Source: an uncultured Methanosarcinaceae archaeon
GTDB lineage: Archaea > Halobacteriota > Methanosarcinia > Methanosarcinales > Methanosarcinaceae
Direction: 5' to 3'
Length of the DNA stretch: 64,000 nucleotides
Assembly (NCBI GenBank): GCA_963833425.1
Contig: CAWHXP010000002.1
Span: forward strand, 64,001-128,000
Shown: positions 1-64,000 of the stretch, one piece after another
How positions within the stretch are numbered: the first letter of the stretch is position 1
Layout: each line of letters starts with the position of its first letter
Notes under the pieces: generated by a model
Database searches by the model: none
What the model was told of the DNA's origin: nothing
What the model saw: only the letters and a program-made list of their open reading frames with translations
Made by a program: the position numbers and the translations under genes

Positions 1-133
1 CACCATTATTTATATTCTTACGAACTATATTCACAGATAGCAGGTAGTAATTAAATAATTCTCTGATTTTCATGCCACTCGAAACCTTTATATCTCTACC
101 ATGATATTTTGGAGATACTCTTTGATCAACAGT

Positions 134-205
134 GCCTTGGTGGCTTAGGGGTATAGCGCGTCCTTGGTAAGGACGAGGTCGCGGGTTCAAATCCCGCCCG
201 AGGCT
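134..205 (+). tRNA. tRNA-Thr(GGT)
   Basis: Cloverleaf: acceptor GCCTTGG/CCGAGGC, anticodon arm CGTCC-TTGGTAA-GGACG, T-arm GCGGG-TTCAAAT-CCCGC; no encoded CCA; TTTATAT box near 87. Confidence 0.96.
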
Positions 206-578
206 TCTAAATTTTTGTTCAAAATACCGTTTTTTTCATTTTGCCCTAATATCGCCTTAATGATCTTAATAAAGGCATAAACTCTGGATAATTAAATTTA
301 AACTATAGTTGTTTTTGTAGGTCTTTTTAGAGATAATTATTAAAATTTTCCACTTTAGATCTATATTTGAAACTTGCCCAGCCCGTCAAATACGCTGGAC
401 TTAAGAAACAACATATTGGACTTAAAAGTATTTTGAAATAAACTAAACTAATAGGTAAACCTTAAAGTGTTGCGGTTAATTTGATAAATTAGGCTACAAT
501 TACCCTAGGAAACAAAATTAATCTGAAGGTAGTTCTATTAAGGATACGTGAAATTTTGATTAAAAATTAAACTATTGA

Positions 579-833
579 TTACTCATTAATTTCTCTAACT
601 TGAATGAACTTTGCCAAAATATCTTTTCTAATTTCATCTCCATCTTTAACGATTATCTCAACATTCTCGTTTTTATTCTCTGAAACTGTATTAATTTTCC
701 TATATTCCTTTCTTCAATAATCATTAGGGAACCGTCTCTCCAAAATTCACATACAAACTCTGCAATCTCCAGCATCTGCTGCTTCTTTTAGGTGTTCCAG
801 GAGAGCTTTTGCAGCATCAGCATTACGTTTTTT
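579..833 (-). pseudogene. 3' fragment of a putative phage terminase small-subunit-like gene (left copy)
   Basis: Manual translation KKRNADAAKALLEHLKEAADAGDCRVCM*ILERRFPNDY*RKEY..., 2 internal stops; the W-ILERRFP motif recalls phage TerS-like proteins; cut at the IS6 end. Confidence 0.45.
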
Positions 834-1686
834 GGTTCCGTTGCAAAAAATCCTTTCTACTGATACAATAGAATAAAAAGAAAACCAAAGATAGTAACAT
901 GCTATCTAATTCCTTTAAATGGAAGCATTATGAAGGAGAAATTATCTTATTAAACGTAAGATGGCACCTAAAATACCCATTGAGCTATAGAAATTTAAAG
1001 GAAATGATGATAGAAAGAGGAATTCAAGTTGATCACAGTACTATAATAAGATGGGTGTATCAATATTTTCCTGAAATAGAAAAGAAGATAAGAAGACATT
1101 TAAGACCAACAAACGATTCGTGGAGTTGATAAAACCTATATCAAAGTAAAAGGTAAATAGAAATATTTTTACCGAGCAGTTGATTCAAATGGAGATATAA
1201 TTGATTTCATGTTAAGTCCAAAACGAAATAGAAAAGCATCGAAGAGATTCTTTAAGAAAGCTTTAAGTTCTAATCATAATCAAATTCCAAGATTAATAAC
1301 CGTTGATAAGAATCCAGCTTATCCACCTGCTAGAGATTAACTGAAAAATGAAAAGAAATTGTCTAAAAATGTTGAAATTAGACAAATCAAGTATTTGAAT
1401 AACATTATAGAACAAGATCACAGATCTATAAAGAGAATCGGTAATCCAATGTTAGGATTTCAGTCTTTTCGATCTGCTAATAAGACTTTAAAAGGGATTG
1501 AAGCTATAAATATGATCAAAAAAGGACAAGTAATCGATCTAAATTACTCTGCTCTTAATGAAGTCAAATACATTAATCAATTATTTGGTATAGTTTTATA
1601 ATGCTAGTACATTTTCCTTTAATATTTTGATTTTTATTAATTACTTATAGATTTACATATTTTTTTGAAATTTTTGCAACGGAACC
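834..1686 (+). mobile_element. IS6-family insertion sequence with inactivated transposase
   Basis: TIRs GGTTCCGTTGCAAAAA / TTTTTGCAACGGAACC; transposase 899-1601 (FKWKHY..YPLSYRNL..DHSTI.RWV; YLNNIIEQDHR) broken by a frameshift and stops. Confidence 0.93.
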
Positions 1687-1926
1687 AAAAAACGTAATGC
1701 TGATGCTGCAAAAGCTCTTCTGGAATACCTAAAAGAAGCAGCAGATGCTGGAGACTGCAGAGTTTGCATGTGGATTTTGGAGAGACGGTTCCCGGAAGAC
1801 TTCGCCAGACGACAATATAGTAAAACGAATGCAGTTTCAGAGAAACCGAATTAGAACGTCGAGTTAATTGTCAATGATACATATGGAATTAGAAAACAAA
1901 TTCTAGCGAAGTTAGAGAGTCTTTAA
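1687..1926 (+). pseudogene. 3' fragment of a putative terminase small-subunit-like gene (right copy)
   Basis: KKRNADAAKALLEYLKEAADAGDCRVCMWILERRFPEDFARRQY...; inverted paralog of 579-833. Confidence 0.45.
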
Positions 1927-2017
1927 CTAGTTAGAATTTTTTATATTAACTTAATTTATTTCTAATAGAAAATATTTCACTATTCGTTTTTATCAATTTT
2001 TATAATTCTAGTCTGAA

Positions 2018-2415
2018 TTACCAAAATCGCCACCAAGGTTTCTTAGCTCCTGGTACTTCTATAGCCTTCTGATTAATTAAAGTTTGCATTTGAAACATGT
2101 AATTGTTAAGCATTGACTTGAGATCTTCTTTATCTTGGTTAGTTTTTCTAAGTTCTGTTAATAGTGCTTCTATTTCATTCTCCAAATCGTCAATTCTTTT
2201 ATCTTTTTCTTCGGAAAATTTTAGATTTTCCTAGAATGTCGCCTGCAAAATACTTATTTCAGAAACTTTCTTTTCTAACTCTGTCGTAAATGTCTTATAT
2301 TTATCATCAGTTGTTGGCATGTCTTCAGACTGTCTAGATGTCTCTGCAAGTTTTTTTTCTAACGTTATTAATTCATTGCGATTTATGTGGCATGCAGGAA
2401 AAAAGCACCATTTAA
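2018..2415 (-). pseudogene. coiled-coil protein remnant ending KKPWWRFW
   Basis: Manual translation ...ELEKKVSEISILQATF*ENLKFSEEKDKRIDDLENEIE...PGAKKPWWRFW; one in-frame TAG, no in-frame start. Confidence 0.55.
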
Positions 2416-2585
2416 CTTACTTAATTAAAAATATTCTAATAACAACCTAACAAATTAAAAGTAATCGTTATGCTAATATTTTTAAATAATCAAATATATT
2501 TTAAAGTGAATGTATAAGAAAATTTTGGAGTCTAGATAAATGAAAAAACAAACATTCAATCAGACAAAAAAATATTTGATATTTT

Positions 2586-2734
2586 GGTTCCGTTGCAAGA
2601 ATAATATTTCTGCAATTTGATACTATAATTTTCACCTTTATGTATCATTTTCTTCCAAATTAAAATGATTAACTTCCCTGATTGTGATGTTTTTTAATGT
2701 TTTTGTGAAAAAGCCAGATTTTTGCAACGGAACC
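2586..2734. mobile_element. 149-bp non-autonomous IS6-type MITE
   Basis: Same TIR as the IS6 (GGTTCCGTTGCAA ... TTGCAACGGAACC), no ORF inside. Confidence 0.85.
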
Positions 2735-2830
2735 AATGAAATAGTAATTAAAAAGAAGATAAAGGAGTATAGAGTAGATTTCACCGAAATTCAGATGCAT
2801 TGCCTAATTAGAGAATGAGGAGCGATCTCC

Positions 2831-4866
2831 ATGATAGACGACTTATTAAATATAATTGATAATGTGGAAAAAAATAAAAGTTTTGAGTTATCTTTATCAC
2901 ATTTTCAGTTAACCCAGTTGCCTTCAAAAATTTTTGAGCTAAAAAACTTGAATAATCTCGATCTATCTTGGAATGAACTGAGCAGTTTGCCACCTGAAAT
3001 CCTTGAGCTTAAAAATCTAACTAGCCTTGATCTATCTCACAATAAATTAAGCCAATTGCCGCCTGAAATCTATGAGCTTAGAAATCTAACTGGCCTTGAT
3101 CTATCTAATAATAAATTGAGTTCGCTTCCATCAGAAATCATTAAGCTAAAAAACCTAACTAGTCTTGATTTATCTGAAAATCAACTGAGTTCACTTCCTC
3201 CTGATATTTTAAAACCCGGTCTAGAGATTAGATATGAATACTATCTTAAACCCTCAAGAAATTCTGATTTCTCTAAAAAAATGGATAAAAGTGGAATTTA
3301 CTTAAGAGGAAATCCTTTAGTAAATCCTCCCGTGGGAATACAAAAAAAGGTAGGGAAGCAATTTTTAATTATTTTAGATCTAAAACTACAAAACAGTTAA
3401 ATGAAGTTAAAGTTATGCTTGTTGGAGACGGAGGCGCGGGTAAAACTTCGCTGGTGAAGAAGCTTTTTATGGAAGAAATTGATGGGAAAGAATCGCAGAC
3501 ACAAAGTATCGATATAAGGACATGGTCTGCAAATGATGGAGAGCGGATAATTCAAGCCAATTTCTGGGATTTTGGTGGGCAGGAAATCATGCACGCTACG
3601 CATCAGTTCTTTTTTTCAAAAAGAAGTCTTTATATACTTGTTTTAGATGGAAGAAAGGACGAAAAAACGGAATACTGGCTTAAACTTATAGAAAACTTCG
3701 GTGGTGACTCTCCTGTTCTAATTGTGATCAATAAAATTGATGAAAATCCTTCATTTGAATTGAACAGAAAGTTTCTTCAGGAGAAGCACTCCTCAATCAT
3801 AGGTTTTTACCGTTTGTCCTGCATTTCAAATGAAGGACTTGGAGATTTTTCTAAAGCTTTGCAAGAAGAACTGACAAAGTTAAAGTATCTTGAAATCAAG
3901 CGGCCTGAAAGTTGGTTTAATGTAAAGAGAAGACTTGAAAAAATATGTCAAAATCGTCATTCGTGTAGTAAGGACGAAGACACATATGAGTCCTGTAATT
4001 ACATTGAGTACAAGGAATATAAAAATATGTGTAATGAAAAAGGAATAAAAAACGAATCTGAACAGGATACACTTGTTGATTTTCTGCATGACTTAGGTGT
4101 AATACTCCATTTTGGAGATATACCTCTTTTAAACACATATGTCCTAGAGCCGGAATGGGTAACTAGGGTGGTATATAAAATCGTAACTTCAAAAAGAATT
4201 GCTGACACCAAAGGAATTCTTAAATTTGAAATGCTTCATGAAATTTTGAAACAAAAAAGGAAAGGAGATTTCTATTATCCTCCCGATCAATATGTCTTTT
4301 TTGTTGGTTTAATGAACAAATTTGAACTCTCCTATCACCTTGATAGCAGCACTATACTTCTCCCTGCCTCTCTAGAAATTCAGGAACCGAATTTTGATTT
4401 TGAGCATGAATTGAGCCTGAAATTTATAATTGACTATGATTTCCTTCCTTTTTCGATAATGCCCCGTTTCATAGTGAGAATGAACAAAGACATAAAAGGT
4501 AATCTATGTTGACGTACCGGCGTTGTTCTAGAAAACGAAAAGTTCGAATCTACTGGTTTGATCAAATCAGACAATGAGTATAAAGTGAGTGAGCTACTGG
4601 GAACGGTCATCACCAAAAATGATTTGATAAATATACTATTTGAAAAACTACAAAAGGCGGAAAATAATGAAAACGAGATTATTAAAGAACTTATAAAAAT
4701 AAAAACATTCGATTCTGACCCCAATATCGAAGACACTATACTTGAAAAAATTAATAAAACATTATTGCTACAGCCTAACTTCTATGGTATAGGAATTAAT
4801 TTTAACAAACTAATCGAATCATATTTAGACGATAAAAAGATTATTTCAGGCCGTCTCAAAACTTAA
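2831..4866 (+). pseudogene. Roco protein (LRR-Roc GTPase-COR), disrupted
   Basis: 23-aa LRRs (LxxLDLSxNxLxxLP); P-loop GDGGAGKTS, WDFGGQ, NKID; frameshift in the A7 run near 3342, TGA at 4510 in a probable Trp codon, apparent internal deletion near 4578. Confidence 0.9.
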
Positions 4867-5235
4867 TCCGTTTCTACAATTGGATAATGGTTATTTTAAT
4901 TCATTGCTAAAATCTCTAATAATCTATAAAAAGGAATTTTTCTTTTATTAACATACTATTTATTTTAAGTTTTATATCGAACATTAGTTATGCTTATTGA
5001 CAACTACAGAAAAAAAATTATCAATAAGTCATATTTATCTTTAAAAGGAATTTGAATTTTAAAAAATGTTTTATATATTCTTATTTAAAATGACAATATT
5101 GATGTACTAAAAAAAATAGTAAAGTTTTTATTAAAAAAAGAAGAGTTTGTAAGAAACCAATTGTATCGTCTAATAATAAAAATAAAAGTTTTAGGCAAAC
5201 TGGAAAGAAAATCGAATAGTTTTAGTGAAAAATAA

Positions 5236-7762
5236 ATGAAAGTAACGAAAAAAAAGTTGGCCTCCCATTGGTAGCTATAATGACAGCGTTAATTATTCTA
5301 TCATTAGCAATTCCAGCACTGACAGTCACTTCCTCAATGAGTTATACTTTAAATAAGGATTTCGATCAAGGAACGCTTGTAGGATTGGAACACAACACAG
5401 TACCGGATCAATTGCAGCTTTCTAATGTGACTACAACTTTTCCCTTTATGTGGATAGCTAACTCCGGGGAAGACACAATTTCCAAGTGGAATACGGATAC
5501 CAATAAAGAGGTGGCACGTTATAACACTTGGTTTGGCCTACCTGCAGATCATGATTCTTGGACTGGACCAGCACCATCAAGAACAGCCATAGATTCTCAG
5601 GGTAATTGCTACGTAGCTAACCGACACTTTGATGATAAACCTACCGATGTCATGAAGATCTTACTCAACGACTATATAGATCGCAATCATGATGGTAAGT
5701 TAAACACGTCTTATGATAAAAACGGCGATGGAAATATCACACCAGACGAAATGCTTCCCATGAATGATACAAACAAAAATGGGATAATTGACGACAACGA
5801 AATTAAAGATGAACGTGTCGCATGGGTTGTACAAGTGGGGGCAGATAATGGCTGGGGGCGTTCTTTGTCAATTGACAAAGACGGAAATCTATGGGTGGGG
5901 CTTTATAGTACACATCAATACTATGAGCTAAGCAGCGTTAATGGTTCTATTATAGCCGGACCGATTGACGTTAGTGACAATACTCCAGATGGATCATTCG
6001 TAGACAAACATGGAATATTGTGGGGCACTTCAGAAGATGGTGGTGGTTTGAATCCTACTCTATTAAAGTTAAATACCACAACCAAGGCAGTAAAAGTCTA
6101 TCACCTACCTGATAAATCATTAATTGACTATGGTATTGGACTCGCATACGATGCCAATGATAGTACGATTGTCTATTTAGGAGATTCGTCAGGTCAATCC
6201 TTTATCAAATTTGATTCGTCTACCGAAACTTTCAGCACTCCAGCAAAAAAAAAGTTTCCAGCGACAGGGGGTATCAATAGATTCGGATGGGAATATAGTT
6301 GTCTCCGATAGTATAGGTAACACGACAAAGTTTAGCCCCAACGGGACAGTAATTAGGGACGCCACATCACAGGTTACTTCTCCAAGTGATACACGTGGTC
6401 CTATCATGGACTCTAATGGCGATGTTTGGGTCGAACATAGACTAGCTAATAAATTGTCCAAGTTTAGAGGTTCAGATGGAACTCCTCTTGGTGTATTTGA
6501 TTGTGGTAAAAAGCCATATACTTATAGTGACGCCACCGGACTCTCACTACGTCACTCAATTGGTCCATTAGGTACCTGGTCTGTGGACTTTGATAGTGAA
6601 GCAGATAACAGCCATAGGGTACTGTTTCCTGGAACAGTAGTGAACCTACGGGGACATATGTCAAAGTTGAAGTTAGAAGCTCAAATGATGAAAATACATG
6701 GTCTGCTTGGGAGACTGTGGCAAATGGAGTCTCAATGAGTTCAACACCTCCTGGTAGATATCTACAGATTCAGACAACAATGCAGAGCCCCAGTGGAGAT
6801 GTATCTCCGGTTCTCTATGATCTTACTGTTAATGTAGGAAACCAACCACCTTCAGCCAATGCTGGTTCCAATCAGGTTGTTGAGCAGTCTAATCATGACG
6901 GTACTCCAGTAACTCTTGATGGATCAGGTTCCACAGATGACGGACTAATTTCACCATTGACATATACTTGGAAATGGGGTAATGGTGGATCAGCTACCGG
7001 TGTTAAACCTACTATATTCCTTCCTTTGGGGAAAACAACCGTAAACCTGACTGTCTTCGATGGACAGTTTTCGAGTACAGATACCGTTGACATAACTATA
7101 CAGGATACAACTCCACCAACATTAATATGTCCTAAAGATGTAACTGTTGAGCAAACTAATCTAGCTGGTACTCCAGTTAAATTACCAAATGCAACAGCCA
7201 CTGACATCTGTGACGCCAATGTTAAGATAACGAGTGATGCACCAGCAGTATTCCCACTTGGCGTTACAAAGGTTACGTTTACAGCAACAGATGCTTCAGG
7301 AAACAGAGCAACTGGTACAACAAATGTTACTGTACAGGATACAACTCCACCGACGATAACAGATTCAGGTAAACCAAAAATCCTTTGGCCCCCGAATCAT
7401 AAATATCAGACAGTTTCAATCTCTGATTTCGTTAGCTCAGTAAAGGATATTTGTGATGCTGGTGTGGGCATCAAAGATGTAAAAATCACATCTGTTAGCA
7501 GTGATGAACCTGAAAATGCTCCGGCCTTAGGTGATGGTAATACATTGAACGACATTGTTATCAAAGATCCTCAAACAGTTGATTTAAGAGCAGAAAGACA
7601 AGGAAACGGAAATGGTCGAGTGTACACGATTAATTATAAAGTTACGGATGCGTCAGGTAATACTGCAACAGGATCCTCTCATGTCTGGGTTCCCCATGAC
7701 ATTAGTAATCCCATAGCAATTGACGATGGTGCAGCCGCAGATACACAGTGAAGTACCCATAA
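5236..7762 (+). pseudogene. secreted cell-surface protein (beta-propeller-like region, Ca-binding DxNxDG loops, PKD and HYR-like Ig domains), frameshifted
   Basis: Three overlapping ORFs (5268-6311, 6211-6738, 6717-7751); signal peptide needs +1 in the A-run after ATG 5236; NQPPSANAG..LDGSGS PKD; DTTPP..FPLGVTKVTFTATDASGN HYR. Confidence 0.8.
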
Positions 7763-7883
7763 GTGAACAAATATGTTCTGTAATAAAGCAAAAGTGAAAA
7801 AAATGTTAACATAAAAGATGGGAAGAGGCACATCTCCCTATTTTCACTTTTTTATAGTAATTTTTCATTTAAAAGGGATTTTA

Positions 7884-8681
7884 ATGAATTCCAGAAATGT
7901 CAATAAAGGAATCATTTTATTCGGTTTTATTCTTATCTTTCTGGTGGGATTGTTAGCTGTTAATATTTTTAGTATACATGGGAAAGCACTAGGTGCCCTT
8001 TCAATTAAAAATGCCTATACATTTAGTGAAAACTTTAGTGGAGGAGTTTTGAATCCACAAACATGGCAGATCACTCATGAAGGAGATTTTGAGGAAAGTA
8101 TAGTAGAAGTGTACGATGTTAATCCTTCGAAAAATGTTGATTATCGATTGAGATTGGGCATGAATACAATTGGTACAAGGGATGACACCGTAAAGTTCCT
8201 TGGAGTCAGAAGTGTAAATAAAGTAAATATTAGTGATGGAACAGAAATCTTATTCAATCTCGACTGGAACAACCAGAGCAATGGTTGTTATCTGAGTGGA
8301 TCGTTTTATCTCTGCCCTACTGCAACTGATGGAAATCCAGAAAACGAAAATAACTGGTTAAAATATGAATATATCGGTGTTCCTCCTGGGCAAAATGCTC
8401 GTTGTGCTGTCGCCAACAAAGTTGATGGGAATATAAGGTTATTATATACTGATGGTTGGCCTGAGGAGCGGACTGGCAGACATATTGCAGATCAGCGTAT
8501 AAAGATAATATTGGATAATAAGATTCTTAAAGTTTTGGAAAATGGCAGAGAGTTAAATACTTCCAAGCTACAAGATTTGAACTTTTCATCGGCTTATATA
8601 TATTTACAAATGAGTGGTCACAGCAATTATCATATGCGAAAACTTTATTTCGACGACATTACAGTTACAAAACATAGTTAA
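7884..8681 (+). CDS. membrane-anchored or secreted hypothetical protein, beta-rich
   Basis: Intact ORF with N-terminal hydrophobic helix; ATG 7884 preferred over 7818, which lies in the upstream hairpin. Confidence 0.7.
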   Translation: MNSRNVNKGIILFGFILIFLVGLLAVNIFSIHGKALGALSIKNAYTFSENFSGGVLNPQTWQITHEGDFEESIVEVYDVNPSKNVDYRLRLGMNTIGTRDDTVKFLGVRSVNKVNISDGTEILFNLDWNNQSNGCYLSGSFYLCPTATDGNPENENNWLKYEYIGVPPGQNARCAVANKVDGNIRLLYTDGWPEERTGRHIADQRIKIILDNKILKVLENGRELNTSKLQDLNFSSAYIYLQMSGHSNYHMRKLYFDDITVTKHS

Positions 8682-9523
8682 TGTATGTCCATAAATTAAT
8701 TTAAAATATTTATCGTTTAAAAAGTAGGTTAATTATTCATATCTAAACTGCGAATAAAAAAATTGAAGTTTTTCATCCATTTTCTAATGATACACTAGCA
8801 TCACCTACAGGGGACCACTATCCCAAATTAGAACTTGTATTCCCTGTGTAAGTTGAAGCATCGTAAAAGTAGCTAATTGTGAGAACAGAATCAAATATTA
8901 TCAATATTTAGTTTCGCAAGAATCAAAAATGCAAAAAGCAGCTTTAAATTTTTTAAAAAATTTTGAGAAATTCGTCTCTTTATACTAAGTGAGGCCGATA
9001 TTTAAAGAGAAAATAGTTTTGATGAACCCCACTTCTGTCCAATTAGTTATATAATAATTAATAGAAATAAACAACAGCCTATCTGACACTCCATGAATTC
9101 ATGAACTTCTATGCTAATTCAACCAATCTAATAAAACCATACTCTTGTCTCGCCACCGAAGTATAAAATTAACCATTATGTCAAAAAAGGTTCATTTTTA
9201 ATTATGTACTCAGATTTGAAGCTCATTTTCGCTGGGAAATATGTTTATGAAAGTGAGTCTACAAGCCAAGTTTTCTGTATTATGGGATCTGTAGACAATT
9301 TTGGATCCCTTTAAGGAATATGTCCCACTCCCAACATATGTGCACAAGAAAGCTATCTATTCTCTCAGTATGAAAGTAGATTGAAAACGGATTCAATTTT
9401 CAATGAGGAATAGTTGTTAAGTAAGCAAACAAATTATACATCTGTTTAGATCTGCGGCATATAGGCGACAAAAAGGTCTGTTCAATTGTATCGACTCAAC
9501 GAATGGAAATAATTAAAGGGACA

Positions 9524-9582
9524 AAAAAGCTGGAGGCTTCCTTTCATCCCGATCATAAGGGTAGGGAAGAAAGGAAGCCTCC
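9524..9582 (-). terminator. GC-rich hairpin plus T-tract downstream of the esterase
   Basis: 14-bp perfect IR GGAGGCTTCCTTTC/GAAAGGAAGCCTCC followed on the - strand by a T6 run. Confidence 0.55.
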
Positions 9583-9679
9583 GCTCTCCCAAAGTGGCAA
9601 ACAGTTGCTATGGGGGAAACAAAAGTATTTTTGGAAGGCTGTAAATGCTCTCTAATTTATTGAAGAATCCGTCGCTTAA

Positions 9680-10648
9680 CTACTCATTGCCAAAATAATT
9701 CCTAAGGTTCTCATTCACTAGCCCGATTGCGCTGCAAGTTGCAGGTGTGCCCGCAAGTGCGTTTAACATCACGAAATCATGTATTGTTCCAAGGTATCGA
9801 ACGGCTGTGACATTGACCCCGGCTTGAATCAGCTTATGAGCATACGCCTCACCCTCGTCGCGGAGGACATCATTTTCATCAGTGATTATCAGAGCTGGTG
9901 GCTGCCCCTTGAGTTGGTCAATCGAGGCTTGTAGCGGGGATGCTGTTGGCTGCTTGCGTGCTCCTTCGTCGGGTAAATAATTATCCCAAAACCACTTCAT
10001 CGCCTCACGGGTAAGCCAGATATCGGTTGCAAACTGTTGGTAAGACTGGGTATCAAAATTAGCATCTGTCACAGGATAAAAGAGTACCTGATAGCTAATT
10101 TTCGGGCCGCTCCGCTCCTTTGCCAGTAGTAACACAGCTGCTGCCATGTTTCCGCCTACGCTGTCACCAGCCACAACTAATTTTGAAGTATCCATATTGA
10201 AGTTTTTCCCATTCTCTGCAAAATATTTTGTCGCTGCATATGCTTCTTCGATGGGTTCGGGGTACTTTTCTTCGGGAGACGGCGTGAAATTGACAAATAC
10301 AACTGCAGCATTGGCTCCATTAGAGATTTCTCGAATCAATCGATCATGCGTATTTTTGTCCCCAAGCACCCAGCCACCGCCATGGAAGTACATAACGACT
10401 GGCAAAATCCCTTTGTTTCCTTTTGGTCTGATAATTCTAATCGAAATTTGCCCCTTCGGGCCAACTGGAATATTGAGATCTTCGATGTCTGCCGGCAGTT
10501 TTGCCGTCTCAGTAGTAGCTTGTAAATCGTCAAGTACTTTGCGTGCATCTCTCGGAGAGAGTTTGTAAATTGGTGTTCCATTCTGCTTGTTTATTTTTTC
10601 TACAAATGCTTTTGTTGTTGGCTCGAGTAAGTCAATGGTTAAATTCAT
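9680..10648 (-). CDS. alpha/beta hydrolase, hormone-sensitive lipase-like esterase
   Basis: HGGGW oxyanion motif, GDSVGG nucleophile, DVLRDEG, terminal HDF. Confidence 0.93.
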   Translation of the reverse strand: MNLTIDLLEPTTKAFVEKINKQNGTPIYKLSPRDARKVLDDLQATTETAKLPADIEDLNIPVGPKGQISIRIIRPKGNKGILPVVMYFHGGGWVLGDKNTHDRLIREISNGANAAVVFVNFTPSPEEKYPEPIEEAYAATKYFAENGKNFNMDTSKLVVAGDSVGGNMAAAVLLLAKERSGPKISYQVLFYPVTDANFDTQSYQQFATDIWLTREAMKWFWDNYLPDEGARKQPTASPLQASIDQLKGQPPALIITDENDVLRDEGEAYAHKLIQAGVNVTAVRYLGTIHDFVMLNALAGTPATCSAIGLVNENLRNYFGNE

Positions 10649-11045
10649 GATGATCCCTTAAAGCTTGCTTTTTAGTAAGTACATAATATAGCTAAAAAAA
10701 TATAATATCATAATAGACATTCTGCAGATATGCGCTAAGTTTAAAATTTATTTGTCTGTTTGCCCACTATTATTCATTAAAAGTTATATTAATTTTGGAA
10801 CTGCTACTATAATTGAGAAACTAAATGGTTTTTTTGTGTATATCTCTGAAAAGTTGCATGAAATATAGTAAATTATTAAGAGTTTTTCAATAAACCTTTG
10901 ATTTTCATTAGTTATTAGTATCTCATTTATAGTTATACGACAGAATTTAAGGACTTATAAAATCCTCTTAAATAAATTAATCTATAGAGATTCAGTGCTA
11001 TACGCTTCTGTTTGCAGGATTTTCTTTTGTAAAGGAACATTTTCT

Positions 11046-11357
11046 TCAATCACAATTCTCGATTTTTACATCCACTAATTTTTCTAAAGGTTGTTGATAA
11101 GGTACTGTGACTTTAAGCACACCATTTGTGTATTTAGCAACTGCTTTTTCCGGGTTTACCGGGCAGCAGGTCGAATAACTGTCAAGATACTGAACTCCCG
11201 CTTTCCTAGCAGCTACATAAAAACTGTCTTCAGTAATCTTAAAAGAAATATCTTTCTTTTCAACTCCTGGGAGAACTACTTCAATTAGAAGGTTTTCGTA
11301 ATTGTCGTCAGGATATGTACAGATAACCGGTGATAATCTCAAAGTGTCTGCCATCAT
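11046..11357 (-). CDS. small heat-shock protein (Hsp20/alpha-crystallin)
   Basis: LPGVEKKDI and AKYTNGVLKVTVP motifs. Confidence 0.88.
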   Translation of the reverse strand: MMADTLRLSPVICTYPDDNYENLLIEVVLPGVEKKDISFKITEDSFYVAARKAGVQYLDSYSTCCPVNPEKAVAKYTNGVLKVTVPYQQPLEKLVDVKIENCD

Positions 11358-12631
11358 ATTGCCTCAAAATATTCATATTTGATTAAGTAATCCATTAACG
11401 TTAAATTGGCTACTTCAGCAGGTTCTTATCTCTGCTACATTAACTATGTGGTAGATACGAAAAGTGAATGTAGCAAACTCACATATAAATTGAATGTCAA
11501 AATTTTAAATATCAAAGTAAAAAACTTGAAACATACAAATTCCAATATTGTCATTTTGTTGAACTTATTTGCTTATTTCATCATTTCCTGGACCTTTCTG
11601 ATGTCGGCTATAGCTTTCTTCTTCAGCTCGATCATTTTTTCATGATGCATAATTTAACTACCCCTTTTATGTGTATTCATAAAACAAACTTTAATATAGT
11701 GCCCTAGGACCATTGATCAAATCTGAAACATGAGTGATCCCCATTTTTGGGGAAATGTAAAGATGATCTTGCGCTCACGATTTTCAACAAAGTGTAGACA
11801 CGATTAATTCTGTCTAACTAACTACTTAATTTTTTTAATTAAGGTGTTTTTTAGTAAAAGAAATACATTTCTTTATTACCGTTGTATTATTGATAAGGGT
11901 AGGAATTCCGATAAACCCACATTTTTGGTTGGTTGTCTTTAAAGCGAATCTAATCCAGGGATTTATCAAAATTCTCTACTATTATCCCATATACTCACAC
12001 ATTCTACAGATCATCCCTCACTCTTTATCTGTTCGCTTTAAGCTACAATTACAATTAACCACTTCATTATTTTAAATTAATTATACAAAAAATCGTTTAT
12101 GAATAAAAATTGCTTCCCAATATAATATTTTAAAACCGAAAAATAATTTTATATTAATTATGTTTTTATTATTTTAGGATATATTCACAAATTTAACATT
12201 AAGCTTTTTTTCCCTCCCTTTAAGAGTCAATAAATATTGATTCTAAATCAAATTCTAGATTTTAAGAGCCAAATCAGGCTATTAAAACACTTTATAGATA
12301 AAATAACTAACGTTCTTCCAATTTGAATCATTTTGTTATGTGGGGATAACTTCAGTATTAATAATATAAAGTTTTTAAATTTTTGAATGTATTCTACAAT
12401 AATATTCAAAAATTACTACCAGTTTCATGCATATATATTGTCAGATATAATCCTAATTGCGAAAGAATGAAAAAAAATAGATTGATCAATCTTTGCACCA
12501 ATGCGTACGTAATAAATGATTTTTTTATAATACAATTTCCTCGAATTAATCTAAATTTAAAATAGATATCATTAGGGGTTATTATAATTTGTTTATGCGT
12601 TTCTCAGACTTCTTTTCAATTTACTCGGATG

Positions 12632-12698
12632 TAATCGATAGAAACTTGTATATTCCTGAAAGCTATGGAATTGGCGAATTATAATAAATTTAGACAAA
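12632..12698 (+). repeat. dispersed ~65-bp repeat, copy 1
   Basis: TAATCGATAGAAACTTGTATATTCCT..CTATGGAATT recurs at 13775 and partially, inverted, at 29649-29675. Confidence 0.75.
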
Positions 12699-12847
12699 TA
12701 TTAAGATATATTCCCAGATTTTAAATAATAAGGTAGTGATTTTTTATTTTTGTACCATGCTTCTGTTTCTAGGATTGTTCATCTTTTTCAAGAACAATTA
12801 TCAAATGTTGAAATGGGAATAAATACTAAAACAACCGTCTATTATAC

Positions 12848-13099
12848 ATGGTATTAACTGAAATTCTAGTATTAGTCGTTGCTTTAGTAGTGGCGTTCTT
12901 TTTGTATAATTTGTTTGACAATCTGGTTCATCTTGGAATTCATGCAGTGATTGGTCTAGCAATTTTATACATAGCAAGGTTTTTCGGCTTAAAAGTTGCA
13001 ATATCTATATGGACAATCCTTATTTGTGCATTAGGTGGTAGTATTGGTGCAGTAATTGTCATTATACTGAGCTATCTCAAATTCGCCTTTGTGGGATAA
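12848..13099 (+). CDS. small membrane protein, BofA (pro-sigmaK processing inhibitor)-like
   Basis: 83 aa, three hydrophobic segments, ..ISIWTILICALGG.IG pattern. Confidence 0.7.
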   Translation: MVLTEILVLVVALVVAFFLYNLFDNLVHLGIHAVIGLAILYIARFFGLKVAISIWTILICALGGSIGAVIVIILSYLKFAFVG

Positions 13100-13199
13100 A
13101 TAACATTAAAATGGATACCATTGGATTCAATAGCAATGGAAGGCAAAAAGAATTTATCTAAATAGATTAAATAAATCCGATTTGTTGGGAAAGTGTAGC

Positions 13200-13432
13200 T
13201 AAAGTTCTGTAAAATATGATTGGCTCTTTACCCTTTTCTTTCAATGCAAAAAGTAAAATGCAGAGTCAATAATTTTACTGATAAAGCTTCTATTCCTATT
13301 GTTTTCACTGATGTATAGGTTTGAAAGTAAAACATACTTATATTCTCAACGTTAACTTTCATTACAATTTTTTGCACTAATACCTAACTTACAAGCTTAA
13401 GAGTATAGAGAAACGCAGATCAATTTAATTGT
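13200..13432 (+). repeat. palindromic site GTATAGGTTTG-AAAGT-AAAACATACTT (13313-13339) with conserved flanking modules
   Basis: Left flank matches the reverse complements of 29811-29900 and 40720-40800; right flank matches 27617-27710 and the reverse complement of 36065-36138. Confidence 0.75.
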
Positions 13433-13774
13433 AAACATACTAGTTTTTTAAGTCCAATTTGCTTTTTGATTATAAATCCTAATTATAAATATTATGTTCT
13501 CTTCATGAGTATCATGTAGAATACTCTCTGGTTTAGATGTGATCCTCATATAAAAGTTGTAAATATAAACAAGGAATAGCCACTTATAGGTTCAATGTAA
13601 GATTCTGATTCGATGGCAATGGGTAAGTATGCTGGCCCCCACAAAATAAATCATAGAGTCGCTAAATTTATTGATTTTTCCAAAAATAGGGCTAGTCTGG
13701 GGAAATAGGGTAATAAGAACTCTTTCATGGGTATTAAAGGGGTTTTAATACTTTCTTTACACACACTGGGCATA

Positions 13775-13841
13775 TAATCGATAGAAACTAGTATATTCCT
13801 AATCTATGGAATTATCAAGTTTACAGATAAAATAGGCAAAA
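13775..13841 (+). repeat. dispersed ~65-bp repeat, copy 2
   Basis: TAATCGATAGAAACTAGTATATTCCTAATCTATGGAATT, direct repeat of 12632. Confidence 0.75.
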
Positions 13842-14139
13842 ATCTGGTTCTTCGCAGTTTTGTGCAAATTGAAAATAATTATCCGGTGATATGGCACCAT
13901 CATCTTTCACAGGAACAAGAATATAGTAATAAATATTCTTTAAAAAAATTGGGATATATAGTAGATTCTACAAAAAATATATACGCTGTCTAAATTTTTA
14001 GTACTATTTATTCATTTGAGTCTGTCTTTATATCTTTTATTTTTACCATATTATGGTGGTACATACCTTAAAATTTTTCCTTTAATGCTAACACTTTCCT
14101 TCCTTCTAAAGCATCCTCTTCTATTTTCGAATACTTGAA

Positions 14140-14976
14140 TTACGTGACAGTAATTTTGCTTAATCTCCACCGTGAAATAAGAAACATTATTCCTGCAAAG
14201 GCTACAAGAGCCAGGAATGAAACAAGAACATCTCTCGGAGTATAAGTGTAATGGATCCCTATTGATGAGAAATCACCTCCGATTGTAAAATATCTGATCA
14301 CACTGATGAGATGATTGAGTGGATTGATTGCAGACAGGGCTCTGAGTACAGGGGGAAAAGAGTTCACAGGGTAAAGTGCATTGCTAGCGAAAAAGAAAGG
14401 CATGGTCAGAAGAGTTATTACAGCCTGCATACCCTCTGGACTTTCCATAGTTATTGCGATCGCAACTGAAAGGAAAAGAAATCCGAGAGAAAATATCCCT
14501 ATAAAAAGCATAATTCCAAACAATGAAACAAGAACTTGTAGTTGAGTATAACCTTCAAAAAATTGTACTCCCAGTAGAAGTCCAAAAATCATGATAGTAG
14601 CTGACTGAATAAAAGACTTGATCATACCTGAAAGTCCTATTCCTAGAATGATATGGATCCTTGGCAGGGGGCTTGCAAGAGTCTCTCGCATAAGTCCCCA
14701 GTTTTTATCGAAGAGCAACACAGTCCCCCCTAAGAGACTCGTAAAAAGCGTGGTCATGGCAATAACGCCTGCACCTATGAAGGTCAGGTAGCCTACAGTC
14801 CTGACACCTGGGATCGCTGGCAAAGTTGCTGTCAGTCTATCAAAGTTATTTGACATCGCAATTCCAAAAAAAGCTAGCCATAGGGCCGGCTGGATAAGTG
14901 TAGCGAACAGGAGGGCTCGGAATCGGACAAATCTTAGCATGTCCCGCCAAAATATAGTAAGAAATCCCATATGCAT
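14140..14976 (-). CDS. ABC-2 type exporter permease (DrrB-like)
   Basis: Six TM segments, RETLASP, FFASNALYP..P..L..LS.INPL motifs. Confidence 0.9.
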   Translation of the reverse strand: MHMGFLTIFWRDMLRFVRFRALLFATLIQPALWLAFFGIAMSNNFDRLTATLPAIPGVRTVGYLTFIGAGVIAMTTLFTSLLGGTVLLFDKNWGLMRETLASPLPRIHIILGIGLSGMIKSFIQSATIMIFGLLLGVQFFEGYTQLQVLVSLFGIMLFIGIFSLGFLFLSVAIAITMESPEGMQAVITLLTMPFFFASNALYPVNSFPPVLRALSAINPLNHLISVIRYFTIGGDFSSIGIHYTYTPRDVLVSFLALVAFAGIMFLISRWRLSKITVT

Positions 14977-14977
14977 A

Positions 14978-15850
14978 TCTTAATGTCCTCTTGCCTTCAA
15001 AGATATCTCGTGAACCTTCGGTTTCTGCATCTCTTACTTTCTTCAAGTATAATGAATAAAAACGGCATCCATTGACTGTTTTTGAGATTTACGTCCTTTA
15101 AAGTAATTCCACCAGTTCGAAGTTTATCAGTGATCTCGTGCAGCATATATGTGACATCCACATTGACAATAATAACTATTCACTTCGTTTTTTAACTCCC
15201 TGGGCTCGCCTGCGACAATTATCTAACCTGATTTATATAGCTTATCCTATCGATGAGCTGGTCAACTTCATCAATATAATAGGTTGTCAGGAAAATGGTT
15301 GTGATCTGTTGGTTTATCTATTTTGCATAATCCAATATTCTTGTCCTTCTCTTAAGATCGAGCCCGAGTGTAGGCTCGTCAATAAAAAACACTTTGTCTG
15401 GGTCATAAGCCCTCTTGAATCTCAAGCTTCTTTTCATTCCACCGCTTAGATGTCTTGTTAGAATATTCTGTTTTCCTCTGAGCTCAACCACGTCAAGAAG
15501 TTAACAACCAGCGCATGTCTTGCAATTTTTGCCATATAATAAAATTTTCCATGATATTCTAGAATCCCCTCACCGTCAGATCCTCGAGGGTCAGCTTCTG
15601 AAAAACTATCCATTTTGCCTCCCTTACTTTTTCAGGCTCTGTTATAAGATCCTACTCCCCAATACTTAGCTGCCATTCGGCGTAGGTAAAAGGATGGAAG
15701 GGACATTAATCACGGTACTTTTTCCCTGCTGCATTTGACCCCAGAAATGAAATTTTTTACCCCTTCTTGGTTATAAAACTGATATTGTAGATCGCCTCTA
15801 CCTCGTCGAAAAAATACTCATGGTCCTTTATATATATTATTATCTCCCAT
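14978..15850 (-). pseudogene. ABC transporter ATP-binding subunit, heavily degraded
   Basis: Manual translation shows Walker A remnant FLGSNAAGK and Walker B FLLTSLHSGS in shifting frames; directly upstream of the permease. Confidence 0.75.
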
Positions 15851-16059
15851 ATACAATCAATCATCTACTTTTTCTTCTAAGGAAAATTGAAATTTCAATA
15901 TAAATAGATCTTTTGTTGCTAGGGAATTTTGGGCAGTTTACCGAAAGTTCAGTAATGATATAATGGGAATTTTTCATAAACCAACAATAATCGGCAACAT
16001 TCGCAGAAAAATTTTATATACTTAAAAACTTAATCAGTGTCTAGCAAGTAATTTATGAG

Positions 16060-16353
16060 GTGATCTTAATATCCAACATGAGAAATTTTGTTTTACGAGG
16101 AAAAGACGGCAATGAACAGGGAATTTTCACTGGAAAACAGCCTCGTCAAGCTGCTCTGAAAGCTGCGAATCGAGGCGAGGGGACAAAGTCAAAACCGGAG
16201 ATTATCCGTCTCAGAGAACGCGGAACAAAGAAAGTACATGTTTTCAAGGCATGGAAGCAAATTGTCGAAGCTCCCAAAAATAGGCCTAGCTGGATGCCAG
16301 AAAAAATTAACAAGCCCTTTGTTAAAAAAGAAAAAATAGAAACAATCGAATAA
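16060..16353 (+). CDS. non-histone chromosomal protein MC1
   Basis: RNFVLR...GIFTGKQPRQAALKAANR...IRLRERGTKKVHVF...WMPEKI signature; start may be a few codons downstream. Confidence 0.96.
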   Translation: MILISNMRNFVLRGKDGNEQGIFTGKQPRQAALKAANRGEGTKSKPEIIRLRERGTKKVHVFKAWKQIVEAPKNRPSWMPEKINKPFVKKEKIETIE

Positions 16354-16371
16354 ATATAGTTTTTCTTATAT

Positions 16372-16394
16372 GCCCTGAATATCGGGGTTTTTTC
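16372..16394 (+). terminator. hairpin plus T-tract after MC1
   Basis: GCCCTGAATATCGGGGTTTTTTC. Confidence 0.5.
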
Positions 16395-16664
16395 ATTTCT
16401 TTTTGATATTCATAAACGGAATTAGCCTGAAAATGTCTTTAATAGTTGGGCCTGTTTGATTGAACAACGCTTTTTTCCTGCAAATTCAGTGTTTCAGTCC
16501 ATAAATCCAAAAATCACTATATTTTTGGCCAGAGTCTATAAGATTGAATTTTTATTTTATCAATTATCTCCGGGTTTACTAATCATGATAGTAAGCAAAG
16601 CGTTCCTCGTTGAATTTTGTAAGCAGATGAAAATATTATGTGCTCTGACAATGATTTCATCCTA

Positions 16665-17214
16665 GTTTTAATTTGATTTCTCCGCGGATTGACTTTTCCC
16701 ACTTCTTCTCAAGATCTTGCGCAGGCTTTATAGAATTCGTAAATGCAGAGTGAGCTCTCCTTATTAACACTCTCATACTTCCTACAACGGTAACGCCAAG
16801 ATTTCTGAGAACGCCATTAAAGTATTTATTACTTTATCATCGCCGCTTCGCCCTACTGTGCATACCGAGCAACCAAATTTTCAGTCCAGCATCTGGCAGT
16901 GAATAGCATATGAAAATCGATCGAAAAGAGCTTTCATTGAAGCAAGAACAGAATTAATGTAAGTCGAAGCCCCAAAGAAGCTCCGTTGGCATTAAAAATA
17001 TTTCCAACTAATCGTCTCATTGTCATCGAATAAGGAACAATGACTGTGCATAACAGGCTTATCATCCATTTCAATATTCGATATGCAGTTTATAGAGATT
17101 TATATGCTTAGTTTCTGCCTCTTCAGTTTCAGCACCTTCGAGGACAAGATTTAACAGTTTTCAAGGTGTTACTCGCATTGCCCTTGGACTTGCATTACTT
17201 CCAATGATTTTCAT
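16665..17214 (-). pseudogene. iron-sulfur flavoprotein / NADPH-dependent FMN reductase family remnant
   Basis: Manual translation MKIIGSNASPR...LVLEGAETEEAE...GASTYINSVLASMKALFDRFSYAIHCQML with stops and frameshifts. Confidence 0.72.
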
Positions 17215-17284
17215 TTAGTTTTCTTGATGAAATACTTCAAAATAAAGATTATTTTGCCGTTTTTTTACCTTCTGCATCTATACC

Positions 17285-18726
17285 TCAATGATTTATTGAA
17301 CTTGCTTTTCCTCTTACCAGAGAAGCAAATATCCCGATGAAACAGAAGATCGTAAACAGAATAAATGCATAGTGCAAACTTAAAAAGAATTGTGGATAAT
17401 AATCAGACTTAATCTCTACAGGGCCAATAAAAATCGCAAAAATCATCATTGCAATACCCATCGAAAGCATCTGACCAAGGAGTCGCATAGTCCCGTTCAT
17501 CCCGGATGCAACTCCGTAAAATCTCTTGTCGACCGAACTCATAATGGCATTAGTGTTAGGGGACGAGAAAAGTCCGTAACCTGCACCAAGAATGAGGAGA
17601 ATAAAAATCAGGTGCCAGAGAGACGCTTTTTCTGTGAGGAAGACGAGTAGGAAGAGTCCAATTGTCGTTAGAGCCATTCCTACAGATGCAACTATTCTTG
17701 GCTCAACTTTGTCGGAAAGCTGGCCAGCAATCGGCGAAATCATAGCTTGGACAACCGGCTGAACAACTAAAATAAAACCTGCATACTCAGGTGTGAAGCC
17801 TTTCGTATACTGCAGGTAAAGGCTCAAGAGAAAAGTCACTGCGTAAGTTGCACTGTAATTAATGAGAGCAGATAGGTTCGAAAAAGCAAAGGTTCGGTTT
17901 TTTGTTAGAAGGGTAATGTCAAGGGCAGGAGAAGGAATTAGCATCTCATACAGAGCAAAAATCAGCATCCCAATAATTCCGACAGCTATCAGAGCAGCAC
18001 CTTTTAAGTCCGGGATGACTGAGAAGCCGTACATGATGGCAAGGACAGCGAGACCGTAGATAATCGATCCTGTCAGGTCAAAATTTTCTCCCTTGCACTC
18101 GGCCCATTCATCTTTGAGTTTCCAGAGATTAAAAGAATTGTTGTGATGCCAATAGGTACGTTTACGAAGAAAATACTTCGCCAGCCAAGAAGGTCTGTCA
18201 TCACGCCGCCAAGGAAAGGGCCGATTGAAAGTCCAATATAAACTGCGGTAATGTAGATACCAAGAGCTCTTCCCCGTTCACCTGGGGGAAAGACAGAGGT
18301 CACGATAGCAACTCCGGTTCCGAATATCATAGCACTTCCTATACCCTGTATGACCCGAATTTCAATCAGCATCTCTGTTGAGGGGACAATTGTCATTGCA
18401 AGGGATGCAAGGCTGAAAAGCGCTATTCCATAGAGATAAATCTTTTTTCTCCCATAAATATCGGCAATTTTTCCGAAAGGAACCAGAAAGATTGCTGCAG
18501 TAAGGAGATATGCAGTTGCAACCCATGAAAGGGCAATTGCGTCCATATGAAACTCTTTCCCCATCGAGGGAAGGGCAATGTTAACTGCTGAGCCGTCAAA
18601 CGGTGTGATAAATCCTGAAAGTACCGCGATGAAAAGTACAATTCTTTTTTTTGTATGTTGGGTATCGATATCAGGAGTTTTGCATGTTCCAGTAAATTCG
18701 GGGAGTAGTACGGGTATTTTCAGCAA
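17285..18726 (-). pseudogene. MFS drug-efflux transporter (DHA2/EmrB-QacA type), single frameshift
   Basis: Two ORFs 18073-18726 and 17285-18034; motifs DGSAVNIALP, GKIADIYGRK, WRSIFFVNVPIG; frame changes near 18125. Confidence 0.87.
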
Positions 18727-19392
18727 GTGATTTATTATTACTTGTTTTTTTCACCATGTATATCACTGATCAGCAAGGCTATCGTCTACTATTGAGAGCA
18801 TTAAGAATTAAAAACATCTATCAGATCAAGACAAATTTGTTACACAAGAAGATCTTTCAGGAATAATGATCCTTTAAATCGTTCGGCTTATATAGTCTTT
18901 TTTAGATATAGTTAATTGATAATCTTTTTTAGTATTATCTAATTGTTATGCATCGTATTCCCTTTAACTAGTTTTCAATATACACTTCATGCTCGTCCTC
19001 TTGACCTTGGAATAAAGGACATTATCCTTGTCTCTGTATCTTCAGGTCTGTGCTTTTCCAAAGTTCTCAAATTGCTGTTAGATAACTTCAACATCATACT
19101 AAATACAATCAGTTGAAGAAAATATGAAAATACTTATGAATTAAGTATGAGCTTAAGGATAAGCGGAAGAATCTAAATGGGAATAGTTAACGTCTTGTTT
19201 CAAGCTTTGGATCTCTTTGTTTTTGATTACAAGTTTTATATTAACAATTTAGCAGGGTATAGATGGTGGGAAAAAGTATCAGGTTCTTCAATTTGCTGAA
19301 AGTAATATTTATCGTGCTTAAATCTTATTTTTGAACAATGCTTACTTAGGGGGCCTATATATAACGGATAAAAATATCGTTCAAGATGATAG

Positions 19393-19990
19393 GATGAGTA
19401 TCTAACAGAATGAAAAAACAAAAACCATATCTATTCAAGATGCACAAATATGCTCATTGGAGACAGACTTCACGAAAAAAGACCACCCTGGATATTGCAA
19501 AGTCAGTTAGTATAAGTATAGGACTGATCTATAAATATTCCCCAGTCGGTAAATTTGATACCCTATAAGGAATCGGTCATCAATGCATGAACAAACTGTT
19601 GATGATAAAGCAGCCAGAAATTATTGATTTCAATGATTTCCAGAGCTACATGAGAGACGTCATCAAAAATTTATAGCAACTAAACAAAGAGAATAATCTT
19701 TGATAAAGGCATTGACAACAGTTGCACTGGTTGATGGTGAAATTGTAGACAAAGTCAAAAAAATCGACTTTAAATACTACAAATTTGCATCCGAATTTTT
19801 TGCCCGTTTCAATGACTTTGGGATTAGCAATGAGGGTCTGTTGGAACTTATTATATAAGCGAATTATGGTTAAATGCATTTTTCTCCTTGATACGATTCA
19901 CCAAGTGTCTCTCAAAAATGAAGAAATTCTGACGGATTTAATGGTCTATTCATCTTTGAATATATGGAGCTACCGTAATATACAGTAACC
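19393..19990 (+). pseudogene. TetR-family regulator remnant, divergent from the MFS gene
   Basis: Manual translation TTLDIAKSVSISIGLIYKYSPVGKFD resembles a TetR HTH; multiple stops. Confidence 0.6.
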
Positions 19991-20927
19991 TTTTTCCAGT
20001 TATAGCTATCTAGAAAGCTATCGATGGCAAAATTTAGACTTTTTAGAAATCCGAATATTTAAGGTGTCAACACAGAAATTAGTAAAAAAATTACATGAGT
20101 GTTTTCTCTTACTTGCTTAATCACGAGTTGATTCCTTATTTTCTTCCCCTAATCATTTGCTGCAAATTTGCGATATTCCCCAAATGTAGAGTGACCTTCT
20201 GTTTACTCTTCTCAACGATTCACGGATATGATCCATTCTATCTCATGAAAGATTTTATTTTTTAAATAAGATACTATTGTAGAGAAATGTATCTTTTTAG
20301 GATCTTTTTCCGACAGCCTTGGAAGCTTTGGTATTCGGAGAGAGTGGCTATGGTGACGGTGGCTCAACTATTCGCGGTTGCAGTGCTGTGGTCGTCGATA
20401 GCTTTTGTGGGGGGGGTCTGGCTCTCTGTGTTGTGGATGAGTGAACAGTGCATGGGTTTTTGCCCTACATAAGGCTAGTCGTATATCTAAATATGAAAAT
20501 GTGCTATATAGTCTATCATTGCAATGGAGATAAAAACCGCAAAAAATAAAAACTGTAAAATCGGATTAGAGGGTTTTTATCAATTCTTTTTTAGGCTGTA
20601 GTTTATAAAACCTATATAAGCAAATTGTTGAAATAGGTGGTTTAGCGAAATTTTCTATGTTAAGGATCTCAAAGAAAGCTGACAGCAAGTATAATTCATT
20701 TATATTATCTAAACTATTGTTAAATAAATTCTGATATTGCGATATTTAGATAATATTTAATTGTATATCTAGGTAATTTCTACTATTTTATGGTAGAAAT
20801 GGCTGCAAGCAGTTTGACTTAAGTGATCAATGATTAAATTTTTTGGCCACTAGCTTTTCTCTCAAAATCGTTGAACACTTCTTTTTGACTCCAAAGCTGT
20901 TATTCCATTTTTTCAATCTTGAAGTCA

Positions 20928-21908
20928 TTATTCTTTGCAAGTTTCTTCTTTTTCATTCTTATTAAGGATCACTCTTGTCTTTTCCATCTCTTCTTTTGAA
21001 TGGATTTTTATAAGTTTTCTACGCTCTTCGCTCATCTGTGACATATCTTGTGAAAGTAGTCCAAAAGCATCAGCTCTACACTGTCTGCAGTGTCGCATCT
21101 GCATGACATAAGGTTCACAATCTTCTTGGACAGCCTTTCTCTCTTCTGCTGTAGGTGGCTCAATGTCTGCAAAAGCTCCCTGATTGATAAGAGGCATTAC
21201 ATTCATAATGTAAACTCCGAGTTCATTGAGTTTTCTGGCGATCTCAACTACATGCTTATCATTGATACCAGGAATAAGCACGGTATTAACTTTGACAACT
21301 AAACCTGCATCAACAGCTTCTTTGATACCCTTTAGCTGATTCTTAATATGGATTTCTGCGGCTTTGGTTCCCCTGTAGACTTCCCCGTGATAGATAATAT
21401 GATCAACTATTTTTGCATGAATCTCTGGATCAATTGAGTTTAATGTTACTGTTAATGTGGAAACTCCCAAGCGTAGTAAATCCTGTAGCTTTTCGGGAAG
21501 CAATAGTCCGTTTGTGCTCATACAGAGGGTAATTTCAGGAAATTCTTTTTTTATCAGCTCAAAGGTCTCGAAGGTCTCATCATTAGCCAGAGGATCACCT
21601 GGACCTGCAATCCCAACGACCTTGATGAAAGGATAGTCTGCTAGAATCTGTTTTGTTTTCTGAAGAGCTTCTTGTGGAGTTAGGACTTTACTTGTGACTC
21701 CTGGACGGCTCTCATTTACACAGTCAAATTCCCGGATGCAGAAATTACACTGGATATTGCATTTCGGAGCTACAGCCAGGTGAATTCTCCCGTATTTGTG
21801 CTGGGCTTTCTTGTCATAGCAAGGGTGTTTTGCAATCTTTCTCAGGAGTTCCTCTTCATATTTTGGCCCGGTATCTATCTCATTCATAGGATTGTCTTCT
21901 TCTGGCAA
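20928..21908 (-). CDS. nifB: nitrogenase cofactor biosynthesis radical-SAM protein NifB (stand-alone SAM domain)
   Basis: HPC, CNIQCNFC (CX3CX2C), ESRPG, AGPGDPL, TNG, CRQCRADA. Confidence 0.95.
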   Translation of the reverse strand: MPEEDNPMNEIDTGPKYEEELLRKIAKHPCYDKKAQHKYGRIHLAVAPKCNIQCNFCIREFDCVNESRPGVTSKVLTPQEALQKTKQILADYPFIKVVGIAGPGDPLANDETFETFELIKKEFPEITLCMSTNGLLLPEKLQDLLRLGVSTLTVTLNSIDPEIHAKIVDHIIYHGEVYRGTKAAEIHIKNQLKGIKEAVDAGLVVKVNTVLIPGINDKHVVEIARKLNELGVYIMNVMPLINQGAFADIEPPTAEERKAVQEDCEPYVMQMRHCRQCRADAFGLLSQDMSQMSEERRKLIKIHSKEEMEKTRVILNKNEKEETCKE

Positions 21909-23441
21909 ATGTGTTCTCCTCCGTTAGGAGTTTAAAAATACAGCAGGACCCTCAAGTACAAGGGGATACTGAAACATCTAAAGCAAACTATGTTACAGCA
22001 CCTTGATATACATTGTGGAATTTTTAGAATCCCAAATTGAAATTTAAGACCAAATTATACAAAATCATAAATTTCACTATGCATAAGCAAGCTTTATGCT
22101 TTTGTTTTCTTCATAGGATTCAAAATTATATCTTATATTTTTGGCTTGGGATTTTTTTTCCTAAATACATCCTGTCTATGTAATGTGTTTTTGTAATAAT
22201 AATACTTAGATGATTTCGATAAATCTCTAATTTTCCGAGTCATTTATATACCATTTATAAGCGGATGATGAAATTGAGAGGTTTATCGAAACCCTATATA
22301 GTTCATCAGAGGTCACTTGATCAATAATATATAAGACCATTTGACTTTTTGGAGGTGGTTCAAATGTCTATTTTTTAGGAGCTATAGCGATTTGAAATGG
22401 TGATCTAAAGTTGGTTTGAAAGGCCAAGTATAGGCAGATTGAGAACTTTTTAGTATTTAAATTTTGGAATTTGCGTTTGTTCTGCCACCTACCTGTTTGT
22501 TTTCTCTTCTGGCTAGTGTTTTTTTAGATTTACAAGCCTGTAGCCTATATAGAAAGTTCTTATGCTTGTAATCATCTCTTTTGATGGTAGGAATCAGCGA
22601 GGAGTTTATGTTTCAAGATATATTGTTCCATGGGGCTAATAATCATTCAAGATTTTGTACGCAGTTTGGATTTAATCGATTATTTTCAGTGTTAGCAATA
22701 CATTAAACGGCTTTATCACTGCAGACTTTAGTGTTAGCATAGTTTGTGTTTTTTTGCGTTTATATTTGGTATCTAATGATAGCTTTGCGAGTTCCGCCTC
22801 AGCACAATCATTCCGAGAATCATTATTTATTGGATATGGGATTTCTTTTCATATCTGTCCAATTCCCTTGTGTAAGGTGACCTGACTTATATTTTCATCT
22901 CCTGATTTTTTTATGCCCTTTGGTTATTACGAAACTATTTCCCCATCAAGATGTCAAACATGATAAACAAAGTCGCATTGTGGGTGAGTTATTGTTAATT
23001 GAATGAGTTGGAACTGTACCAAAGTATAGGTTGTAGTGGACATAACGATCATCTTTTCGGTAAAAGGCGAAGTCGATGATGTAATAATCAATTCTCTTCA
23101 CTTGAACCATACTACTACCCCATTATATCCAAGCTTTATTGATTATTTATCCTTTTCAGGGATAATAGCAACTTTTTATCATTTGCTATCAAAATTATTT
23201 TAAAAGAATTATGCTTTTTCTTAAAATTTAGGTGAAAACATGCATAATTTCTGATTTCAGAACTCTACAATATTGGCTGTTCTGGAGACGATTAAAAAAA
23301 TAGAATTAAGATGGATGGATGAAGTTTTTTATTGTGAATCATTGAGGAAAAAATTGAGAATGAATAAAGTAGTCATTCGGAGCTACTGATGTCCATATAT
23401 AAAATCTATGTATCTAAAGTTATTATTCCTGATCTTTCCTT

Positions 23442-23954
23442 TCATAAATTCCAGCGTTCATCTATTGGGAAATGTTCGTTGATCCACATGAAGGTACAGT
23501 TGTTGTGGATTATCTTGTAGGAACGGGAAAGTACAGGTATGCCGTCGAAAGTAGATTCTCTTTCTAGAATTTCGAGTTCGTTCATGTCACGCCTCATCTC
23601 GAGATTGTGGCTGCGCAGAATCCGGCCTATAGGGATGTCTGCACGCATGAGCTGTTCTCGCATGGTTTCAGGCATTCGTTCAAGAGGTGAGAGTGACCTT
23701 GCATGCACAAAAACCGTATTCCCCGTAGAGAGCCTTACTACTCTGTTATTCACCTCATCTCCTTCTCTTATTTCCAGAAGGTCAGAAGTCTCAAGATCGG
23801 CTTTTACAGTGTATTGTGATTCGGTTGTTACAATTACCGGTTTTCTAGTCATTATCTCCAGGAGAGTCGTCAATGAGCCATCAGTCCCACAGCAGACACG
23901 AAGACAGGTGGGAATTTCTAGGTTTTTTAGTTTTTCCAGAAAATATGTGGCTCA
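23442..23954 (-). CDS. chorismate pyruvate-lyase (UbiC/DUF98)-like protein, probable frameshift near the start
   Basis: LRVCCGTDGSLTTLLEI, V..RVVRL, ADIPIGRIL, I.EHFP; the TTG near 23954 after GGAGG is one base out of frame. Confidence 0.75.
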
Positions 23955-24022
23955 AAAAATACCTCCGAATAAGGACTTTCAAATTGATGATATTATTGCG
24001 ATGAGAATAAGCATCAGGATTT

Positions 24023-24337
24023 TTAGTTCTCTCCTACATCTTTAGTTGCATTTTTCATGCGCTCTTTTGCCGTGTATCCAGTAGCTTTGTATAAAAACTC
24101 CCGGAAGTCTTTATTTGTCTGCAAGATTATTTCATCATCTGATATGGTTTTGTCGGAAACCGTGTCAACACAGAGCATTTTATTCGCGATCCACACCTTT
24201 ATCTTTGACATAGCTCCGTGGGCTGTCTCTAGATATATTCCGTTTCTGAAGATTTCCCCGGGAAAGCATTCCTCCATTACCGAATAGATCCTGTCAATGT
24301 CTGGCTTAAAACCGCGTTTTATTTTGTACTGTTTCAT
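24023..24337 (-). CDS. conserved archaeal protein (DUF5611-like)
   Basis: MKQYKIKRGFKP...FLYKATGYTAKER. Confidence 0.8.
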   Translation of the reverse strand: MKQYKIKRGFKPDIDRIYSVMEECFPGEIFRNGIYLETAHGAMSKIKVWIANKMLCVDTVSDKTISDDEIILQTNKDFREFLYKATGYTAKERMKNATKDVGEN

Positions 24338-25196
24338 TGCTACCCTCTTATAAAAGATCTTCAGCTCAAATAAAATTTGCTTAAGGTTGGTTTGTTATAA
24401 TTAATTTCCTAACCATTCATTTGGGTTGAACAGGATGAAATTCATACTTCATTTCCACAAGTGGTTTCCATTTCTAATAATTCAGTTCTGCGTGTATTAA
24501 CATTAGCTATTAATTTTAATATATATAGGACTTGCGCGATTGAAGCATTTTTCTGCAAATATATTTGAAATACCATATTAATATAATAAGCTATTTATAT
24601 ATATCATTATTTTAATTGATGAAATAAATCCACCTTAATTTGTTGAACTTGATAGCATCAAGTTTCTCTTTGCATCTTCTAGATTATCTGCATAGCATTG
24701 TGTTATTCTATCTTCATTAAGTTTCTATACATGCTAATTCGATTTTTTTTCCCTAACAAAGGCAATTTTAATGGGATATTTCATTTCTTCTAGAAGCTCT
24801 CAAATTGAAATTTTAACTTGAAAATCTATCCTCTCTTCACTAATTTGGTCTTCATTTATTTTTAATTAGGCCGCGATAATTTTAAATAGTATATAACTAG
24901 CTTTTCTAGTAGTTAAAAACATGATTTTTTTTTCGAATAAATATCGACATCTTAGGTACACACAAGATGTCTCGTCTTTAGGATCATATTTCCAATCAAA
25001 AGTTGTGAAACTTTCGGAAGATTGTATATGCTTACTCTCATATTTTTTTGTTATACCCTTAGTATATTATTCTTCAGCGAAATTTAGAACTTAATTACTT
25101 ATTAAAATTCGTGAATTTTAGAAAACAGGCCACTGCAAGTAAAGGCAGCGTGCTGAAAGTTCTGAAATTTTGAATAGCTATGTACCCTTTTTTAAT

Positions 25197-25820
25197 TCAA
25201 TAAACAAGATTTACTGATTTTCTTGATGCAGAGATTTTTGAGACGTTTAGCGAAAAAAGAAAGTCTCTGACATATTCAGGTCGAATAACTGTAAGACCAT
25301 CCGGTTTCTGAAATCCTGAAGCAATCTTTGCAATAAGCTTATTCGGTCCGACTCCAACTGAACATGTAATTCTTTCCTGACGTTGAACTTCATCTTTGAT
25401 CTTGATAGCACAAATTGCAGCCTCTTCAAAACTCCTTATCTCAGGTCCTGGCACTAGATAGGCTTCATCAACACTCGCCTGCTGAAACTTCTCAGCAAAC
25501 CCTTTCATGATCTCCATTACGTTTGCCGAAACCTGTGCATAGAGCTTCATGTTGACAGGCAAAAAGACAGCCTCAGGACAGAGTTTATATGCCTGTGAAA
25601 TTGGCATTGCCGAATGAATTCCGTATTTTCGTGCCTCGTAAGAACAGGTGCTTACAACTCCTCTGCCTGACCCCCCTTTAGGGTCAGAACCCACCACAAC
25701 AGGCAGTCCTTTTATTTCTGGCATTTCCCTGACCTCCACGGACGCAAAAAAACTATCCATATCTACATGGAGAACTATCCTCCTTTCGGTATTGTTTGCT
25801 TTAGGATTGGGAGCATGCAT
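25197..25820 (-). pseudogene. dinB: DNA polymerase IV (Y family), 3'-truncated
   Basis: HVDMDSFFASVE, SYEARKYG, SVDEAY, KLIAKIAS..KPDG; homology ends at VSKI near 25233, thumb and little-finger domains missing. Confidence 0.92.
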
Positions 25821-25987
25821 CTTGAAATATTTGATTATAAAAGATCATAAGGTTAAAGGGAGTTAGGTGAAAGTATTCAGGGTTTATTTTTTTGGTTCTG
25901 TTAAGTCAACTAGGGAGAGTATTTTTCCAGCTACTGTCGGAACCATAAATCGCTATCCCTCGTAGATTCGACAGTAATATAAAATTA

Positions 25988-26540
25988 TTAGAATAAGCTT
26001 CTTTGCCTGTTGATTTTAAGTGGCTCAATAACTTCTAGATAATTGTTTCTTGGATTTCTTGCTTCATCTCCAACTTCCCATTCTTCCATTTTGTCGTCAG
26101 GGAAGAGCTCCAATAAGGGGCAAAGCTGATCCGCTTCAACAATATCAGGATTCAACCATATGTCTTCATCCTCTTTTTCTAAAATAACAGGCATTCTATC
26201 ATGATATTTGCCAACAGTCGTATTAGGTATTGTAGTAATGATTGTGTAGTTATGGATTTCTTTCATGTTCTTTTTATCTTTCCAAACGTCATACAGCCCA
26301 GCAAAGGCAAAAATTGAATGATCTTTCATCTGGAAATAGTGCCACTGGAAGGGATTTTTTAAAAAATGAATCTTATCTGGTTCGTAAAACCCTGTCGCTG
26401 GGATAAAACAACGTTTATGAAGAAACGGTTGGCGGAATGTAGGCAATTTATCAACTGTTTAGGCTTTAGCATTTATCGCTTTGTATTTATAATGCTCATC
26501 TTCGGCAAAACATGCAGTATATACCTCTTTCTTGTAAGAT
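25988..26540 (-). pseudogene. SOS response-associated peptidase (SRAP/HMCES-like)
   Basis: INAKA*TV (nonsense), RCFIPATGFYE, FAGLYDVW, HDRMPVIL; N-terminal MCGR not found. Confidence 0.88.
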
Positions 26541-27230
26541 CAATTTAAAATCATCATGAATGAGGTTAATTGTAAAGAAATTCTTAAATGTTGTGCTTTA
26601 TCCTGAACTATTCCGCTTTGAATACTTTCACATAACTCGGAGTTTCCTTTTAACCTATAACTCAATAATTCATTTCGAGAATGATTGACATGGACATCTC
26701 TGAAAAGTCATTAGAATGTGTGCTCTTGCTCACTAAAATGTATTGAAAAACAAATTGTTTTAACATTTAATTAAATTTGAATGAGAAATGACGTTGGAAG
26801 CGGACGTATTGGTGTACTCTTGAATATGGCGATGCACTAGTGAAACAAGACGGTTTATCTACAAGTTGGGTAACGGAACATACCTGATGCTATTGCCCTT
26901 GCTCTGATTTAAGTAGGAGCCTGTCTATAAGAGCCAGAGCCAATCTTTTGCTTACTTGAAAGAAAGCAGATGGAAGGTTATTAAAAAATACGTGCAAATA
27001 TGTTAAAAAGTATAGTGTGCATGTTTTCTAATATATATTCAGAAATATAGTAATTAACCATTCCCAATATTTTATAAGACTTTGGGAGTAATTATCTTAT
27101 AATTTGATGTAAAAACAAACTTTATTTTATATGCACTAACGTAATTATTGATCCATTTATCTGATTCTAAAAAATTATTTAAGGAACTACTTGACGGTTG
27201 ATATTTCTGTGATGTTCCTACCAACGGAAC

Positions 27231-27563
27231 ATGAGATATAAGGAATCTAGTGTTAATATACAGGTGATGGGCATGAATATAGAAAAAAATCCCTTTCTAA
27301 AAAAATTAAGGTTCTTGCAAAAAATTACGAAGGCTAAAGACTATAGATGTCCATCTTGCGCAGAGAGAGTGGAAAACCGCTTTTTAAGGAAATTAAGATT
27401 TTGGCAAAAAGTTACGATGGTTAAAGATTTTAGGTGTCCGGTTTGTGGAGAGAGAGTAGACAAAGGTGAATTCAGAAACGAAGTGTTCATGCGAGAATTC
27501 AAGAGTTCTGGGCTGTGTCAAGAATGTCAGGATACAGTTTTTGGATATAGAGTAGCATGGTGA
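27231..27563 (+). CDS. small CxxC zinc-binding protein with an internal tandem duplication
   Basis: CPSC, CPVC and CQEC motifs; ~29-aa unit repeated twice; true start may be 27267 or 27273. Confidence 0.78.
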   Translation: MRYKESSVNIQVMGMNIEKNPFLKKLRFLQKITKAKDYRCPSCAERVENRFLRKLRFWQKVTMVKDFRCPVCGERVDKGEFRNEVFMREFKSSGLCQECQDTVFGYRVAW

Positions 27564-27585
27564 TATGTCAGTTTTGCGACTTAAG

Positions 27586-27712
27586 AAATTAAGAGATTTT
27601 AGCACAAAACATATGTATTTTCTCCATGTCAACTTTCCATTCCAATTTTTGCACTACTACATACACTCACAAGCTTAAGAGCATAGATAAACGCATTCTA
27701 TTTTAATTTCAG
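27586..27712 (+). repeat. palindromic site TAAGAGATTTT-AGCAC-AAAACATATGT (27590-27616) plus right-flank module
   Basis: AAATTAAGAGATTTTAGCACAAAA is identical at 35241; right flank is similar to 13340-13432. Confidence 0.78.
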
Positions 27713-28083
27713 GCAAATCCGATCTTTTTTAGGAAAAATCCAATATCAAATTCTCAACATTTTGGAATAGAAAAAAAATCATTATTAGTATCGAATTGTT
27801 TTTTGATTGTGAAAAATTTGATATAGGGTCATTTTTCGTTTAAAAATTATTTTTCGTATGATTAATTTAAAATAACTATGGGAATAATTGTACGTTGTAA
27901 CTATCGAAAATCAGCTAAGATATTGGTTTATCAAAAATTTTTATAGCATATGTACTATTCATAAATTTTGAATCAAGTGAATGAATAGGAAGATAACAAA
28001 TTCGCAGATCTGGAAATATTTTACACATAATGGAACATTTATAATTTTTTAATACATGGTATATGGAAAAAGGAGAAAAATAC

Positions 28084-29481
28084 ATGATGAATAAAAAAAG
28101 ATAGCCTTAGTTTAACAGCTATGATTTTAGTGCTGATAGGTATTGCAGGTGCAACGCCTTTTGCATACATCACAAACACCGACAGCCACAATGTCTCTGT
28201 AATTGATACTGCAAATAATACACTTATAGCCTCAGTGCCACTAGAACTAGCCTCAGTGCCACTAGAACTTGGGCCTTATGGAGTTGTAGTTACCCCTGAT
28301 GGAACAAATGTATATGTAACATACTTTGTTGGCAGCAATAATGTCTCTGTGATTAGCACAACAAACAACACTGCCTATGCCAACGTACCTGTAGGAAGCC
28401 GGCCTTATGGAGTTGCAGTCAGTCCGGATGGATCAAAAGTATATGTAACAAACCCAATAAATGCAAATATCCCAGGCACCGTCTCTGTAATTAACACAAC
28501 GACTAATTATATTATAGCCAATGTGACTGTTGGAAGGGCTCCTGCTGGAGTTGCGGTCACACCAGATGGAACAAGTGTGTATGTCACCAACCGGTATGAC
28601 TGGACTGTATCCGTAATTAACACAACAAATAACACTGCCTATGCCAATATAACTGTAGGACACTATCCTAATGGAATTGTAGTAACCCCATATGGAACGA
28701 AGGTATACGTGGTAAACCAAGGAGATAGCGACACTAATCCAGAAACTGTCTCTGTAATTGACACAGCAACTAACACTGTTAAAGCTACTGTTAATGTAGG
28801 ACCTACTCCGGAAGGAGTTGCAGTCACACCTGATGGATCAAAGGTATATGTGGCGAACAATGCCAACGCCAATGTCTCTGTAATTGAAACAGCCACAAAT
28901 AATGTTACCACGGTGAGTGTGGGCGGCAGTCCTGTTGCCTTTGGGCAGTTTATTGGTCCCTGGCTAAGAACGCCTACAATCACCTGGAATAATCCTGATG
29001 ATATAGTTTATGGTACACCATTGAGCAATACTCAACTAAATACAACTGCAGCAGACTCAATAACTAGAGCCACATTACCCGGAACTTTTGTCTACACTCC
29101 CCATCAGGAATTGTATTAAGCACAGGTATGCATACATTAAATGTTTCTTTCAAACCAACTGATAATAAAAAATATACTAATGTGTCAGCGAGTGTTCAAA
29201 TAAATGTCCTGACTCCAGTTCAGGAAATCCAACAAATGATTACTTTTATCCAAGGTTTAGTCAATTCAGGTAAACTGAATCCTGGACAAGCTAAATCACT
29301 AATCTTTAAACTGAACGCTGCGAAGAAAAATATAAATCATGAAAATACACCAGCAGCAACTAATGAGCTCAATGCTTTCATTAACGAAGTAAATGCTGAA
29401 ATAAAAACTGGCAAACTTTCTTCAACAGATGGACAGACACTGATTGACGGAGCGAATGCAGAGATTAATGCAATTAAATAA
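28084..29481 (+). pseudogene. YVTN beta-propeller surface protein, frameshifted
   Basis: Repeats P.GVAVTPDG..VYVTN....VSVI; PTITWNNPDDIVYGTPLS Ig-like unit; helical C-terminal domain in a second ORF (29128-29481) after a shift at the C-run near 29100. Confidence 0.87.
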
Positions 29482-29763
29482 CTGAAAACTCTTGAGAATG
29501 CATAATAAATATGAAAAAACAGCTAAAATTTTGGGGGTTCAACAACCCCGTTATATTTTTAAAATACATATAAATAGATCATGCTTTTAAGTTATGGCTC
29601 AACGCTAAAATTTTCCTATTCTTTTTGACTAGATCATTCCATTACATACAGGAATATGCATGTTTTCATCGATTTATCAAAGTAAATACTAGAAAGTATT
29701 AGAAACACATAAGTAAATTGAAAAATTCACTTGACATCTATTTTTGTTTGCCACAAAAAATAG

Positions 29764-29900
29764 AATTTATCGTTTTACTGATGCACAGGTTTATATAGCA
29801 AAAACTATGCATCAGTAAAAATGATAAATCCTGTTATTTGCGATAAAGGCAAAGGTTCAAGAGCCATTTAGAATTTACAGAATTTTTGGTATACTGGCAT
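29764..29900. repeat. palindromic site GCACAGGTTTA-TATAGC-AAAAACTATGC (29783-29810) inside a ~65-bp inverted repeat
   Basis: TTTTACTGATGCA...TGCATCAGTAAAA and ATTTATC...GATAAAT outer arms. Confidence 0.82.
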
Positions 29901-30346
29901 GTAAAAATAATTAAATTAAAGGTTTTACTCCTATTTTAATAAATATCCATAGTAACTGTTTTTGCACAATGTTGTATAGAATTACATAGCATTAACCCCC
30001 ACCTCTACATTTTAATCACATTTTTAATTTTTGCATTTTTGTCATTATTACCATTAACAGACCATATCAATTGTTGCTGGTAAGATTCACACACCCATCA
30101 ATCATCATCATGATGGTCACCAATGTGGATGTCGATGTTCATGGTCCCAATCTTCATGGCCCCAAATAGATATCAATAGGAAAATTAAATGAATTTTTGC
30201 GTTTCCTGCCGAAAATAGGATCAAAGAATTTGCACACGCCAATTATTTGATTATTAAAATTACGTACGGATCGATAAGTCTAATCGCCTTTATTATATTT
30301 CCGAGCCGCTCCATGTTCCCATACAGGTAAATAAGGATCGGTCCCA

Positions 30347-30576
30347 TCTATTGACTTCGTGAACCTATTGCATCCCAATTATAATAGGTATTAAGTTTTT
30401 GTCCTTCCTCTTCTTCTGTTATCCGTACGAATTCTTCTCCAAGGAAGAGCACAGCCTTCTTGTAGACCTTCCCTTCATTGATCTGAAGGTTGACCCCCTT
30501 CTCTGAGTTTTCTTGACAAAGTCCCTTCTAATGGAGATGATGCATATTCAAAAATTTTTTCCCATGTGTTCTTCAT
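30347..30576 (-). pseudogene. small hypothetical protein, frameshifted
   Basis: Manual translation MKNTWEKIFEYASSPLEGTLSRKLRE/GVNLQINEGKVYKKAVLFLGEEFVRITEEE..NTYYNWD; GGAG RBS. Confidence 0.6.
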
Positions 30577-31079
30577 CTCCGTTCACCTTAAGATATATCT
30601 TACCAGATATGTATTATCTACAACTTTTCAGCTGCTATTAGAACATTAAGTTACTAATATATTCCTAATACACAGGTATCCTATGTACTATCCAATATTT
30701 AATAAAGCTTTTTATAGGCCGTAATTAGATTGAAAATAAAGGAAGAACTGAAGAGATAGCAGTAAGCTTAAAAACATGAATTTTTCTAACCTCAAAATCA
30801 AATGTTTTAAATTGATCTGTACTTCGACAAAGATCGTCCACTATACTTGATTGATGTTTCATGGTATCCTCTTCAACACGACCTTTGCTTTCGTTATATG
30901 CTGCACAGCAGGCTGACCCAGCAACGCCAAAATATCGAAAAAAATGAGCTGTAAACTTATTTCGATCAGTTTGGAATAACATCAATAAATTAATGATGGA
31001 CCACCTAGACAAAGTGAATCTCAAAAAGAGAGTCTTTTTAAATTTTTCGGGTTCTTCCCCAATTTTAAAAGAACAAAGG

Positions 31080-32497
31080 GGTTCCGTTGCAAAGATTATG
31101 AGGGGAATTTGCTGAAATAAGTAGAAATTTAGGAGTATAAATTATGCCAGTAAATTCCTTTAAATGGAAACATTATGAAGGAGAAATGATCTTATTAAAC
31201 GTAAGATGGTACTTAAAATATGCATTAAGCTATAGAAATTTAAAGGAAATGATGGCAGAAAGGGGAATAAAAGTCGACCATACGACAATCATGAGATTGG
31301 TACATCAATATTTATTTAGCTGCCACACAGGCGCCTGTGAGTACGAGCCAACAAAGGTAGAAAGGAAAGACTACTGCGCTTTAGACTTTTTGGATTGTCC
31401 GCGCCTTCGCGTTAAACTGTTTAAAATGTACACTTTTTAGATAGTTTATGCACTCTATGGCATGCATTTTCCTACTTGTGACAGGCAAGAGACCAGAAGA
31501 GCTCAGGCATCCGCTCGAATCGGGGAGAAATCCAGGGTAAAAAAGCAGACTTTAGAAATATTCATAATGAATTGATAGGGGAGGTAATTTTATAGATATA
31601 TCAGAATTCAAAAGGTTGCCAAGACATATTGCTATTATACCAGATGGAAACAGGAGATGGGCTCAAGCTAGAAGCTTAGAAAAACATGAAGGGTATGCTA
31701 ATGGAATAATTCCGGGATTAGAAGTATATGAAATATGCGTGAAACTTGGAATAGAAGAAGTTACTTTTTTTGGATTTACTCAAGATAACACAAAAAGGCC
31801 TCGAATTCAAAGAAAAGCGTTTATAGAAGCTTGTGTAAAATCAGTTATAGAAATTTCAAAACGTGATGCCGAAATACTGGTAGTAGGGAAAACTAATTCG
31901 GAAATATTTCCAAAAGAGTTACTTCCATACACAAAGAAAACTAAATTTGGAAAAGGTAAGATAAAGATCAATTTTTTGATAAATTATGGCTGGTATTGGG
32001 ATTTAACGTATGCATATGATAGTTCTTCGGATAAAGAAAAAATGGTAGAAAACATTGCATCAGCAGACATTCCAAGAATAGATTTACTTATTCGCTGGGG
32101 AGGAAGACGTAGATTAAGTGGAATGCTCCCGATTCAAACGGTATATTCAGACATATATGTAGTTGATGAAATGTGGCCAGATTTTAAGCCAGAACACTTG
32201 TATACTGCATTAGAATATTATCAAGATCAAGATATTACATTAGGTGGGTAATTGTTCCAATGCTAAGCTTTCAATCTTTTCGCTCTGCAAGTAAAATTTT
32301 AAAAGGAATTGAAGCTTTGAATATGGTTAAAAAAGGACAAATCAAGAGCTAAACTACTCTGGTCTTATTAAAGCTAAATATAGCAATCAATTATTTGGAA
32401 TAGTTCTGTAATATTGATACATTTTTCTCGGATATTTTGACTTATGTTCATCATCCATATATTTACGTGCTTATTCGGATATTTTTGCAACGGAATC
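31080..32497 (+). mobile_element. IS6-family shell with the transposase core replaced by passenger DNA
   Basis: Left TIR GGTTCCGTTGCAAA plus tnp codons 1-56 (31144-31310); tnp C-terminus (PMLSFQSFRSASKILKGIEALNMVKKGQ) resumes near 32255; right TIR TTTTTGCAACGGAATC. Confidence 0.85.
31592..32251 (+). CDS. uppS: cis-prenyltransferase (undecaprenyl diphosphate synthase family)
   Basis: PRHIAIIPDGNRRWA, INYG, DLLIRWGGRRRLSG, WPDF; GGAGG RBS precedes an in-frame ATA at 31592 (mutated ATG?), TTG 31616 is the alternative start. Confidence 0.88.
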   Translation: MDISEFKRLPRHIAIIPDGNRRWAQARSLEKHEGYANGIIPGLEVYEICVKLGIEEVTFFGFTQDNTKRPRIQRKAFIEACVKSVIEISKRDAEILVVGKTNSEIFPKELLPYTKKTKFGKGKIKINFLINYGWYWDLTYAYDSSSDKEKMVENIASADIPRIDLLIRWGGRRRLSGMLPIQTVYSDIYVVDEMWPDFKPEHLYTALEYYQDQDITLGG

Positions 32498-33985
32498 ATA
32501 TATACTAACTGATTTTCGATAGACTGAATAGTTATTTCTGTGTGTTATATCCAACCAAAATGGACGTTAGTTGATATACATTACATACAAATTTCTTGAT
32601 TTACTCCATAACTTATTAAAATATAACGCGATCATTTAAAAGCCAGATTAATATTTTTAGCCTTTTTAAATGATGAAATACAGCATGATAATCCATGTCC
32701 TTGGGGATATGAGAATAAAACTCTATATCTTCAGGCAATATTATTTAGCATTTGTGCCGACAATTCACAATATAATAATGGACAAACAAGCAAATAAATT
32801 TGATTTTTATGAATCCGCAGATTGTATGATCTAAATGGGGTCAGAGCTAATTAACATGATATTGGCAGTGAATAATTGGGGTCTTAGGATCATTAATTGT
32901 ATATCAAAACTGGATCCTATAAAATTACAGGGGAGATTTAAATTCAGCTGGCGACTATCTTTCAAAGAGCCGAGTGATAATTATTCGCTATCAGACACAA
33001 ACTACACTAAAACGTTAATAATACCTGCAGCTTGGTAGATTATATGTTAGATAACTTATTCACAATCTCTCCCTGTAATACACATAACTATACTAAAAAA
33101 TTTTATTTTGGATCTATACTATAGTGTATTTATGGATCAAGACCTAACATGATAACATTATAATAGATATATTTTATTTATATGTTAAGCAGCTTAATAA
33201 CGTTAACTAATCTGCATAATATGTAGTCTGGATCCTGAAACCACGATAACAACCTTTTGGAATTTTTCTATTTATGATTGTGGTTTAGACTAATTAGTTC
33301 CAAGTGTTCCATGAGAACTATTTCAGAGATTTTTTCTTATTTAGGATGGAGCTATGACCTTTTTAATTTTACATAACTTTTAGTACACTGACATTAAATT
33401 AAAAAAATAACGAAGCTTCTGCCATTAAACCTTACATTGGTATTTGTTGAATTCATATTTTTCCCACAATCATGACAATTGCCTTTACGGACGCATATTA
33501 TGCCACCACATCCAATTCATGTCCATCTTATTTTTTTCATTTCTAAGAAATTCCTTTATACCAAGTTTTTTAATTTTTTCAAGATTTTCAATCATACTCA
33601 TATTGTATTTGGTACGATATCTTTAATCTAAATATTTTAAATCATCACAAGAATATTTTTCACATTCAAAACAAAAATGAATTTGTATTTGTGTGATATT
33701 TACATGATTTAAGTTTGCATTTAGTTCGTGTAATAGGTCTGAAGACATTTTTCCCCTACAATCGGGACATTTATTTTTTTCTCTCAAGTAATCTTACAAA
33801 TGGAACAATCCATTCCTCAGGAAGCAACGATTAGAATTTCATTCAACAAAATCAAGCTCCATTAAAACAAACTACTTTCATACTTTAAGTATGTTCCGTT
33901 ATCATGCTCATGTAGTTTACAGATACATTTGTTTATAGTCTGTCTCAAAAAGCCTTAAAAGTTTACAGATGTAGGATTGGCAAAT

Positions 33986-34076
33986 TCATAGTTTTAATCA
34001 CATAAAACTATGCATCAACGAATTTTATACAAATGTTGACTTCCACTATACATAGTTTTTCACACAAAACATATGC
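33986..34076. repeat. two adjacent palindromic sites (33986-34013 and 34050-34076)
   Basis: TCATAGTTTTA-ATCACA-TAAAACTATGC and ACATAGTTTTT-CACAC-AAAACATATGC. Confidence 0.78.
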
Positions 34077-34349
34077 AAATATGGAGAAGTATTAGAAACA
34101 TAACTACTAAAATATATTTATTAATATATAGTAATTAATCTTTCTATACATTTTATAACAGTTGTGGAGTGATATTATTATCTAATAAGAAAATACATTT
34201 TTATATATAAATTTTGTTATTTATATTAAAATGTTTTCTTAAAAATTCTGGTTTGGGAACAAGTTAATACGCGATGTTTCCGCGGTACCCCTGCCAATGA
34301 AACGTTGTTAAAACGAATAAATAATAAATAAAAAGAAGGAGATTAAAAG

Positions 34350-34886
34350 ATGTTAAAACAAATGAAAAAGACACTTAGTATTTTACTAGCAGTTTGTTTT
34401 TTAATATCCGTAACTGCTTCGGCAGCAAGCGCACACCACGGTCGCTGGGGCGGTTGGGGTCCTAGTTGGGGTGGCTGCCCTTACGCAGCTCCGTATGTAG
34501 CCACATTACCATTTTCAGTCTCTGCAATTCAAGAAATCCCTGTACAGGCTGTTAATTACCGTCCAGCTCAAAAATCAGCTGCAGCAGTAGGTGCAGGACA
34601 CGTTGTTTGTAAGGGGAAGAAAAAAGCTACCTCGAAAACAGTATGCAAAAGACATCCTATGGTCAAAGAGAAGAAAAAAACAATTTCTAAAGTAATAAGT
34701 ACACATGATGGCTGCTGGCGCGGTGAATGTGACTGTGACGAATGTGACTGTGGAGATGGTGAATGCGACTGTGACTGTAAAGATGGATCTTTCATAGATA
34801 CTTTCATAGATATTTTCATACACTGCTTACCTTGCAACGAAAATAGCACATCAGAGAATTGCACCTCAGAAAATTGCACATTATAA
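34350..34886 (+). CDS. secreted low-complexity Gly/Trp-, Lys- and Cys/acidic-rich protein
   Basis: GGAG RBS, signal peptide ending ASA, GECDCDECDCGDGECDCDC tract. Confidence 0.8.
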   Translation: MLKQMKKTLSILLAVCFLISVTASAASAHHGRWGGWGPSWGGCPYAAPYVATLPFSVSAIQEIPVQAVNYRPAQKSAAAVGAGHVVCKGKKKATSKTVCKRHPMVKEKKKTISKVISTHDGCWRGECDCDECDCGDGECDCDCKDGSFIDTFIDIFIHCLPCNENSTSENCTSENCTL

Positions 34887-35240
34887 AGTTAGCAGCTTGA
34901 TTGAAAAATTATAAGTGATTTTTCTGAATAATTAATCACCTTCCTGGTTTTTTATTTTTTATTATTTGTATTTTTACCTAACTGTTTAACTCGTTCTGCT
35001 AACAGACTGTACAATTTCTGCTTTTACATTGGGAAAAAAGAACTACAGAATTAATCACATTTTTCATGACTTTTGGTACACTGCCAGATCTATATAATTA
35101 ATTTCCCCTTATTTTTCTATTTAGGATGGTTGTTTAAGTTAATAATTCCAAGTGCTACATGAGCCCCACATGTTCTATGAGTCCCATAAGCTCCAGGAGA
35201 AATAGATTGAAAATCTTTTCCTATTCCAGATGGGTCTAGG

Positions 35241-35271
35241 AAATTAAGAGATTTTAGCACAAAAACTGTGC
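35241..35271 (+). repeat. palindromic site TAAGAGATTTT-AGCAC-AAAAACTGTGC
   Basis: 24-bp identity with 27586-27609. Confidence 0.78.
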
Positions 35272-35502
35272 ATAAAATTAGAAGACTCAAAAAAAGAAAT
35301 CGGCAATTTTGATTACCTTAAAGAATACCATTTTTGCCCTTGAAATTAGGTGCCCAGTCCATTTAAATTATACATGGAGATAATGTCTATTAACATGAAG
35401 TAACATGAAATTCATTAAATAAAATATTATTTACGTAGTTGATAAGATAGTCAATTTGTCTATGGTCAATTTGTCTATGCATCGCTAGATCAGTATCAAT
35501 CG

Positions 35503-35785
35503 TCAGTTCCACGATCCATATCCATGTTCATTTTCATCTTCATCCCCATGTCCATATGTTCGCGGGGTTTCGCATTCCGGGTTCTCGGCGGGGTTCGCAG
35601 CAGGGTTCGGGATGGTGGTGATAGCGGTATTTGAAGATTTTAGTCTTTCATGTTGAAATGCTATTATGACTGTTTTCTTATCCTTAACCACGATGGATGT
35701 GCGCTTACTGATGCAGCGGTCACGGCCATTAAAAAACAAACTGCCAATAAAATATACTAAGTATTTTTTTCATTTGTTTTAACAT
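35503..35785 (-). pseudogene. paralogous small secreted protein, frameshifted
   Basis: GGAG RBS then ATGTTAAAACAAATGAAAAA, same leader as 34350 (MLKQMKK../LLAVCFLMAVTAASVSA); YRYHHHPEPCCEP in a shifted frame. Confidence 0.72.
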
Positions 35786-36064
35786 TTATTTCACTCCATT
35801 ACGGTTAAATTGATAATTCTATTGAGATTTGTTTTTGTTAACTATTCAAGCTACAAAGAATTAGTTGGTTGATATTTATTACACTAACAATTTTTGATGA
35901 ACTATATTACTTAGTGAGTTTGTTAATTATTTCAATTAATTCTTAAAAAAATAGTCTCTGAATAAAATTTATTTTCCTATGAAATATCTTATTGGAACGT
36001 GAGTTTTAATCCGAAGTAGAAGTATATACTTAATATAAAAATATCGTTTAATTTCAAAATATTC

Positions 36065-36165
36065 AATAGGCATACTTTTTAGTTTGTGAGGAGGTACTAG
36101 TGGATAAAATAGTAATGAAGAGTTTACATTGGAAATATACATAAGTTTTATAGCAAAAGCTATGT
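36065..36165 (-). repeat. palindromic site ACATAAGTTTT-ATAGC-AAAAGCTATGT (36139-36165) plus flank module
   Basis: The - strand flank TTCATTACTATTTTATCCACTAGTACCTCCTCACAAACTAAAAAGTAT resembles 13358-13405. Confidence 0.72.
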
Positions 36166-36330
36166 ATGTACCAATATTATATTAATCATATTTTATCAAA
36201 TGAGAACAATAGATTTATGAAGTTCCAAAATTTACTTACTGGTCTTAAACTTACGCACCTAAAATCAATTGACACACAGCTTTTATATTATTATCATCAT
36301 TTTTCTTGGTATTCCGACTTACGCATTTAG

Positions 36331-37580
36331 TTACCTTAACTTCGGAAACGGAACGGGTTTCAGACCTCTAACATATTCTAATCGATAATCTCTATACAAC
36401 AACTCTTCCAAGGCCTTCCCAGAAGGGACATCTAATTCAATTTCTCTTCCAGATGCACCCCTGCCTTTTCTTATAGACACTCTTTAATCATTCCAATAAT
36501 GGTTAATTCACCAATGGAATTAGAAATCGTTGTTCTGTTTCTAGGAGTTTCACCAATTTCTTCACATATTTGAAAATATATATTTGTAATATCTTTAACA
36601 GTTGTAGTTGGTCGATTATAATTTACAAGTTTTAATATAGACAACAATACTAATTTTTTATGTAATGGCATAGCAGGAGCAAGAGTCAAAAACCTATCTA
36701 TATCTACTTCATTAAATGCTCCATCTATATGTTCAGGAAGTACTTGTGACAAACCATGTTCTTCTGCATATATTGCTGAAGCCCGCAGCAGCTCGATTGC
36801 TTTACGTGCGTCTCCATGAACTCTAGCTGAAATGGCAGCACATAGATTGACAGTTTCTTCCAGAATTGCTCCTTTGTAGAAAGCGAGTTTGACACAGTCA
36901 CATAGAATCATTCGTATTTGATCTACATTGTAAGGATCAAATATATGATCCTTAAAGTTCATTGAAGACTTTACACGGTTATCAAGATCCTTGTCATAAT
37001 GAAGATCGTTAGATATTCCAATTGTAGAAATAAAATGACGGTTCGGGAGTAATCTAGACTCTCCTGCTCTACGTAAATTGTATAGAAGACCATCGTTTTT
37101 TAGATAATCAATTTCATCTAAAACAACCACAATAGAGATGTTCCATTTTTTTGATAATATCCCATAAAGCAGAATAATAATAGTCTAAAGAAAATCCTTT
37201 CATTGGAATTTTAGTTTCTGGATCTATTTGTTTGATTATTTTATACAGTACGCCATTTGGGGTAGGTTTTATCTTGCACGAAATGTACACCACCTTAAAG
37301 GATGATCTAATATTTTTTCGTTTTCCAGTCTTTTCATCAATTTACTTAGTAAGAATTTAGTTACTACGGTTCTCCCTAACCCAGGCTATCCCAAAAATAA
37401 TGCATTCGAAGAATATCCTTTTGAATCGAGTGGTTTGAAAATCCTTGCTCAGTGATTTCGCTTTCCCTTCCAATCAATTTAGGAGGTAGATAGTCTGGAG
37501 AAAGAACATGAGAATCTTTCAGAATTTTGAATAGTTCTCCTCCAAATATTTCTTTGTAGTTTTTCACTACATCTTCATTT
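36331..37580 (-). pseudogene. cdc6: Orc1/Cdc6-family AAA+ protein, disrupted
   Basis: VLSPDYLP..LIGRESEI, degenerate Walker A, VVLDEIDYL, FDPYNVDQI, HGDARKAIELLR; several frameshifts. Confidence 0.88.
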
Positions 37581-37720
37581 AATTTATTTAATTTCGCTAA
37601 AGCTACGCCTTTGCCGTCCCAAACAAGTGAATAGTTCGGGTTAATATCAATCGCTTTATCAAATGCTTTCATTGCATCTTCATACTTGTTTAAATTACCA
37701 AGAGCAGCTCCTTTATTGAA
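37581..37720 (-). pseudogene. TPR-repeat fragment
   Basis: NKGAALGNLNKYEDAMKAFDKAIDINPNYSLVWDGKGVALAKLNK. Confidence 0.8.
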
Positions 37721-37789
37721 GCAACTGAAAAATCCCTTAAAAAGCTATATAATTGTGAATTTGTCTGCGAAGCCGGCGCAAGCGTAACA

Positions 37790-38430
37790 GCTAAACAATG
37801 GTTGAATGAGAATGAGTCTTATCAGTTCACAAAACTTGAAATAAAAACTAAGGCTCTAAGGCTGAATAATACTAACGGAAGGAAAAGGAAGGAGGGAGGG
37901 TACAAACTCCCTATTGATGATGCAGAAATAAAACCAGATTAGGAGAAGATACAGGAAAAAGAACAAAGCTAGGAAAATTAATTTTTGCAACTAATGATCT
38001 AGAATTGACTCCAGATTGACTGCTAAAATACTATAAAGAACATGGAACGTTTAAAGGGGGGTTTAGTTCCTTAAAGATAAGAGCTCCAGGGTAAAATAAT
38101 GTATACCTGAAAAAAGTGACTAAAATTGAAACACTTGTGATAGTAATGTTTCTATGTTATCACTGCATTCGATAGCTATTGGAAATTAAGAACAAGATTG
38201 AATGGCGCAAAAGAACTATCAGAAACCAAGTGAAGAAGAAAACACAGCCTCCAACGTTGAAATGGATTTTCTTCCTGTTCAGAAGAATCACAGAATTAGT
38301 GATTGAAATTAATGGAAATAAGTCCAGAAAGATATTGCAGCTGGATGCGGAAACCATTAAAGTCTTGAAACTAATGTGTGAAAAATACGAAAAATATTAT
38401 GCGTGGAAAAAATAATGCGGAAAATAGGCT
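37790..38430 (+). mobile_element. IS1634-family transposase remnant (3' part)
   Basis: Degenerate IFATNDL, YYKE..GF.FLKD, NQVKKKTQPPTLKWIF; ends ..TGCGGAAAATAGG. Confidence 0.75.
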
Positions 38431-38431
38431 T

Positions 38432-38727
38432 ATGCACCTTATTTTGAAAGCTCATCGATTCAAGCGCACCATGTAAACGACCTATGGATCTTAGCTTCAG
38501 AACTTAAGAACGAACTTGAACGACATAACAGGGAAAGTCGGAAAGCTGTAACTGTACATCGGAAACTTCATCTGGGAATGTAGTAAAGATGAAAAGGACT
38601 TCATTAGTATTACAACGATTTTGCCCTTTCGCATGAGTACAGATTACTTTGTTTAGCAAGGCTCCATAAGGTAAATTAGAGGAATTATCTAATCCAAGAA
38701 GCTTGTGAGTGTTTAAAAGCAATTAAT
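38432..38727 (+). pseudogene. 3' remnant of a phosphotransferase (APH-like) gene
   Basis: Manual translation DLWILASELKN.../YIGNFIWECSKDEKDF...LPF/NYLIQEACECLKAI directly upstream of the HAD gene; family recalled from memory. Confidence 0.45.
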
Positions 38728-38756
38728 AAAGGTAAAATACAATCAATAAAGGGGAT

Positions 38757-39518
38757 ATGGAAGGTAAAAGCATGTCGAACTATGAGTTAGAGACAGATAA
38801 AGATAAAATCACAATTCTGAATGGTCCTACTAGAGAAGAAAGAGATAAACATGAAAGCTGTCAAGTAAAAGGGATTATATTTGACTGCTACCAGACACTT
38901 ATTGATATTCATACTGAGGAACATAACCTGATAACGCATGAGGTTGTAAGCGCGTGGCTTGCCTATCAGGGCGTAAGAATAAAGCCGGAAAAGCTATGGG
39001 GCACTTACATGTTTAAAGTAAGGGATAGAATGCAGCATTCCAAGGAAACATATCCAGAAGTTAGGGTAGAAGAAATATTTGCCGAGATTTGTAGGGAAAA
39101 TTCAATTTGGAAAATTAATGAAAAAATCCTTGGAATAGAGACTTCAAGGGTCTTTCGAGCAGCATCTATACGGAAACTACATCTTTTTCCTCATACCATA
39201 AAATTGATTGATCATTATATAAATATTCCAAAATGTATAGTATCCAATGGGCAGAGAGTTTTTTCCGAATTGGAACTCAGGTTCCTGGGACTCTACGATT
39301 ACTTCGATTTTGTTATCTTCTCATCAGATGTAGGATACCAGAAACCTGACCTTAGGCTTTTTATGACTGCACTCAAAAGAATGGGACTCGAACTCGAGCC
39401 AAAACATGTGATGTCCATAGGGGACTCTTACGAAAACGAGCTAATACCTGCAAGAAAGCTGGGAATGTGCTCCATGCATATTGAAGAAGCATGGAAACAT
39501 TTTGAGCTGAATGATTGA
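38757..39518 (+). CDS. HAD-superfamily hydrolase
   Basis: FDCYQTL motif I, SNG, KPD, GDSYENE. Confidence 0.9.
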   Translation: MEGKSMSNYELETDKDKITILNGPTREERDKHESCQVKGIIFDCYQTLIDIHTEEHNLITHEVVSAWLAYQGVRIKPEKLWGTYMFKVRDRMQHSKETYPEVRVEEIFAEICRENSIWKINEKILGIETSRVFRAASIRKLHLFPHTIKLIDHYINIPKCIVSNGQRVFSELELRFLGLYDYFDFVIFSSDVGYQKPDLRLFMTALKRMGLELEPKHVMSIGDSYENELIPARKLGMCSMHIEEAWKHFELND

Positions 39519-39618
39519 TTTCCAAAAAGGTTCTGTAGAGTCGTAGGAGATGGACGGTTATATATGTTCGATACTCTCTGGGAAAAAAACTCTAATCCTC
39601 CGAAGACTTTATAGAACC

Positions 39619-40640
39619 TTAATAATTGTCACAAATCGGAAATATCAAACTTAGCTTTTTACCCTTTTTTAGCTTGGGTACCGGCAAGCCGGCGGCTGCA
39701 TAGATGATTAATTGACACAAAAAGGAAAAATAATATTTGATTATAAAATACGGATATTCCGGTATTTGATCCACCATATTTCCTCTTATGGTTTTCGGAC
39801 CGCCTGCTGACATAAACTTGGAGAAATCAATTTTTTCGTGATAATTATACTTCCCAATCATTTCCTCGACTAAGATGTAATCTGCATAGGATAAAGTGTC
39901 TAGATGCTGGTCATGCTTGATATTAGGGAAGTGTAACAACTCTTCTTCAAAGTCATTGAGCCAGTTGCCACCTACTTGAAATATGTTTTTTTTGTATTCA
40001 TCCGGATAGTTACTGATAGAGTTCTTGTGAATTTATCCCCTTGAGTTCAAGGTCTAAAACAGGGAAGCTGCCCAGAACTAAATTCTGATAACTCGTTTTC
40101 TCAATCGAGACAGACTCAAAACTAATGGCTACCGAATTCCATTTCTGAAATTGAGTTTTGATAAATTCAACGTGATCCGGACTTTCAATCTCAGTTCTGA
40201 AAACATCCCGGAGAAGCAATTCATTTTTTGGAGCGAGAACCCACGTAGACAAGACAAAGAAGTTAAAATGTGTCTTTGCCGTCCCTGAAGGATCACAGGT
40301 TTGGAATATTACACATTTTCTTCAGGAACTGGTACAATGCCCCTGTTTGTACGTAAAATTATATGTTAACTTTGATTCTGTAAAATATTGATAAAGTTCA
40401 CGCTTTAATAAGTTACCTCGTGCTGTGGAGGCCTTTGTTGGTAGAGAGGCCAAGTATATATCGGCACTCTTGCTCTTATTTTAGTTAATACCTCTTCGGG
40501 ATACTTTTCCCCCATAGTGCCTGACCAGGTCCGGTTCTCTGGTCATATGACGCCTTCCATCCCCCTACATTACAGGATTATGTGTCATCTCCCATGATCC
40601 CCACCGGGGTCTTCCTTCGATATATCCATAAAAGCTTTGT
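39619..40640 (-). pseudogene. phage terminase large-subunit remnant (C-terminal ATPase part plus nuclease domain)
   Basis: Across frames: GPGQALW.EKYPEEVL, LYQQRP, GNLLKRE, IFQTCDPSGT..FFVLSTW, WLNDFEEELLHFPNIKHDQHLDTLSYA. Confidence 0.8.
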
Positions 40641-40691
40641 ATTTTGCGATTTTTTAGCTCAGATTTACTCAAATGGAAGCTAAAATCAGAA

Positions 40692-40806
40692 GCATAGATT
40701 TTTGCTATAAAACTTGTGTATTAGTAAAAACGATAAATTCATATTTCGTACAAAGAAAGGGAATATAAAGTCAATCAGGAATTATAGAACTTTCAGGCCA
40801 CTGTTA
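40692..40806. repeat. palindromic site GCATAGATTTT-TGCTAT-AAAACTTGTGT (40692-40719) plus flank module
   Basis: Flank AGTAAAAACGATAAAT...AGAACTTTCAGGCCACTG resembles 29813-29900 and 25120-25227. Confidence 0.75.
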
Positions 40807-42142
40807 AGTTAAAAGAATACAAACTATTTTGATAAACCCCTAAATGACTGGCTGATTGCAGCAACAGCCCCTTCGTGTCGGCCATCCTCAAACATAGGCT
40901 TTTGTGCTGAGCGGTCTTATTTTCCTGTTGATTTTAACAAAAATTACAGGATTTCAAAGCACAGATTTGATCAACTAACTAGTGAAGAATTGGTTTGCAA
41001 TAAATTACTTCTATTAAACCGCGAGCCTTGAAAGCGGTCGTCAAATAATTATTTTGCTGTTTTAGCCTTGAACTCCGCCCTCGTTAGAAACATTCTTTAG
41101 TGTACCTTTTCCCTCTATTCCCAGCAATTCAACATTTATCTTCATAAGGACTACCTTCGTGAAAATACAGTTCAAGCAAATCTATCATAATACGTCTCCT
41201 AAGTACATTATCTCAAGTTCGACTTTCGGTCTCTTCGCCGTTTTTAGGAGTAATTTATAGTCATTTTCCAAGGGTGGATTCACATGCACAATATCAAAAC
41301 CATTCATTGTAGAATACCACATTCGAGCTTGAAATTTATCTTTTGGCGTGGGTACTTTTTTTCAGCTAGAGAATTATTTTTAACCCATACTAAATAGCCA
41401 AAAGTGGGCTAAAACCCATATTTAATGATGGTACTTGTCCAAATGAAAATTGTGAATATTACGGACTTACTGGTCAAGGTAATATTATTGAAAATTGCAT
41501 TCATCTAAGCTATGGAAAAAAGGTTAGAAAATGCATTTGCCATGGTCTAATAAAGTATTAATAGCAGTACATGCTTTTCGATCACAACTTTTGTAGAGGC
41601 AAATCCACTATTTAGTTGGCCTTTAAAATGATTGTGAAGGATAATGAGTATAGTTATTGGTGATGTACTGAAGATACAATCAGCTACTGTAAGTAGATAG
41701 TTAAGTCGTCGGTCGATCAATGTAATGTAAATGAGAATTTGACGGCAAACCTGGATATGCTTAAAACACACTGGATTAGTTATGGGTAATAATCTAATAC
41801 CAAACATGAATGATTATTAGGATGATGGACCAATGATATTAGTAGCCCTTGCCCCTGCTTGTAGTTAAATTATTACCTTTGTTATAGAGCCAATAAAACA
41901 ATATGTTGCAGACAAATTAATGAGCGATCCATTGATAAATAGTTGATGTTATCTCATTGTCTGCAGGAAGTGTTTTTGGTCCCCTATGTGCAGGTAAGCC
42001 TAGAAAACAAATCCATTTGAATAAAATGCATTTAAGATGAAAATATCAACCAGCTAAGGGACACAACTTAGATTGTTGGAAACATCAATAATATAATAGG
42101 GACTAAAATATTTCTATTCAATGCGATATATTATTTTAGGAA

Positions 42143-43273
42143 TTAAAAACAGCAAAATGCTACTACTTTATTAATTTCCAATTTTACTAGGCATGAATCA
42201 CTTGCATGCAGCTTAAGGGAATCAACAAATTGTGCAGGGACCTCTACATTTAGGACTTTATCATGTCTGACAAGTTTAAGTGTAATTCGTTTTTTTGGTC
42301 CTTTATTAACTATACTACTGATGAATGCTAAATATATGTTTTTATCCTGATCCTCAGAACCAGAATCAAGCGAAAGAAGAGTTACGTTTTCAGGATGGAT
42401 TCCCCAGCAAACGTCAACCCCGACCCTACAATTCAGATTATGTACTATTATTTGCATGGTCCCACTCTCCAATATTGTGCTTTTCGATTCTTCATCATGT
42501 TCCTTGACATAAGCATCATCAAAAATATTTGACAAGCCAAATAGCTCTGCAACATGCCTGTTTTGGGGATTATAGAAGATTTCTTCCGGGGTTCCGAACT
42601 GCTGGGCCTTTCCTCCGTGTAAGACAAGAATTTTAGAGGCCAGTAGGAAAGCTTCTTCAAGGTTGTGGGTTACGAACAACAAAGGTATTCTAATCTTATT
42701 TTGTAAAGTTTTTATTTTTTTTGCAAGTTTTGTTCTTATTTCAGTATCAAGTGCAGAAAAAGGTTCATCCAGAAGTAGAATCTCTGGTTTTGGAGCAAGA
42801 GCTCTCGCTAGAGCAACTCTCTGTTTCTGTCCACCTGAAAGTTGTGATGGGTAACGAGTTTCTAATTCCTCGATATGGAGGAGGTCCAGCATTTCCAGAA
42901 CCCTTTTCACCCTATTTTCTTTTTGCCAACTTTTGATACCACACTCTATGTTTTTTCTGACGTTCATGTGGGGGAAAAGTGTATCGTTCTGGAAAACATA
43001 GCCAAGGTTGCGCTTCTGAATAGGGAGATTAATTCGGTTGTCTTTGTCGTAATAAACATTACTTCCCACAGTTATTATTCCATCATCAGGCTCCACGATT
43101 CCTGAAACACATTTAAACAACGTGGTCTTTCCGGATCCCGAAGGCCCAAAAAGTACAACAAGCTCATTTCCCATTTCAAATTTGACATCTAACGTAAAAG
43201 CTTTCTTAGCACTTTTTTTGCCATCTATTTCAGCTTTGTTATACCATTTTTTTATGTTAACTTTAACACCCAA
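42143..43273 (-). CDS. modC: molybdate/tungstate ABC transporter ATPase
   Basis: GPSGSGKT, LSGGQKQRVALARAL, LLDEPFSALD, C-terminal TOBE-like region; follows modB. Confidence 0.9.
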   Translation of the reverse strand: MGVKVNIKKWYNKAEIDGKKSAKKAFTLDVKFEMGNELVVLFGPSGSGKTTLFKCVSGIVEPDDGIITVGSNVYYDKDNRINLPIQKRNLGYVFQNDTLFPHMNVRKNIECGIKSWQKENRVKRVLEMLDLLHIEELETRYPSQLSGGQKQRVALARALAPKPEILLLDEPFSALDTEIRTKLAKKIKTLQNKIRIPLLFVTHNLEEAFLLASKILVLHGGKAQQFGTPEEIFYNPQNRHVAELFGLSNIFDDAYVKEHDEESKSTILESGTMQIIVHNLNCRVGVDVCWGIHPENVTLLSLDSGSEDQDKNIYLAFISSIVNKGPKKRITLKLVRHDKVLNVEVPAQFVDSLKLHASDSCLVKLEINKVVAFCCF

Positions 43274-43277
43274 GTTC

Positions 43278-43955
43278 TCATGCCTCTAATTTCCCTACAA
43301 ATCTTCCGGTTAGAATAATAGCCAGTATGGACATAAGAATCAGGATCAAGACAAGTACTTGAGCAAGTTCGTTGTTTCCTGCCTCAAAGGCATTGTATAT
43401 TGAGATCGACATTGTATTTGTTTTTCCCTGGATATTTCCTGCCAGCATAAAAGTTGCTCCAAATTCTCCAATAGCCCTTGCAAAACTCAGTACCAGTCCT
43501 GCTAGTATGCCTCTTTTTGCAAGAGGCAATGTTATTACTAGTGCAGTCTCAATCTCACTTCTTCCAAGGATATAAGCTGCATATTCAAGTTCGGTATCAA
43601 CTGCTTCAATGGCTGCCTGTGCTGTTCTTACCATAAGGGGAAGAGAAACCGTATAAGCTGCAATGACTGCAGCCTGCCAGGTGAACATGATTCCTGTTCC
43701 CAAAACATGGTAAATTATGTGTCCAATGAATCCGTTTTTCCCCATAAGAAGGATCAAAAGATAGCCAATTACTGTAGGTGGAAGAACTAGAGGAAGTGTT
43801 ATAAATATCTCTGCAAGCTTTTTTCCCCAGAAATCACGTCTCGCAAATATGTAAGCTATGATTACGCCACTACACAGCACTAGAAAGGATGATATGAGTG
43901 CTATCTGGAATGTGAGATATAAAGGAAACCATACCTGGTCTAACATAGAAATCAA
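43278..43955 (-). CDS. modB: molybdate ABC transporter permease
   Basis: LPLVLPPTVIGY, FARAIGEFGAT, GNIQGKT. Confidence 0.93.
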   Translation of the reverse strand: MISMLDQVWFPLYLTFQIALISSFLVLCSGVIIAYIFARRDFWGKKLAEIFITLPLVLPPTVIGYLLILLMGKNGFIGHIIYHVLGTGIMFTWQAAVIAAYTVSLPLMVRTAQAAIEAVDTELEYAAYILGRSEIETALVITLPLAKRGILAGLVLSFARAIGEFGATFMLAGNIQGKTNTMSISIYNAFEAGNNELAQVLVLILILMSILAIILTGRFVGKLEA

Positions 43956-44322
43956 ATTTGATTATGTTACTTTGTCTCGGTAGAAATCCTCTGAAATGAA
44001 GAATCTCCATTAAATTGAACTAAATAGCCTGATCTATATTTATTTACGCATTTTTAGCCTCCATATGCTTATTTTGATGGGTTTTCTATAAAGCCATTAC
44101 ACGATATAACTGTGAATTCAATTTTTATCTAGTATTTCCTGCTTAATTGGATGATTTATTAGAGTTCAATCTAATACACTGGAAATGATCTATATAGTGT
44201 TTGATCTATATAGTGTTTAACATGTTGTCTTTGCATCGATTCATAGAGGATTAAATGCTCTTTAAAACGACATTAAACATAATATTTAAGCAACAAAAAA
44301 GATTTTTTTGGAACTTTAGATT

Positions 44323-44454
44323 TATTCGGTTAAGAAATCTGTTAACATTAAAATGACTACTGCGATAATACATTCATCTGGATCTACATTTATATGTTTA
44401 AAGAAAACGCAGCAAAAGAAAAACTTTTCTCACAGATTGTATCTTAACCGAATG
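44323..44454. mobile_element. possible ~130-bp MITE
   Basis: Terminal IR ATTCGGTTAAGA..ATCTG / CAGAT..TCTTAACCGAAT, no ORF. Confidence 0.5.
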
Positions 44455-44575
44455 AAACCGAAGTTCAACTATGTGAGTACTAATTAGTTTTATTTTTGTA
44501 ACACTGCTGGTAAATAGAATAAAATGTCCTGGGTATTAATTCTCTGATGCAATGAAAAGGATGAAAATAAAGCGA

Positions 44576-44785
44576 TTAATCTATGGCTATCATCACATTT
44601 GAGGCCTTGATTACCGCATATGCCTCGCTTCCTTCTTTTAGATTCATATTTTCAACTGATGTTTTTGTGATGATGGAAGTTATTTCCATTCCACCAGGTA
44701 ATTCTATTACAATTTCCGAATTGACCATCCCCGACACAATTTTTTTAACCTTACCTTTTAAAACATTGCGTGCACTTAATTTCAT
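44576..44785 (-). CDS. mop: molybdenum-binding protein (molbindin, TOBE domain)
   Basis: MKLSARNVLKGKV...SIITKTS...AVIKASNV. Confidence 0.94.
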   Translation of the reverse strand: MKLSARNVLKGKVKKIVSGMVNSEIVIELPGGMEITSIITKTSVENMNLKEGSEAYAVIKASNVMIAID

Positions 44786-45501
44786 ATTTGTTACCTCATC
44801 TAAGTAGTATTACCATCAATTACTAACTCTTGTTATGAATGATTTGCATATATATATATAGATATTTGTATTCGATTAAAAAGTCTATTAACTTAGTCCT
44901 AAAAAACATGAAATTCTCCGGATAAATAGCTCAAATAATGGGAATGTCCTACACATTTCTCTTTTTTGAACACTGGCCCCATTGTTATTTTGGACAGGAA
45001 ATTTGCCCTAATCTTGATTTCCAAAGCCGCCTAAATACTAATCTATAAATTGTCATGGAGGTTCAAAGGTGACTATGATCATGAATGTTAAATTGGTTTT
45101 TTGGACAATTATACTACCAAGCTAAGTGATAATTTAAATTAGCCGAAATAGTAGCCAATCGACATTATGTAGATAACATAGATTTAGAATTTGTTGCTAT
45201 TTAACCATATTATTTTGGGATAAAATACCCTCTTTTAAAGTTATAGTGCCTGAAACTCATAATAATTTTGGCAGCTCATTTAATTTTATATCAAATTATA
45301 AATCTCAATAAATTATTGAATAGAGAAATACCATACCTGAAGAACTCAACTATATACAGCATACAAAAATTTTACTTTGAATATACAGCAAATTTACGAC
45401 ACTATCAGATTTTTATATGTCTTTTTTCCCAAAAATTTAAAGAGGTTACAATAAATAGTAGGATATTAATTCAAAAATTAATTAAATTGAATGAACAACA
45501 C

Positions 45502-46203
45502 ATGAAAATCCATTACATCCAGCATGTTGAATTTGAAACTCTTGGAACTATCGCTCAATGGAGCGAAAAAAATGACACTTTTTATCAAGTACACATTTAT
45601 ATACAGATTATAGCTTCCCTAATCTGGAGGACTTCGACCTTCTCATCGTTATGGGTAGCCCGATAAATATTTACGAGTATGAAAAATACCCATGGCTGAG
45701 GGAAGAAAAAAAGTTTATCGAAGAAACTATTTCTGCAGGAAAAGCAGTCATTGGGACCTGTCTGGGAGCTCAGCTTGCTGCTGACGTCCTGAAAGCTGAA
45801 GTGTTTAAAAACGACTATAAAGAAATTGGATGGTTTCCAGTGTTTACACTCAAACAAGCGAGATCCGATATTTCCCTTCTGGAAAATATTCCTGAGAAAT
45901 TCACTGCTTTTCACTGGCATGGAGACACTTTTAATTTGCCTGAAAATGCAAAGAGACTTTTTTTAAGTGAAGCCTGTAAAAATCAGGGTTTATTTATAAT
46001 GATAGAGTTATTTGGCTCCAATTTCATCTGGAAATTAGCAACGAAACAATTAGAAACGTGATTGAAAATTGCAGTGATGAACTGATAGATGGGAAATATA
46101 TCCAGAAAGAAAAAGAAATGCTAAATAAAGAATCACTTCTCGCTGACTCAAGGCTATTAATGTTCAAATTACTAGATAATTTTGAGCTACTGATTGGATC
46201 TTA
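45502..46203 (+). pseudogene. type 1 glutamine amidotransferase-like protein, frameshifted
   Basis: MKIHYIQHVEFE, GTCLGAQL, EIGWFPV, HWHGDTF, LQFHLE in shifted frames. Confidence 0.87.
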
Positions 46204-47291
46204 AACAAGATACTCAGTATTTGGCTATCTAGAAATAATTTAATCCAAATTAGTTCTACAATTTTTTTGCTTCTGTTACACACTTTCTGTTACATACTAT
46301 TAATTTAAGTTTGGCTTCTTTATTGTGATGGAACTTTCTTACCCAATTTGATTCTCAGAACTTATTTTTAGGTTAGAGAAATTTGTCTCAACTATATTTT
46401 CTTCAATTGAACCTGTATATGTTTAACTACCTATCTAATATATATTCACAATACAAAATTAAAATTGTGCCCTTAAATCATTGATAAATTCTTGAAACGT
46501 AGAAGAAAAAAAATCATGGCTGTTTGGAAATTTAAAACTTCAATAATTTTAGAACTCAGTTGAGTATTATAATCACTCTTTTAGTATATGGAGATTTTAC
46601 CTTTTGGCCTTTGATATAGTTTTTATAATATTTTTCTTTTATTCTGGAATTACAGTCATTAACTGGATACTTAATAAAACATATATAGTAAGTAATATAT
46701 AGTATTAGATAAGTAGTAGGTTGCTGTATTCCTTTATAGCATGTTCGTGATTCCAAAAACATAAAGCATAGACCAGAGGGAAAAAAATGATACAAGATCA
46801 GCTTTAATGGATTAATTTTTTTAGCATGCCATAAAAAAATGATTCGGGTCATAGTACGTTCTGGAGTGATGGAAAAAGTTATCAGTGGCAGATAGAAGCC
46901 TCATATTATCCCTGAAAAAAATCTTTTTGGTAGAGGGAAGTAAAAGTGGATTACTGTTGGTGATATGCATCACAAAAATCTCTTAAAAACAATGATCCTT
47001 ATGATTGTGGAAAATAACGTTATAGAACAGTATAGCGCTGAAGCAGCGGAATCAAGGTCTGCTGTCCATTAACTAAATGCCTTCTAGTTAAAGAAAATCT
47101 TGCATTGATTAACACAGACTATAGTCATTTATATATTTTTGTTTTTTCACTTCATTTCCAACAGTGTTATCTTATCCATATGATACGGCGCTTCAACAAC
47201 CGCTTATTCACTTTGAATGAATCAAACAAGATAATAAGTGGAGGAATATGTTTCCTACACAAATGGAAAAAATGTACAGAAAAGGTGTTCT

Positions 47292-47863
47292 TTGATAGAT
47301 CAGGTTCGCTATACTCAGAGAAATTGCACCGATCGGAAGAAAATCTAAACGTTTCTTTTGCGTGTAAGAACGGGAGTGCTTGGAATGACAAATGATATTT
47401 ATCCGTACGCCATTCCAGGGAATTATATATGATACAATGGTTCCATTTATTTTCATGGTATTGGTTCGGGTAAAAAGGAAAATATTCTTTCCCAAAATCC
47501 GTCCGTTTTTTTACTATATATGAGGAACATGGTACTGTGACAGATCCGGTGCCTTGCCATACAGATACTGCATACATGAGCGTAATGCTTTTTTGAAAGG
47601 CTGAAAAGGTGACTGACCCCGAAGAGGCCACCGAAGCGCTTCAAAAACTTGTTGAGAAATATATGCCGAAATATTACAGTAATCCTTTAACCAGCACTTT
47701 GATTGAGAAGTATCGTTCTTCACTTGATGGGAATGCAGTTTCGGTTTTTCGGATAATGCCACAGGAAATGACAGCTAAAGAAAACTCAGTGGAATCTGGT
47801 AAACTTTTGAACTTAGAAACTCAGCGACTATATGCTGTAGTTACATACGCAAAGGCGCTTTAG
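47292..47863 (+). pseudogene. pyridoxamine 5'-phosphate oxidase / Nim-like flavin-binding protein
   Basis: Manual translation DQVRYTQRNCTDRKKI*TFL..GVLGM..YPYAIPGNYI*YNGSIYFHGIGSGKK..TAYMSVMLF*KAEKV; three nonsense codons and a frameshift. Confidence 0.82.
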
Positions 47864-48619
47864 GAATTATCACCCTACCTGCCTTTTAATCGTATACTCG
47901 ACATGAGCAATAACTTAATAGCATATAGCCACCAGAAGTTTGCTGGCAGGAACTGTTAGACAAATATACTAGCGACGACTGCGGGATGGAATCTGATAGA
48001 AGACGATACATAATATAATCTATAGACTTGATGTACGTGGCAGGTCTAACATTAAAGAACGAGTTTTTAATCACTTTTCTTCGTTCTACCAAATATACGA
48101 CGTTTTTTAGCAACGTGAGTTGTTTCACTGTCATTCGAGCGATGGATATTGATACAGAATGACTATTTGGGCCATTATCATTTTTATTACATTTTTTGCA
48201 TTTATTTTCCCCTGATTTTAACAAAATGAATAGCTTCAAAAACACAAATTTTATCAATTAACCAGCTAATAGCTGGCTTGCAATGAATTTCGTCTATTAT
48301 ACTGAGAACCTCGAAAGTGATCGTAAAATCATTATTTGATTTCTTTCGGCCTTAAACTCTAGTATTGTAGAACAGGCATATTTGCCGAATAAATGAGGTA
48401 AACATTATATCTCACGTATAAATTCGTTTTTCGACTTAATATAAATACAACTCCAATGAAAATTGATAAAAGCAAAAGTTGAAACCGTTTAAGTAATTTT
48501 CCGCATTCAAGGCAAAAATTATACATAATAACATCATCAGTAACATTTGTCACAAGTATTATGGCAATCCTTAGTGACAAAAGCATCAATTCTGAAAGAG
48601 CACTCCGAAATTTCGTATT

Positions 48620-49490
48620 CTGCATCCGATTTTTCGCATTTTCGTTTGCCGAAGCAAACACATTCGCCAAAAAAACTGATCTTTATCGGCACAACTGCCA
48701 GCTTATCGTCAAAATAATAGCTTTACTTAAATGATGGTCTATGGACAATTTCTATATCTTCACGACAAAATACTGTTATCTGCGCCATGGAAGTGATAAG
48801 AGATTTTACACTTCCATCTTCTGAAAAAACAAGAGAATTGCTGTCACCATCAATGCCGAGATCATCCGGGTCAAAAGCAAGTATGATGCCTATTGGAGTA
48901 TTAACACAAAACACTACATTGCTCGACTGATTTTATTCTCCCATCCTGATACAGGCAGAACCCAATGCGTGTCTGAATTTTTCCTACATGCGTTTTTATA
49001 ATAATTGCATCTTTAGGCCAAAATCTAATATTTTTAAGTTCTCAGGTTTCATATAGTGTTATATTTATAATCTCACCTTTATAAACATCGAAAGGCAAGT
49101 TGATCTGTAATTCCGGAGAAATATTATTTTCATCCTCTTCTGTCCAAAAGGCACTGACGCTCCCAAACACAGGAAAAATACGTTTTACTGCTCCGTTTTC
49201 ATAAAAAGTAATCATTTTCGCTGGAAAGCTTCCAAGCCTTGTATTTACACTCAAAGACTCTTGCAAAACAATACTTGCAATGTTCCAATTTTTATCAAAG
49301 GTTATGAATTTCATGAGCTTTTTTCTTTTCCCATCATCCTCGTACTGTGGAATAAGGATGCCACAAGGAATGTTTATAGTATTTTTTTTTAGAATGCAGC
49401 GTTTGAGCATTCCATATTCATGGTACTCTGGGAAAACGATACCTCTAGAACATCATAATTCGTACTTGCGTTTCCCAAATAATCGCCGCC
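48620..49490 (-). pseudogene. hypothetical repeat-like protein downstream of anfO, fragmented
   Basis: ORF pieces 49042-49410 and 48723-48914 on the same strand with similar units (VNTRLGSFPAKMITFYENGAVKRIFP; VNTPIG..FSEDGSVKS). Confidence 0.6.
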
Positions 49491-49492
49491 TT

Positions 49493-50152
49493 TCACAAAG
49501 TTTGCACATGCACTATTTTAACGGTCTTTTCATTTGGCAATGAATTCACAGTTTCATATTCAAATCCTAAGACGCTCAAATCTTTAGTAAACCACTTTGG
49601 GATATGACTGCAAATGACATCCAAACTGTTGAATTCTCCATTTTTCAGATAGGGTAACAGAATTTTCTTTGAAGTTAGCTGCGGATTCTTTGAAAGGATT
49701 TTTTCCATATTAAGACAAAAATCACCTTCATTCAAACCAGGTTCCAAAAATTGCATGATATCGAATTTGCTAGGTTTCTCCTGCTGCTCCTCAATCATCT
49801 CAAGCATTTCTTTTTTAACTGAATCAAGAGCATCGAAGCTATTTTGTTCCACAAGGAATATTTCAAAGCCTGCTATTTCAAAAATTCCGAATGCTATCCC
49901 TGGAATTTCACTTGCAATCACTATTTTTGCATTACCAAGCTGCTTTATGGTATCCTCCACAGCAAAACGTACCGTAGCAATCCCCTTCGCACTGTAAATT
50001 TTATTTTCGAAGCTATTCAGGACTTTCCATCCCCCACCGTCCTCCTCATATGTTACAATAAATCCCGGCTCAAGTATTGAACTCGTTTTTTGGTTATTGT
50101 TTTCTACGACTGAAATTTTCAAGATACATCCTCCTTTCATGTTGTAATTCAT
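49493..50152 (-). CDS. anfO: Fe-only nitrogenase accessory AnfO-family protein
   Basis: SEIPGIAF, LTSKKILLPYL, VICSHIPKW motifs; likely start is the TTG near 50122 after GGAGG. Confidence 0.75.
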   Translation of the reverse strand: MNYNMKGGCILKISVVENNNQKTSSILEPGFIVTYEEDGGGWKVLNSFENKIYSAKGIATVRFAVEDTIKQLGNAKIVIASEIPGIAFGIFEIAGFEIFLVEQNSFDALDSVKKEMLEMIEEQQEKPSKFDIMQFLEPGLNEGDFCLNMEKILSKNPQLTSKKILLPYLKNGEFNSLDVICSHIPKWFTKDLSVLGFEYETVNSLPNEKTVKIVHVQTL

Positions 50153-50513
50153 GATTATTTCAGGCTGCGATTAAAATTTAGTCTCACCATTGGAACTATC
50201 GGTTCGATTTATATAAGGTCCGCGAAATTAATTAAGCAATTATTTTTAGTGGATGTTAAATGAACTTGACGATAAATCCGTTTTTTAAGAAGTGTTAATT
50301 TTCACCGTATGATACAAAAAAATCTGAGCAGGTAACCCAGGAAAATTAACGAGAATAAACTTATAGTCATCTTCCATTGTTATACAATAGCATTATTGCA
50401 TAATTATAGAATTTTAAATTTTACGACTGAATATTACACCCGCTTCAATAATTCGGTTTTGAAACTAAATATTTGGACCAGTTCATAAATAATTTACGCT
50501 GTCAGAGCAATGA

Positions 50514-51515
50514 ATGTTTACAAAGCAATGGATGCTTATGATGTTTAAAGAAAGCGAAATAATCTGCGGATATAAAATATTAGAGTGTCTTGGTAAAGGA
50601 GGATTTAGCCAGATCTACAAGGCCAGCGACCCAGATGGTAAGCCTGTTATACTTAAATTTCCAGACCTTTCTTTAATTAGCGACCCTGCTACATACGAGC
50701 GATTTCGTCGAGAATTCGCTATCGGACAAAAGTTGGATCATCCTTCAATTCCTAGAGCTATCAACCTTGTGGAAAGCTCTGAAGGCTTATTTCTTGTTTT
50801 AAACTATATCGAAGGTAAATCGCTCCGCACCTTCATCAGCGACAATGCTCCATTGCCTCTGAACGAAGCACTCTCTATAGCCGACCAACTTGTTGAGGCA
50901 GTCGATTATCTTCATGCTCAGGGGGTCTGTCATCGTGATTTGAAACCAGAGAATATCATTATAGGATCGAATGGTAGACTCCACATCATTGACTTTGGCA
51001 GTTCTCTACTAGAAGGCACCCGGCGCATAACATGGAGATTCGGCTCAGATACCTTTGGAACACCTGATTATATGTCACCTGAACAAATACATGGGAGACG
51101 TGGAGATGTGCGTACCGATGTGTATGCACTTGGAATTATATTATATGAGTTGCTAACCGGAACGGTACCATTTCATGGAGACAATGCTCTTTCTGTAATG
51201 AACCAACATCTAACGGCAATTCCTATTTCTCCTCGTAAACTTCAACTATCAATTCCACTTGAAGTAGAAGCCATAGTACTTAAGTCCATACGACGGAATC
51301 CTGATGAGCGATATCAGTTTGCTAGTGAACTCCGGGATGATTTAAAACATTTTGCAGATATCGACATATCACAATTCCCAACGGATCCGGAACTAATATC
51401 AACTGGTTTATTAACTGATAGTCAAATATGGATAGGAACAATCTTACTTGCCATTGTATTTTTAATATTTGTATCATTAATCATCCTGTTTGTATATATT
51501 ATGAAACGTTATTAA
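50514..51515 (+). CDS. Hanks-type Ser/Thr protein kinase with a C-terminal TM helix
   Basis: GKGGFS, RFRRE, HRDLKPEN, DFG, GTPDYMSPEQ, DVYALG; hydrophobic tail followed by KRY. Confidence 0.95.
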   Translation: MFTKQWMLMMFKESEIICGYKILECLGKGGFSQIYKASDPDGKPVILKFPDLSLISDPATYERFRREFAIGQKLDHPSIPRAINLVESSEGLFLVLNYIEGKSLRTFISDNAPLPLNEALSIADQLVEAVDYLHAQGVCHRDLKPENIIIGSNGRLHIIDFGSSLLEGTRRITWRFGSDTFGTPDYMSPEQIHGRRGDVRTDVYALGIILYELLTGTVPFHGDNALSVMNQHLTAIPISPRKLQLSIPLEVEAIVLKSIRRNPDERYQFASELRDDLKHFADIDISQFPTDPELISTGLLTDSQIWIGTILLAIVFLIFVSLIILFVYIMKRY

Positions 51516-53130
51516 ACTAAAGCTATATTTGAATAAGTTGTCAACCATATAACTGTTAGCGTTTCATAATGATTTTTTTTAGTGGGACAAATAGATAAAT
51601 ATATTTTTAGATTAATATTAACCGAAGAATAAAGTCCGAGATATGCTTAAAAAAGATAAAACCTTATATAGAGAGCACTTTTTCATCTAAAACTTATTCC
51701 CAAATCTAATCCTTTCATACCCGTGTCACCATTTTGATCTGTAGGACAAAAATCTCCCCATCATATAACTGTCCTCATAATAGTTCTGACAATTGAGATT
51801 ATCATAAGCATCCTGATCGTTTACCACCAACTCAAGCATGATCCTCATTAGAGCATCAACTTCTACTTTTGTTCCTTTGAGTTCGAGAGCGCTCTTTCTG
51901 CTTCACACTTCCAATTATCTCGATAATACTCATTGGAATGAAACATTCCTACTAAAAGGCTTTTTAGTTTTATCCATCCTCTTCGCTCATACTTGACTTG
52001 CATTATTTTAAGAAACTAACTTCCACCAGATAGAATCACTTAGATGTACTAATCGACATCATTTCCAGTTATAAGTTTTGGAATAGATCAGTAGATTGTG
52101 ATATATCTAATCATTTTGCAAATCCAGTTATGTTATCCATAGAAAACGAGGCTGTAATTTCCATATTTACCTAAAAAGAAAGAACTTATGCAGTTTATCA
52201 TGTTACTCTTCAAAATCAGACCAAAAATAGGCATCTTAAAACATTTAGATAACCCAATTTTTGGTTTGTTATTTATAAAAAATATTTATATATATAAAAT
52301 CTGTTGAAAATCAGAGGTTTATCTAAATCCTCTAAAAATGAATTTAGACCACTTAAGAATTTGGCAGAGTGTTATTCACTATTCTCTTTTTTACTTTTTT
52401 GTGCTATTATTTTCAGGTAGATCCCTACTGACCCCTAATCCTAATTATAAGATAGCACTTTTTTTTTCTTTAGCTTTTATCATCCTGTAATGTCCAGCAT
52501 TGCATCTCCATATCCTTTCATTTGAAATGAATAGTTTGAACTTGCTGCGAGGAAGAAAATGTCCCTAGAACTTTGATTAATTAACTTAATTAGGTTTCAA
52601 GCTACCTTCGTACTATAAAATGGAAGTGCGACATGAAAATCATTGTGCTTATAAAACAAGATCCCACATAGTTTTGTATGAAGCATCGGGAAAAATTTTA
52701 TTTATACAAATGACGGATCACTTATTTCATATTAATATCCTTTGAAATTATTGAAAGACACTTCTGTAGTAGTGTAAGATAGTATTTTTGGATTTGTATC
52801 ATTATTTTCTCTTGCTTTTGAAGGTTTAGAGAAGGCTAATTTTATTCAATATATTTAATTACTACAAAATTGAATTTTCCGTTTAATTCTTCAACTTGTT
52901 CAAAATCTAATCGTTAACTGAATTTTTTTATTAATCAGTTTGTTTCTTCATCCCCATTGAAAGTTCATCCGACATTTTAAAGATTTACACAAATGTATAA
53001 TTTATCTGCCGATTTGCCAATGTTATCAATCAAAAAGTGAGATGCATTTTTAAATTATCACCTTCTTTATTTAAATGCTCTTTCGCTCAACAGAGCGCTT
53101 GATAAGAAAGGGAGCATTTAAGAGGAAATT

Positions 53131-55068
53131 ATGGGAATGGATCGGAGTGAAGACGAAGGAAGACCACTAGCTGAAGACTTACTCTCCATTGCTTGCCGTA
53201 ATGAGAAAAAAGCGCATGAAGGAACATTGACAGTTTACTTGGGCTATTCCGCAGGCGTCGGAAAGACATACTCAATGCTTCAAGATGCACTTCAACAGCT
53301 ACGGGAAGGAAAAGATGTTGTAATCGGCTATATAGAGATCCATGAAAGGCCTGAGACAAATGTACTGGTTAGTAATTTTGAAGTTATTCCTAAAGTCTCT
53401 ATCGAACATTATGGCCTCTCTCTGAAGGAGATGGATCTCGATGCAATTATCCGACGTCACCCTCAAATAGTCCTGGTAGACGAATTAGCTCATACCAACC
53501 CCCCAGGCAGCAAACATGTGAAACGATACCAAGATGTCGAAGAGATCCTGAAAGCAGAAATATCAGTTTGCACGACCGTCAATATCCAACATGTTGAGAG
53601 CCAAAACGATGCAGTTGCCCAGATCATTGAAATCCGAGTTTCTGAAATTGTACCGGATGCTTTCTTTTCCAATGCCGATGAGATTAAGTTAATCGATATC
53701 ACGCCAGAAGAGCTAAATATTCGCCTCAAAGCCGGGAAAGTCTATGTAAAAAATATGGCTGAAGCTGCTGTACAGAGTTTTTTCAGAACAGGAAATCTCC
53801 TTGCACTAAGGCAACTTGCACTGAGATATATGGCAGTGTATACTGACCAGATGATGATCGGTTATATGAGGAGCCGGGCTATCCAGGGTCCATGGCCTGC
53901 AGTAGAAAGACTTCTTGTTTGTATTCGGCCCGGTCCAACAGCTGAAGCCATGGTCAGAGCAGCATACAAGCTTGCGACCAGATTCGATGCTGATTTTATT
54001 GTACTTTCAGTAGATATCGGTGACGATAGAGCTTTATCTTCTATGGAACGTGTATGGCTCAATCAAGCTCTAGAAACGTGCCGACGGCTGGGGGGACGGA
54101 TAGTTCGTTACCGTGGAAACGATATAGCTGATGAAATTATACGCTATGCTCGGCGGAGCAATGTCAACATGATTATGCTTGGGAAACCCCATGGCATAGA
54201 TGTGCTCTTTTCTCCGTTATACAAGGTCATAAGAAATTCGCATGGTATTGATATCCATCTCTATGAGCCAAAAGGAAACGGTTTGCACATACCTCTTCAG
54301 CGACAAATTCCACTATTTTTTACAGCGGAATATACAATTAGTCTCATCCTGATCACAGCCGTAGTAAGCTTTAATTTAATTCTTAGAGATTATATAGGAC
54401 CGACGAACCTACTGATTATTCAGCTCATACCGGTCCTCGTATCGGCGTTCTTTTTCAGGCGTAGAGTAGCTATGTTTACGGCATTTGTGAGTATTTTACT
54501 CTTCGATTTTTTTTTTGTCAAGCCTTACTACTCAATTAGCATTGACGACTTGCAATACTTCATCGCTTTTGTAGGATACGTCACTATTGCCCTTATAATC
54601 AGCAGCCTTGCAACTCGGCTGCGACATCTGTTGCCTCAGATCTGGCAGAGCGAAGCCCAAGTAGAAGCAACAGCAGGTCTTTCTCGCCAACTTGTGAAAG
54701 CAAAAACACGGCAAGAGGTTTTAAAGATCCTCTCCGATCAAATGCACCACTTTGCACCAGGTGATTTTGCGATACTCACATCTAGCTCCTCGGGGCTCCA
54801 AATAGAAGAAGGTGATACTGACTACCCGCTCAAAGATAAAGAAAGTGAAATTGCTCGATGGGCCTATGATAATGGTCAAGCAGCTGGCTACGGAACAGAT
54901 AATCTTCCTGCAGGCAGAGGGTACTATATCCCGCTAAAAACTCACAGAATGATTTTGGGCCTCATGGCATTTGTCTTCGAACAACCCGAAGTAGCTCTAA
55001 CTCCAGAGAATAAAGAGATATTTGAAACAATGGCATTTCTTGGAGCTCTCGCACTTGAACGCGTATAA
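53131..55068 (+). CDS. kdpD: KdpD-like sensor (KdpD-USP-4TM-GAF) lacking the histidine-kinase domains
   Basis: GYSAGVGKTY, DELAHTN, NIQHVES, FFRTGNLLALRQLALR, FDFFFVKPYYS, ends LALERV*; no HisKA or HATPase motifs. Confidence 0.88.
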   Translation: MGMDRSEDEGRPLAEDLLSIACRNEKKAHEGTLTVYLGYSAGVGKTYSMLQDALQQLREGKDVVIGYIEIHERPETNVLVSNFEVIPKVSIEHYGLSLKEMDLDAIIRRHPQIVLVDELAHTNPPGSKHVKRYQDVEEILKAEISVCTTVNIQHVESQNDAVAQIIEIRVSEIVPDAFFSNADEIKLIDITPEELNIRLKAGKVYVKNMAEAAVQSFFRTGNLLALRQLALRYMAVYTDQMMIGYMRSRAIQGPWPAVERLLVCIRPGPTAEAMVRAAYKLATRFDADFIVLSVDIGDDRALSSMERVWLNQALETCRRLGGRIVRYRGNDIADEIIRYARRSNVNMIMLGKPHGIDVLFSPLYKVIRNSHGIDIHLYEPKGNGLHIPLQRQIPLFFTAEYTISLILITAVVSFNLILRDYIGPTNLLIIQLIPVLVSAFFFRRRVAMFTAFVSILLFDFFFVKPYYSISIDDLQYFIAFVGYVTIALIISSLATRLRHLLPQIWQSEAQVEATAGLSRQLVKAKTRQEVLKILSDQMHHFAPGDFAILTSSSSGLQIEEGDTDYPLKDKESEIARWAYDNGQAAGYGTDNLPAGRGYYIPLKTHRMILGLMAFVFEQPEVALTPENKEIFETMAFLGALALERV

Positions 55069-55537
55069 TTAATATAGAACTATAAACAGTTGAACTGAAA
55101 AATCCATGCACAAGCTAAATTTTTCTCAGAGTATATGATAGATCTAATCAGTGAATACAAAGATTACTGTTGTCTCGGTGATTTATATAATACATCGTGG
55201 AAAAATATGAGCACCCTGAAAGTTGCTTCCCAAAGTACACATTAGATTTTCCTGAATGTACACGTCTTTCTTTGAGCACAGCTCTGGAAGTATGATCCAG
55301 ATGGCCTTACCCAGATTTCGACATATCTGACATCAAGACTTTTTCTTTCCCATTTTAAATCAACCTAATGTGGGACGAAATCCTTATTTAAAACAATTAT
55401 TATAACTAGTACATGGTTGAAAAGTGAGATTACAACAGGTTTCGTTTTTAATGATCCTGGGATTTGGCTATATGCAAAACTGGCTAGTTTGTTCACTTTT
55501 TATCCAACTTTGGCATTAATATTATATCCTAAATAGG

Positions 55538-55996
55538 ATGGGGATAAGTTTGAAAGCGATAGTAGTCTATCTCAGTACATCAGGGAATACAAAATCTATG
55601 GCTGAGGCTATAGCTAATGGGATCGAATCAAAAAATATAGATGTAAAGGCTGTTAGCTTTTACGACGTAAAGCCCGAAGACCTTAATGACGCAGAGGCAA
55701 TTGCTATTGGTTCTTCGACTTTCTACTACAAAATGCTGCCTCCCATGGAAAAATTCATGAATGAGACTCTTGCGACCTCAGACCCAAAAGGTAAAATCGG
55801 AGCTGCTTTTGGGTCTTACGGGTGGAGCGGAGAAGCACCTGTAATGATAGCCGAAAAAATGCGAGAGATGGGTATGAATGTGATAGATCCGGTTCTTCGA
55901 ATACTTCACAAGCCCACAGACAAAGATGTTCAAGAGTGCAAAAGACTTGGGATTGATATCGCAGAAAAACTAAGGCACAAAAAAACAAAAGTATAA
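55538..55996 (+). CDS. flavodoxin (short chain)
   Basis: YLSTSGNTKSMA, GSST, FGSYGWSGEA. Confidence 0.93.
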   Translation: MGISLKAIVVYLSTSGNTKSMAEAIANGIESKNIDVKAVSFYDVKPEDLNDAEAIAIGSSTFYYKMLPPMEKFMNETLATSDPKGKIGAAFGSYGWSGEAPVMIAEKMREMGMNVIDPVLRILHKPTDKDVQECKRLGIDIAEKLRHKKTKV

Positions 55997-57287
55997 CCAT
56001 ATAAAACAGAACGTTGATTTGTATATCTGAAGCTTAGTAATACAAAAGACTTACTCTTCAAATAATTAACTCCAATATGGCATGAAAGTACGTGTATAAA
56101 CTGTTACTTACGAACTTTCATAATCCTCATTTTCTAAAATCGCATTATTGTACTAATTATGTTTACACATTATTACTTAAAATTTCTCCGTCGCAACAAT
56201 CCTTCTCTTTTTGATTTTCCCCTTTGAAATTCTGTTTCCGCCTTGTATACCTGTCATATGCAATCAGTGACCATATAATTGTGGCAATATCCCTTGTCAT
56301 GACAATAATTTTTTAATATATCAGATCAATTTCTTCTTCCATTAAAAAAATTCATTTAATTTGCTATGTTTCTTTCTTGCTGCTGTCTGAGTAATATGCG
56401 CAAAAATCCACTCTTCTACCAACGATACCTCTTTTGATTCTCCTTTTTAAAATGTACTAGAGGATCCGTATACTTCCAAATCTACGCCATGAAGCAAGAT
56501 AATTGCCTCAACAAAAACTTTTGAAATTGCCTATTTCAGCGATTAAAATTCCTAAACTAATTTCCCAATTCTTGGAAGCGGCATTAAAATTTTCATATTG
56601 ATTTTAAACTTCGCTAATCAATGTTGGGAATATCTATCTCAAAAGTTTTGATCTCATCTTCAAGGTGCTTTATAAAATATAGACAATAAAATTTTAACTT
56701 AAAAAGTCAATTCTTTGACTAATTTTGGTTTTAATTTATTTTTTTAGACAGGCACAAAATAAAATAGTAGGATACTACCGCTCTAGTCGCTAAAAAATGT
56801 GGTATGTAAAAGATTTTTCTTCGAGTATACACAACAAAATCATAGAGAATTTCGATAGCTACATGACTTGAGCACTGACAGTATAACTCTCTGAACAATA
56901 ATCTTCAATCATGGAAAATTTATAGATTTTGCTCTTAAAGACTAATATAAACTTCATTTACATTCAAGATAAATTTGCTTAAATCGGTTCTTTAATAGAG
57001 TGGAGATACTCTCAGATCATTTTCAAAAAATATGTTTTCACACAATAATTTCATGAAAAAGATCAGAAGTTGAAGTAATAATTATGTTTAAAATATTTTT
57101 TTACAGCACTGTATTATCTTTTTATGATCTTGTCAAAAGATTGAAAGAAACGACTAAATAATTTAATAATTAGAGTGCTAATTGTCAGAAACATGAACTC
57201 CTATACAAGATGGGATAGATGGGATGCTTCGGAGCAAATCTAAAATTAACATATCATAAATTCATTTTAAGTTATTGTTAGTACAGG

Positions 57288-57417
57288 GTGAATATGACAG
57301 CTATCCAGAGTTCCCGAAGGCTCGCGCACTTCAGTACAGTAAGGAACGTGGACAGGCTTATCTACTGTGTTCGGGATGGGTACAGGAGTTACCCTGCCGC
57401 TATGGCCGTCATACTCC
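57288..57417 (-). rRNA. rrf: 5S rRNA
   Basis: GGCCATAGCGGC..CCTGTACCCATCCCGAACACAG..GATAAGCC on the - strand. Confidence 0.95.
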
Positions 57418-57497
57418 TCCTATAAAGAGGATCGTTTTATAAGGACAAATAAGTCACGTATAGACTACTGCATACTGAATTTCGCCTGGACCTGATA

Positions 57498-60395
<2,898 letters not shown>

Positions 60396-60573
60396 CTGTT
60401 ACACCTAACCAGGTCCAGTAAGCGTCCAGTATACAGTATCATATACATGACTTCATCTACCTACAAAGAGGTAATCAGTCCTTCCCTGATAATTCAATTA
60501 TCAGGTGCACATGTGAATGAAGTATTTGAGGTTTTGTCGGTTTATCGGCATCTGGTTGGTGTGTTTATTGCTT

Positions 60574-62051
<1,478 letters not shown>

Positions 62052-62339
62052 TGTCAATGTTATTGCACACTTAAAGTATTTGGTCGCAGAAACTTGCACT
62101 AACAACTATCAATTCAGTTATTTTCAGTTTTGAGATAGATGTTTTTGTAAAACAACTACCAACCAGAATTAACCGAACCGACAAAATCCTCGTCGGACAG
62201 GAAAAAACTCCTGACCCCACTAGATAAAAGAGAATTAAGATAAACTCCGGATTATAATGAATATATTATTTATAAGCCAAATAATGAAGTTTACCACATC
62301 CTCGAATGGAATTTGCATTTCAACTCACACAATTGCTTT

Positions 62340-62452
62340 ATGTGAGGGATATATACAAGACACATCTAGTATATAAACACTGGGATTATCTCCCCGCATA
62401 TTCCATTTGTGTGAGGACAATATATTAAGCTCCAAAAGTATATAAATATTCT
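62340..62452 (-). promoter_or_regulatory. tandem rRNA operon promoters
   Basis: Two TTTATATA boxes (62370-62377, 62439-62446), each followed ~25 bp downstream by a CCTCACA element. Confidence 0.65.
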
Positions 62453-63842
62453 TATGTTAGGCAGATCAAACAAATATAAAAAAGGATGGAATAGTTGTAA
62501 AGATTTAACCCAAAAATACATTTATAACCTTTAATTTTGCTTTTTTGATCTATTACTAAAATAGCATCTCTATGCACTATACGATTCCAATTTTCCAACT
62601 TATATTTTGCGGAATTTAGAAGTAGTGTCTTTTTCACTACTACATCTTTTTGATCTGCTGCCAACTTCAATTTTGCCCAATTTCACAAAATTGGCTAGTT
62701 CTACGATTAGAAATTTTACAAAACTGACGACTTCTCCAACGCAAACTTTTCAAGTGATTTCAGAGTAATCGAGGCAAACACAGCTGAAAATATAATAATA
62801 AACAGTGAGCATATTTGTGAGTTGGTTCGTAAATTTTTCATTCGTGAGGGGGATTATTTAGATGCAGATAATATCTATTTTAATTACTGAACAAAAACTT
62901 GAAGCTGAAAAAAGTTGAGACAATCCTTTAAAGAGGTTTGATACTATTTCTTTGATCACCTATGGTTATGGTCTAAAGCCTTTCTATATACTTGGCTTAG
63001 GTAAAAATTTTATAATTTTATTTTCTATTTTTATAATTTTATTTTCTATTATTTATGCAACGAGTCCAAAAATGTATTTTGAGAAGAGAGATAAAATACC
63101 TATCAAATTTAATTGACAAGGGCTTAGAATTTACATACAATCCAATCAAAATGAAGAAAATCTAAGGAGAACCATTTGGATGCTCCGTATTTTAGCATTA
63201 ATAGATCCATCAATGTTGGTTCAGGAATATAGTATGCTGAAGACAGAATACAGGATACCTTGTAAGAATTGATTAGTTGGATCATGCTCGGGATATTCAT
63301 GGCAACTCATACGAAAGTAATGGTAGATCTTAATTTTTGACAAAATATGCACATGTCGAGGAACTAGGGATATAATCAAAAATTATCCGAGCTTGGACCA
63401 TGACATTTTTTTTATATTTTAGGCAGTAACTTTGTGTTTAACCGTGTGCTCTTGGATTAAATTTTGAATAGGAAGTACGGATATAGTCTTATTTAATCTT
63501 TTTTTGCCTATCTTTAGTATGTAATATCCGTTGTATGTATTTTTGCTGAAATGGTTCTATTTTTAATAGAGGTTTTGAGATATATCCAAATAATCTAAAA
63601 TCAAAATCGAATTTATGAGAATTGAGGGCTAACTTTTTTTTGGACTCTAAATACATCTACTTACGCCTTTAATCCCTGAAAAAAAAATCCAATCTATTAT
63701 TTTAAATTGAAAATCGATAGCATTAAAAATTATGAAAACATAATATTTTACTGCGGCAAGTGGATTGAATCTACAGCAAATTTGCAAGACTACCAAATTG
63801 AGACATCAGCTATGGAACTCGAAATTCAACAACCGGCTTTGA

Positions 63843-63871
63843 GCATAGTTTTTTTGTAGTAAAACCACTGA
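63843..63871. repeat. degenerate member of the palindrome family
   Basis: GCATAGTTTTT-TTGTAGT-AAAACCACTGA; good left arm, 7-bp spacer. Confidence 0.45.
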
Positions 63872-64000
63872 ATTCTCTAATTTTTCAGCTGAAAACAATG
63901 TACAAATATTCTATCAATTTTGATCAACTCTGTGCTACTCTCCTTCACCACAAAAACTAAAATTTATCATTTTCATGGGAGTTATAGTAATTTTTTAAGA

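Follow-up and report, generated by a model that had tools for sequence, protein, structure and literature searches.

Imperfect palindromes with exchangeable flanks in Methanosarcina relatives: possible old joining sites of small mobile segments

In Neisseria, NIMEs are built from dRS3 inverted repeats flanking RS modules; each copy of the repeat adjoins one of several module types of 50-150 bp, the combinations are numerous, and the copies are clustered and tied to rearrangement and to mobile-DNA integration in trans. The core of integron attC sites is defined by GTTRRRY, pdif sites flanking a module have alternating orientations, and replication-coupled single-strand insertion yields co-oriented neighbours. 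REP and BIME sequences are described as extragenic imperfect palindromes of 20-40 nt forming mosaic composites with other motifs (PMC2817692, PMC3733652). Each archaeal chromosome is described as having a single dif of 11-6-11 geometry, located in its terminus region (PMC2958812, PMC8371274). IS200-type Y1 transposases are recorded from Archaea (PMC6006769), and a MITE census places Methanosarcina spelaei among the MITE-richest archaea (PMC11602168).

The DNA analysed here (the window) is a 64,000-nt stretch from an uncultured Methanosarcinaceae archaeon. It contains imperfect inverted repeats of ~31 bp that also occur in several Methanosarcina-related genomes; these short palindromes are a genuine family, as the preliminary description had observed for the window. 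As a circularity-free control, an HMM was trained solely on 12 sites from other Methanosarcina loci, none from the window. This model located 8 window sites at ≥10 bits, against a mean of 0.02 and a maximum of 1 in 50 dinucleotide shuffles; its next two matches scored 8.6 bits (25224-25239, a half site) and 6.5 bits (13309-13334). Conversely, an HMM built from window sites only detected 15 sites of ≥10 bits in 105.9 kb from 8 Methanosarcina loci and none in 431 kb from 26 unrelated AT-rich loci. Single sites are degenerate, since a rigid fixed-spacer pattern with ≤3 mismatches recovered just 2 of them (0.04 expected). The consensus is ATGCATAGKTTTT-N5-AAAAMCTATGCAT, and the arms are therefore 13 nt around ~5 nt (or 15 around 3) rather than 11 bp around a 6-bp spacer as first described. 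All nine sites originally listed were recovered in place, with limits refined to 13311-13339 through 63843-63873, and none overlaps any of the 72 ORFs of ≥80 aa, in agreement with their reported intergenic position. The HMM scan gave no further window site, so that list is complete at the sensitivity of the HMM; no palindromes were detected by the scan at 1-13 kb or 41-63 kb.

The family is real and specific to the lineage: apart from the window's own species, at least 8 species of Methanosarcina(ceae) carry it. The arm pattern belonging to flank module D was matched exactly 34 times in 185,579 species genomes, eight of these in Methanosarcina(ceae); the other 26 loci contained no palindrome of ≥10 bits and no further D, one being the pattern stretch alone. 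Module D itself occurs in 25 copies in 170 kb. The family looks old, because its copies are only 65-90% alike; this likeness gives no sign of present activity, and most sites are probably relics.

Modules D, B, L2 and P, named in the preliminary description, were recovered as real repeat modules by nhmmer and repeat comparison, and two flanks were added: a B copy left of the site at 36139 and module E left of that at 40692. The weakest full site (13311-13339, unstranded; 9.8 bits, 6.5 bits with the outside model) sits between convergent ORFs 12848-13099(+) and 14140-14976(-). On its left is a D copy of a subfamily with a 36-nt internal insertion (13189-13324(-), nhmmer), and on its right is B (13327-13459(+), nhmmer E=7e-34), where similarity to L033, a locus of the closest relative, extends to ~13541. 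The palindrome at 27591-27619(+), found by HMM, begins 28 nt past the stop of ORF 27231-27563 and has centre AGCAC, an L2-type arm on the left (L2 match 27582-27618 by repeat comparison) and B on the right (27605-27739(+), nhmmer E=6.5e-38). The top-scoring window site (29781-29813(+), 27.6 bits) has D on both sides (29667-29795(-), nhmmer E=7.5e-22; 29801-29902(+), nhmmer E=5.8e-24). The palindrome at 33984-34016(+) has no known module on either side. Its neighbour at 34048-34077(+), found by HMM, lies 273 nt upstream of ORF 34350-34886 and has P on the right (copy 2, 34107-34181(+), repeat comparison); the 'B-like' flank once assigned to this site was without nhmmer support. A further site with centre AGCAC (35244-35273(+), 19.1 bits) separates a gene from that gene's decayed inverted paralogue. 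The L2 composite on its left (34969-35243(+), with the repeat match running on to 35273) includes a D-core piece (35017-35091), matches L009 4948-5251 at 82% over 307 nt, and is also found in L033 8199-8361 and L010 12118-12300. The site at 36137-36167(+) (17.0 bits, centre ATAGC) has a partial B copy on the left (36072-36150(-), nhmmer E=1.1e-6). The palindrome at 40690-40722(-) (13.7 bits, centre polarity reversed) lies between E (40628-40689(+)) and D (40710-40810(+), nhmmer E=1.2e-15), and this E-palindrome-D composite recurs at L024 9994-10115 (77.6% over 125 nt).

Two positions suspected to be half sites proved to be such, the arm being accompanied by D at one and by P at the other. The first (25226-25238(-), 8.6 bits) is a single arm, with D attached (25144-25237(-), nhmmer E=3e-15), joined to a truncated DinB / DNA polymerase IV gene (25233-25820(-); Pfam IMS, BLASTP, tblastn). 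The second (26985-27002(+)) was recognised by eye from comparison with 34050-34110 and from the P repeat, and leads into P copy 1 (27028-27100(+), repeat family D8, 72%). In the window, L024 and L033 the sites form runs spaced 0.9-4.6 kb. Many further repeat families are interleaved in the region.

Arm identity was 0.72 for arms with the same module (187 pairs) and 0.66 for arms with different modules (432 pairs; p=0.025), a small effect among copies that are related and hence not independent. Opposite arms of one site were no more alike than arms in general (0.69 vs 0.71 across all pairs), and at all four sites whose two modules are known and differ, each arm matched the variant of its own module. 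In the window the D subfamily with the 36-nt insertion is paired with B; in L010, where the same insertion is found at 11992-12094, its partner is L2. Judged from sequence, these comparisons show that each half site shares its descent with the flanking DNA on that side, and that different stretches (60-240-bp non-coding modules and segments of one to three genes) have been joined pairwise at the centre. The proposed shuffling of flanks at the site is upheld in these respects; six D-core copies without any site indicate that modules were shuffled away from palindromes too. A second arm was faced by 18 of the 19 D copies keeping their site-proximal end, whatever sequence follows, and a full second arm was kept even beside sequence unique in the data set. 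Spacing was modal in 22/29 sites. Centres are asymmetric and vary in sequence among sites, and neighbouring polarised pairs were co-oriented in 16/17 cases irrespective of gene direction (p about 1.5e-4, by a polarity rule devised after the data were seen and with one agreeing pair stemming from a duplication).

Four rearrangement boundaries fall on a site. Homology to DinB stops at 25233, within the arm, with 6 nt in common with the inner bases of the arm; the fragment covers residues 1-196 of about 330-360, and the C-terminal part was not found in the window or the 8 loci by BLASTP/tblastn. A tandem duplication in L024 (1233-3616 / 3725-6101) terminates at the outer edge of an arm. The remaining two are similarity breaks between genomes, one of them possibly paralogous: L009 1-1377 and L010 11577-10166 (89-92%) have flank and palindrome in common and diverge at the palindrome edge, and L024 811-1168 and L027 10376-10015 likewise diverge at the edge of a common palindrome. 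The sole clean indel relative to the closest relative, a 1.65-kb segment (12252-13906, unstranded) missing at the orthologous place in L033 and containing a BofA-like ORF and the 13313 site, does not end at palindromes (window ~12252-13906), and a synteny break at 15955 lies inside a D fragment, away from any palindrome.

The module and gene junctions at the sites point to old recombination or mobile-DNA sites, not gene switches. An alternative without any DNA exchange, in which the palindromes bind a dimeric protein (as operators or nucleoid sites) or act as terminators in both directions, would account for arms that fit the consensus without compensating changes, for T-runs on both strands, and for two sites that precede paralogous genes (34350 and about 35785) by 273-367 nt. 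Such roles are nonetheless very unlikely: of the 25 sites whose neighbours are both known, as read from the ORF tables, 7 lie between convergent, 14 between tandem and 4 between divergent genes, distance to gene starts is not fixed, a conserved flank of 60-240 nt accompanies each arm, and the rearrangement boundaries are located on sites. We tentatively favour the reading that the palindromes are old att-like sites at which small mobile segments were joined, by a putative enzyme acting in trans. In this reading a protein that recognises two duplex half sites would carry out conservative exchange in or beside the asymmetric centre; repeated integration into sites already present could produce co-oriented arrays and hybrid sites, and subsequent decay with illegitimate deletion may have left degenerate sites and half sites. 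There is a close likeness to NIMEs, which are also dispersed short intergenic inverted repeats with several variously combined flank modules, clustered and rearrangement-linked, and are tied to integration of mobile DNA by a trans enzyme, as proposed here. The Methanosarcina sites differ from them in domain of life, in unrelated sequence and in arm length (13 nt against 6), and no integrating phage or IS110-type recombinase is tied to them.

The preliminary description had proposed a dif-like gene-cassette recombination system with no recombinase gene in the window. Flank exchange at the site is supported; the Xer/dif label and a working cassette system are not. Domain scans of 50 of the 72 window ORFs of ≥80 aa, and of 78 of 137 small frames at 11-42 kb, gave no integrase, resolvase, Y1 or TnpB domain, consistent with the reported absence. 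A scan of 79 of 163 frames from the 8 loci gave just two such pieces, an integrase fragment in L024, whose nearest site is ~7.8 kb away, and a fragment of TnpB in L033; among the frames scanned in window and loci, no recombinase gene adjoins a site. This result, the clean L033 indel not bounded by sites and a negative empty-site test on the L033 TnpB segment (score 42 vs shuffle maximum 48) leave a working gene-cassette system unsupported. They also count against the att-like reading, as do the synteny break at 15955, the varied centres and spacing, the small size of the arm-module effect and the D-core copies without sites. The arrays in L024 and L033 resemble integron attC arrays in that co-oriented imperfect palindromes divide segments of one to three genes, with unit boundaries at the outer edge of the palindrome and, as proposed here, a trans enzyme. 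They differ in lacking integrase, attI and the GTTRRRY core, in inter-site genes facing both ways, and in the 100-240-nt modules beside the sites.

True Xer/dif or pdif-type sites used by a host XerA recombinase would share with this family two inverted arms around a short centre, exchanged flanks, and inter-site segments in differing contexts, as in Acinetobacter plasmids. This is the least probable reading, and a highly improbable one. The 64-kb window alone has nine sites, their arms measure 13 nt and their centres vary, no xerA-like gene was found among the window ORFs scanned, and neighbours are co-oriented where pdif sites alternate. Varied centres and the 7/29 sites of deviating spacing would hinder a tyrosine recombinase. 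Identity with chromosomal Xer/dif was rejected on copy number and arm length, which set the sites apart from the single 11-6-11 dif of published descriptions (PMC2958812, PMC8371274).

The arms do not covary, complementarity being 8.71/12 both within and between sites, and no consensus fold or RNA structure was predicted for the sites. One of nine window sites, 33984-34016, gave a DNA fold (-6.5 kcal/mol, z=-8.6) more stable than that of any of 200 shuffles and is the sole one with a clearly stable hairpin; the remaining 8/9 hairpins were weak (-0.5 to -4.7 kcal/mol). A hairpin accounts for recognition less well than duplex half sites do. These values weigh against mobile hairpin repeats moved single-stranded by an HUH (IS200/IS605-type) transposase, REP- or PATE-like, with the palindrome as the hairpin used by the enzyme and the modules as element interiors. 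That explanation draws on a TnpB (OrfB_IS605) fragment in L033 (8905-9654(-)) lying between two family palindromes, one with D 420 nt upstream of the TnpB start and the other ~190 nt past its end, the expected place of a right-end hairpin. Copy similarity often stops at the outer edge of the palindrome, neighbour co-orientation is the product expected of replication-coupled single-strand insertion, and, as with IS200/IS605 ends and PATEs, there are no terminal inverted repeats or consistent target duplications. Against it, this is one such case in 170 kb, the stretch from TnpB end to palindrome has no match in the window, no TnpB or Y1 remnant was found in the window frames scanned, and hairpins are not conserved as structures. 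Hybrid arms tracking their flanks, and a single common palindrome flanked by modules on both sides, are unexpected if a hairpin moves as a unit. The likeness to REP/BIME and RAYT systems of enterobacteria and pseudomonads is confined to extragenic imperfect palindromes in mosaic composites; the GTAG/CGTC head given as defining REPs (PMC3733652) is absent, and the account of Y1 transposases that records the IS200 type from Archaea does not, in its treatment of them, report REP-associated (RAYT-type) subclasses there (PMC6006769). We regard this explanation as unlikely, though live.

Decayed foldback MITEs and other small repeats, with flanks later mixed by ordinary homologous recombination among dispersed copies and by breakage and microhomology joining at AT-rich palindromes and no dedicated enzyme, are likewise a live rival and about equally doubtful. 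The D-palindrome-D unit at 29754-29840 is an 88-nt inverted repeat with 77% self-complementarity, the 6 nt at the DinB junction resemble microhomology, and the region's wealth of other repeat families, the second half site at 26985, D-core pieces without sites and the MITE-rich M. spelaei (PMC11602168) are all in keeping with such an origin. No consistent target duplication was seen, however: the longest common end word averaged 5.8 nt against 5.07 in mismatched pairs, and reached ≥7 nt in 3/10 units. A full second arm at 18/19 D ends, even beside unique sequence, modal spacing (22/29) and co-orientation (16/17) are unexpected from random breakage, and cruciforms would not extrude easily from hairpins as weak as the present ones.

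At the far end of the window, a degenerate palindrome (63843-63873(-), 11.1 bits) lies upstream of the rRNA operon, together with a D module (63895-63973(-), nhmmer) whose palindrome end would fall at or past the window end.

The consensus of the palindrome family was derived from an alignment of the nine palindromes of the window with 12 sites of other genomes and reads ATGCATAGKTTTT, then ∼five bases, then AAAAMCTATGCAT. The nine palindromes listed in the preliminary description were all confirmed in place, and none of the nine full sites overlapped any of the 72 ORFs of ≥80 aa, which upholds their intergenic placement. A profile built solely from the 12 outside sites detected eight window sites at ≥10 bits, compared with a mean of 0.02 and a maximum of 1 in 50 dinucleotide shuffles of the window. 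Its next two matches were the half site at 25228, which consists of one arm, and the weak site at 13313; the profile scan yielded no additional window sites. The scan of related genomes proposed as a check was run with a window-only profile, which located 15 sites at ≥10 bits in eight Methanosarcina loci totalling 105.9 kb; the 26 unrelated AT-rich loci, 431 kb in all, had no such site. The family is present in all eight Methanosarcina loci, each of which holds one to five palindromes, frequently in runs; those of L024 are at 1150, 3601, 6086, 8783 and 10033, and those of L033, the closest relative of the window, at 8356, 10033, 13100, 15816 and 18005. A rigid pattern recovered two sites only in the window, where individual sites are degenerate (0.04 expected), and had no match in the eight loci because arms and spacing vary. 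The distance from T-run to A-run was equal in 22 of 29 alignable sites, with the others deviating by +1 to +3 or −7. The arms measure 13 nt and the centre ∼5 nt, in place of the 11-6-11 geometry first assigned.

Relatives were sought with a 22-nt D-arm pattern (D being one of the repeat modules adjoining the arms) across 185,579 species genomes. The pattern matched 34 loci, eight of which were from Methanosarcina or Methanosarcinaceae and 26 of which arose by chance, in AT-rich bacterial genomes and in two further archaea. The source genome was not matched and therefore lies outside this collection. The comparison took in 64 kb from the source genome plus ≤20 kb round each of the eight matches, and several counts draw on related, non-independent copies.

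The window is archaeal and Methanosarcina-like, with a G+C content of 28-40% (rRNA excluded) and genes that include MC1 chromatin protein, AnfO, KdpD and Roc-COR/LRR; among named relatives, the best match to its DinB fragment comes from Methanosarcina barkeri. The rRNA operon (16S-23S-5S) is at 57292-62051 on the minus strand and has a 16S-23S spacer of 172 nt, in which ARAGORN detected no tRNA; the sole tRNA of the window is tRNA-Thr at 134-205. Between 11 and 42 kb the window has few intact genes and long stretches without a Pfam match, and contains fragments of DinB, SRAP, Cdc6/Orc1, an MFS transporter in two pieces, and TPR and ABC ATPase bits. Pseudogenes are abundant across this broken-gene region (examples at 15321-37744), with an ABC ATPase remnant at 15321-15500 whose counterpart in L033 is intact, the MFS transporter at 17285-18726 in two frames, a SRAP fragment without its N terminus at 25988-26446 and TPR remnants at 37376-37744.

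The flank modules are genuine repeats. D extends ∼100 nt outward from an arm and was found in 25 copies at E ≤1e-3 in 170 kb (window and eight loci), six of them in the window. B reaches ∼240 nt in length and has three copies in the window and three elsewhere, L2 is a ∼300-nt composite present in the window, L009, L010 and L033, the E-palindrome-D composite was found again in L024, and the P module has two copies. The 'B-like' flank described at 34050 found no support. The same intergenic DNA is crowded with many other repeat families. Where copies had one flank in common, similarity continued through the palindrome and then ended. Joins across the palindrome were counted as D|B (two), D|D (at least three), D|L2, L2|B and E|D (two), and in at least five cases D adjoined sequence that occurs nowhere else in the data set; a D subfamily with a 36-nt insertion was partnered by B in the window and by L2 in L010. 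Arm identity was 0.72 within a module type and 0.66 between types (label permutation, p = 0.025), and the opposite arms of one site (0.69) showed no extra likeness over any two arms (0.71). Since arms resemble those of the same module and not their own partner, half site and flank were inherited together, and the two arms were joined at a point between them; the exchange of flanks proposed from the first reading is borne out by this tracking of modules by arm variants. Of the 19 D copies whose proximal end is intact, 18 have a second arm opposite them. With a short palindrome and several repeat motifs in varying order, the family is a mosaic intergenic repeat (BIME/NIME), a class by description that implies no mechanism.

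The centre of the site is asymmetric on one strand (three variable bases, A or G, C). Polarity was assigned by this rule, which was devised after inspecting the centres, and 16 of 17 neighbouring polarised pairs pointed in the same direction (p ∼1.5e-4 if random), one of the agreeing pairs stemming from a duplication. The six window sites between 27604 and 36152 have one polarity, and those at 40706 and 63858 have the opposite one. Site polarity did not follow gene direction. A Cdc6/Orc1 C-terminal fragment (lid and winged helix only) at 36471-37130 falls within 36152-40706, the one polarity-switch interval.

Four rearrangement boundaries fell on sites, in part agreement with the earlier expectation that synteny breaks and presence/absence boundaries map to them. 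DinB homology stops at residue 196, window base 25233, and its end overlaps six inner bases of an arm without a partner arm; the remainder of the gene was not found in the window. A 2.4-kb tandem duplication in L024 (82% identity) ends flush with the outer edge of an arm. L009 and L010 are 89-92% identical for 1.4 kb until a common palindrome and unrelated past it, and L024 and L027 have 360 nt in common at 73% identity, ending at a palindrome, although this match may be between paralogous copies and not the same place. The expectation did not hold for a 1.65-kb window segment at 12252-13906, which carries the 13313 site, is missing from L033 and has neither end at a palindrome, nor for a synteny break at 15955, which falls in a D fragment. 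Decayed foldback MITEs mixed through ordinary recombination and microhomology joining would fit the DinB junction and the patchwork around it, but co-orientation and the retained second arm are left unexplained by this origin, which is considered improbable. In an empty-site test, comparison of the L033 TnpB segment with window 35258 gave no significant result. A 130-nt stretch that flanks the L2-palindrome unit on the right in the window (35319-35454) flanks it on the left in L009 (4804-4930), in the same orientation; the order of the unit is apparently circularly permuted between the two, and neighbouring proteins are unrelated. A tandem or circular intermediate would account for the permuted order.

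Several functional readings of the sites were rejected. Rfam at E ≤1 gave only two chance-level matches in window 11-42 kb and L033 7.8-10.3 kb, which excluded an RNA gene, and RNAalifold predicted 0 pairs in the consensus fold of 10 palindrome+D copies. A conserved hairpin was discarded, as arm complementarity was 8.71/12 both within and between sites with no covariation. The 25 sites with both neighbours known lay in 7 convergent, 14 tandem and 4 divergent gaps, which eliminated an operator at a fixed place, and a promoter reading was dropped: five sites have a TATA-like centre but most centres do not. A classical MITE was rejected on the lack of consistent target duplication round palindrome+D units, a shared word of ≥7 nt at unit ends occurring in 3/10 units vs 7/90 mismatched pairs. 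Terminal inverted repeats with target duplication within <∼800 bp were not found; inverted repeats occurred in D-palindrome-D forms only, and most palindrome-module units are asymmetric. The single MITE with TIRs and TSDs that had been named as a rival outcome was not recovered from these units. Searches of phage and plasmid collections with D-palindrome-D and D-palindrome-B gave no match.

Domain searches for a candidate enzyme covered 50 of the 72 window ORFs of ≥80 aa, 78 of 137 small frames at 11-42 kb and 79 of 163 frames in the loci. No integrase domain or xerA was found in the window, and no recombinase gene near the sites in the window and eight loci (≤20 kb per locus), the sole integrase trace in the loci being an L024 fragment ∼7.8 kb from the closest site. 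L024 carries a primase-polymerase gene at 13472-14320 and an integrase-family C-terminal fragment at 17885-18454, with no family palindrome adjoining; together these are probably an integrated element.

An IS200/IS605-derived PATE would have like hairpins at its left and right ends, in common with an intact TnpA/TnpB element of its genome. No intact TnpA/TnpB element was present in the window and eight loci. L033 holds one TnpB fragment between two family palindromes, at left-end- and right-end-compatible distances, and its end region is unrepeated at other sites. This placement, together with the occurrence of IS200-type transposases in Archaea (PMC6006769), argues for a single-strand, HUH-type origin of the sites, which is nevertheless judged unlikely because arms are hybrid and hairpins weak. 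Folding of the nine window sites as single-stranded DNA gave −0.5 to −6.5 kcal/mol, eight of them at −4.7 or weaker, and the fold beat all 200 shuffles in only one of the nine. The L033 TnpB (IS605 OrfB) gene at 8400-9654 (minus strand) has frameshifts, and upstream of it is an 82-codon frame with a membrane-like stretch and its start inside a D module.

The best reading, held tentatively and at somewhat less than even chances, is conservative exchange at duplex sites by an enzyme encoded elsewhere. This enzyme would act in trans, and exchange would occur between duplex sites as mobile segments integrate serially at existing sites. Conservative exchange is proposed to have left the half sites travelling with their flanks, the full sites at almost every junction, the fixed spacing, and the asymmetric centre with local co-orientation. 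The absence of a nearby recombinase gene, the variable centres and the negative empty-site test weaken the inference. A doubtful further step is an archaeal counterpart of integrons and pdif modules, in which a recombinase encoded elsewhere would act at the asymmetric 31-bp site to join and move small segments that carry genes, and would have lined up cassettes of one to three genes in co-oriented arrays within variable parts of the chromosome (window 25-41 kb, L024 1-10 kb, L033 8-18 kb).

By analogy, the closest systems in behaviour are bacterial mosaic repeats, namely E. coli BIMEs and, nearest of all, the Neisseria dRS3/RS mosaics; the closest cassette systems are integron and pdif arrays. 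The family departs from each of these systems in at least one tested defining feature. A pdif module consists of genes bounded by two opposite-orientation sites with distinct XerC and XerD arms, whereas neighbours here are co-oriented in 16 of 17 pairs and arm variants track flank modules, with no two fixed arm classes. Integron attC sites are co-oriented, lie 3′ of co-oriented, mostly promoterless genes and have a conserved core and inverse core. The sites here are also co-oriented, and L024 has four consecutive gene-D-palindrome units, but genes of L033 and the window run both ways, the attC core motif is absent from the consensus, and no integrase or attI of the kind that stands beside an integron array was found next to the sites in the window and loci (≤20 kb each). 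Judged from the ORF tables, D adjoined the 3′ end of a gene only 11 times out of 17. As in REP/RAYT systems (REPIN), the family is a multi-copy extragenic 20-40-nt imperfect palindrome; unlike these, it lacks the GTAG/CGTC head in its consensus, shows no covariation and has weak hairpins. A REP/RAYT system also has a cognate RAYT gene with REPs on either side, and RAYT-type subclasses are reported absent from Archaea (PMC6006769). Archaeal dif is described as an 11-6-11 site that each chromosome has once, in the region of the replication terminus (PMC2958812, PMC8371274). The dif identity proposed earlier therefore failed on copy number, with the 64-kb window holding nine full sites and the 105.9 kb of related loci another 15 where Xer/dif has one per chromosome, and on geometry, with 13-nt arms and a ∼5-nt centre where Xer/dif has 11-bp arms and a 6-bp spacer.

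In bacteria, dispersed palindromes with mosaic flanks (REP/BIME, NIME) are well established and mark rearrangement hot spots and sites for mobile DNA. A literature search, with MITE-census sequence files as a possible source lying outside it, returned no description of such a palindrome family in a methanogen; the MITE census names Methanosarcina spelaei as MITE-rich (PMC11602168). A trans-acting enzyme, past or present, would account in part for the extensive, repeat-rich intergenic DNA and the variable regions of Methanosarcina genomes, and would give a handle to a new archaeal recombinase or transposase. If the sites are relics only, they still mark rearrangement boundaries and likely cause assembly breaks in Methanosarcina genomes.

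Other repeats were recorded in the window. An IS6-family element (DDE_Tnp_IS240, frameshifted) at ∼834-1688 has terminal repeats that begin GGTTCCGTTGCAAAAA and is flanked by 243-nt inverted-repeat arms (607-849 / 1671-1913, 82%); comparison of the D end with its terminal repeat gave no link by eye. A second, diverged IS6 copy at 31144-32498 (84-86% and 77% to the first) is ∼570 nt longer mid-element, where an undecaprenyl-diphosphate-synthase-like ORF is located (31616-32251). A ∼180-nt repeat family unrelated to the palindromes is at 12020-12219, 27772-27902 and 35923-35991 and also in L010 and L033. Two-copy repeats are at 40917-41054 / 48202-48337, 11653-11729 / 46422-46498, 24808-24919 / 56689-56796 and 12629-12672 / 13772-13813. 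The start of ORF 34350-34886, which encodes a signal-peptide-like protein without a Pfam match, has an inverted second copy (34338-34435 / 35698-35797); this second copy is a pseudogene with many stops, and the two copies face each other across site 35244.
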